This document shows, one piece after another, positions 1 to 64,000 of a stretch of DNA of 64,000 nucleotides (position 1 is the stretch's first letter; every line of letters begins with the position of its first letter). This DNA comes from Dimorphilus gyrociliatus (lineage: Eukaryota; Animalia; Annelida), in the NCBI GenBank assembly GCA_904063045.1, contig CAJFCJ010000018.1:310001-374000 (forward strand). The letters are read 5' to 3'. The notes under the pieces are model-generated. The model searched no databases and had not been told where the DNA came from. It was given only the letters and a program-made list of their open reading frames with translations. The position numbers and the translations under genes were made by a program.

Positions 1-2021
1 GATTTAATGCTTTAGCAGTTCGAAATTGAAGTTTGAATTTTGTAGATTTTATCATCCAAAATTCTCCAAAACCGTTAAAAACATACTGCTTCCCATCTGC
101 TGTTCTTATATGTGGATCACCCATAGCCCATGTTAACCTAGGAAATATATATCCCTGGCATGTGCTTCTTTTCCTTTTTTTATAGAATTTTGAACACATC
201 GTTTCCTGTATAAAAATTTTAAGTACCTTTTACATATAAATATTACTTTTACATACAGAAAGACAGCAATCTATTTTCGGCTGTAGATCAACTTCTTCAT
301 GCCACGCAGGATAGAAAATTGGGTTAAAAGCCCACAGAGAACCATCATCATATTTTTTCCCAGTCATCAAAAATCCTCCCCGAAAAATATCATAGCAACA
401 TTGCCTACTTGGTGCAGTAAAATATTTTGGACCAGGAAAGAAGGGTGGCATAATAGAATAAAAACAGATTGTCCTTCCTGGTTTTGATGTTGTTGCATCA
501 ATTACAAATCTAAAATCTAAAAAAGCAATAAACCTGAAATTGGAGAAATATGTGATCTGCTATTAGCAATATATCATATATCATAGAAACATACCCGTGA
601 CAAGGACACGAAGGGATCGTTAAATCTGCGTCCCGAAGTTCATCATCATATAAGATTGACTCAGCCAAAAATTTCCGGCAACGATATTCAGGTAACTCTC
701 GTTCACAATTTGTGTCACTTACTTTATAAATAAATTTTCCAGCCAAGTCTTTGTAACCAAAATATTTTAATATCATAATTTAAATAAAATAAACTGCAAG
801 ACTTACTCGTATTGCCATAAGTATTCTTCAAATTGAAAGCTTCTTCATTAGTTTCAACACCTTTCCCAGAAGCGTAATGGTTAAAAAAACCATAATTTCC
901 ATCAACAGGCGGAGCCTGATAGCCAATTGAGTATGCTGGATATGGCGTCCATGTATTATTACCGTAGACTAGAATAATATAAGATCTATAAGTTCTCTGA
1001 TCAGTTGTCAGTACAAGTTGAAAAGTGTTGAATTCATTTTTCGGAATATTTTCTTCATATGGCCATTTTACCAAATTTTTCCAAGTTATAACAGTCACTA
1101 GCGATGGTATAAAGTCTCCTTGATTAGACACCGTTGTTTTTATATCATGTTTTACCATGTTAATAACTTTAGTTGTTAATTCAGAACCTTCGAAAAAATA
1201 CGGATCATCTTGCTGATATACAGAATAATAAACAAGGTTCTTATCATTATCATTTCGTCCTTCCGAATCAGCCCAAAACGGTGCTATAATAGGTACTTTA
1301 GATAAGTAACCAGATAATTTCATTGGAAATTTAACGGGATAGGGTGATTGAAAGTTATTCTTGAAGGTGATATATCCATTTGAGTTTATCTGTTTCATTG
1401 AAATACTCACATATATATTGTTATTCATCAAATTGGTATAAAGTTTACGTAAAATTTTCTGTAAATTTTACAGTTAAACATGAAGCCATGCTTGATACGG
1501 ATTCTATCAGATGAGTAGTCATCCTGAGAATTAAAAACTAAGTCCTGTGTCTCAGCTGGTCCATATGGGAATATTTCAGGAACAAGAACTAGAGTGGAAT
1601 AATTTGAATTATTCAGTACTAATTTAAAGATAGGTTCTCACTTTTAGAACAATTGGCCCCTCTGAAGCCGTCTATACATTTACACTCATATCCGTCACTG
1701 GTAGGGATACAAGTACCCCCATACTAAAATAAATATATATGAAAATTTTTTTCTCTGTTTATAATTGGTCAAACCTGGCAGTTAACTCCATTACAATTCT
1801 GAATAGGAATTGCCGTAGTGGGTGCTTTAAAAAAATGTTTTAAGGAGTAATTCTTAATGATTTAAGTAAAAACCTGCAGTTGTTTCTCCGGATCCATTGT
1901 CAGCCAAGTCTAAAAAGCCATCATTGGTGTCAAAAATTAAAGGATCCAAATTTGAATCTGTATTGACTGGACTGTAAATAACGAATAAACTCAAGATAAA
2001 CGTGGAGCAAGTTATCATCAT
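1..2021 (-). CDS. Secreted/membrane EGF-NIDO-AMOP-VWD protein (Mesh/SUSD2/MUC4-like), 3' part outside window
   Basis: Hand-spliced exons with GT-AG introns. ATG 2021 with signal peptide MMITCSTFILSLFVIYSPVNT. EGF CNGVNCQYGGTCIPTSDGYECKCIDGFRGANC. NIDO core (IAPFWAD, NTFQLVL) in ORF 724-1431. AMOP (PSCPC, RQCCY) in ORFs 510-776 and 230-451. VWD start WAMGDPHIRTADGKQYVFNGFGEF at about 1-140. Confidence 0.85.
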
Positions 2022-2691
2022 TATAAATCAGCTATCATAAATGATTTAAAGTATAAGTCTCTATTCTTTTAATTTCCTTATAACACAGCTAGCTTGAAGA
2101 ATATTTCATATCCGTTAAAATTGATTCGTCAACTATTCTACGATCCCTCTTCTAAGTGCGAATTTTTCGCTCACTGTATTTATACCCCCCTAAAAATAGC
2201 GACAATTGTATTCAAATTCATTCTTTTATTAATCGATATAAGAATATTCCACAGACCTTTAGATAATCAACAAACCGCGACCTTCCTTTATTATAATGTT
2301 GGTTTTCAAGATTCACACTAAATATTTTGTATTAATACATTTTGGACGACGTTATCAAAACATCTTAAAAGAATTATTTTCAAATTAGTCGCAACTAAAA
2401 TAAAGCACTTGTCACTTTGTAGTTTTGAGTATTTGTTGCGTTAAAATAAGATAGATTTAATTACAACCGTTTGAATGAGGTTTATTCCTAATCAAAAGAG
2501 ACATATTCACTTTCGTCAGTGCAAAAATTATATTTCGCAAGACAAAGAACTACACTATAAGCCGTTTAAGTCAAATATAATACTGAACGTACGTGTTGTT
2601 AGCAGCTGATTATTGCAGCACCTATATGCATATATAAAAGTTTAAATGTAAATAAAATCAAATATAGTTTAGAAAAAGGACAGCATTTAAA

Positions 2692-3896
2692 TTATACAGT
2701 ATTTTCCAAAAGTTGAAGATCTCGATTTTCCAATTCAACCGCAAGTTGAGCCAATTCTTCAGTGAGTTCTTCGTTCTTTTTTTGAATTTGTTTGTAGTTC
2801 ATTTCCAAGCATTTGTGATATCTCACCACTTGACGCTTTTCAGCAATCCACTGGTGTTTTTCACGCTCAAAAATATCTTTCACTTTTTCAAATTCCTGCT
2901 TCAATATACCAAAATTTTCTTCTTCCAGGTTTACTTGACATTGAAAATCCACACCAGATTTATTGAAATTTGGATAATAATTTCGTTGAATGTCAAAGTC
3001 CTGCTGCAATTGGAGTATATCACAATTATTACAGTCAAGTTTCGCTTGTAAATTTCGTACAGCATTTTTCAATTGCCGATTCTCTGCTAATAAGTTGATA
3101 TTTGATTCTTTTAAACAAGCTATTTGCAGAGTCAAATTTTCTTCAATTTTTCTGGCGCGCTTGCTTATATCTCTTAAACGAGATTGCCACTCACTCCTTT
3201 CACCTTCCAAACGTTTTTGCCAATGTTCACTCTTTTCCTCATAAACTTTTAAGATAGCAGTTTCATTCAGAGCCATTGTCTTTCTTAATTGTATTATTTC
3301 GTTCTCTCTCTCTCGAAGCAAATTTTCAAAATCAGCTGCAACTCCACTATCACTTGGCGAGTGGGTTCCGAAGCCTTGCAAAAGTAAAATTTATTTATTT
3401 TTATATTTAAAGATTAATATATAATACTTACTTGTTGCTGTTTCTGCTCTTTGTAAAGACGATGTAAACCGACGCGTTGGGCTCAAAACAACTGGTTTAA
3501 AGGCAATGGGCCGTATAATACTTGAAATGTTTTCTGCATCCTATCAAAAACTGTTTTAGCTAAATTCAAAGTAATTAATATCTAACAAACCGCATTAAGT
3601 CTTCCAGAAACCGGAGTTATTACAGGAGGATTTCTGGGTACCTTATCTATGTTATCATCACTCCTGAAGTATTTCATATAATTTAAGTTACTTTCAGCAT
3701 TATCAATTGCTTGTTCTAAAGAATATGGAGACCAAGTTCGTCTGCGATCTGTATGTAGATATTTTGTGCTCCCATGTACAGGTATTATTTTTTTTATGGC
3801 CGAATCATTCCAATCCAGGTTAGAAAAATTCTCGTCTGATTCTACTATTCTATTATCTTGAGCCCGATTTAACGGAAAGAGATCATTGCTAGTCAT
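2692..3896 (-). CDS. LZTS/ProSAPiP1-family (Fez1) coiled-coil protein, 3 coding exons
   Basis: Family motifs PPVITPVSGRL, IRPIAFKPVV (small exon about 3432-3540) and SPSDSGV, followed by a long coiled coil (ORF 2692-3381). The first ATG is preceded by a splice acceptor, so a 5' UTR exon is likely. Confidence 0.8.
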
Positions 3897-4138
3897 TTCT
3901 ATAGAAGAATGAGAGTCGCTTGTTTTAGAAAAACATCAACCTGCCAGATTCATCAGTCAGTGATCTTCATTAAGATGGCTTTTAAATGCATCCAGATATA
4001 AATGTAACTTTTGTTCAACAGATGAATTCAGAAATAATCCTTTGCCATTTATGTTGCTGTCAGCAATTTAGTAGTGGATTTTAAATAAATTCATAGAAAA
4101 GCCAAAACCTTAAGTTTTCTTCACAGAAGCGCTCTTTT

Positions 4139-4149
4139 ACGCATGCGCA
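4139..4149. promoter_or_regulatory. NRF1-like motif in probable LZTS promoter
   Basis: ACGCATGCGCA about 240 bp upstream of the LZTS ATG; resembles NRF1 consensus YGCGCATGCGCR. Confidence 0.35.
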
Positions 4150-4612
4150 GTCATGAATGGGTTACCACTTCCTCTTCACAATTGCTTTCCTTTCTTTCGT
4201 CACAAAAGAGTTGGTACAGGACGCATACTAAATTATAAAATTTACGAACATGATTTCATTACATATCAAAAAGGCGCATTTTTCAAAAAACTTTAAAAAA
4301 TATTTTATTGCATACATTTTTTATTGAAAAACAATAAAGATATAATAGGATATGAAATCGAAAGTAAATACCAATTTTTCTATTTAAAATAAATCATCAG
4401 GATTATCATATTATACAAAAGTATTATTGTTAAGAGCGAAATCATAATTTCCAGCCAAATGTTTTCATTTTTTCATAAACAAGAAGTTTATTGATTCTTC
4501 AGCCCGTATCGAAGGTTCCAAATAATTCCGTAATGAAGATTTGTTTGAACTATAATCTTAGATGAGAGTATAACTTATAAAAGCAAAAATGTATTCTTCG
4601 GGTTTTTTACAA

Positions 4613-4654
4613 TCAATAGATGTCGCTGTGTGTGATATCTGCGCCCTCTCTAGT
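4613..4654. promoter_or_regulatory. CTCF-like motif pair (forward TCAATAGATGTCGC, weak reverse at 4641-4654)
   Basis: Partial match to CCRSYAGRKGGCR at the LZTS/FoxF junction; shares CAATAGATGKCGCTG with the 22167 site. Confidence 0.35.
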
Positions 4655-5411
4655 ACGATTGTTTTAAGCTATTCTGAATTTTTTTACGGATTTACTGAAG
4701 ATATCAAACTTAATAATTGATTACAGTTTTGATATACTTTCATCGAAGGACCACAAGTGAAATTTTTGGACGTTTAGCAGCTACTCTCAGCTCAAATTTT
4801 TAGTACATTAGTAGTATATTTTTTGATCTATTCACTCAGATTCTGTGTAATTAATACAATATAATTTAATAAGGTGAAAGAAATCTTTGTTACTTAGGAC
4901 CAGAGCGATAAAAATGTGCGTTAGACAGACAAGTCGGACGAAGAAAACGGCTCGCAGGCAGCCAAGTTAGACACGTTTGGCGCAATGTGGTTGCGTTTGG
5001 TGGTCACGCGTACTTGCCAAAGCCGACTTGCAGCATTCGCCTAATGTCTGTGCCAGATGCAAAATGTCCGATTTTGCTCGTCTAATGAATTCATCAACAC
5101 CGTCCCTGCCTTTGATCTTGATGAAGATAAGAGTGTCCTAACGTCCACTGGCCTGCAGACGTTTCATTTTTAAACAAGGTGTTTTGAGAAATTCTCACCG
5201 CCATGCATGCACTGGCACATTCTTTCCTCGTCAATATTTACGTCTAACTGTCCAGTTTGCTTTTCATCTAATTCTGCTGGGAGATGTAGGTATATATATA
5301 TCCGCACGTAAAATATAATTTGAGAATTAAAGCAAACGAGATTTTTTGTATTTCGAACACGAGCAGGAAAACGTTTTTTCTTCTTATAAATATATACAAA
5401 AAAATATATTA

Positions 5412-5420
5412 TGGGTGGTC
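5412..5420. promoter_or_regulatory. Perfect GLI consensus site TGGGTGGTC
   Basis: Exact 9-mer about 70 bp 3' of the FoxF stop; 1-mismatch copies (TTGGTGGTC) at 4997-5005 and 8677-8685. Confidence 0.5.
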
Positions 5421-5486
5421 TTGTACGCGTTAGAGAGCGACCGGCGTTTGTAGTTTGTCAAAGATGCGGTTACGTGAATACTGCTG

Positions 5487-7644
<2,158 letters not shown>

Positions 7645-9070
7645 CTATTTAAATGAGGCCAACTTTTAACCAACCAGCTACTAGTTTGTAGGGCGAGTCC
7701 AAAATAAAAAATTCGGGGGTGTCATCACATTTGATATCGGATGTTAAAACGTTTTGGCTCGGTCGCTTGCAGTCCAACCAACTGGAAAATTTATTTTACC
7801 ACCCTTAGCTGCCGAAAACTTAACATTTTTTATAGTTAATATATTCTACAGGGAAAATTATACAAGTAGTTTGATTTGTTTTCTCAGATTCTGTGCCGTA
7901 AACGCATAAGCAGGCACGCGCCTCAAGAGAGCTTCTGGTCGTCTTTAAGTTGATAACGCACTCATTTCTTAATCCTTTCATCTATTCGCCACCTGTACAG
8001 TTTTCAAAGGTTGGGGAAAGTTGCTTTGCGCACTTTAATACACTAAACGATTAAATCTTGAGAAAACACACATACTGGGAGAGGGATACTAATAATTACT
8101 CTTAACAAGAATATTATACCAATACAATATGCATAAATTTTTTTAATGGAAATTTCAAAATTAACAAGCAGTAGAGAAGCTTCTTGATGAAAACGTATAC
8201 GGACTGCGCGCAAGTCGGTTTATCTCTTCCTGGTTCCTGCGCTGTGTCTAGTTGAGTGATGATATGTTGCCCCAGCATCAAATTCTCGCTTATCTTCCTT
8301 CAACCGATTCTTTTGTCATTTATCACGGCATAGTTTGTTGCTTTTATCGCTTACGCTGTTTTTTAACATGCAACTTTTGGCGCGTTGCTTCATTTATTAA
8401 AAAAATTATAAATTGATCTCTCAAATGAAAAAAATTGAAAATTACGTTGAGCATCTTAGATATTTCGAATTCATTAGAAATCAAGTTTGGTTGACGCAGA
8501 CTTCGCACAGCTGCATCAACAGTGCACACAAGCTCGAGGCACCTTACACAATCGCCTGCAATCGTAAATGGTTCAGAAAACGGCGCTAATGTCAGACCGG
8601 CCGTCACTTGATATAACGTAAACACTTACAGCCTCTTGACCGCTGTCCACTAGCCACGTGTGTTCTTGTAGCTCCATTGGTGGTCATTATCAAAGTTGTC
8701 TTTCATTAAACTGGTATAGGAAAGAGAGAGGAATTCATATATTGAATTTAAATTTTTTTGACAAGTGAAAACATTATATGCCAAACAAAAATACTGCGAA
8801 ATTTATTCTATAAATTTTGCTCATCAACCTGTATAATATTAAAAAGAGTACTGAGCAATAACTTAAATATGTTTAAGGACACTAAATAATCGTATATAGG
8901 ACCAAATCATGAGATTGAGCGTGGTATATAGGCCTAAATCAGACTGCGTTGATTGTTTATTTACAGAAAAGCAAACGGTTCTCTCTCAGCTATTCGCACA
9001 GACGAATCTTCTCTCTCTAATGGTTCCGTTAATGGCCACGCTATTGAGTACTTTTTTCTTTTTTTTTCAG

Positions 9071-11514
9071 AAGCATTCTCCAGAATTATTACGAATGTTT
9101 TTTTTTGATTATTCAAAATGTGTAGGTTCTAGGATAATCAAGTTAGTAATATTATGGAAAATTAGATAGTTCTAGATACTTGTATTCATACGACTCTTAC
9201 ACAACATACAGTATACCAAGTCTATAACTTGTATATACGTACGGAACATGTCAAATGTCACAAGCATGTTTATTTTGTTTTGAATTTATAGTCACCGAGA
9301 CAGTAGAACCAGAAATAGACCCTGAAATTCCAGAAAAACTAGGACACTTTGTATCGTAAAATGTATTCTTTGGTGTTACATGAGAAAAGATTTTATAATT
9401 AAATCAAACAATTATAGATTGAAGGTTTATGAAATGTACTTAAAACTACTTCCTGGGGAGAATAGGTTTATGTATTCCATAAAATAAAACTGTGCTACCA
9501 ATAGATATCATAACTCTTTAGCTATTTGAATAAGCTATTCGTAAAATAATAATCCTTTTTGTAAAGCAAAATAGGCAAATGTATCTATCTAAGATATTTT
9601 TTAACTATTGTTCTCCCATCAAAAGCTACAGCTATAACTTTAAATGCTTTTAACTATCACACAAAACAATAAAAGGAAGACTATTTTCATCGTAAATGCT
9701 GAATAGAATGCTGAACAAAATGCGCATATCTAAAGAAGAATACTGGTCAAGTTTAAACATCAATGTAAAAATTACTTAAAAGTTGTTGCTTAAAATTCAA
9801 AGCACTCGTACAGCCATCTGTTGGCACAAAAGAGGTACAAATTCTCAAGAGAACTTTAGAACGTCGGTAAATCCTATTTCTTGCCAAATCATTGTTTTTG
9901 TTTATTAAGCACACAAGTGTATAAAATAAAAAAAATCCGATCGGTTTCTTAAATAAAAGAACAATAGAAGATTTTATTAAGTCTGTGATATTTATTATTT
10001 TCTTGAGTTATCTTTTTGTATTAAGATGAAAGTTGTATGGAATATCCAACTGGATTTCAGGGGAAAATCACAATTTTTATTATTATTGTATGTTTAATGA
10101 TATCTAACAACTGTTTTAACAGGTCAAAAGTTTTAAAGACCAGAAATGATTGCAAGATGGCTTCTATCTTCTAATGCATTTGCGGTCCGAGGAAACTAAC
10201 TACTCTTGGATGAAGATCTCCCTTAAGAATGAATTTTTTGGAAGTAAGATACGAGTAAAACATGAAGACGAGAATATTGTGTGTATCAATTTTAAACAAA
10301 TCGCTAAGAGTAATTATTATTTAATATTAGATCTTAGAAACTGATGTGTACTCTTTTAGTTTCTTCATGAATAAATTTTACCTCTCATACTGCAAAATAG
10401 CATTATTTGAAAAAGAATTTAGAGGAAGTGAAACTGGAAGCCGAAAATGAACATATTCAAAGGTTTATAAACATAGGATAAGTTATACTTGTGCATAAGA
10501 AAAATCTTTGAAAAAACACGTTCCGTCCGCGTACAAACAGATATACATGATGCATTCTGCAAGTTGGTATATATTACTACTCTCCATTGAAGTTATACAA
10601 AAGTTCCCTAGAGCTCTGAGATATTAACAATGAAAACACAGAGAGAAATATGTTCTAGCCAATGTGGGTCAATAATAATTAATTGCACTAAATTACTAAA
10701 AAAGAATGCAGTATTTAGCGGGAAAACAGGGCTGCTCTGGAATGCAGTTCGATGAGTACTTAACCCATTCCGTAAATGAGAGAGCAAAAATATCTACCGC
10801 TGCCCTCGAAGAAAAGATAATTCAGGATAATTGGTAAAAATTTTCTTTCAAAAACCAAAATGTTAAATAATTTACACGACGGTAAGAAGTGACAAATATA
10901 TGCTCTTCACAAGATAAAACTGTATTTGTAGGCAAACTACAAAAACAAAATTTTTCCCCTTAAAAAGAAATAACATTGGGCTAAGATTTATTATCATTTA
11001 ACAAAAATTTTTAATAAGTGAATAATAACTATTGATAGCTCAGTCTAATAAAATTTCTATCTTTTAAGCTCTTGATTTAATACTGATTTCTATACAAACG
11101 CCATCTTTCAGCAGAAACAGTAACTATTAAAGTGACGTCATCTCGTGGACAATCCGAAACTAGTCGAGTAAATAAATTTTTCCACAGTTCAGACCGCTTT
11201 TCCTGTTAATGCTTAATAAACTAAATTCATATTTTTCTTGTTAGATATATCAGAGCACTAAACTAATGTATCCTACCTCGTGTTTTAGCAAATGAATTAC
11301 AAAATATTTATTCCATAATATAAAAATTACATGAAAATGTTTTATTAGCTTAAAATAAAAAAGGTAGTTTTATAAAAATTGTACCAGAAAAGATTGTTTA
11401 TCATAGTTTTCTCTTACAGATGGCGTTCTACTCAAAATATCTTCTTTCATGGCAAAAGGATATGACGTATTCTACAAGCTTGAAGTCACAGGCTTGCAAT
11501 TTGACACCATTTGA
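9071..11514 (+). other. Candidate orphan gene made of micro-exons (unresolved model)
   Basis: Phase-compatible GT-AG chain 9071-9121, 9176-9210, 9292-9355, 9418-9465 gives an open reading SILQNYYECFFLIIQNVYLYSYDSYTTYITETVEPEIDPEIPEKLGHFVSLKVYEMYLKLLPGEN. Further exon-like pieces lie at about 9707-9866, 10400-10460, 10712-10833, 11112-11167 and 11420-11514. No homology recognised; start and 3' joins unresolved. Confidence 0.3.
9811..9824 (-). promoter_or_regulatory. CTCF-like motif, reverse (CCAACAGATGGCTG)
   Basis: Two mismatches to CCRSYAGRKGGCR; lies between FoxF and Sp6-9. It also overlaps a possible splice acceptor of the orphan gene candidate. Confidence 0.4.
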
Positions 11515-12235
11515 ATAATTCCTGGGATTAGAATACTTCATTCACAAAGTCCTATTGAAAAATTTGACTGAAAATAATTATCCTTTCTTATAATAATTGC
11601 TTAAACTTTCGGTACTTTACAGAGTTCCTATTGTTGTTGAACTTTGAAGAACAATACTTTATTAGCTTGTTCAACTTCAAAGTATGTTAATTAGCATTTT
11701 TTTTATTTCCTAAATTTTTTAATTAATTAATAATCTATTTATGTTAATTTAAGTTAAGATAGATATACCGATTTATATAATCAATTTCAAAACTATACCA
11801 TTTATGTTTGCTTTTAACGTTAAGAATTAGCGAAAAGTTTTTCGAGATCACTATGTTCAGTTAATTGTAAATCATACAGAAATTCAAGGAGTTAATTGTC
11901 CCAAGAATTGTTACATTTATACAATAGGTATAGAGCATTTATAAAATAGACTTTTCAAGAGTCCAAATCATTCGACTTAAGTCAATATATCTTTTGAAAA
12001 ACTACCTTTCAGCCATCGTTAAACCATAGATTGTTGCAATTTTGTTTTTCAATCTTCTTCGACTCAAAATCATTGCAAATATTCTATAATTCTCCAATGA
12101 AGATCAAAATAAGACAACTACTCAAATCGATAGGATGGAATTTATTAACTATGATAGTATATACTGTTTATGCATATTCTAAAACAACATCACATTTACA
12201 ATAAAAAAAATCTATATTTATACAGGTTGTACAGG

Positions 12236-13587
12236 TCATGACGTAGGTCTTGAAGGAGGTGAATTCGGTGTGGAATCGGAGTCTGAGGCGGTTTCCTTTC
12301 CCTCTTTATGCGTTTTGACGTGCTTTGAGAGATGGTCGGAGCGCATGAATCGCTTGTTGCATACTGGACAGGCAAATCTCTTCTCTCCTGTATGGGTCCG
12401 TAAGTGTCGTTGTAATTCGTCGGAGCGAGTAAAGCGTTTACCGCAGAACAACCAGTTACATACGAATGGACGTTCGCCTGCATATACAGAGATTTTACTA
12501 TAACTATCCCTTCTTATATCTTTCTACCACTCAAGAATTTTAATTTTAGTAATACACAGTTATAAAGAATAGAATGGCAGAATTTTATCGGCTAACACTA
12601 TCACTATTTTTAAATTGACTACAGATGGCACCACTGCTAGTAGGAGACGCGCGCGAAATATGTATACTCGTTCTGCGACTTTACACACAAAGACAGAAAT
12701 AAAAGAAATTTGGAAAATAAGAGTATTTTATTATCAGAAATCTTACCTGTATGCCATCGTAAGTGGGCCTTCAAATGAGACGTTTTATTATAGACCTTTC
12801 CACAACCTGGAATGTGGCAGGAGTGTATATTCCGCTTTCGCAGGTGAACGCCGGCAGGGCCTAGACGATCCGCTTCCTGGCAGTTGGGGCAATCGCACGT
12901 CGCTCTTCCTGTGTAACGCCTTTGGGAACGGGGAGACGGCATATTTGATAACGGACCATGAGTTGGTCGGGATAGGAAGACATCAGCCGAACTCTGACCA
13001 GAGGTTGTTGATGGCAACATACTCTTATAAGTGTCCTGTAGTAAATGTTGACTACCGGTTGGTAATAAACTGGCGTGTGTGGAAGACAGCGCCAAAGCTG
13101 AGTAATCCGGAGAAGTTGTTGAATGATAGTTAGTAGGTAGCTGGAGGGGTGACGTCGCATGCATGTCAAATGCTGACCAGCTCGTACCGCTGGTTCCACT
13201 AACTTCCCATGGCCAACTTGCTGTAGCAGCCGTGCTACAGCCATGATCTTTCATAGCTCCCCAACAGTCATAAGCTGGATGAGTTCTCGTATAAACGCTC
13301 AGTTGAGCCGACGCCTGATCACGTAGAGTGTCCGATTGACAATGCTGCAGCAATTCAGGAGGATAGGTAGACTTTGGCGTAGGATTATTCTGTGCACAAG
13401 ACGGAGATGTTCGAAGATGTTGAGCAGGCGGTGACGGTACGCCCGAAGAAGTTGTAGAGGGGGATTTCTTCCAAGGGTGAAACCCCTTTCCTATAGCTGC
13501 ATCTGCGAGAGGTGGAGGAGTTTTCGCTGTTATTTTGTTACACTGCGCTGCCAACATTGCTAAAGGAGCGCCAAGAGCCGATGAATC
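12236..13587 (-). CDS. Sp6-9: Sp6-9 (Sp8/Sp9/D-Sp1 class) zinc-finger transcription factor; exons 13587-12747 and 12477-12236, short first exon unresolved
   Basis: Sp box [13 protein letters not shown], Btd box [15 protein letters not shown], and three C2H2 fingers ([25 protein letters not shown] / [25 protein letters not shown] / [23 protein letters not shown]). Phase-1 intron ACAG|GTAAGA...ATGCAG|GC. Confidence 0.95.
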
Positions 13588-16500
13588 CTGAAAGTGACAA
13601 ATCGGTCGCAGGTGAAGTCAATTAGCTATCAACGCTACAAACACACCACACGTCAACAGGATATGATTAACTCATATTTTCCTGCGTCTTTCCTAATTAG
13701 CTATACTTCCTCTAGCAATACACAACTATACTAACGTACGCCATAATTATTGCATGCTAACGAAAATGTGAAAATTGAGAAGGAGGGCGGCGGCTCGCAA
13801 TGACCCAGAAAATTCTCAATGCACCTGTTTCAGAAACATCAAAATCGTAAATCGTTCTAAATTTCTCTTAAGCTAATCGATATAAACGCGCTTTAGCTCG
13901 ATGAAAGGAGACAATCGACGATAATCACGACATAAACTTTATAGCTGAGAGAAGAGCTGGTGTGCGACAAAGACGAGGGAGAGAAAAAAGAGAGATTAAA
14001 CCCTCCCCGTAATGCACATTCGAATCGCGCAGCTGTTAGCGTATAATTAGATATCTTTACTATCTACAGCTTATCGGTAGTCAGCCTGCTGTAGAATGTG
14101 GCCACAACTAATTCATCAAGTCGATGTCCATTTCAGAAATTGGCTCGAAAATCTAGTAAACGAGTTAGACGGCCAACCGCAGTATAGAGTTCTACTTGTA
14201 TATGCATGATCGACAAACGTCTCCATGCCCTATTCGTCGATGCATACGGGCGCCGAATGGCGTCCATCAGTGATTTGCGGCCGATATTGCAGTCGTGTGA
14301 AAACTGTCAGATGTAAGCTCATTATTGGCGTCCCGACTGAGCAAAAAGTTAATGAGTTTGCATGTTGCAATGCCTCCCAAAGGAAGTTGGCGGAGGATTA
14401 TACGTTTCCTTCTTTTCCATATGAGTTTTATACAATCTGGGTTTATCACTTTGTACCGAACGGCGCGAGACTACAAGTGCTACTTGAGCGTAGTAGAGTA
14501 TGTTGACAAAGTTGAACGTGCCGCCTAAGGGCCGACTACTTAATCAGTATATATACACATACGCGTGTTCGAAACGTGTATAAGATCGTTTTATATAAGT
14601 GTACACATTTTTTTAGATTGCAAAATTCGGTCTACACTGATATAATCGCTGTTTTCGACATCAATCATTTACTTGACGTTCTAACTAGTTGAAAGAATAG
14701 AAGTCTTTTGAATAGACCCGCTTGCACCTGTATGTATATCCACAAAAAGGCTATGGCTATACCTTTTTCACTATATATAATTCATCCATCATTTACGCCT
14801 TTAACTTTATCCAATCATTCGAATATTCTCACCCGGGGTGGAAAAGAGCGTGCGCCTAACTTCTACTTCAAGATTCCAACAAACGAATTTATTATTTGTT
14901 ATACACTTATAAACGCTTATATATGAAATTTTACAAAGGCGAAATAATATATTTTTTTACTCTAGACTATATTTTCTTAAGACTAATAAAAAAATTTGAT
15001 AGCAAAAGCTAGAGCCATTTATCGCTTAACTCTAAAGTTATAAAACTAAGTATAAAAAAAATATATTTACCCCTAGCACTGCAGAAGTAGCCATGTACAA
15101 GAGACGGATATATAGTGAAAATATGTGGTTGAGGCGCTGGGCGCGTTAGAGACATGCGGCTCTCCTAAGCGACCGCCTAGCGGCCTCGATAGAGATCGAC
15201 TCCAGCCAATCAGCGTTTAGTAAGTGTTTGATTGACAGTTGGCTAGGCGCTGCCAGCGAACTGCAAAGAACGCGAAAGACTGCATGCAAAAATTCATTGA
15301 CTGCTCAATAGCAAATTGTACTCCGGCTCCAGGCAGTCGGGTTAACTTAACAAGTTTACACGAATCGAACGGTGTGTGTTATTGAGATATTTACTAGGTG
15401 TACATCTACATAGACCAAAATTATGATACATGTATTAAATATCGTTTGATAAGTTTATAATTAGTGTAGTTCACAAAGCAGTTTGGTGTGAGAAAGTTCC
15501 TGAGGCGCTCGCACCTGGTCTTCTACCGACGTTTCCATAGCTACGCCCTATACCATTCTTCACCATCATAATTAACGCGCTATGGCGCATACTAATAATT
15601 AATACGTATGTACATTAATTACATGTTGCTCGAGCACCGCTTGCTCACGTTCCAAATACCTTTACAGACAATCGAATTCATTTTGAGTTAATTCCACCAT
15701 GGTCACTGTCATTTTAACTAAGATGCATTTTCGTGTATACAAATTATATCTTTCAAATCTTTAGGATGTATACATGCATGCTTGCATGGAATCTTTCTAC
15801 ATGAAAAACTTGAATGAAAACTTTCTTTTTTCATGTAAAAAATTCTTTCAGTGTCATTTCGGTTTGACTTAAATAGGCTATTCCGTACCACATACTTAAA
15901 CGAAGAGGGTACTTTAAATAAGATAAAATCAAGAGCCAAGCGTGACGCCACACTAGCTTACGTAAGAGTTTTTTTTAAATCTGTTATAAGGGACACGGTT
16001 TATTTTAGACAATACTTTAATGCTTTAATGTGTTATATATTATGGGAGTACAAGAATTTTTACGCTGTTTATAATTGAGGACATTTTCCAACGTTCACGC
16101 TTCGAATATATCGGTATAAACACGCCGTATATGGAATAAATCACGCGTAATGGAATCGGAATTATCGAATGCACATATATAGGGTAGGGAAGAAGTGGGC
16201 GAGAAAAGGAATCTAATTAAAGAGTAGTCAGTCGGATTTTTTGCCACTTTTACAGGCGAAACGAAATGTTTATATCGCTTATTCATGCACTATAGCGACT
16301 AAACAATTTTCAGTATACATTATGCAAAAGGTCGATCGGTCGAAAGCCAGTAGTCTGAAACAATGATAGCTGATTTATGACGTAATGACAATGATTAGAG
16401 AGAATTATATCAGTTACAGGCAATTATAGAGACGCGCTGAGCGCCGAATTCCGACCCGATCGATGTATAACGTAAAATGAAAAACGCCGATCGTTGATTT

Positions 16501-17916
16501 TATCTGGCGTACTCGTTACGTCATAGAAGCGTCGGCAAGGCGAGAAAAAGACGTTAAATCGTGTCTATACCTTTCCCGTTTAGCGCGCAAATTACGTCAC
16601 TTGGGTAAAACGATCAGGCTCGGCGGCTAACTTCAAAAAAAGAAGACGCCGCCGCTTGTTTAGATGCACGCGAGTCGTCGGAGGAAGGGGCGGTAGGCGG
16701 TAGCAGTCATCAGTCAGATGAATGAGAGCCGTGCAGATTTTTGGGCGTAAGTTAAGGCAGTTGCCGGGCGCCACATGGTGCAGAATTAGCCTCCGTCGAC
16801 ATTCTTATAGCAAACGACTCTGCAAGAATGATCATACGTAGCGCCCACCTCCCGCGGATTCAAGTGCAGGTGCTTTTTTTTTCAATTTCACTAAGCATTC
16901 CACTAGATACACTACACCATATATATCGAGCACGCACTCCTTTCCTAAATACTTTTACACTTTCCACTTTGTACTAATACAGCACAGTATAAAATCGATA
17001 CGAAAGTGACTGACGGTCGAGCGTTCAAACGATGCAGTTGAAGGCTAGTTAGGGGCAAGTCGTTAAGGGTAATCTTGTACAATTTTCTCCTCTCAAGATC
17101 TCTACGTCTCTAATGCAGTCTGCTTGTCGTCGGCGGCGGCCCTTTCATTCGGTCGCTGCACGCATGTGTATGGTGAAACTTGGGTCACTTTGGCAATATA
17201 AAAAACTCGATGTAGTTATTATTTAAAAATTTATGAATATTAATTCACTAAGAGAAGAAAGATAACTAACAAAGCAAGCTAAAAAAACTACATCTTTCAA
17301 GATATAGATATACCAGCATGCAGCAGCGTGTGAGGCGAACACGGAGAAGGGCGTTATAAAGGCGTTTCAAAGCGTTACTTTCTTTGTATAAGTAAGGCAG
17401 AATAAAATGCTACGGTTTGCTGAAACTTTTTCGTTCAATTTCATCTGAATGGTCCATTCACGATACACTCTTTATTTCATTTAGTGCATTGCGGTATATT
17501 TATTAAAAGGATATATACACGCAAGAAAACAACGGCACATAACGAATGCGATTATACTGTCTGGGACACGCTACAGTCAGGAAGAGATCAATCGTTGCAG
17601 AGAGCGTTTCTCCGCCAATTCACCCTAATTATCTCTGCATGCACGCCTTCTAACTTCCTTCAGACGTCCAACGTCATTACACGGGAAGGCTTTTACATAC
17701 AAAACTTCAACTTTGAATATCTTTCCTCAATGCTATGAGGAGAGGGCATTAAATTGACCACTCAGACGCTTGTCATTCCCTTCCGTATAGAATAGGAATT
17801 CAATTGCTTGCATAAATTAAGCAAATGCAAGCCCGCACAGAACAGAGATGAGCCTTAGGCGTAGTCATCAGCCCATGCCATAAAGCTGTCACTGGCCAAT
17901 CTCTAACGCCCCCTCA

Positions 17917-17929
17917 CGCCCCCTGGTGT
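17917..17929 (-). promoter_or_regulatory. CTCF-like motif, reverse (ACACCAGGGGGCG), overlapping tandem GC boxes
   Basis: One mismatch to consensus; part of ACGCCCCCTCACGCCCCCTGGTGT upstream of Sp6-9. Confidence 0.5.
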
Positions 17930-19753
17930 GTCCTGCCGCCCATCACAATGAAATTGCTAGACGCCCGAGATTAGTTCGACTAAAGCGCGTCTAATGAAAG
18001 TTGAGAATAGTAGTTGTTACAATGCTTTAAATGATAGGCGTCGTTCATTGAAATATGACGTCGGTTATTATGACCTTTATATACGAGTGCTAGTGTATCG
18101 GGTTTTTCATAGTGAGTTTATAGTTGCTCCCCACTTTTTTACTTCAATGCGCATATTCATCATTTATTTTCCTGAAAAACCGCACAATCTCTTTTTCTCT
18201 TTTTGTCAGCCAAAAGAAGTTCACAGGTTGCGAAGGAGGAATACGTAGACGCCTCTAGCACGCGTCCGCAACACCCATCGCCCACCTGTTCACCCGCCCA
18301 TCTCCATTAGCGCAGGCGATATGTCCGTGCACTGGTCCGTGCCGACAAGCACAACATTGATTTTCCAGTTTGAAGGAATCATGGTGAGTTGGGCAGGCAG
18401 AAAAGAAAGGCAGCGGGCGTGGAACATTTCACAGTGAGTAAATTCTATACCACATATAGGCCTGTTTATATGGTATAAATATATATTTAGTTACTTGTAT
18501 ATATATTTCTCGTCCCTCTTTATAAGTGTAAATCCGGTTTGCATTAAAGATACAAATTAGCTTAGTTTCGCTGACCCTTTAACACTGCCGCCGGCTCTGC
18601 TTTAAGTGCGCAGACAGTCGTAGACTTCCTCCAATATAGGTGTCAGAGAAGGATTCATTTGAACAGCTATTCCTTATATGTTACAATTAGGACAGGCTAT
18701 TCAAACAAATAAATATTTTTTAGGTAAACAACCAATATGGAAGACCAGATAGGTGTGATGCAATTATAATAATAATTACATACGCGAGCGTATTTGAAAA
18801 AAGTGAAGAATAGAACTCTCTCTTCAGCTTAACCCATATTTAGAAAAAAATAGGCCGCCAGCTCAGCGGGAATCAGAGAGTGCTTCTCTTCAGGGGTACC
18901 ATCATCTCTTTGTGTATGACATTATGTAGTTTCCATTTATGCACCGTCACCCTGAAAAGAAAGTGACCAGATGCAGCGCTATTAAAATTGCTTATATAAT
19001 GTTAGACGCCGCAAAATACGCTCGTTTTACGCGCTTACGCTTTCTAGAATTGCAAAATTCCTGAAACAATAAAAAAGTTCTTCACGCCTGCGGCCTGCAA
19101 TACGCAATCTTTTATATGCTTTAAAGCATTTTGCGCTCTTTGAATAGCTTCAAGAATAGATTTAAGGCAGACTTCGGCGATAGGTTGGTCGGCGAATGTT
19201 TGAAGTTACTGGGGAGGCCTACATCTTCACGATGCGTGTAAATTACAATGATTGCTTTTGACAGGTGTACTGTGAGTGAGTATTGTAAAAATATTCAGTT
19301 CTTTTATGCATATTATGTGAAGAAAATAGATAACGTTTAAGCAGTTAAATATGTTCTATTCAGGAAGTCGTTAGAGTACAGCGTAAACAACTCATCAGCT
19401 ACTCTCTCACCTTGTTGATCCCACCTATAGAAAAGCAGGAAGAGAAAACAAGAGAAGTTGAACATAAACGGAGAAAGTGGCCTAGTCAACCATAAATTGA
19501 TCACAAAGCAGCTGCTACTATAGCTACTCTTTAATTATTTGCAGGAAGTCATGCAGAGTACATACCCCTCACAGAGGCTTATACTATAATGTATTCTATA
19601 CACGCCGACCAAAAGGATAATACCTTTCGTTCTCTTATTAAAATGCTTTTTTCATTTCAAACTACATTTTTCCTTTAAAATGTACAGAGTGTTCGTATAT
19701 AAATATATTTAAAATATGTTTACTAATATATATGTATATATATTGTATATATA

Positions 19754-19756
<3 letters not shown>

Positions 19757-19811
<55 letters not shown>
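19757..19811. repeat. (TA)n microsatellite, about 27 units
   Basis: Pure TA run directly visible. Confidence 0.95.
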
Positions 19812-19813
<2 letters not shown>

Positions 19814-19870
19814 AACGTACAACAATACATACGATATTCAAAAGATATACGAGTTACACACAATTCATCT

Positions 19871-19884
19871 ACGCCATCTGCCGT
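19871..19884 (-). promoter_or_regulatory. CTCF-like motif, reverse (ACGGCAGATGGCGT)
   Basis: One mismatch to consensus; sits at the junction of the Sp6-9 upstream region and the UBE2Z 3' end. Confidence 0.55.
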
Positions 19885-20024
19885 CTATAAAGTAACACAA
19901 TTCTAAATAAAATCAAAGTTAAAATATTGAAAAGTACACTAGTTATTCTAACTTTTACTATTAAAAATGTTATAACAGTTTGTATGTAATGCAGTTTTTT
20001 TTAATAAAATGAATGTATCAGAAT

Positions 20025-21474
20025 TTAAGGTGCCGTCGACACAGAGAGAGCAGAAGCCATTCCTTCATCAGATTCGGATAAAGAATCTGTATCATCATCC
20101 TCTCTATCTTCTGACGATAAATTTAATTTTTTGTTAATATTGGCTAATCGTTTCTGAAGAGTCTTGTAATCAAATTTTCCTCGTCTATCCCCAAAAGGAT
20201 CCTGTTCAAAATGGACATTGTCAGAAAATGAACAATATAGCGTCAAAAAATATTTTAATCAATCACAAGACATGGAGAATTATTATCTGTTTTAGAATAT
20301 ATTCCCATAAGAAAAATAAATTGCTTAAGATATAATAACATATTCATTTTTTTGAAGACTTACATTCATGGCATGACCTTGTAGCTTCATATTAGTTTTA
20401 CAGACATTATCATAATATTCGAAAAAATCTCGAAAAGATTGTTGCATAACTTCTCTGTTAAAAAATAGATACATATAATTGGAGTGTAATATAATTAAGT
20501 CTTCGCTCACTTCAAGGAGTCTGGGCACTTAAAGCTATCTTCTAACATATCACATACAGCAACCCTTATGGTCTCATGTCGTATAATATCATTGTAGTGC
20601 TCTACGTGCCCTGATCCTTTCTCAGTTTCAAAACCTGGCTCATTATGGTAGGGTTTATCATTCATTAGAGATTGTATGCTAATTAAAACACTCGATATCG
20701 TTTGCGCAGGGGTCCAGGCCGGACCAGACCAAGTTCTATAAAAGAGTTATTTGATATTGATTAAATTAAATTTTAAACCTACCCTAAAATACTTAGACAA
20801 ACTTTTCCATTCTTGTAGAGGTTAGGATTGAATCTAACTCGTCCGCCACCTGTTGTTATCAACTTTACTCTCGGAGGTCTGATTGGATAATCCGAGGGAC
20901 ATCTAATTAGGAAATAGAAAAATCCGCCCTCATAAGGTGTGTCAAATGGTCCAGTGATTAAAGCATGAATCTATTATTTTAATTGAGTTCATTGTTTACA
21001 GTCTGGTGGAAATTAATTGATTTGTTTTACCTTTGTTAAATTCTCTTGATCGGGTACTATAAACATTCCAGGTGGGGGTTCTTTGCAAATGTAAAGAATG
21101 TCTCTGTTTCAGTTAATTAATTTATCTTTAGTTAGAAATACAATTTTTCAAGAGTGACTATTAGAAGACTCCTATTAAATGTATAAAATTACACACTACA
21201 ATGAAGTGAAAAATATTAATTTGTGAATTTTTAAAAATTTCTTTTCAATTAATTATTATGATCAAATATTTTTTTTTGCAACTACGTTTGAGTATGCTGT
21301 AAAAGAAAACCGTTTTATTCGAGCAACACATTGCTCTGTTGGCTTTTCGTTGTCCCAATCAGGACTATTTGAAGGATCCCAAGAAGATGAAGAAGAATAT
21401 CCAACGGGTGGATCTGAGGATAATGATGTTACCTCCGCATTATCAGTTTCCGAACTAGACGACAAATCTTCCAT
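20025..21474 (-). CDS. UBE2Z: Ubiquitin-conjugating enzyme E2 Z (USE1), multi-exon
   Basis: Spliced reading [24 protein letters not shown]|[18 protein letters not shown]...[20 protein letters not shown]...[18 protein letters not shown]|[11 protein letters not shown]...[13 protein letters not shown] closely matches UBE2Z as I recall it. Confidence 0.93.
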
Positions 21475-21743
21475 GTTGATGAAATCTAATAGTTGTACAA
21501 TACGATTCGGAAATTTGTAGACCGGTCACTTGGTGTTTGGTTTGTTGTTCTCAAGAAGGTTATAACTTTTCTCTTTTATGATTTTCATAGCTTACTGAGC
21601 TTTTAATAATAAATTTTATATTACTTATCAACATTATTTGTTTTTTAAATATTATTATACATTTCTATTTCCTTTATTAATAAATCATACTTTACATCGT
21701 ATTTATCCAGTGAGCGATAATATCCTGCTTTCAAATTGCACTC

Positions 21744-22157
21744 ATGAATTCTGTAAAGGAAAAGAAGCAAGATAATACCAATGTATTTAGCAAAATGGAT
21801 AACGATATGAAAAATCCTTGCATTCTGGTATTATATAAATTTTAAAAGTTTTGATTTCCTAACCGGTCTAATTTTTTTAAAGGAACATAGATTAGCCTTA
21901 AGATGTCTTGACGAAAGAGGATATAACAAGGATCAATGTGGAATTTTTTTTACTAATTATAAGAATTGCAAGACTTTTTGGGTAAATTTCAATTAGCGGT
22001 ATACAGCTATTTATTACTGATTTTTGAACGAAACTAGGATCGAATTGTAAAGGATCGTAAAAGAAAAGGTATTAAGCCGTACCTTCCTCCTCCAACTGAA
22101 AGACAGACTATTAAGGATTCTCATGAACAGAAAGCAAAAGTTGATTCTGGAAAATAG
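21744..22157 (+). CDS. CHCHD7: CHCHD7/COX23-like twin CX9C mitochondrial intermembrane-space protein, 3 exons (21744-21827, 21883-21981, 22038-22157), 100 aa
   Basis: Two phase-0 GT-AG introns (55 and 56 nt) give MNSVKEKKQDNTNVFSKMDNDMKNPCILEHRLALRCLDERGYNKDQCGIFFTNYKNCKTFWDRIVKDRKRKGIKPYLPPPTERQTIKDSHEQKAKVDSGK*. It has the CX9C-X10-CX9C pattern plus the FW...GxKP..P...ER tail of CHCHD7. Not in the ORF track. Confidence 0.9.
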
Positions 22158-22166
22158 TACAGATTG

Positions 22167-22182
22167 ACAATAGATGGCGCTG
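22167..22182 (+). promoter_or_regulatory. CTCF-like motif, forward (ACAATAGATGGCGCTG)
   Basis: Intact AGATGGCGC core, 10 bp after the CHCHD7 stop, at the start of the Mox domain. Confidence 0.5.
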
Positions 22183-22589
22183 CCCAAGTGTTTCTGTTTT
22201 TTTTTTGTAATTTGATGATTGAGTTATAAAATTTCATGTTTTTTTTGCGAAATAAATACAATTTTTGAGTACTAAATGTATTACAATAAACAAAAAAATC
22301 ATTCGAGATTCTGATAACGATTGAAAACCAAAAGTAAAGGGACCTCCAAAAGTTTGGGTATATGACGTATGAGGGGCGAGTGTTAACGACTCTAACAGAG
22401 AATGTGGCAACCAGATGTAGAGCCTCATACCAACACAGTGTTTGCTTCGAAAACAACTGATCATTCACACTGCACGTGCTAGCATCCCGTAAGCTCATTG
22501 CCGCAATTGTCAAGCAGATTTAAAATTACGTCACTGCTTTATCCTTGTTGTTTCTTTTGTCAACTACGGGGCAAACATTTGAAATACTG

Positions 22590-22680
22590 TAACTCCGCCC
22601 CTACGATAATAGTCAACCAATCAGAAATTACCTTATCTTATCTCGAGGTTATTTTTCGAAGAAACAGCTGGTGCCAAGGT
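22590..22680 (+). promoter_or_regulatory. Probable Mox proximal promoter
   Basis: GC box CTCCGCCCC 22593, CCAAT 22617, tandem GATA sites (CTTATCTTATCT) 22632 and E-box CAGCTG 22675, all within 90-180 bp of the ATG. Confidence 0.45.
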
Positions 22681-22768
22681 GCTAACGGAGCTGTCAATCT
22701 TCACACGGCAGCCGAAGGAAACGTATATCTAGGCAGCATTCTCCTATCAGCGCTTAATCCGAGCAATT

Positions 22769-25320
22769 ATGGAGCCGAGACTCTACTCATCAGCAACGAC
22801 AACGCCAACTGCCGCTTATAATCATCATACTCCTTACCACCACGCCATACCTTCACTTTATTCTTCGGCCTATGACGCGTCTTGGACATCGTTGACATCA
22901 CCTTATGGGTTTTACACATCAAGATATAGGAATTTTGTTTCATCATCTTTTGATTCTAGAATTATCTGTCAATCCGCTAATTCCTGCCACGAAGATGAAA
23001 CAAGTGAGAAGGGTAATTATGTTTATTTATTGAACTGTACTATCATTGATGAAATTCTTGTTGGAAGAAAGAACTTATAGTATTAATATAAATTTAATGT
23101 AAAATCTTTATTTTAATTCCTATCAGATTTTAAGTCAGGTTAATTACGATCAATTTGTGTGTAAATAAACTACAAGTTAGGACTTTGAAATTTCTATAAA
23201 TATGATAATAGGTTGTATAGCTTTTGAAATACGAAGAAAGAAGTAGATATTTAAGTAATTCTCTGGTGTTTTCCACACTCAAAACGTTGTGACTTTTAGA
23301 AGACTCTGAAAAAAGATTTTTAGATTTTGTTGGAAAAATATTTTCTTACAGAGACATTTTCAATCATATGAAAACGCTGGAAAATATTGGTAATTAAAAT
23401 TAGAGATCCTTCAGGATCTAACCATTTAACATCAAATACAGCCTCAAAGTTATTAAAAGAGAGAAAAATAAAACATTTTTAGATTAGGAAAGAGATCAAA
23501 ATATAAACGTAATACAAGTTAAAGATAAATATAAAAGAAAAGTATATTTTACATCAAAAATATTATGAATTACACTTGAATATTTCCAAAGGGTATTGCC
23601 ACTTTATATTTTGTTTCAATTTTTGTAAATCAGTGATTTAAGTTTCAAAATATTTAAAAATTAAGCCACTGCGTCGACTACAATTTTCTTAACTTTGAAA
23701 TAAACTTTTTATCACAGTGTTACTATTAAATATTATTAAAAAATATTAAATACGTATTTACTATTTATTCAAAAAGAATAACACTTAAATATTCTCTAAT
23801 AGACAAGTCTGAATTCAGTTAAATAAAATTCTATATATATATTTGTTAATTTCATATTATAGTAATTTACACATAATAATAGAAGATTTATTAGTTATAA
23901 TGAGTTTCGTAGGTATACTTTTACGTGGCTATACTGTAATCCTATAAACCGTAACTAGAATTTAATTAAAGTTGAGCTTAACTTGGTCCTTTGGGAGTCA
24001 AATAGTTTATTTATCTCGTTACGATGTGATTTTCACTCCTAAGTGATTAATTGCCATGTCTTTAATTTCATTATCACTAATGAAAAGTTAGATTCGACAA
24101 TACTCACTTGCAGCCTAATCATAAAGTATTCGAGTCACCTAAAATTAGCCAGCACAGTAAAATAAAATGCGCGCAGTGCGCATGGTTATCACTACCTAGG
24201 GAATATTATCGGCATGTCATCAACGCCTCGATTGCAAACAAGTCGTACAAGTTCTGCTTAGTGTCACGTGAAAAAATAAACATATCAGGCGAATAAAAAA
24301 GCTACGCAATCACGTCCCCTTTGTTATTTTCCTCAACAGCCGCCATTGTTGGCCAGCAAGCCTCTACTCCATCCGACACGTTTCCGCTCGACCTCAATAG
24401 TAAACCTCGAAAGGAGCGCACGGCTTTCAGCAAACAACAAATACAACAACTTGAAAAAGAATTCTCATCCCATAACTATCTTACTCGTCTGAGGAGATAT
24501 GAGATAGCAATGGCTTTGGACCTAACGGAGAGGCAGGTTCGTATTTTTTGGATCAAAGTCAATCATCGGCGCAACACGTGCGCCAATTCAAGTAGTAATA
24601 CAAACAAGCGTAAAGGCGCCTATTGCCACCTACTGTGAGTCGTCGTTTGAAACGAGAGATGACTTGTGATGTGCCTCTTTTCTCACCTTCATGCATCTGT
24701 GAGTGAAGGAGGTTGTTGGTGCGCTTTTTCTTATAACAAAGCCCAGCTCTATTAATGAGCTCAACTCTGACTTTCAATTTGTTTTTAAAATTATTACATA
24801 AAAGAGGGATTCTAGAATAACAAATGAGTGAGCTTTTGTGATAAGTTTATTTTTGCTAGATGTAGGTAGTAGTCATACCACATAAGAATTCCATTTCTTA
24901 AAAATTTTATTGAATAGTATCTCATATCTAATGGTATCGAAACAGTTTGTACTACTTCAAGGAATTTGACTTCTAAAATGGAGTAAAAACAGAAGTCTTT
25001 AGGGTATAAGCATAATCAAATAAGAATAAATTGCCAACCATTTCTGTTATCTATGACAGGCACCAACTTTAGGGGTAATTAGGTAGCAAAATACAAGTGC
25101 GATAAATGTTATCTGACATTGACTGACAGTTGTAATTGACTGTTTCATCATCCAACAGGTAAAAGTCTGGTTTCAGAATAGAAGAATGAAATGGAAGAGG
25201 ACAAAAGGTGCGCAAATGGCTAAAGACAAAGTTACTGGGCAACTGAAACCTGTAATAACCGGCTTACCACCTAAATTAGATTGTGACGATGAGATAGAAG
25301 AAGAGGCCAGACTCACCTAG
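22769..25320 (+). CDS. Mox: Mox/Meox homeobox protein, 3 exons (22769-23003 or -23012, 24340-24536, 25159-25320)
   Basis: [50 protein letters not shown]|[17 protein letters not shown] is diagnostic of Mox. Splice phases are consistent; there are two same-phase donors 9 nt apart in exon 1. Confidence 0.95.
24623..24636 (-). promoter_or_regulatory. CTCF-like motif, reverse (ACAGTAGGTGGCAA)
   Basis: One mismatch to consensus, in Mox intron 2. Confidence 0.45.
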
Positions 25321-26236
25321 ATGTATTATTTTAAACATGCATGAATTCTTTTTCAGCTCTAAGCATTTACTTGTATACAATTTATTCATATACTTTTAAA
25401 CTAGTATATAAGAAATTGGCAAGGGTATATACTATATACATTATGCAGTTGTATAGTATATTTATTAATATTGTATAATGTAAGTATACAAATGCGTCAA
25501 AGAAACTTTGCATAAATTTCTATTTAATTGGATTTTTAACTAGAGTGATCATTTGACCTGGGATCTCAAGCCAGGATTTTGTTTGCTTTTCATTGTGTGC
25601 CAGTACTTTTTTTATATGTCATTTTGTGTCTAGTTAGACCAAATAAATGCTGAAATATATAAAAGATTTTTTGTTATCTCCATTAATTTATAGTTAAAAT
25701 TTGCCTGGAAATGAGAAACTATCTGGATAGTTAGTATTTTTAATATCATATTCTCAATGAATATTTTCTTTTTATTCGAGCAAGCATTCTTTAAAATTCA
25801 GGTTAACATATCAGAAAATTTCTGCTTTATATTTGTTTAATTAAGAGCTCAAAATTGTTCGTAAATGTCTGCAAACCTGGAGATAGGCCTAAGGTCTTTG
25901 TGTATACTTTGTAAAACGCATATTGTAGGTCAAACAGGAGAGATTATTCAGGATATCTATTTCACAGTATATCTTTTTTTAAAATATATATTGAACTGAG
26001 GGAAGTACGAAAGCGTTCGCCAAGCTGTTTAATGAGAAAAACAAAGCGCTTAGATATCACCTTACAAAATCGCAGCTGAGATAGAAACTAAAATACGAAA
26101 AATATACTATTGGAAGTGTTTTCTTTGACAAGTCATATTCTTAATTGCAGAAAAAATTTTTCCGTATGAGTCAAAATTATATCTGTTATGCAAATTTTAT
26201 TTTTTTAAATCAAAGCACACGCGGGAAATAAAAGTA

Positions 26237-26269
26237 GTGCCATCTATAAACACACTGTAGATGGCGCAG
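26237..26269. promoter_or_regulatory. Divergent CTCF-like doublet (reverse GTGCCATCTATAAA, forward ACTGTAGATGGCGCAG)
   Basis: Inverted repeat GTGCCATCTA-N11-TAGATGGCGC between Mox and the GPR158-like gene. Confidence 0.5.
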
Positions 26270-26389
26270 TCTTTGCAGTGCAGCAGCTATCTCATCTTCT
26301 ATGTAGAAATGGCGGTAGAAGGCTACCCAGGATGCTTTGCAGTGTATTCTGCATAATAGCACGGTGCAATGGCGGTCGTTATGTAAAGC

Positions 26390-28783
26390 ATGTTGTACGT
26401 TGTGAGCCAGTTGCTTCTGGCGGCTGCCGTGTTATGCACACCACAACAGGATGATTTACTAAATTTCATATACACTCAGACTTTGCAGGAAGGCAACTGT
26501 AATATTACGACGATCGTTCCAAGAGCTGACTTCAATCGAACGCTTTTCAATTTGACTCTGGATGAAAGATTTGCCCAGCAGAGTCGGCAAGCTGTATCTA
26601 CTGCGAACTTTCTAACAGGTCTTTTGAGGCACTTTGATTATTCTTTTACAGCTGGAAAGAAAAATCCAATTTTGAAAGACATCTATACACACCAACTGCT
26701 CACTAATGTTCTATCAGATGAACTGGTGCTCGGAGCAGGAATTGCAGCTCGAACATTAAAAAAATCAAAAAAGTCAAAAAATTGGGGATATGATTACTTC
26801 CCCTATGTTCGTCGTAGTAATAATGGCAAAGTTGATATTTTAACAGTAGAAGAGGATAGTTTAAAATGTCCAAGTGTACAGGGATGGTACCTAGGCTGGA
26901 TGTGTGATGAAATGAAAAAAGATGATATCTTCGTGAGGCGTCGAGCAGGACAAGGATGTAGCCCTTTAGCAGGCTCCTTGAATATTAGTAAAGTCATACC
27001 AGTCTATTCAGGAACTTGGTACGGTCCATACAGGGATAAGCGGGCAGAGAAGTTATGTTCTTGGAAAGTTAGCTACGTGGTTCCAATCTATACTTGCTTA
27101 AAACCGAACGCAAAGAACTTGTTGTCTCTTAATGGTCTGCTCTACGTTGACGTAGATTTGAAACATTTAGATATCAATCAATGTTCTCCGAATGGTCCAT
27201 TTGGATCAAGTCACCGATGCAAAGGCAATTCGGTATGCAATCATCAAGCTGGACGGGGCTTCACCGTCGGTTCCTACTCCTGCAAATGTGGAAATACCAC
27301 CTACGAAGGGTCAAAAATAGAGGCCAGTTATAGCGAGTACTTAAGAAAGAAGTCGGCTGATTATGAAAAGCTATTTCTTTGTGAAAGGCAGATTAACTGT
27401 TGCCAGCACGACTACAATTCCTTGAGTCGAGGAATCCCTCTCTGCATTCAAGGACTTTGCATTTTAATCGTATTCGTGCTAGCCGTTTACGTTATCAGGT
27501 GGAGGAAAAAGAAAGTTATGAAGAGTTCAATGTGGCTGATTCTACTGATGGTTTTATTTGGATGCGTGTTATTGTATTCTTCCGTTATACTCCTCTTTTT
27601 TCAGCCGTCTGTGCCTACATGTTTGCTGATTCCATGGCTTCGTGAGATAGGATTCTCTATTGTTTACGGTGCACTAATTCTCAAAATTTATAAGTGAGTT
27701 TCAGATTTATTTTATTCTCTTTCTAACCTTCTTGTTTTTTAAAGGGTATTAGCGGAATTTCAATCAAGGAACGCTCATAGGGTACATATCAGAGACAGAG
27801 ACATGCTCAAGTATCTTGCAGTCGTTGTGCTAGTCGTCGTAGGATACTTATCAGCCTGGACGGCCGTAAGCGTTGATAATGTCGCTCAACATGGCGTAAA
27901 TTCTTCTATAGACCTAGTCAACAACACTATTGGATCATATACGATGTGTAAAGCACATTGGTGGGATTATGTTATTGAATTCGCTGAATTTTTCTTCCTT
28001 TGCTTCGGCATCTACCTATGCTACTGTTCGAGATCGGCCTACTCCGATTATTCTGAGAGCAGATATGTTAGCTACGCTATTTATAACGAAACATTTTTCT
28101 CGGTTATGCTTCATATTTCAAGGCATTTTATTTGGGAAAATGTTCACCCAGATTATGTGTTTATCCTTTACTTTTTACACTGTCAATTTACCGTTACGGC
28201 AACTTTGGTATACGTGTTTGCTCCTAAGGTGAGACAACAATTCTATAGTTTGATTATTTTTGCACAAATTATTTCGTTGCCTTTCCAGTTCTGGTACATC
28301 AATTGGCCACCAGATGAAGAACATTTCCGGCAAAGGGCGTATTCTTCTTCTGAAGTTGGTGGTGATACGGTTCTTCCATCTGAAGCCATGAGATTAAACG
28401 TAGGGGTCTCTTCCAACGGGGATGTTGATATAGGAGATATAACAATAGGCGATATGGACCCTGAAGATATTCGAGCAGAACTGAAGCGACTCTATACTCA
28501 ATTACAAATCCTGAGAACAAAAACTATGCGAAAAGGCAATCCGCACATTAGTAAACGGCGTGGTGGAAGAAAACAAACCCACAGGAGATTCTCTCTTCAG
28601 GCATTCCATTATAAGCACAAGCACGCAGCGCATTCGCATGCGGACACGCATGAACACGAAATGAGTAAGACGCCTGAGGAATCGACCAACAGCGCCGAAG
28701 GAGTTAGTATGGCTATTGATAAGGAAGATATGCCATCTGCTACGGTAACTTTTAGGTCTAATCAAAGGTCGTCTGCTTGCTAA
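26390..28783 (+). CDS. GPR158/GPR179-like orphan class C GPCR; introns 27694-27744 and 28229-28288
   Basis: Signal peptide, Cache-like ectodomain (AVSTANFLTGLL, WYGPYRD, CKGNSVC), 7TM (CLLIPWLREIGFSIVYGALILKIYK|VLAEF, SESRYVSYAIYNE), and the C-terminal EDIRAELKRLYTQL...NPHISKRR motif typical of GPR158/179. Confidence 0.9.
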
Positions 28784-30018
28784 ACTATAACGAACTGCTG
28801 ATCTATATTTAATCATTCAACAAACAGTATTCATTTATCCTCTTGTAGATTCAAATTCATACTCATGATGGTATCGATACACACATAATCTTTATCAAAT
28901 AAATAAATATTATCGGTTACAGAAACACTTTTAAACATACATACTCTCATATACACACTCCATAATTAACTTGTACATTCATTAGTCTTTTTAAATTTAC
29001 TGATCAAAAGAAAGGTTATATTTCAAACATGTTTTGGTAAAAAGATTAGTGTTTTTTCATATATTTTTATATTATTTTATTACTCAATATTATATTTATT
29101 CATTTATTTTTAAAATATTTATAAGTATATGCAATATATATATTAGATATATATATACTGCATATATCATTATATCCTATGTACATATTGTATATGTCAA
29201 ATTTATTATAATAATTATTATTGTTATTATAAAATATTTTTTTGTCAGTTTAATTAATTAAATATGTTTTTATCCATAATTAAAATAAAGTTAACTGATT
29301 AACAGTGTTTTGTTATGAGCACGCTAAATATAATTAGTCTATGTTTTTATCAAATATTTATAATTCATATTACTTTTTACAAGTTCAAAATATGAATCAA
29401 TTGGAAAGAGTTTTTATGGCAAGGAAAATGTGACTTTTCTTTGAATTGACAATTGTTAGAACTAGATTATAGATCTTGGAGATGGTAGTTCGAAACAGCC
29501 GAAATCGAATTATGTAGATAGGATTTTTTTAAGGTTAGTTTTTTGAAAGAATAATAGGTTGGAAATAAATTAGGCTCTGATAGCAATAGCATTTATTACC
29601 TTTATTTTACTCTTTGCAGTAGAAATATTTGCAACACAGATGGCACTACTAAACAAAATGCTCTTGAATTCTAATATTTGAGTGAATTACTAGAGCATAT
29701 GATTTTGAGATTACAGAAATTTTACAAAATATAGCTGAGTTTGAATATTCTTGCCCTCGATATAAAACATATTAACCAAGAAATTGGAGTCGATACACCA
29801 AATATTATTAACGCCCATTGACATAGCATGAACTTTTATTTAAAGTAGTAGTCTCTATGTCATTATGTTAAATTTTGACAGTGTCAAGACTAGGAATGTA
29901 TATGAGAACATCTTTAAAGGAATTAGTGTTACAGTAGCGTTTTTTGTTTTAAATCTGTTTGATAGTTGTATTTATGTAAAAAAACATATATATAATAAAT
30001 TCAGAATTTATGCATAAC

Positions 30019-32218
30019 TCAAGCCCAAAAACCATGTAAAAATATTGCTACTCCTACACAGACTGCTGCACCGAGGTCCAAGAGGAGTTTTGACTTTGGA
30101 TCTTCTACAATAGAAGTCATTTTTTTAATTTCTTCTTTCGTAGGTCCTTCTTGAGAGTTAGAATTTTGATTTTGACCACAGACATATTTCAAAAGTAATT
30201 GCTTTATTCTTTGGCCTTTTGTTACTCTGTCAGGAGTTACATTCTCCTCGGTTTCTTCCACGATTTCTAAAGCATGTTAAGTTATAAAAGAATTTATAAG
30301 AAATAGTTTAATTACCCTTTTCAATAGGCTTAGCATTCTCATTCTCATTCTCATCCTCACTTTCTTCGGGAAATTCTTTATCATTTCTTGTCCAAAAGGT
30401 TGTTCTGTGTAATTTACGCATCGGTCTTGGTTTGGTTATAATACTTATTCCTACGAGAAGGAAAAGAGATAATCCACCCAAGATAATTGCAAAATGGAGA
30501 TAATGGACTTTTGAAATAATTGGCCATCTATTGTCTTTTTCAGTTGAACCACAAGGAGGACCCGGCATGGCGAATGTCATAATCATTCTTGCCAGTCCAA
30601 TAGTTATACAAATAAGCAGTGTCAAGAATGCAGCCATTTCAGTCGTTCTGTTCCAAAATATCCCGGCTAAAAATACCATTACAATAGGTGGAAGAATATA
30701 ACTGTAGATCTGCTGAATGTAATCCCAAAATTGAGATCCCTGAATATTTTCTAATATAGGTAGCCAAGCAATGCTAATTCCTATTAGCAAAACCGTAAAA
30801 AGTCTGCTTACTAACATCAACTCTTTCTCTTCAGCTCTTTTCCTGACCACACGCCAAATATCCATAGTGAAAACGGTAGTCGCCGAATTAAAAATTGAGG
30901 TCAATGACGAAATAAGAGCAGCTAAAAGAGCAGCTAGCATTAAACCTCTTACACCGATTGGCATTATGCGAACAACTAATAAAGGGTAAGCTATATTTGA
31001 GCATCCATTTACATTGCCACAAATACTCTTACAATCTTCGGGATCCGAACAAGCAATTTCATCAGGAAATAACACACGGCTTACCATTCCAGGAATTACA
31101 AAAAATAAAAAGGGAGTTATCTTTAAGAATGCAGCAAGCAAAACCCCTCCTTTAGCATGGCTAATGCTCTTAGCAGAGAGCGAACGTTGCACACATAATT
31201 GGTCAGTACACCAAGCATTTGTAGCAAGAATTGTTAGTCCAATAATCATTCCTAACCAAGGGTTATCTTCATCGAGAGGGCGAAAGATATTCCAAGCGTT
31301 CTCTTTTGGTAAGCCACATGTCAAATTATTACTATAGCTATTAAAATACGCTGTATTGTTCGAGTAAGACCTATCATATCTCCATCTTAAATTGGCAAAA
31401 CCACCAACTCGATTTAAGGATATTCCACTTAAAGCTGCTGATCCAGCAATAAGAATTACAGTTTGAATTGTGTCTGTCCACAAAACAGCTGTTAAACCTC
31501 CTCCGATCGTATAAATTGCTGTTACTGCCAATATAAGCACAACCGATAGATATAAATTCCAACCAAAAATTTGTCGCATAAATAAAGCGCCAGCAAACAT
31601 TTGACCAGCAACTTGTGATATTATTGTTAAAAGAGTATGAGCTATAGCCAAAACTAGGCGTATTCTTTTTCCACCAAACCTTTTCTGTAAATAATGAGGC
31701 ATTGTATAGCAGCCGCAAGCCCGATAAACAGGTAGAAATAACCATCCTAGAGCTACCAGCATAAACATTGCATGCCATTCAAACATAACAATTGAAATAC
31801 CTGAGGATGCTGCAGAGCCTGATTGAAATAAAAAATAGGGGTTAAAGTTAAACTTTAACGAAATATTTCATGTGACTATTTATTACCAGCTATGCCAATA
31901 AACATAGGTGCCCCCTGAAAGCGAAAATTTATAAATTATGACTTTCAAAATAAAAGAATTAGCGTTTAGTTTATATTTACAAACAATATTAGTTGCAAAT
32001 GTAGAAGCTCCTATTAAAAGCCAATTCGAACTCTGACCCGCTAAAAAATATCCTTGTGCGCTATCGGTACTTGCTTTACATGAAGCCTGTTTGTGAACAT
32101 GAACAATCAAAAGAATAGTTTAAGTATAATTTGTACTTACATATATCCCAACAGCAAACACAATTACAAAATAAAAGGCTATGATTAAGATATCTTGCCA
32201 CACAATGTTTACAGCCAT
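30019..32218 (-). CDS. SLC5A sodium:solute symporter (SGLT/SMIT-like), 5 coding exons
   Basis: Spliced N-terminus MAVNIVWQDILIIAFYFVIVFAVGIY|ASCK...GYFLAG...IGASTFATNI|GAPMFIGIA|GSAASSGISIVMFEW, the large exon in ORF 30308-31786, and the last exon ending ...LHGFWA*. Confidence 0.93.
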
Positions 32219-32536
32219 CCTTTTACTAAGTCGACTAAATGAGTTGACAACTGTTGTGGCTAATATATGACAATTACTGTTTGTATCTTTTAAAGATAAA
32301 TTAAAAATCAGTTGTATTTTCTAAACGGAAGATAAGATTACATAGATACAAATCAATAATATTAAATAAAACTTATTGCAATTATTATTATCTTATCTAG
32401 CAGTGATTATATATTCGAAATTTATTATGAAAACTGTTTCAAACTATCTCTTTGACATGCATGTTTTTTCACGTTTGTATATAATATGTTTGATATATAT
32501 TAATAAACTATCTCGCATTCGAATTGATTATTAGAT

Positions 32537-33632
32537 TCAGTTCTTTGAGAGTTCAGATTTTATATAGCGAAGAGCTATCTTTGCTGGCCTTTCTTCCCAT
32601 TCTTTAAGTGTAGTTTTCGTTTCAGAAATTTGATCGCTTTTCAATCTATCTAGTAGAGTTACACAAATTACGGCGCCTTTCACATTAGCTTGATGACACA
32701 TAGCTAAGAAACATAATGACTCCATTTCAATATTTCTTACACCTTTCTTATAAGCTTCAATTAAAAATGCCATTTTCTGATCTTGAGTATATCCGCAAAA
32801 TGCTCCATCCAGCCGAGCCTGTCCTGAAAAGAAGCCATAAAAAAAATCATATTTAATTAACATTTACCTTCGTAAAAATCATATGTGCACATGGTAGTTC
32901 CTCTCACACAATCAAATGTATCATCATCATTATGACAATTCAAAAGAGCCTCCACTATTTGCTGATTTACTATTGGATATTTTGAAATGATTTCTCCTAA
33001 AATAATTACTTCATATTTCTCTCTAAACAACCCATCAACAGCAGTGTCAGAAATAACCACAGTTCCAGGTTTCAAGCCTAACCCACCACAAGTCCCTAAA
33101 CGAAAAAAAGTCACCTTGTCTTGACAGCGTGCATGATACAGCAATTTTAAAATTTCGTGCATTACTATCGAAATTGATGGTGTTCCGATACCATGCTGTA
33201 ATTTTTTCGAGAAATTGATTATTTTATGGAATACTTATGAAGAAACAACTTACACTAGCTATCAAAACAGGTCCTGCTTTAAAAAGGGCGTATCGATCTG
33301 TTTCGCTTGCTAAATTAATGCATGGTGTTTTAATACCCAATTCCGATGCAATAAATTGTGCAAATTTTTCCATTCGTTTGGAAGATCCTCCAACACATAC
33401 AAACTTGAAATGTTTAAGAAAATAATTTTTACAAATAGCAAGTACAGCAAATAAAACTTTAAATAGAATATACTTTTATATCCTGAAACATTTCCTTGAA
33501 ATTATGAGTTCTAGTAGATAAAGCCAAATGATACAAATTGTCTGATGTCATATTTCTTATTAGATCGTTTTTTATTTCCAAATGAGGTGCTTCACCTTTT
33601 AACTTCAGAATATCTTCATTTATGTTTTCCAT
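32537..33632 (-). CDS. UPP1: Uridine phosphorylase (UPP1/UPP2-like)
   Basis: DNLYHLALSTRTHNFKEMFQDIK|FVCVGGSSKRM...DRYALFKAGPVLIAS|..HGIGTPSISIVMHEILKLL...FFRLGTCGG...DFYEG|QARLDGAFC...RNIEMES; ATG 33632, first exon 53 codons. Confidence 0.93.
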
Positions 33633-33838
33633 ATCTTGTACACTTCTTTAAATCGTTAAGAGAGTATCTGATGAATAACTTAATATTCTGTTAAAAACTT
33701 AACGGTTATTTGTTGAATGTTTTTAAGGTTTTAATAGGTAAAATATTACTCAAAGATGGAAAATAGGATTCGGTCCTCAACACTGAAATACTAGTGTTTC
33801 ATCTGGCCTTATATCCAATACATCGTAAATATTTACCA

Positions 33839-33853
33839 AGACCAGATGGCGCT
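33839..33853 (+). promoter_or_regulatory. CTCF-like motif, forward (AGACCAGATGGCGCT)
   Basis: Two mismatches to consensus; upstream of UPP, facing the Dlx domain. Confidence 0.45.
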
Positions 33854-34498
33854 TAAATTGTCACATTAGTATTAAATGTTGTTTCGGGAAAAATCGTAAA
33901 CATGTAAACAAAAAGAAGAAAGACATTAACAATCATGAAGGTCATCAAATTATCTACTTTAGAAATATTCGTAAAAACTATGTAAATTTTCAAAGATATT
34001 ATCTAATTATTTAAAATGAGTTAGTAGAAATATCTTGTGTAAAAATTAAGTTTCGTTTCTACTTGACAAAAGCAATGATAACCATCTGACAATAACATTT
34101 GACAGATAAATTGTAACTTAAGAATTATAGTCAAATAAACAATGCATTTTCAAGAGCTAAGAGGGTCAATGGTACTTTTCACCCCTCAAATGCTATCTTT
34201 TAAAATAGTTTACAATTGTCTCCTATTATTTGTTAACGGAATTATAGGAGACAACGAAATTTTTATTTAAAAATTTCATCTTGTAAAAAACTCATTCAAG
34301 CCGGTATAAATTTAAAATTTGTTATTGTTTGGAAATACAGAAATAACTTTCAGAATATGTTTTCAATTGATTTCTCATACAAAAAGATGATATTATTTCT
34401 ACCAAATAATAGTCATATTGTCAAATTAGTGTAGTATTTTACATTTGAAAGTATATCCAAAGTTTAATTTAAATGTTAAATTACTACGATATTTACTT

Positions 34499-34535
34499 CC
34501 GCAAGATGGCACAAAACAAAATCGCCACCTAGTGG
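34499..34535. promoter_or_regulatory. CTCF doublet: forward CCGCAAGATGGCAC (34499-34512) plus perfect reverse CCACTAGGTGGCGA (34522-34535)
   Basis: One perfect and one 1-mismatch consensus site 9 bp apart at the UPP/Dlx junction. Confidence 0.7.
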
Positions 34536-34602
34536 GTAGTATGCAATGTCCATATATTTACCCATGATTTAAGCATGCTAAAAATGTGTGTTTTATTCAC
34601 AC

Positions 34603-34629
34603 TATATATATATATATATATATATATAT
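34603..34629. repeat. (TA)n microsatellite, about 13 units
   Basis: Directly visible. Confidence 0.9.
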
Positions 34630-36973
34630 CAACACTTATCAAGTCGGTTTTAAATATTTTGATCTTAAAAACTAAAACTGAGAAATTGCTAGGTATAAAG
34701 GAAGCGGAGAAGCGGCAGGTGCATGAGTTGATCGTTGGACCATTCATGTCACGGCGAATAGCAACTACCTATTTGGAGATGAAGGGTCAACAACTGTATA
34801 CCTTGTTGCGTCTTAACGCTTTTCTACTTATTCTACACAGTACACTTTAAGAAAAATGCTTCTAAAATATGCGAAAGTTCCATCATAACAGATTTCAGCT
34901 CTTTCTTCTACCGCTCGATAAAGGTAGATGATGCTGTAATAACTAACTGATTTAGACAATATGAGCTCGGTGCACAAAGCTATCTACAAAATCATTATGA
35001 CGTCATCCAGAGTTCTTTCCATCCGTATTATGCAATAAGAAGAGCCTTGTTTTATGATAAATGCTCCTAAAATCTGCAAATATCGACCGCATAGTATAAA
35101 TGGACGCAAAGTAGAACTCTAGCCACGCCTTCTCCTAGTTTCCCTAGTAACAAGGCCATTTAAGCGACGAAATCGAATGCTAAAATTGCATGTTAGTATA
35201 TTGACATAATTCTTTAACTCGCTTTCGCTTTCATGCTATTGGTGCCTCAATCGATTGGATAAAAATTGCATTTCCTAATGTTTTCAGCTTATCTCATAAC
35301 GAGTTTAGCGTGTATACACACGCATTCAGCGTCAATGATACATTAAATAGTCATATATACCAAAGAAAAAAACATCTTTGATGCGAACGTTTGACACTTT
35401 ATCGACATTGCGCGTGACAGTTTGTCGACGCCCTGCAACTGTAAAAGTCAGTGTCAAATACATCTAGATAAGTTTTTGGAACTGAGCAAAGTTTATCTTT
35501 GTAAAAAGCTGCTGAAAGATTATATTTATATTCTTGTGGAAGACGTATTTCAACCACTTTACAAACATTTGAACTAGATTGCAGATAGTATATTTATCTT
35601 AAAATATTTTTTGAATGACAATGTTTTTACGTCCAACTCCTTCAAAATCTTCATAAAAACAAATACAATTATTTGACCTGTATTACTGAATTTCCAATTC
35701 TTTAACATATATGAGACATTATTTTTTATTTATGATAGAGTAATATTTTTATTTGTATTTTAATGAAGAATTCACACATATTTTAAAACTGATAAAAATT
35801 TTTGTAAAAAAGGATAATTACAAAAAATATCCTTAGAAATCAGAGATGAAGTTTTTCTTAAATAGGAAGAAAGCTTTGATTTTTTAAAGCTTTTCATAAA
35901 AGAGATAGAATGCTGCAACGACTTATTGACTAGCGATTTACGGCCAAAAATGACTGTAAATTACCGGCGTAAGAGCTACTTTCGTCAGTAATTTTCTAGA
36001 AACAAAGTATTATGATTAGTCGAAATAACTGCAGTGAATTGTAGAAAATTAAATAAATAGCGGTTGTTGGTGATAGTTTAGGCTCCGATAGCTGCTAATC
36101 TATGCCTTTACAATCACTTAGATTGCAGCCTCATCATTAGTACGTGATTTTGCAGTCTCATTCTCTACTTATATACCACTCCGACCTCAGTTCATTTCCA
36201 GTTGCAATCCGGATAAAGTCAGGAATATAAGGCTTCGATGCACGGATAATATCAACGAAGGAGCGAGTACACCTAAATATACATCACCCAGATTCACTTA
36301 AAAAATAATGATAGTGTAGTAAAAAACACTGATGAAAAATGGATAAAGAAGGTATCAGTATATCTCTTTATTTGAATATTTTGTCACAGTACCTTCTAGA
36401 TTACACTTTTGTTGGGTTAAAAGCAATTACACAAATAATCCGATTTCTTAAAACTTAAAATAACTAGATACGTTTGGTCATTCATACGGATAATATAAAT
36501 TAGCTAATAAGAATTAGCTTAATTTATAAGCTTTTTTCTCAACGTATTCAAGCATCTTCCGTAAATATCATACTTTGGGAAAATATTCTTATAGTTTTCT
36601 ATACATTTAGTTGCAACTTTAAGCTACTCATTGTGAATACGATTGAAAGTATATCGCCTTCTACAAGCCAACTTTGTCCGTTCATTCAGTAGAGCGGTTA
36701 CCAACTGCAAAGATCCGCACTGCAAAACTTTTTTCTCTCAAAACAGTCCAAACCAGGAAAACAAGGATAATATTTTCTATAAAGTATAGAATAGTAAAAG
36801 TAAGTGTAGTTACACTTTGTTTATTATAAAACCAAAGTCCAAAAAAATACGTTTTTATGAAACATAAACGCGAATATCAACATATGAAATACATTTACAA
36901 GTATACGAAATAAATACACAAAAATATTATTTCGACTACATTTTTCGTTTGCGTGGGCCATTTAAAGCCCTCG

Positions 36974-37020
36974 TTTATATACCTTGATGACGTCATAGCT
37001 AATGAGTGCGTATGACGTCA
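36974..37020 (-). promoter_or_regulatory. CRE-CRE-TATA promoter-like module with no recognised downstream CDS
   Basis: TGACGTCA at 37013 and 36988, then TATATAAA on the minus strand at 36981-36974. Confidence 0.45.
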
Positions 37021-39621
37021 GAACAGATGAAAGGGCTTCGACCGCCCTACAGCGCTGTGTACAGCACCTCTATCGAATACATCTCATCACGTTTCGACTG
37101 TCATTTTGGCTGGCAAAACTTTCTGAACACAATACGGTGCTAATTCTAATTACCTGTCTCCTGTTTGTTTTCGAACCAGGACGTCCCATGAGAGACTTTC
37201 TTCTTCAGGGGGGAGTGGCGCAGCTGCTATTTTTTAGGGGCGTTCAACAGCAGTTCTTCGGCAATGAATATTAATGAACCAGAAAAGAACACTAATAAGC
37301 AGATAATCTATACACAAGCATCGGGTGTCACTCAAGCTCTCTTCCTTTCATCTCATTATTCTATAATCCTCTCTTTCAATCCTATTAGAATCACCCGACA
37401 CCTCTCTGTTATTCCCGCCCACTTTCCGTGTCTTTTCAATTGCTTCCCATACTCAATTAGCTAGAGGACTTCAAAAAGAAGAAAAAGTTGAGCCATGAGG
37501 ACAAATCAGTATGACAAAAAAGTAATATCTTAAAAAGTATGGCATAAATTGGTAACTCTTAAATTTATGAGCTTTTAATTGCAGATTGAAAAAGTTGGTT
37601 GTCAATGATAATCAATAGCCTCATTTTAATCAGATAAGATGCTATCCATATATAATTACATAACTTAAGAATATGGTTAAAAAATTTTACAAGTGGAAAG
37701 AACAGATGAAACATAATTCAAATTTCCTGATTGGAAACAAACAAAATATTTATATTTTATTGGTCAACTTATTTTCTGACATACAAAAATATATACTTTG
37801 TTTTGTGAGAGTATGGGAATATGCATAGCTCATATTTATCCTCAATACAGTTTAATGCACTCAGTGCACAGTGTGGTATAATTATAATAATTGCCGTTCA
37901 TAAATTGCAGTAGATGATAGGCTAAAGAATCGATATGGTGGCTGTATTTGTTGTCATTCGTGGACTTTCTAACATTTATTTTAACCGTTTTGTTCTCTCT
38001 CAAATGATTTTCTCTAAGGATGAGTACTGCCTGAAATCTCTATTCAGTCAAGACGTTATCTTGGAATGAATTAGACAAGGCAATGTCAATGTGTCAGCAG
38101 CCATCTTGTATCGCATAATGCGTTAATACTCTTAGCAGTGAGTCGCTCTAGATCTTATCTTTCATTCAAGCTTCGGGCATCTTCCAACCTTTCTACAATT
38201 AGACGCACTCTAAATTCACTCTGCACACATGTTCTCAATATGTTTAATTACTCTCCAAATGGTAGTTTAGTTTGAACTTTTCAAATAACTATATTCTTTA
38301 AAATATATACAGTATATATCTGAAAACGTATTAAATTTTATTAAATTTTGTGAAAACTCATAATACATTCATTTGTTCAAGATCTCAGAAGAGGAGATTC
38401 TTCTTAGTATGTAGGTCATACTGATCCGGACAGTTTTACGAAGAGGCATGCGCCACCTGTTCCTCGGAGCAAGTCTCTTTTGCCTCAGGCACATCCTTGA
38501 TTGCTGTAGGCCAAAGGAAGCAAGCCACGTGATAGGGCGTCATTTTGCTACCGCATGCATGCTTCGGGAAAACGATGTGCATTGATGAAGAAAATCTCGG
38601 TGAAATGTGTCGATCTCTCCGTGTTGACAGACTTTATTCTAAAAATTAAATACACTGTTTAAAAAAGATTCTTCAATAAGAAGTTTCTCCATTTGGATTC
38701 AAAAATCAACAGCCTTTAGCACGCAGACGTCAAACAGTGAAAGATGAGCGTCACAAGGTGGACGTCAGCGACTTTCTATAGCTAATTATGGAGCGTCTCC
38801 TAATTAGCTGCCACTTGAGTTGAGGCGTCCGAGTTGTTTTTAATGTGACGTTTTCTCTTCGATCGGCGTCTCTAGCCTGCGGCGTGCTTCATACACAACA
38901 TTTATAATCACAATTCACGCCCATTCTTCCGTTTTCTCCGCCCAGCGTTCGCATATGACGTATGAATTTGGAATTTAGGTGAAAATAGTTCTTTCAAATG
39001 GACTCATTCACTAAAACTAGTCAATTCCCTTAGTTTCAAAATAACTTATTTAGAATTTTTAGTAGTATTTCAGAGGACTTTTAGTCGTTCTTATATTTAA
39101 AATAAACTGCATTGTATTCCTAATTTATGATACGGTAATTTTATATAATCCATAATATGCACTACATACCTAATGTAGGCTGTAAAGAAAAAATTATAAA
39201 CTTGTAAGGTTTTTCGAAGTTATTTTATAAACATAAGTACTGTAAGCATTTATTTATATATAAGGACTGTAGTAACACTTAAATATATGTACACATTCTA
39301 ATATATACATACTGTATATATTCATACAATAGATATTGTATGCGTTTTCATAAATAGAATAGAGACTAAATACAAATTTTTTTGACCACAACATTTAGGC
39401 AGCATGCAAAAGAACAGACATCATTTCACTGATAAACAATAATTTGGTTGGTTATATACATATACATTAATGTATGACAATTAAGTTTTAAAAGTCTCAG
39501 CAGCAGAAGCAAGCCAGTCGGTCGCTCGTTGAAAACACAAAAAAAAATCATTTTGGCACTTAAGGCACATGCAAAATAAAGAACGTATGACTTAGAGATA
39601 CATAAGGAACGAGCAAGAGTT

Positions 39622-42600
39622 CTAATTGGTCATAACGCCAGACGGCGGTGCGTATCCCCACTGATACTGACTATAAGCATTTGCGTTACTAACGTTCATA
39701 TGGTGAGGTGAAATACTCATATTGCTGCCGCATTGCTGGCTCATATCATGATGCATTAGGTTCACATTAGCCCAGGGTTGAGGTTGCATGGGAGGTGTAT
39801 CTGGATGATGCGGGGATGGCATCATACTATTCATGCCTGACTGACAAGTTGCTGGTTCACATTTAATATTTTGATGTGTAATGTGTTGCTGTTGGTTGAC
39901 TGGGGTATGAGAGGATTCAGGGGGAGTGCAAGACGATGGTTGAGGGGAAGGGTCTGCCAATCCAACGCCATTTGCGTCGTCATTGTCCGCGCAGTGAGTT
40001 TGACCGGTTGGACTCTGCTGTGGCGGCGCTTGGCCGTTTGATTGTCCTTGTTTCATAATCTTCTTGAATTTCGAACGTCGGTTTTGAAACCAGATTTTAA
40101 CCTGTGGGAAATTGATTTCTTTTTATTTATTATCTTAAGAAACTATTAAATTCAAAATAACAGTTTGTGGGAATATACGATGAAAATCTAAAGGATCTTA
40201 ATTATTCTAATATGAACTAGCTGATTGTCTCCTATCTTAAATTAATACAAGGTGAAATTGAAACTTATAAATTAACAAAATAATGATGTCATTGAAAGTT
40301 ACTATAATTTAAACTTCACAATCTTTCAAGGTACAAGTGTTTTAGGAGATGTTTTTATAATTTCGGAAATTTTTAAGTACCTTTATACTTGTACCATATA
40401 CTGAATACACTGATACAAGCACAAGGGTGTGGTATTTAAAAAAAGGACGCCTGAAGCATGAAACGTTACTCTTGCTTTGAAGCGTCTCTCTCATCACTTG
40501 ATCAGGTAGACAAGAGACAGTAGCATGCAGTCTTTGTCTTCACCACGACCACCTGCATGTAAAACCCGCCTACTTCCACACTTTCTCCCTTTACTCTCCA
40601 CCGCCTACCGCCCATTTTAGATACGATCGTCATGCGGATGTGCGCATGTACAAAAAATTCCTAAAAATATACTACTAAAGCTAAATTCACGACCATTTTA
40701 GAAAGTTTAACATATACTGAGGTAAAGAAAAATTCCGGTGCTTTACAGTAGGACTTTCTTTGGCGCACATGTCATACGAATGGCGTCGACCTGAATAGCT
40801 GGCTCACAACTAGTCATTACGGCGTTCGTAATCATGCAGATTGCAGACCTCGTGCTGAGACATACAAATTCTTTCGGCACAATGCTGATCGGCTGGACAG
40901 AAGGCGTGATCCGGTCGCCGTCTTTATGTATGGGACTACGAGTTGTATTTGTGGTGTATTGAATTTTGTTTGTCAAAAACCCACATCCCGCATTTCCTTA
41001 TCACCAGTATATAGAAAAGGAAACTCATTTCCTGCCTAGTGGCGCTTACACTAAATAAAACCGTTCTCTGACCAAGCGTACACAATTCTTTCCACTCAAG
41101 TAAATTGATGAAGTGAACGAAATGGCTGAGTGACGTGAACGCCGTCGCCATCTTGCATGCCTTCTGTTCGGCCGTTCGAGCGGTAACTTCAATGCTAGTC
41201 GCACACTGTGCTGTCTCTGATGCTTATCGCTCTATTTACACCTGCATACATCTATATAGTTAAAAAACCTGGCCTTCTTTTTAGATCTTGCATAACGTTT
41301 TAATTATCTTTTTTCTGCTTCCTATTGCCGTTCCTATTCTAACTTACATTTATATATGAGACACACTTTGGTAATATTCTTTAAATAGGATTAAACTTGA
41401 AAAAATTGGTTCTTCTTACGTCATCAGACATGACGTGCACTTGACGTGCGGTCAACAGATGGTCGGCGCGAGATTGAGGGAATTTGGCAATGGGAAAACT
41501 GCTTCTGGCTTATAAATGTATAAGGAAATGAATAGCGGTGGACATGAAAGAAGTAGTGATAGAGAAGCGGCTGCATGCACGACTAACCGCCCAAGTCAAA
41601 TGAAGCCAATTTAAAGAGCACACATACACTTCGTGAATGTTCAGTTCTTCGTCGACAACCGCTGAGATATTTAGGCCTAAGGCCCACATTGCTACTCTAC
41701 AGTCATACATCACATCATCTAAAGCAATTATAGTCATTTAATATCATTTTTGTCAGCACAAAGTGGATAATTATCTCATCGGCTCATTTGTATGTTGAAG
41801 TGTCTATACAAACAGCAAATTATACGATACATTCTATCTGAAATTCATTTATATGGTACACTAACGTTTGATTGAAAGAATTTAGCAAAGTTTGCTATTT
41901 GTTTACATTTCAATTCTTTCTTACTATCAAAATGTTTACTTAACTGAAAGTAAAGAGATAGCTATATATCGTAAAATTATTAAGTAAACTACACTTACAC
42001 ACACATATATATATATACAATATATGTATACTGTTTGTACATATATTAAACCAAATTGTAAGAATAATGGTCTGTAAACTCTAGATGGTATTAGGCTGAT
42101 GTTTTGTGTGGGTTATTACTGAGAGCCAGATAAGAAAATAGGCGCATTTAAAGTGATTGCCTTGAGTAATTTGTATATAATTTCATAGAGCATTATATTT
42201 CGCCATTATGCGACAAAGCGTGCACGTTCAAACATCAGGAATCGCTTAGACAATAAATATATCATGGATAGTCAATAACAAGTCTCCTATTAGGTATAGG
42301 TGTGTTTGTGTAATTCATGTATAATTTTAAAGTTCACTACATTTGTTTGAGGTAAAGCCTAGGATGCGCAAAAAATATGCTAGGTGATAAAACGAATCAG
42401 CAGGACTCCGTCTAGTCCGCATAAGCCTCGGGCTGTAAGCTCATTAGGCTTTATGAGAAATAAATGGCACTGTGGAGATTTTAACATTGAATACTGACAG
42501 AAAGCGCGAGAGTTAAAGTATTTTTGATAGCCGCATAAATGTGACTAATGTATACATTTGCGAACTTAACATTCTTTTAGTACAAATGAAATTGTGGGAA

Positions 42601-43792
42601 ACAAACCTGAGTTTGGGTGAGTCCGAGTGACGCTGCCAATTCAGCTCTTTCAGGAAGCGCCAAGTATTGCGTTCTTTGAAATCTTCTATTCAATTGCTGT
42701 AATTGTAAACTGGAATAAATAGTACGAGGCTTTCTCATTTTCTTTCCTTTTCCATTTAATCTCATCTTTTCTCCATTTTCAACTTCTGTAAAGTCGTACA
42801 AAAATATACTAAATTATGATTTTCTATATGTGCAATAAAAACATCAATCATTATTGATTTACGTTGTATAAGATGAAGGCGATTAACTACTAATCTCAGA
42901 AAGATTATAAAGACGTGCTCTATTTGCAAATCTCATTATATCAATAGAGGTTTTTCGTAAACTTACAATGTGAATTTTGACCAAATCTTATCCTTGAATT
43001 TACTAAGTATATACTATGGTTTATGAAAAGTAATTACTTATTTACAGTATCCGATAGAAGTAGGTTACTTCAATTATTTTCCGTTTAATCGATGATAACA
43101 ACCGAAATTTTTCTATTAATGAATGACAGGCCTTTAATAATGTGTTGTTAAATGTACACTGTTTACATGGGGAATTTTCAAGGGGATAATAACATTAAAT
43201 ACTGCTTCTGTGTTTCATTGCAAAAATGAATTGAGAAACTTCGCACTTTTAAACAAATTATATATAATATAATTATTCAACAAATTGTGTGTACACAACA
43301 CTCTCTATATAGCACGAATACCAGCATTTGGACCTGAAACGAAGGCCTACACTATTCAAACCCTTCGATATTCGATATACATCTTTGTCTAAATTCGACA
43401 ATGCCGTAGCTCGATATAAAACTAGTTGGAAACTCTATACGCGCGCTCTCTTTTACACTTTTACAAATTTTTTTCTTACCGTCTCGTGGTGGAGAAGTTT
43501 GATAATGTCCGTGCATTCCAAAGTGTCCAGCAGTAACAGGACTGTAAGCTGAATGAGGTGGAGCCATACTACTCATTGTACCCATATGTGGACCTCCATA
43601 AGGATTATATCCGAGAGCCCGTTGAACCGAAGAGAAAGAATCCTGTTGAACAGGACCTGATGCGAAAGGACTTGGTCGCATGAAGGTCGGATACGGTAGG
43701 CTCTGCTGAGTTTGCATGTCGACGAAAGTATTCTTTGAATCGATTTGATGTTGCTCCAAGCCGGGATCGTTCGAGCTGCTCGACGACGCCAT
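39622..43792 (-). CDS. Dlx: Dlx/Distal-less homeobox protein, 3 exons (43792-43480, 42785-42607, 40101-39622)
   Basis: [52 protein letters not shown]|[14 protein letters not shown]; phase 1 and phase 0 introns are consistent. Confidence 0.96.
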
Positions 43793-43840
43793 TTTGAAGG
43801 GTGGCAATTTAAGTGATTAGAGTATCGGCGATGAAAAAAC

Positions 43841-43968
43841 TATATATAATGTTGGCTTGGTTGCCAGTGATTAAGTATAATCAACGGTGCTTTTATAAAA
43901 TATGTGAGTAACTGCCACAGTGCTCCAGCTTTTTCCTTACTGGCTCCGCCCTAGTCAGCGCTGATTGG
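43841..43968 (-). promoter_or_regulatory. Probable Dlx proximal promoter
   Basis: TATA-like TATATATA 43841, GC box CTCCGCCC 43944 and CCAAT (GATTGG) 43963 upstream of ATG 43792. Confidence 0.5.
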
Positions 43969-46900
43969 TTGAATTGTTCATGCCGCCAGACGCCAACTGC
44001 TTGATTTGTTCATTGAAAACGCGGTTGCTTTGAAGCTTCTTTCTCACAAAGAATACTGGCCATAATAGACTCGGCTCCGATAAAGTTCTAGCCTGTCTGA
44101 GTATTCTGTTTTCTAATTCGTAGTCGATCGGATGAAAGAAAGAACAAAATTCCGTAAAGATCGATTCTTGATAAAATGCTGATTGCCCCTGTAAATGTTT
44201 ATGTGTCTATCGAAATCAAGATGACGCCAGTCCATCAAATAAAATATTTAAATTAATATTTACTTAAAGATTAATTTATAAACGGCAAAAAGAGTGTTAA
44301 ATAGGCGCTTAATGCGGCTTCAAGAACTAATAAAGTGTTGTAATGCTATAATTAAGCAATTGATCCAATAAGGAAATATAATCAAATTTGCAAAACATTC
44401 GATAAGTTGCAAATAATAGTCTTCAAGGTGTTTTGGGTAAATTATAGAGCCGGTCAAGTATACTTAACTTGTCAATGTCAGTAATTGGTTTTAAGGACAT
44501 CATAGATATCAATATACAAACTATTTATGACAATCTTGAGGAACTAAATCAATTGGTTTAGCAGTTGATAGGCTATAGGGCACACTTTAGATTTCCAGTT
44601 AATAGGGTTGCATTCGTGTGTTCGTGTTTGAAGAATATTTGTTAAGGTCCGCTGGCGCCATAGTGTCGGTAAGAGGCGGGAGTTGGCGTCACTGTTCGCC
44701 ATGGGCCGCATTCAGTCGCTTACTATTGTTATATCCTGTCCATATAGCGTACCCTTTACAGTACTTCGATATTATGTACCATACCGTATATAGATTATTT
44801 ATTTATTTGGTCATTTTCCAAAAAAGTTTAAAGTTGCATGGTAGTCAAAAAAACATCTGCCTGGCCCTGGTATTTACTTTTTGTGAATTGAAGACGTTCC
44901 TAATTTTGTAAAGATTGCGCAACTCTTCGTTGAAAGTTTTAAACAAAGCTCATGATTGTTGTTGTTTATTTAAGGCGAATTCTCGAAAGAATTGGCATCG
45001 AATGAAAAGAGCATATACAAAAGGCCTGATCAGCGGGAGAGTTGGCGCCAAATAAAAAAAAATCGAAGGAGAGGCGTATGAATGATGCTTAAGTAAGTTT
45101 CTCAAGGGACTCGAAAAGGCAATGGGTTAAAGAACACACAGCTTCAGGCCAATTGGTAAAATATCTTTTTTAAGAAGGAAAAAAGTGGCAGGAAAAAGTA
45201 GACACGCAAAGTCTCGAAGGTGGTGCCGTTGAATACGTTCGTCATGTCAGAAATTCGGTGCAGTGTGACAGACTGTCTCCAGTCACGCAGGTAGCCGGAT
45301 GTTCGCTGCACATGATCTTTCGGATCGTCTTGGAAAATCTTTATGCATTTTTTTCACTATCTTAGATCTGGCGTTGTAGCGTGAAGAGACTGTGAAATGA
45401 CCCGAGGCATTCGGCTATTCTACTTCTTCAATACTCTCATACAGATAACAGTTGTTGTAATGTCTTCATTCTTCAGGGCAAAGCACAGATTCCCACGCTG
45501 ACCTATCTTCACTATTATATTTATACTCATGTATAATGTTTGTCATTTTTACTGTTCAGAACATTATGTTCATCTCATGCTCAGAAAGGTTTTTCATGCT
45601 TGCATAATGCCGATGCCGTCGGCGGGATCAACATTTATGTCAAATATTGTTTTATAAATGGCTGTATAGTCTATAGCACGTGTATAACATAATGCAAGTG
45701 ATTAGTGACAAAAAATAGACTGCTTTAGAGATGCTACAGCAATGAAAACCTTTGTTCAGCAACTGCAAAATTTTTTGCAAATGAAATGGAAAGCACAGCA
45801 TAGACTCAGCAAGAAGCGTTTCATTGACACTTTGCTGGGCGACGTCACTCAGTAGGCATCACAATCCCAGCGTGCATCCTTTTCCGGTAGACGCCTAGCA
45901 GTCACGTGGCCTCGTCAACAATTATGTTTGATTAGTGCATTAGTCTACAGTCGAAATTGCGCGTTCGCACTAACTTCTAATTGCTTCCGTGCACCGTCTA
46001 TTACATGCTCCCTAGAAGCGGAAGAGCGTCGAGAAAATAACTGCTCCCCTCCTAAGCTTTGTCTTTGAAGAGATGCTTCTAGTACACTGATTTGCCATCT
46101 CGAGACGTTTTTGTCACTTCTTCAACGACCACTTTGTCCGCGTCAACGAATTCATCGATTTCTCGGTCGACCGTTTAAATTGCGCTATTTCCAGTAGCTC
46201 TGTGACGCAACACTGCAAACTCGTCTAATTTACCTTAGTTCGTTAATGATCTATGCACGCTATGTCAAGTGGATAACGCGTTTTGTATTAAAAATAGAAA
46301 AAATGGCAGGTGAAGGAGATGCTTTGAGGCAGACTTGTCCGAGCCTACTTCCATCTACTGAGAGCGGCTTCTTTCTTCTTCGCTTCTTAATTAATATACA
46401 ACTGAGAATCTAATGATTGGTAGCGTTTAATTGAACAAATTATTTTTGAGAACCAAAGTGCCGAAAAAATAAAGAAAGTTTTCAAAATAATTATTTGTAG
46501 TATGCAAGAGACGCTTTTCTAAAAACAGAATCAATAGAAAATGTGAAAATTCCAGCAGGTAACTAAAAGGTATCTTCACCAGTCACCATATTTATTAACT
46601 ATATATCATTAATTATTTATACATATCAAAGCTAAAAACAAGTCGATATTGGCAAAATGTCATGACAAGGGGTCGATATAATTGCGATCATCGAACGACC
46701 TTTGACCGTGACCACGCGTGTCACTGTCATGGCCCACTTCCTTCTTTTTGCGGTAAATATATACTTATAAGACTAATACACGGTTCATTTAGGGGCGAGT
46801 AGAGCCACGGCCCAATTCAAATCACTAGTCCTAGTTTTCACAAATTATTGTATTTTTCTTGGTTTTTATTTAAACTATTAAAAATCGGGGTTGACAAGAA

Positions 46901-47620
46901 GACAATTTATTTTTATCAATATATTGATTATTCATTTTTAAATAATTCTCTAGTCATGGATTTTACTACCTATGACGTCGTTCAGAGTATATGAAATTGC
47001 ATGTTATTCTATAATTACTAGTGTACCAGCAAATATTAAAGCGAACTGAAAAAATAGAAGTCTTGAGATCCGCATGGAAAAAACTGATCAAATTTCAAAA
47101 TTTTACCGATAGGGAAGTGCGTGTATGATAGGAGGAGTTTACTGTGTGAATATGACGTCAGCGCACGCTCCCGCTTCTACAAACACGCACAAATCTTCGA
47201 GTTGACATCACGAAACTTTATGTATACACACATACAATGCACGACAAACCAATCACATACGATTTCTCAACAAAGAATAGTGAATATATAGCGTAAATTA
47301 TGGGTAAAATAATAGTAATCTACTGGGCAGCTGAGACGAATAACAAATAACAGTATCCCTCAATACAATCCTTTTATTCACCTTTCGCACTGATTGCAGT
47401 TTATACGTGCATATTATCGCCTAATTATTGCTCTCATTTTGTATTCATTTTTCACGCTTCTCATATCTGACAGTTCGATTTCAACTTTCTTTTTAATACC
47501 TTACTTTTAATAATGTCTTACAACATCTAGAATTATCCTAACATGGGAATTAATCGTTAACTCTCTAGACTATAAGCTAATCTATTTAACAGAATATTCC
47601 CCTTATAAAGTTTTCAATAT

Positions 47621-47635
47621 CCACTTGGTGGCAGC
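47621..47635 (+). promoter_or_regulatory. CTCF-like motif, forward (CCACTTGGTGGCAGC)
   Basis: One mismatch to consensus; at the Dlx/NR4A junction. Confidence 0.6.
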
Positions 47636-47914
47636 ACAAACAAGACCATTAAAGCGTATTTTCAGCTAAATTAAATAGTTCATTGAATGTTATGGCAAGA
47701 TATGATACGGTCGATAGATCGATAAATCTTATTTTAATAAGATTTTTTCTATATTCATTGATATTCCTAGTTTTAATTTACAATGAAATATCAATAATAA
47801 AAATTTAAGTAAATTGAAATCGTTATGTAAATAATAATCAAGAAATATGGCGCTCTAACATACCTCATCTAATTTTCGTTCTATAACGTATTTGACGTTA
47901 AAATGTAACAAGCA

Positions 47915-47928
47915 ATGCCATCTAGCGG
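47915..47928 (-). promoter_or_regulatory. Perfect CTCF consensus, reverse (CCGCTAGATGGCAT)
   Basis: Exact CCRSYAGRKGGCR match in an extremely AT-rich context, 500 bp 3' of the NR4A stop. Confidence 0.7.
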
Positions 47929-48413
47929 ATGTTTTAATAATCATTTGACACAAAAGTCTTGTTTTAATATTTTAAAGATAATAATATTTCAAAGATATAA
48001 AATACTTGTACATTTATTTATTCCCGAATAAATTTATTTAATTACTTGTCTTATGCGTAATTACATCGACAAATATATTGAAACAGAGACATGAGTACAG
48101 AAATAATGGCAAGAAAAATTTTGTTCTTTCTTATGGTATTATATATACTAAGATACACACTTGTTAGAATGTTTTTAAATTACGAATCTAAATAAATATT
48201 TGAATATAAACAGACATAATAAAATACAATGAGTTTTTAATCGCAGAATAATTTTACATAATTATGATAATAATACAGAAAATTACACAATATTTATCTG
48301 TGTGTAAATGTTTATAATATTCATAACATATTTCTATCTGATATAATATCGACTATACCTATCAATATAGCTTACAAGAATGGCACTCCCCTAAGAGAAA
48401 GCATTTATAAGAT

Positions 48414-53237
<4,824 letters not shown>

Positions 53238-53350
53238 TATTTGACTTGACTCTAGTATTCCAAAATTTCTACTGAATTTATATACAGTCTTCTTTAATTT
53301 CCAAATTTTTTTCTAAAACTGCGGAGAACCCGGAGATTCAAAAAACGTAA

Positions 53351-53438
53351 CCAATTAAACGCGTGCCCTTTTCCAGTAAAACCCCACCCACGTGCCGCTA
53401 TTCTTATTCAAATAAAGGCGGAGCTACGCTCAGCCAAT
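53351..53438 (-). promoter_or_regulatory. Probable NR4A proximal promoter (P1)
   Basis: CCAAT 53351 and 53434, E-box CACGTG 53389 and GC box GGCGGAG 53417, immediately upstream of candidate coding exon 53237-53129. Confidence 0.45.
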
Positions 53439-53533
53439 AAGGAATTTCTCTCAATTTTATCTCGCTTTAGAAGAATATAATCAAATTAAAAATATAGCTT
53501 TTGTCCTTGTTTAAGTAATCTTTCCATTATATA

Positions 53534-53539
<6 letters not shown>

Positions 53540-53582
<43 letters not shown>
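53540..53582. repeat. (AT)n microsatellite, about 21 units
   Basis: Directly visible. Confidence 0.95.
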
Positions 53583-53586
<4 letters not shown>

Positions 53587-55176
53587 GCATACAATCCAAA
53601 AACAGCTTCAAAGTAAATCGGTAGAGTACAATCAACTGGTATTTCTTGATTAACTTTGAATATTTTTTATTTTACGCATAGAATAAATCAAAAGAAAATC
53701 GAATTTTGCACCAAAGCAAATGAGGGTGTGGTAAATGAGATGCATAAAAACTACAAATCTGAGCATCAATTTGGAGGCGCGACTTGAAAAGGAGCCTGCT
53801 AAATCCTTGAAATTCGACGAACTTCCAGCTGTGAAAGTTGAGAGTCCAAAGACATTTCCGAGCTTACAAATCTTTGAAGTGAAATGCACCTGGATATTGT
53901 CATACATCCTTTGCAGATTATTGAACTCGTGTATCAATTAATGTCTACTGGAACAGATAAATTTGAAGAAAAGGTATATTATCCCTCTTATCCTTTCACA
54001 ATTTCACGCACATTTAAATTTTAGGAGATGATGTTGCATCGAATAAGTTCGAACGAAAAATGGCAGAAAATATCACTGAAACGCGACTTTAATACGAAAA
54101 TGTTAACCAAAAGGGTAAAGGCTATGGCATTCGACGGCGGGTGATAATAAGTCAAAATTCTGCTTTGAAAATATCGTACTGACATTTGCATGCGGTATAT
54201 TTGTCTTGTTATAATATTCTCATTTATTGTTGTAGTTTATATACAATATAAATATCATTACATTTGGTGAAAACTCCTAATTAGTAAAGAGGTTATAAAT
54301 GCTTTCTTGTTTGCTTGTAGTCTCTTATCGTGACGTCTGCTGTTATACTAAATGCTATTACTCTGCATGAAAACAAATTTTTATGATGGTTATATTTTAT
54401 TACTTTGTCACCACTTTCAGAACAGTTTACCCGTATCATTAGAGTAAAACGAGTAGAGGACTCGTGCAATTCATAGTTTCGAATGCTAAAGAAAAAATTG
54501 AGAAAACTCGCTTTTCTACAGCTAGTAATAACAGGAAAATGAAATTATTCGAGAGTCATGGAATAAAGAATCCATCTCTTACACGTGCCGACATTAAAAA
54601 ATTTCCCCTAGAGATTTCTTAAACTGCCCCTCATTTCCAGAAAACGACACATTTTTGCATAATTAATTCAACTGTATAGTTCGATAAATTGTTGACAATT
54701 TCCTAAAGAGCAAAGTTTGCTAGTGAAAATGTCACTGCGGAACTACGACCGACAGCAATGTATGTGGTAGATTACTTATAAATGAGAATTTATTAGATAA
54801 AGCACCCATCCTTATATAAGCAAATACATCTATGTGCATAAAATACAGCTAGTTTTTCTATCAGTTTATAGAATACGTTGTTTGTACCTTTCTTCACATA
54901 TCACAAGTTTAGAATAACTGAAAGGTGAAAAGTATTATAAATGTAATGTGGTAAACCATATGATTTAACATTTATTTTTAATAAAAATGTTCCAAAGGTG
55001 GGAAACAGATTATTCATTCATTCCAAGTGAGTGATAAAAAACTGCATATTTTACATTTTGAGTAAAGGCAATTAATTGTCTGACGTAAACTTTAATAAAT
55101 ATTTCTATTTTACTGATATTAGAAATGTTACACTATATTAGCCAAGAGATAGCAGCACTGAAAAAATGTCCGAACC

Positions 55177-55190
55177 ATGCCCTCTAGTGG
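55177..55190 (-). promoter_or_regulatory. Perfect CTCF consensus, reverse (CCACTAGAGGGCAT)
   Basis: Exact consensus, between the two candidate NR4A promoters. Confidence 0.7.
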
Positions 55191-57739
55191 TACAGCGTAT
55201 ATTTATTTTTTGCTGAAATACATCTAGTTTATACAATGTACAGAACAGAATATATAAAATTCTTTAAAAAATATAGCAGAGTTTACATTTGTAAATAATT
55301 TTCATATTATGCTTAGGATAGTACAATACTATAGGTTTTTTTAATACTTTATGAGTATGCGAAATACAACACATAAATTTTACACCTGAAACATTTGTAT
55401 CAACCGTTGGAAACGCGCTGACATTTTAGACGGTCCTCATTTGCAGATGAGGCGACACCGAACGTGTCTTAATAATAACTTATGATCTTTCGTTCGTCTT
55501 TTACATAAACACCAAAAAAGGCGTAAAAGGGAATTTGACGGAGAAATATGTCATGAATATTTAAGTATGTGTGACTGAAGTGCAGTAGACAAGTACAATA
55601 TTCAACATATTCATTGTCTATGTTATTATTTCATTCGGTTCTCTAGTCGATTTCACCCAGAAACGACTAAAGTTTTTTACATATTCTGTGAATATGTAAT
55701 ATATACTATCGAAGCTGATAGCTAAAGAGACCAATCGCTTATGAACTCAATGGGTAATAGAAAAGATATTTTGTAATTAATAAAGGGTGAGAAAAAACCG
55801 TTATAAGTGACTATAGAAGTGTTATGTGCGTAGAATAAAGAGGAAAAAACTCACTTGGTGAATATCTGTTTTCACAATTATTTTTCGACATCAAAACGCC
55901 ATCCTCGCAGATAGGGCTCATACTTCGACCGTTTCATATAAGGAAATGACGCTTGACGTCTCCTTTTCAATACAGTACATATTTTATTCAAGGAACTTGG
56001 CGTTTGAACTAATTGCAAGACTAATCAATCAGTCAAGCTTTATAATAAAATGTACATATGCATCTTTCATTTCGTTTGGCAGTGAACGTTCAACTGCCCT
56101 CTTAGATTGTCCCTATCTCTTATGTATGAATAGAACAGTATTTGTGTAAGTTAATTGTCTGTTAAGTCGAATAGTTTAAAGTGGTTCCAAAAGCTAGTAC
56201 AAGAGTGGAACGAGTGAGGCCAGGTGTGTTGGAAAGAAATAACACAAACATTCGCAAGATACATTCTACTGCATTGCTCATGCTGCTGCTTCTCTCTCAG
56301 CAACTTTTCAATTGCCTTTTTTTTACAAAAGAAAGTAGAAGCAGAAAAAGTTATAATGAACAAATATGACATGACGAAGAGCTCCAGGTCATGTGATCAT
56401 ATTCAGCCAATTACGAGTGAGATAAGAGCTCAACGCTGGGACAATGACGACTAGATGCTTACAGTTCCAATTGCAGTTAGTTCAATCTAACTGCAGAACA
56501 AGATTCGCGATCGAATATCAAAAAAAGAGTTGGAAAGCCCGTTAAAAGTGAAGTAATGCGCTAATTTACACCGGCAGTCTGTCCTAATTAATTTACACTT
56601 GTTAAAACATATATGTGAAAAAGGAACATTTCACGGGAATATTTACCATGTCCACCCACATACGTAGAGAGCGCATAACACGAATGCATTAGAAACAGAC
56701 GCTGTCGAACTCATTACGATCAGATTAACACCGCATTATCGAACAATTGCGTCAACAGATGACGTCATATTCTTTTTTCTTTTCTTCCATTCAAAGCAAA
56801 TCTTAAAATTTTACAAATTTTTCGTTTGCATATCAGGTGTTATGCTCTTTTAGACTCTATCATTTCTCCTCTTCACTCTAGCTTCGCACCTGAGCTATTA
56901 CTATCTTCGTTCACTAATTAGAAGATATATGGTAAGTTGTATGTCAACGTGTATATAAAAACCAATGTGTTGCTGAGAATTTTTGAGACGGTGAGAGTAT
57001 TGGCTATTAGTGACTTGCCGTAACTTACTTTGAAACTATTAGCGAAGAGAGTGGCCCTAAGGCTCCCCTCTCTTTCCTTCTGGCACACTCTTCCGCATCA
57101 CCTCTTCTTTCATCTACAGTTTAACTCGTTGTTCTAATCGGGCTACTTACGAAAGTTTCTTTCAATGACTTGTATTTGACTTGTATTTAAAATTTTTGAA
57201 GTCTTTATAAAAATTCTGACAATATGTATTAGTAATTAGCGAACTTATCCAACAGTAAATGATCACAGTTGTAAGTGATGCATATACAACAAAGCGTGAA
57301 GCGGACACGAAAGCTTTTTATTAGAATATTTAGTGCATAGAATCTCTCTTCTAGCATTCTTTGATAATAAAACTCAATGGGTATCCAATTTTTAATCGCT
57401 ATCATCGATTGTATCGAGTCATATGTATTTGTATAGATACTCAATGCAGAAAATTTGTTTCCGCTATTATTTAGCTATTTCTTTTTGCAGTTATGTTTAT
57501 TTAATATTTATAGTGATACACAAGCTATATGTATGCATTCATACGATAAGTTTCTAATGTCAGTCAAGTTTGTGACATTTGCTAGAAGGTCGAGGTTGTC
57601 TACCTGAGCAAAAATTTGCTATAAGGTAATGTCAAAGAATCTCTAAGAAAGGTCAATAGGTGCGAAAGTAAACAATGAGAGTTTACAACAGAAGTGGGTA
57701 ATCCGAAAAAAAGAGATATTAAAAGAAATGGTTACTTAC

Positions 57740-57842
57740 GATTAGCTATAACTGAACTGTAGACTACTTCGTCCAAAATGTCTTCCTCCGTATCAACTTT
57801 AACGCGAGTTAGAAGAAAGTGATCGGAGCGAGAAGAATGCAT
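57740..57842 (-). CDS. NR4A: Candidate alternative first coding exon of NR4A (distal isoform)
   Basis: ATG 57842, MHSSRSDHFLLTRVKVDTEEDILDEVVYSSVIAN, perfect donor C|GTAAGT in phase 1, in frame with the phase-1 acceptor at 52166. Confidence 0.55.
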
Positions 57843-57922
57843 GCATTACAACCTTCGCCTCTCCATTCCTTTCTACTTTCGTAAAACTTTTCCTCGAATT
57901 CTCCACCAGAAAACTCTGCATC

Positions 57923-57943
57923 TGACGTCACGTGATGACGTCA
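57923..57943. promoter_or_regulatory. CRE-Ebox-CRE composite (TGACGTCACGTGATGACGTCA), probable NR4A distal promoter
   Basis: Two perfect CREs with an overlapping TCACGTGA, 80 bp upstream of the candidate distal exon ATG. Confidence 0.6.
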
Positions 57944-60900
57944 CTGCGAATGGAATAGCCATTAAGGGGAAAAGAGGAACGAACTAAGTGCAGCCGTTTA
58001 ACAGACAAGAGCGCATGTCTTCCTACATTACCCAACAACTTTAATATAAACTCACGTCTAATTTGTATGTAAACATATTTATATATCCAAAATCTGCTTA
58101 AAATCAATTTCTTGCCAATATACATAAGCCGTGTTTTACGCTCATGCAGAAAATTAGCTTTAGGGTTTTCAGTTTATTTTCTCGACCCAACCCTGCTTTA
58201 CGCTACTCAGTTTTTTGATTAGAATATAAATAAACCCAAATTTGACCCTGTCCTTAACCCATAAATAGATATTTCAATTCAATTCTCTGTTGGGCAAAGT
58301 AAATTACGAAGATTAGTCAAAAAAATTAAAAGCGATTGTTTATTAACAAGATGGGCAGTTGCAAAGAAGAGTCAAGATGCCTGGGGACAAATTCAAAGGG
58401 CGTTCAAGCGAAAAAAAAACATGCATGCATGGATTGTTAGACAGAGAACAACTTCTGAATCTTAAATGCAAATTATTCATTTAGAAATATGTACTGCACA
58501 TCCGAGTATAGAATGTTGTTTCTTTATTTACCCGGTAACTATGAAAGTGTGATATTTCCATAATATATTTATTGTATATATAAAAAGTGGATACTAATGA
58601 ATATACTTTGGAAGGAATTTTCTTCATTTAATTAATATGCATGTATTAACACGGAACAATAAAATTCTTTAATGCACTTTTAGAGCTTTCCGTGCATATT
58701 CCTTTCTAAACACAAGTTTGAACCTTCTTGGATGATATAAATGCAAAGGAAAATATAAAAAAAAAACCGATAAACAGCAACTCGCGATGAAATGCAGAAG
58801 GAAAGGTCAAAAAAAGATGGAGGTCTTGAAGGTCAATTGAACTGACCGCGAAAATGATAGAAAATTCTTTATAGTGGAAATAGATTTTTGATGTTTGAGC
58901 ATATGAATTTTCCTTCAGGCACATTGAGTGTCACAAATTATTTTCTTTCGACATACTTCTCTCTGATTTTTTGCCGCTGCTTATCGGCCACTTGAGATCT
59001 GTTAACGACTTACTCAAACGTTTTGCAGATTATAAGAGAGATAAGCAGAATTTTTCACCATGCTCCACTCTCATGCAGATATATACAAAAATAAAGAGGC
59101 AAACAGGCGGTCACGTGTAGAGGAAACGTTTACTTTTCCAGCAGCGATCATCAAGGTAGCTTACGTCATCAGTAAGAGACTCATAATGCTTGATTATAGT
59201 TTTATACGTGATAGCGTTTGCGTTTCTTTGTTTTCCTTGCATGGTCAAAAAATTTATGCAAAAATTAATATGTTAGATGAGATAGCTTAATATAAAGCCT
59301 CAACTGTTAATTGAATGATGTAATAATTGTAATGCATATATAATTTAGCCAGACACCATCTGAAAACGGCATTGTTGACATTTTGAGTGAGACGCTAATT
59401 TGCACTAGCATCCAGTAGCTTCATTGTTATTAGTGAATTTTCCAGTTTTTGCAGTGCGGTTGACATTTCGGTCGAGTATATCTCTATACGCTCATTAAGC
59501 CGCTCTCTCATTTGCAAATATTATTGGTGGTTAATTGCAATAGCGCATGATTCTAGAAAGTTGTAGAAGAAAAAAAATCAGTATATTTTCGCTTCTCAAA
59601 TATATACAAAGTGGCGAACAATTTAGCCCGACATCCAAACAGCCACTTCACCCCGTATGTACCCTGCTATTCTGGAATGCTACACATCTGTGTACAAATA
59701 GTCTAGTGGGATATGGACTCATGCAATCGGTTTTATCTAATCGAGTCTTCTATTATGGCACCTGATTTATTTTTACTTATTTTTTTAGTGATATATGTAA
59801 AGGATTATATATTTTATTCACGTTTACGGTTCGAAACTAACCAATAGATTTTCTAATCCAGCAACGCATCAGTGCAACTGTAAGAAATAGTATCTGCGGA
59901 TGAAAAGATGAGTGGCAACAGCTGATTCAACCGCAATACATTGGATGCAACATTGCCGAAAACTTTTCTATATTCTTTTCCCATTATATATCATATAATT
60001 ACATCATATTTTATAGTGTAGTAAACACCGAATTCAGTAGGCCTATTAGAAAGGTGAACTTTGTTTCTAATAGAAATTAGGAAGGATCGAAAGGCGGTAA
60101 AAAAAACATCCTCTGGCTGTTGTGTGTATACACGTGTACTGACCATTTTCTTGCTTTACGGAAACATGAAAAGACATTTAGGGAATGCTTGTAGCGTCGT
60201 ATCGCTATCGGCTATACTGTTTACCTTTCGGTTTTTATTAAGTGTGTAAGCAAACTGCCTTGCATACAAATTTTTTCAAATTTCAATAAAAATCTTATGT
60301 GAGTAGCAAAAAGTTATAGCAAACGCTTGTCCGATAAAAATATCTTCTTTTCATTGAGGAACTAGAAGAGGTAAAATTTAATGGAGCGAAAACTAGAGGG
60401 AAATTATTTGAAATCAGTTTTGATGTAGATAATTAGAGATCATATTTTTTTATATGTACAGCGCAAATCCTTATTACTACTTGTGCTATATTAAGTGAAT
60501 GGGTAAGAGTTTCGAACGAAGGTTAATACAGGATTAACTTTTTACTGATAATTATTGAATTACGATATTAATGAAATTTTTATGACATATAAGAAATATA
60601 CCGTTACTTTAACTTTTTTTTGGCTTTTATTATTCCAAAATAAATAGAGAAACTGCTCGATGTAATTTCTCTTGACAACCCATGAAATATCCCGTTAACA
60701 CGTTATCAATGGCAGGTACATATAGAGATGGGCAGTCAAAGAAGAAATGCCGGAGGCTCAGACTGTAAATGTCAGTGAGCTGATGATCAATTGAGATATA
60801 TCATAAATATGTCTTAATCTTTTTCGACTTTTATCCACGTTTCTACCTTGCACCACCAACTCAATCTAATTAGCATAAAGCGATTATATGACGACAGTAT

Positions 60901-62473
60901 GTCAGTTCGGATCGAAAGGCGTTAAGGCAGACAAGTTCTTTCCGGCTTTCATCTCCCTTGTAGCGCATTTGACCTTTTCCAGTCTTCAGGTGCTTCCTCA
61001 TTCTTGATGAGGCATTGCTAGATGCTCGATCAGACGATTCCCCTGTGCAATATGGGGGAAAGCTCATTTTTCTGTTGAGACATTTTCTAGTCCAAATAAT
61101 AAGTTTTGCTGTTTTCTAGATTCAATTTTCAAAATATCTCATACCTTATATACGCATTGCATATCTACGATTTCTTCTCATATTTTCCAGTAAGCCACTC
61201 TGGCCTATCGCCTGCGCAATGCGCGCTTGTCCTCAAAACCAGCTGTAAACTCACTTCAGCCATACGTTTTCTTTTTCATTTCCCGTTAAATAATTCCTTA
61301 TCCGATCGAATTGAAAACTATCCTCCGCCTGTTCGAGTAGACTCTATTCTGACTACTAAACTAACATTTATAGAGGAGAGTGTGGACATTTGTTTATTTG
61401 ATCTTTACCATTCAAATGTCAAGACATTCAGGCAATCTTATAACTAGTAAGATGTCTTTTTCTGGCATTTTCTTTAGAAAGTACGAGTACGCTCAATTGT
61501 TTTTGTGAATATATAATAGATAGTAAATGTGCAAACAGTAGCAGAACTCTTTAGTTTCGTGTAGCGAGAGGGCAGAGGAGAATTTCGAGCTACCTTATAG
61601 ACTTGAATTTCAGTTACATTAATTACAACACTCCGAGGCAAACAATATTTTATTTGACAATTTTGTATAGGCTATCTAATTTTATAGAACTTATTAGAAC
61701 TTTATGAAACAAAGCCTTATCAGATTAGTTTTTTAATGATTGTTTTAATGCAAAATACAACATTCAATGAATTTGCAGTTCTTTTTATATTCAAACTTCA
61801 CTAACCTTTATTTTATTTTTGCATTAATTTAAGAGGAAAAGCTCAATATGCAAGACCATATTGTTGCGATAGAGCTAAGCTGACCATGCATGCGGCGAAA
61901 AGAAAGCAAAAACAAATCAAAAATTGATAGGATCGACTAAAAACGACGTATGCCTGCCAAAACAAAGTCTACCAAAGAGATAAGTGAACATCTCTTCCTT
62001 TTTAACGCGTACCACTCGGCACGAGACCATGTTGCTGCTCTAATCGCATCCATTTCTACATTCAAAAGTAAATTACTTCTGAAGGCGGTAATGTACCCTG
62101 ATATATCTTTATCTTCGGTCTTATCATTAGTAGATAATCACCTCTGTTTTTAATTGGCGTCGACATCAGCTGATATTTTTCCTATGTATTATCACAGTCA
62201 GATATAGAACAAAGGGTTGAAGTGATAATTGGCACACAATTATAGGAGAGTCACTATTATTTTAAAAAAAGATAATAAGCACAGATACATAATGGTGAAT
62301 AGATATATTCATAAATTTATTATGAATTTTCTGTAACTATTATTGTTTCCTCAATTTGATTTTATCCAGGCCATTTAGTGGAATTATATTTAATGTTTAA
62401 AACTGTAAGAGAGCACAAAGCTGCTTTCGACGATTAAAGAAATGCTAACGTTGTTATTCGTCGTTGATAAAAG

Positions 62474-62487
62474 GCACTAGATGGCAT
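62474..62487 (+). promoter_or_regulatory. CTCF-like motif, forward (GCACTAGATGGCAT); weaker copy at 62674-62687
   Basis: One mismatch to consensus, at the far end of the NR4A upstream region. Confidence 0.55.
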
Positions 62488-64000
62488 TTTAGTAGTTGAA
62501 GCAATATCCAGAAGATGGAGTTATATGTCACTCTTTTTCTTCCTCAATACTCAGAAAAAATTTAATGAATTAAACCACTTATAAGAATGATTCTCAATTG
62601 TAGTAAAAGTATCTTAGCCAAATTTTAATGTGCGGTTAAAACCCGATATTTATCTATTAAATTTTCTAAACAAACTTCAGATGGCACTAGTTTTCATTTA
62701 GAAGCGCAATATTTTTGGAGCAATCGAATGCCTTGGGATTATTTCCCAAGTAAGAAACAGTGATACGCCTTGAATTTTTATAACATGTAATTTTAATTAT
62801 TTATCAATTGTATATTCTTAGTCATGAAACTGCCGTTCTAGTATATCGTTATCGTAAATGTCAATTTGATGCTTGCAGATAGGCGAAATTATTTTGTTGT
62901 ACTTTTCTTCGATCGTAGGTTTAAATATATTATTGGTATTCGACACTCAAGAGGATCCAAAGGTGAAATTTGTCGACGGTACTGCTGGTTTTGATAGCAT
63001 TTTAAAACTTTATAGGTTGACTCTAAGAAGTGTATTGTAAATCGTCTATAGTAATATAGCGAGAGAAGGAGGTGTAGCAAAGGACAAAGGACAAATATTT
63101 GCTTGAAAGCCTATCAATAAATCCACAAAAGAAGCAGGATAGCTTTCAGCCTCGTTTTGGCCACTTTGTAGCAGACGATTCTTTTTCAACGGCTGGATCA
63201 CCAACTTTTATTCGCCCCTTTCTTCAATTAAAATAATATAGATATATTGTTTTCATATTGAACTAGTGGGAGTTTTACCTGGATGAGACTTGAAATGTAC
63301 AAAAATTCAGTGAGTTTTTAAGTTTCTTTTTCTAAAATTCTCTTCTCACTCATCGAGTGGGTTAAATGAAGAGAACTGACAAGCTTATGCAGTAATTGCG
63401 TCACAATAACATTTATATTATATAACTACTCCTCTGATTTGAAATTCTCTCGAAATCTTAAAAGACAAAGGATGCCATTAAGATGACTTCGTGGTGGTCT
63501 TTCATTGTTAATAAAGTGGCTCATTTACATGAGGAACTCATACCAATCAAAACCAAATTTAAAAGACCAACTCAGAGATCTTTCATCTTAAACCGCTTTT
63601 AGGTGAACAGTCTATATCAAACCAGGTGGGACTTGCATAATCTTAGAATTTTGGATGCGACTTCATTCGCCCATCAATCACAGACTGCCCGCATCTTGTA
63701 TTTTCTTTAGGCCTGACTGGTATCGTATGACACTTTTGTTGATATAAATATGAAGCGAGTGGACACTGCACGCTCTTGTGCTTGACCGAACGGATGACCG
63801 GCGCTTGAAAAGTGGCAATTACAGGCGCCAAAATGACGTAAATTCTCGCTAACTTTCCTTAATCGCAATCTGTTCTATAACTCAGCTCTTTTTTGCCTTT
63901 TTTCTTTGAATGCGCAAGCGCCGAAGATGAATGAACATATATAAAAGACCTACGTATATACTTTGATGCGCATTTCCGTCTTTTTGCCATATAATAATTG

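Follow-up and report, generated by a model that had tools for sequence, protein, structure and literature searches.

Conserved CTCF-type motifs at borders between gene territories in the annelid Dimorphilus gyrociliatus

We analyzed a 64,000-bp window of the genome of Dimorphilus gyrociliatus (scaffold CAJFCJ010000018.1; record position = 310000 + window position) and found that CTCF-type motifs are enriched in it, are retained by selection in a related species, and are concentrated in the gaps between genes. The best explanation, to which we assign a probability of about 50%, is that they represent genuine binding sites of the worm CTCF orthologue which are under selection and most likely serve as boundary (insulator-type) elements in a very compact genome.

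The window contains transcription factor (TF) genes with dense conserved regulatory DNA, namely FoxF, Sp6-9, Mox, Dlx, and NR4A, and interspersed among them the ordinary genes UBE2Z-like, GPR158-like, SLC5A, and UPP. The UBE2Z-like gene at 20025-21474(-), located between 19871R (19872R in Table 1) and 22167F, had been absent from an earlier note on this DNA. The comparison sequence consisted of contigs of a related species from the Logan assembly of SRR23372228, with which most of the window is colinear. The identity of the two species at fourfold-degenerate sites is 34.5%, which corresponds to saturated neutral divergence. The FoxF contig of the relative, SRR23372228_119581, was reached via a homology search; an exact-protein look-up with the FoxF ORF read from the window gave no match, the annotated model being evidently different. 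Transcript ends were taken from RNA-seq runs of the same study as the genome, in which spliced contigs are present. D. gyrociliatus is a tiny marine worm with a genome of 74 Mb.

The perfect motif CCRSYAGRKGGCR occurs three times in the window, whereas 0.01 occurrences are expected; this recomputed value agrees with the hand-estimated figure of about 0.01 in the earlier note, and all 16 motifs listed there were found at their positions. With up to two mismatches, 30 matches were obtained versus 8.2 expected. The core AGATGGC is present 22 times versus 4.7 expected, a count reached in none of 100 shuffles, and it is the only enriched variant (AGGTGGC, 5; AGAGGGC, 7; AGGGGGC, 3). An origin as repeat-borne motif copies was rejected, as the flanks of the 22 conserved sites described below lack mutual similarity.

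The logo of 22 conserved sites reads [C/A]C[A/T]N[T/C]AGATGGC[G/A][C/T], with C at position -4 and T/C at position -1 in 19 of the 22 sites each. Since neither position had been selected for and both fit the CCAsY half of the CTCF core, they support the identity of the sites as a CTCF-type motif. The CTCF core consensus CCAsYAGrkGGCrs is thus matched by three perfect 13-mers and by the logo.

Table 1. Candidate CTCF-type sites in the window and their counterparts in the related species (F or +, forward; R or -, reverse)
Site	Position	Strand	Location and form	Conservation and counterpart
4613F of the earlier note	4613..4625	+	Core broken (AGATGTCGC)	Not conserved
CTCF-type site 9812R (earlier 9811R)	9812..9824	-	2.2 kb upstream of FoxF ATG, unaligned gap	Conserved; TTCCAGTAGATGGCG, same strand, mapped position 12934 of SRR23372228_119581 turned to window orientation
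11413F of the earlier note	11413..11425	+	ACAGATGGCGTT	Falls between the relative's two contigs
17917R of the earlier note	17917..17929	-	GC-rich ACACCAGGGGGCG inside a block 90% identical throughout	Uninformative, as the whole of the long surrounding block is conserved
CTCF-type site 19872R (earlier 19871R)	19872..19884	-	At the right-hand edge of the conserved Sp6-9 block (7.5 kb), which ends 193 bp before the site; 153 bp past UBE2Z-like stop codon; at no annotated 5' end	Conserved; 18/19-bp conserved island CGCCATCTGCYGTCTATA amid unalignable DNA; 7487(-)
CTCF-type site 22167F	22167..22179	+	Between UBE2Z-like (-) and Mox (+), 602 bp upstream of Mox ATG	Conserved; CAGATGGCGCC at 9720(+), at most 1 bp off mapped position; flanks unalignable
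24624R (earlier 24623R)	24624..24636	-	End of Mox homeobox exon	Conserved because coding
26237R of the earlier note	26237..26250	-		D. gyrociliatus only; relative reads TTAGACTTCTCCT at aligned position, without core
CTCF-type site 26254F	26254..26266	+	136 bp upstream of GPR158-like ATG, promoter-proximal, gene on same strand	Conserved; CTGTAGATGGCG stretch identical in relative (13362+)
CTCF-type site 33839F	33839..33851	+	About 56 bp upstream of UPP transcript 5' end, antisense to UPP	Conserved; CAAGTATAGATGGCGCC at 20707+
Composite element 34499F/34523R	34499..34535	both	Left edge of Dlx conserved block; CAAGATGGC core at 34504 (forward) plus perfect CCACTAGGTGGCG at 34523-34535 (reverse), core starts 20 bp apart	Both cores kept (21209+, 21229-) with same 20-bp offset; surroundings unalignable
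47621F of the earlier note	47621..47633	+	CCACTTGGTGGCA, core without AG	Not conserved; the syntenic gap of the relative (33380-33909) contains no forward core
Perfect CTCF-type site 47916R (earlier 47915R)	47916..47928	-	Between Dlx upstream block (ends 47464) and NR4A 3' block (starts 48078)	Conserved; ACAGATGGCGCC, same strand, syntenic gap (33698-)
Perfect CTCF-type site 55178R (earlier 55177R)	55178..55190	-	420-bp unaligned gap, 4.6 kb upstream of NR4A ATG	Conserved; CCACAAGATGGCA at 40818(-)
CTCF-type site 62474F	62474..62486	+	Gap between conserved blocks ending 62163 and starting 63072	Conserved; CCTGTAGATGGCA at 47587(+)
Second forward site 62674F (not listed earlier)	62674..62686	+	Gap 62163-63072; CAGATGGCACTAG	Conserved; CAGGTGGCACTAG (47781+)

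As shown in Table 1, 11 non-coding sites keep both position and strand in the relative, nearly all of them within DNA that could not be aligned by blastn. A same-strand match with at most two mismatches was kept by 6 of 11 gap sites versus 0.24 expected, and none of 500 shuffles reached six; at the level of the core, 10 of 14 assessable gap sites were kept. The word AGATGGC was retained on the same strand in 7 of its 8 occurrences in unaligned gaps, compared to 4.3% for all 7-mers with four G/C, and ranked second of 787 words. The word AAATCAC, kept in 6 of 6 gap occurrences, was rejected as a part of the motif, as it sits in long AT-rich gaps away from CTCF-type sites. That sites persist at syntenic positions in DNA too diverged to align, between species whose fourfold sites are saturated, indicates that functional constraint acts on the sites themselves, and this two-species comparison shows the conserved CTCF-type sites to be under purifying selection.

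The distribution of the conserved sites follows the arrangement of the genes. In the part of the window covered by the relative, 7 of 10 conserved sites are located in inter-gene boundary gaps, which account for 9.8% of the DNA (P = 8e-6), and a site is present in 5 of 10 boundary gaps versus 2 of 26 internal gaps (Fisher P = 0.01). When sites with at most one mismatch were considered, 7 of 10 fell in unaligned gaps, which make up 27% of the DNA (P = 0.006). Between 12 and 64 kb, six of the eight gene-territory borders carry a conserved site; at GPR158/SLC5A and SLC5A/UPP no site was found. The Dlx conserved block (34712-47464) is accompanied on both sides by conserved sites within 190 to 450 bp, and 19872R and 47916R closely follow 3' ends and are distant from all annotated 5' ends. 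The location of motifs at junctions, as claimed in the earlier note, holds for the part of the window that the relative covers. Several of the sites listed there are weak, coding, or not conserved. Judged by gene order and sequence conservation, the conserved sites mark borders between gene territories and conserved non-coding blocks.

Conservation within saturated DNA, a CTCF-like logo, and the location of 7 of 10 sites in boundary gaps together show that the sites are real, under selection, and at borders. According to our preferred reading, the CTCF orthologue would occupy the conserved border sites, which would insulate the regulatory DNA of FoxF, Sp6-9, Mox, Dlx, and NR4A from one another and also separate it from UBE2Z-like, GPR158-like, SLC5A, and UPP; some of them may double as promoter-proximal elements. 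The presence of a CTCF orthologue in the D. gyrociliatus genome was stated previously (Supplementary Fig. 8, PMC7854359), and the CTCF motif was reported to be the commonest one in open chromatin determined by ATAC-seq (Martin-Duran et al. 2021, PMC7854359). In the same study, CTCF motifs were described as mostly single and located in promoters, with no clear directional arrangement at the Hox cluster, and CTCF was read as a transcription regulator, with arguments against an architectural role (PMC7854359). That study and ours concern the same genome and the same motif class, but the published work stresses promoters, whereas most conserved sites of the window are located away from annotated promoters, at the edges of conserved non-coding blocks; moreover, no second species was examined there, whereas the window sites are retained in the relative. 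Compared to PMC7854359, the retention across species and the position of the sites where conserved non-coding blocks end are new, and the conserved border sites qualify the published view that CTCF acts mainly at promoters in this species.

The placement at borders would also result if CTCF were a promoter-proximal regulator that adjoins annotated or unannotated start sites and tunes transcription, because promoters lie between genes. We regard this explanation as possible but unlikely. It agrees with the predominance of single motifs in promoters (PMC7854359) and with the proximity of 26254F to the GPR158-like ATG (136 bp) and of 33839F to the 5' end of the UPP transcript contigs (about 56 bp), which RNA-seq placed at 33779-33783. 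A low-level unannotated RNA contig begins at 34657, 120-160 bp away from the 34499/34523 pair, and is followed further on by spliced unannotated + strand RNA; no RNA-seq contigs were found over 33801-34600. Of the 11 sites, 2 to 4 adjoin promoters, namely 26254F and 33839F and perhaps the pair, as expected from the interpretation in the genome paper. Unannotated transcription start sites could adjoin further "non-promoter" sites, and a single window is a small sample. On the other hand, seven of the 11 conserved sites (9812, 19872, 22167, 47916, 55178, 62474, and 62674) are at least 420 bp away from annotated CDS starts, most of them by 1.6-12 kb, and two of these, 19872R and 47916R, follow 3' ends. 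Furthermore, the promoters of SLC5A and UBE2Z-like carry no site, and the two clear promoter sites, 26254F and 33839F, are oppositely oriented relative to their genes.

The earlier note had proposed a vertebrate-like grid in which convergent F/R CTCF sites stop cohesin and hold each TF landscape in a loop of 4-14 kb, a model that now appears improbable. The F-to-R order bracketing six units does exist as described, but the same six-unit F...R tiling arose in 41% of random-orientation trials with a pool of 53 sites chosen as loosely as in the note. When only conserved sites were considered, two of the six units (GPR158-SLC5A-UPP and Dlx) had a left F and a right R site; the FoxF, Mox, and NR4A units each lacked one conserved anchor, and the left anchor of Sp6-9 falls in the gap between the contigs of the relative. 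Of the anchors that the model needs, 24623R is part of a coding exon, and 4613F, 26237R, and 47621F are weak, lack conservation, or both. Read from left to right, the conserved sites form runs (R R F F F F R R R F F) rather than an alternation, and on both sides of the 7-kb conserved block at 55.3-62.2 kb the flanking sites point outwards. Inward-facing pairs were hence no more frequent than expected by chance in this one window, which has low power to exclude oriented looping, and the inference of a convergent grid was not upheld.

Several features of the locus nevertheless fit oriented sites. Conserved sites flank the Dlx block in convergent orientation, 34499 (forward) on the left and 47916 (reverse) on the right, and the GPR158-UPP unit is enclosed by 26254F and 34523R. 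At the four borders between a 3' end and an upstream region (9812R, 19872R, 26254F, and 47916R) the site faces the upstream region in 4 of 4 cases (P = 0.06), and the housekeeping gene UBE2Z-like is positioned between an R and an F site that both point away from it. The retention of orientation in both species was rejected as evidence for an orientation-dependent function, as it follows automatically from common descent. By inspection, there was no pattern relating orientation to the distance of a site from the nearer conserved-block edge. The contigs of the relative beyond the window, scanned by themselves, contained a few extra sites, none informative on orientation. No paper with Hi-C, Micro-C, or Rad21 data for D. 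gyrociliatus was found.

Vertebrate CTCF/cohesin loop anchors at TAD borders share with the worm sites the motif, the location at borders of developmental landscapes, and the presence of housekeeping genes at the borders. They differ in being defined by the convergent-orientation rule, whereas the pattern in the window is at chance level, and in their scale of 100 kb to 1 Mb, compared to which worm domains would measure 5-15 kb. Flies additionally possess numerous insulator proteins specific to their lineage (BEAF-32, Su(Hw), and CP190 partners). Drosophila CTCF/insulator sites, e.g., those at the Hox domain boundaries of bithorax, have a similar core (AGGTGGCGC / AGATGGCGC) and are likewise found between regulatory domains of a few kb, with no established orientation rule (PMC10658182, PMC13317027). 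Echinoderms, also invertebrate bilaterians, show CTCF motifs enriched at TAD-like borders without an orientation pattern; those borders were determined by Hi-C at 10-kb resolution, whereas the worm borders were derived from gene order and sequence conservation (PMC13317027). The absence of an orientation rule in echinoderms and flies, as well as that of a clear directional arrangement at the D. gyrociliatus Hox cluster (PMC7854359), speaks against oriented looping in the worm.

At stake is whether the bilaterian ancestor already used CTCF to organize its regulatory domains and, if so, whether this depended on motif orientation, and data from more bilaterian lineages have been explicitly called for (PMC13317027). 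If the oriented model were true, the worm would apply the convergent rule of vertebrates to landscapes of 5-15 kb, about one-hundredth of the size found in vertebrates, and orientation-dependent CTCF insulation would predate vertebrates and have been lost in flies and echinoderms. If oriented looping were ruled out, the sites would remain ordinary CTCF-type border elements of the kind known from flies. A genome of 74 Mb makes high-resolution Micro-C and CTCF/cohesin mapping cheap and the species practical for settling the question of ancestral CTCF function.

Binding of another factor with an overlapping motif in place of CTCF, such as YY1/Pho (AAnATGGCG) or another zinc-finger protein, is very unlikely. 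The ATGGC core is common to CTCF and YY1/Pho sites, and the caveat of such an overlap was justified for a minority of sites, the CAAGATGGC subset, which are ambiguous between the two and YY1-like at 34504, 10155, 38100, and 41147; a conserved AAATGGCGG in the GPR158-like promoter (26307-26315) also fits another factor. The caveat does not extend to the conserved logo, whose flanking positions fit CTCF rather than YY1: it has C at -4, mostly T/C instead of A at -1, and, following GGC, [G/A][C/T] instead of the GGC of the YY1/Pho consensus AAnATGGCGGC. In addition, the 13-base CTCF consensus is present without a mismatch at three sites, and HOMER names CTCF as the top motif in D. gyrociliatus ATAC peaks (PMC7854359). 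As to chance matches picked by eye, they would account for the weak sites 4613F and 47621F and stand as an explanation solely for the orientation pattern, which is at chance level, but for the motif itself they are already refuted by an enrichment and a motif-specific conservation far above shuffled controls.

All CTCF-type motifs that the earlier note had listed were found in the window (F and R after a coordinate denote forward and reverse motifs). At a G+C content of 34.8%, the perfect motif CCRSYAGRKGGCR occurred 3 times compared to 0.01 expected, CCRSYAGRKGGCR with up to two mismatches 30 times compared to 8.2 expected, and the core AGATGGC 22 times compared to 4.7 expected; the remaining core variants were not enriched in the window. 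The motif form in Dimorphilus gyrociliatus is essentially YAGATGGCR. In a logo built from 22 conserved sites, which had been chosen on the 7-base core alone, C was present at position -4 in 19 of 22 sites, C or A at -5, and T or C at -1, and the core was followed by G or A and then by C or T. This logo is in the CTCF frame (CCAsY...GGCrs) rather than the YY1 frame (AAnATGGCGGC). A minority of the conserved sites read CAAGATGGC, which is ambiguous between CTCF and YY1. The flanks of the 22 sites were unrelated to each other and the motif therefore has no repeat carrier, so that dispersal by repeats was ruled out. A CTCF orthologue has been identified in D. gyrociliatus, and the CTCF motif is the commonest one in ~10,000 ATAC peaks of this species (PMC7854359).

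The SLC5A exon in the window is identical (100%) to DgyrCDS11079 of D. gyrociliatus, which is encoded in record CAJFCJ010000018.1; adding 310000 to a window position gives the position in this record. A search with SLC5A also led to run SRR23372228, in which a Logan contig of 68.8 kb carries an 88%-identical open reading frame. The entire contig of this second species (the relative) was compared with the window, and a second contig carrying FoxF was added; the two were colinear with window positions 12158-64000 and 13-9972, respectively. Between the window and the relative, SLC5A showed 47% identity at third codon positions and 34.5% at fourfold-degenerate sites, which are thus saturated. Coding DNA of SLC5A, UPP, and the UBE2Z-like gene was 71-73% identical, whereas ~23 kb of DNA surrounding Sp6-9, Dlx, and NR4A, non-coding for the most part, showed 72-95% identity. 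Each of these blocks reached at least 78% except the last (63072-64000, 72%), and the first takes in the Sp6-9 exons. These values, together with the saturated fourfold sites, indicate that Sp6-9, Dlx, and NR4A are set in dense constrained non-coding DNA, a finding that fits poorly with the published proposal of a large-scale loss of distal elements during genome compaction.

Genes and conserved stretches of the window. For Sp6-9, Mox, Dlx, and NR4A the domain class was checked, and the family names are those of the earlier note.
Feature	Position	Strand	Basis
NIDO-domain gene	up to 1637	-	ORF and Pfam
Fez1/LZTS-like gene	2695-3896	-	ORF and Pfam
FoxF	6631-7614	-	ORF and Pfam; homologues carry the name FoxF
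Sp-type zinc-finger gene	12239-13557	-	ORF and Pfam
UBE2Z-like	20025-21474	-	annotated CDS, 305 aa, UQ_con domain
100-aa orphan	21744-22157	+	annotated CDS
Mox-type homeobox	22769-25320	+	annotated CDS
GPR158-like	26390-28783	+	annotated CDS
SLC5A	30019-32218	-	annotated CDS
UPP	32537-33632	-	annotated CDS
Dlx-type homeobox	from 39622	-	annotated CDS
Nuclear receptor, CEGCK P-box	48417-50587	-	ORF and Pfam
Stretches with conserved blocks	12158-19679, 34712-47464, 48078-62163		alignment to the relative

Seven of the 10 CCRSYAGRKGGCR-type sites with at most one mismatch lay within the unaligned 27% of the DNA (P = 0.006). A same-strand match with up to two mismatches was present in the syntenic gap of the relative for 6 of 11 sites in gaps between aligned blocks, compared to 0.24 expected, and none of 500 shuffles reached this number. 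Same-strand retention of AGATGGC in gaps was 7/8, which placed it second among 787 words; the value for 7-mers with four G/C was 4.3% overall. At the core level, 9812R, 19872R, 22167F, 26254F, 33839F, 34499F, 34523R, 47916R, 55178R, and 62474F were kept in mapped position and strand; 62674F, absent from the earlier note, was also kept in the relative. Local alignments showed conserved islands of ~10-20 bp amid unalignable DNA, such as CGCCATCTGCYGTCTATA at 19872, and the 20-bp offset of the F/R pair 34504/34524 was identical in the relative. No counterpart in the relative was found for 4613F, whose core was also broken, for 26237R and 47621F, or for the additional, previously unlisted motifs 3973F and 4643R. 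Conservation was uninformative for 24623R, located within the Mox homeobox exon, and for 17917R, located within a uniformly conserved block; 11413F fell between the two contigs of the relative and thus outside the comparison.

In the region compared, 7 of 10 conserved sites were located in gaps separating gene territories, which make up 9.8% of the DNA (P = 8e-6), and among unaligned gaps a site was carried by 5 of 10 boundary gaps compared to 2 of 26 internal ones (Fisher P = 0.01). A conserved site was present at six of eight borders (Sp6-9|UBE2Z, UBE2Z|Mox, Mox|GPR158, UPP|Dlx, Dlx|NR4A, and NR4A-upstream|next block) and absent from GPR158|SLC5A and SLC5A|UPP. A site at 19872 follows the end of the Sp6-9 block at 19679, and the edges of the Dlx block are 190 bp (left) from the 34499/34523 pair and 450 bp (right) from 47916R. 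Both 19872R and 47916R lie just past the 3' ends of genes. We consider the observation real, and better founded than the earlier note had grounds to assume: constrained CTCF-type sites mark borders of gene territories.

A purely promoter-related role would fit 26254F, 136 bp from the GPR158-like ATG, and 33839F, ~56 bp upstream of the 5' end of the UPP RNA contigs (~33783), a promoter-proximal placement as described in PMC7854359; yet the two sites face opposite ways when each is read against its own gene. For the remaining conserved sites, the distance to any annotated start ranges from 420 bp to 12 kb. A low-level RNA contig begins at 34657, ~120 bp right of the 34499/34523 pair, and unannotated starts are therefore possible near the sites. 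Because of the cross-species retention and the placement at conserved-block edges, we favor a function as borders or insulators at developmental loci over a purely promoter-related one. Abundant CTCF motifs, the presence of a CTCF gene, and the finding that orientation follows no obvious rule were already published (PMC7854359); new are the retention of sites across species in saturated, unalignable DNA and their position where conserved non-coding blocks end.

The six convergent F...R units of the earlier note (FoxF, Sp6-9, Mox, GPR158-SLC5A-UPP, Dlx, and NR4A) were present as listed but did not exceed chance: with random orientations on 53 candidate sites of the same degeneracy, a left F and a right R were available for every unit in 41% of trials. 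The order of the conserved sites was R R F F F F R R R F F, and only 26254F...34523R (GPR158-UPP) and 34499F...47916R (Dlx) formed conserved brackets. FoxF, Mox, and NR4A each missed one conserved anchor; the left anchor of Sp6-9, located between the two contigs of the relative, was outside this count. On either side of the conserved block at 55.3-62.2 kb, the sites (55178R and 62474F) point outward. As a lone border site always points into one of two neighbors, most sites are no test of the model. One class of borders is informative, those between a 3' end and the upstream region of the next gene; here, all four sites (9812R, 19872R, 26254F, and 47916R) pointed toward the upstream region (P = 0.06), a hint of an orientation effect that is a lead rather than a result. 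Conserved orientation between the two species was set aside as support, since common descent explains it. A clear directional CTCF arrangement was not seen at the D. gyrociliatus Hox cluster (PMC7854359), and CTCF motifs of echinoderms likewise show no orientation pattern (PMC13317027). Convergent vertebrate-like mini-loops are not supported by this one window but may still form.

The upstream desert previously assigned to Sp6-9 was taken to include 20025-21474, where in fact the UBE2Z-like gene, absent from the earlier note, is located, between 19872R and 22167F. The orphan gene next to it ends 10 bp short of 22167F, has no Pfam match, and shows 69.6% nucleotide identity to the relative; its gene model is doubtful.

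Downstream of Dlx, an unannotated spliced (+) RNA was detected by RNA-seq (contigs 36063-36349 and 36609-36915, GT..AG intron 36349-36609). This transcript lies across the blocks with the highest conservation (94-95% identity); it may be non-coding, conserved, and antisense to the Dlx side. Low-level RNA was also present at 34657-35259. At 34504-34530, a forward CAAGATGGC core and a reverse GCCACCT core, whose starts are 20 bp apart, make up an inverted pair; the GGC-side ends of two proteins bound this close would face each other, and the left half of the pair is YY1-like and CTCF-like to an equal degree. Just 3' of 26254F, a 40-bp block (26286-26326) nearly identical in the relative contains the YY1-like AAATGGCGG (26307-26315) and probably serves the GPR158-like gene as core promoter or 5' UTR.

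The word AAATCAC/GTGATTT was kept in the syntenic gaps of the relative in 6/6 cases, which may reflect chance in long AT-rich gaps or a small site cluster. Three GTGATTTC words occur within 110 bp at 51119-51230 (-), between 530 and 640 bp upstream of the NR4A ATG. The relative contains another perfect CCACTAGATGGCA (SRR23372228_108370:53361-53373, -), by synteny ~4 kb past the right end of the window. It falls within the desert that separates NR4A from a C2H2 zinc-finger gene (+, 56031-58864 on the contig). At least four CTCF-type sites are thus present in this ~20-kb desert, which is upstream of both genes.
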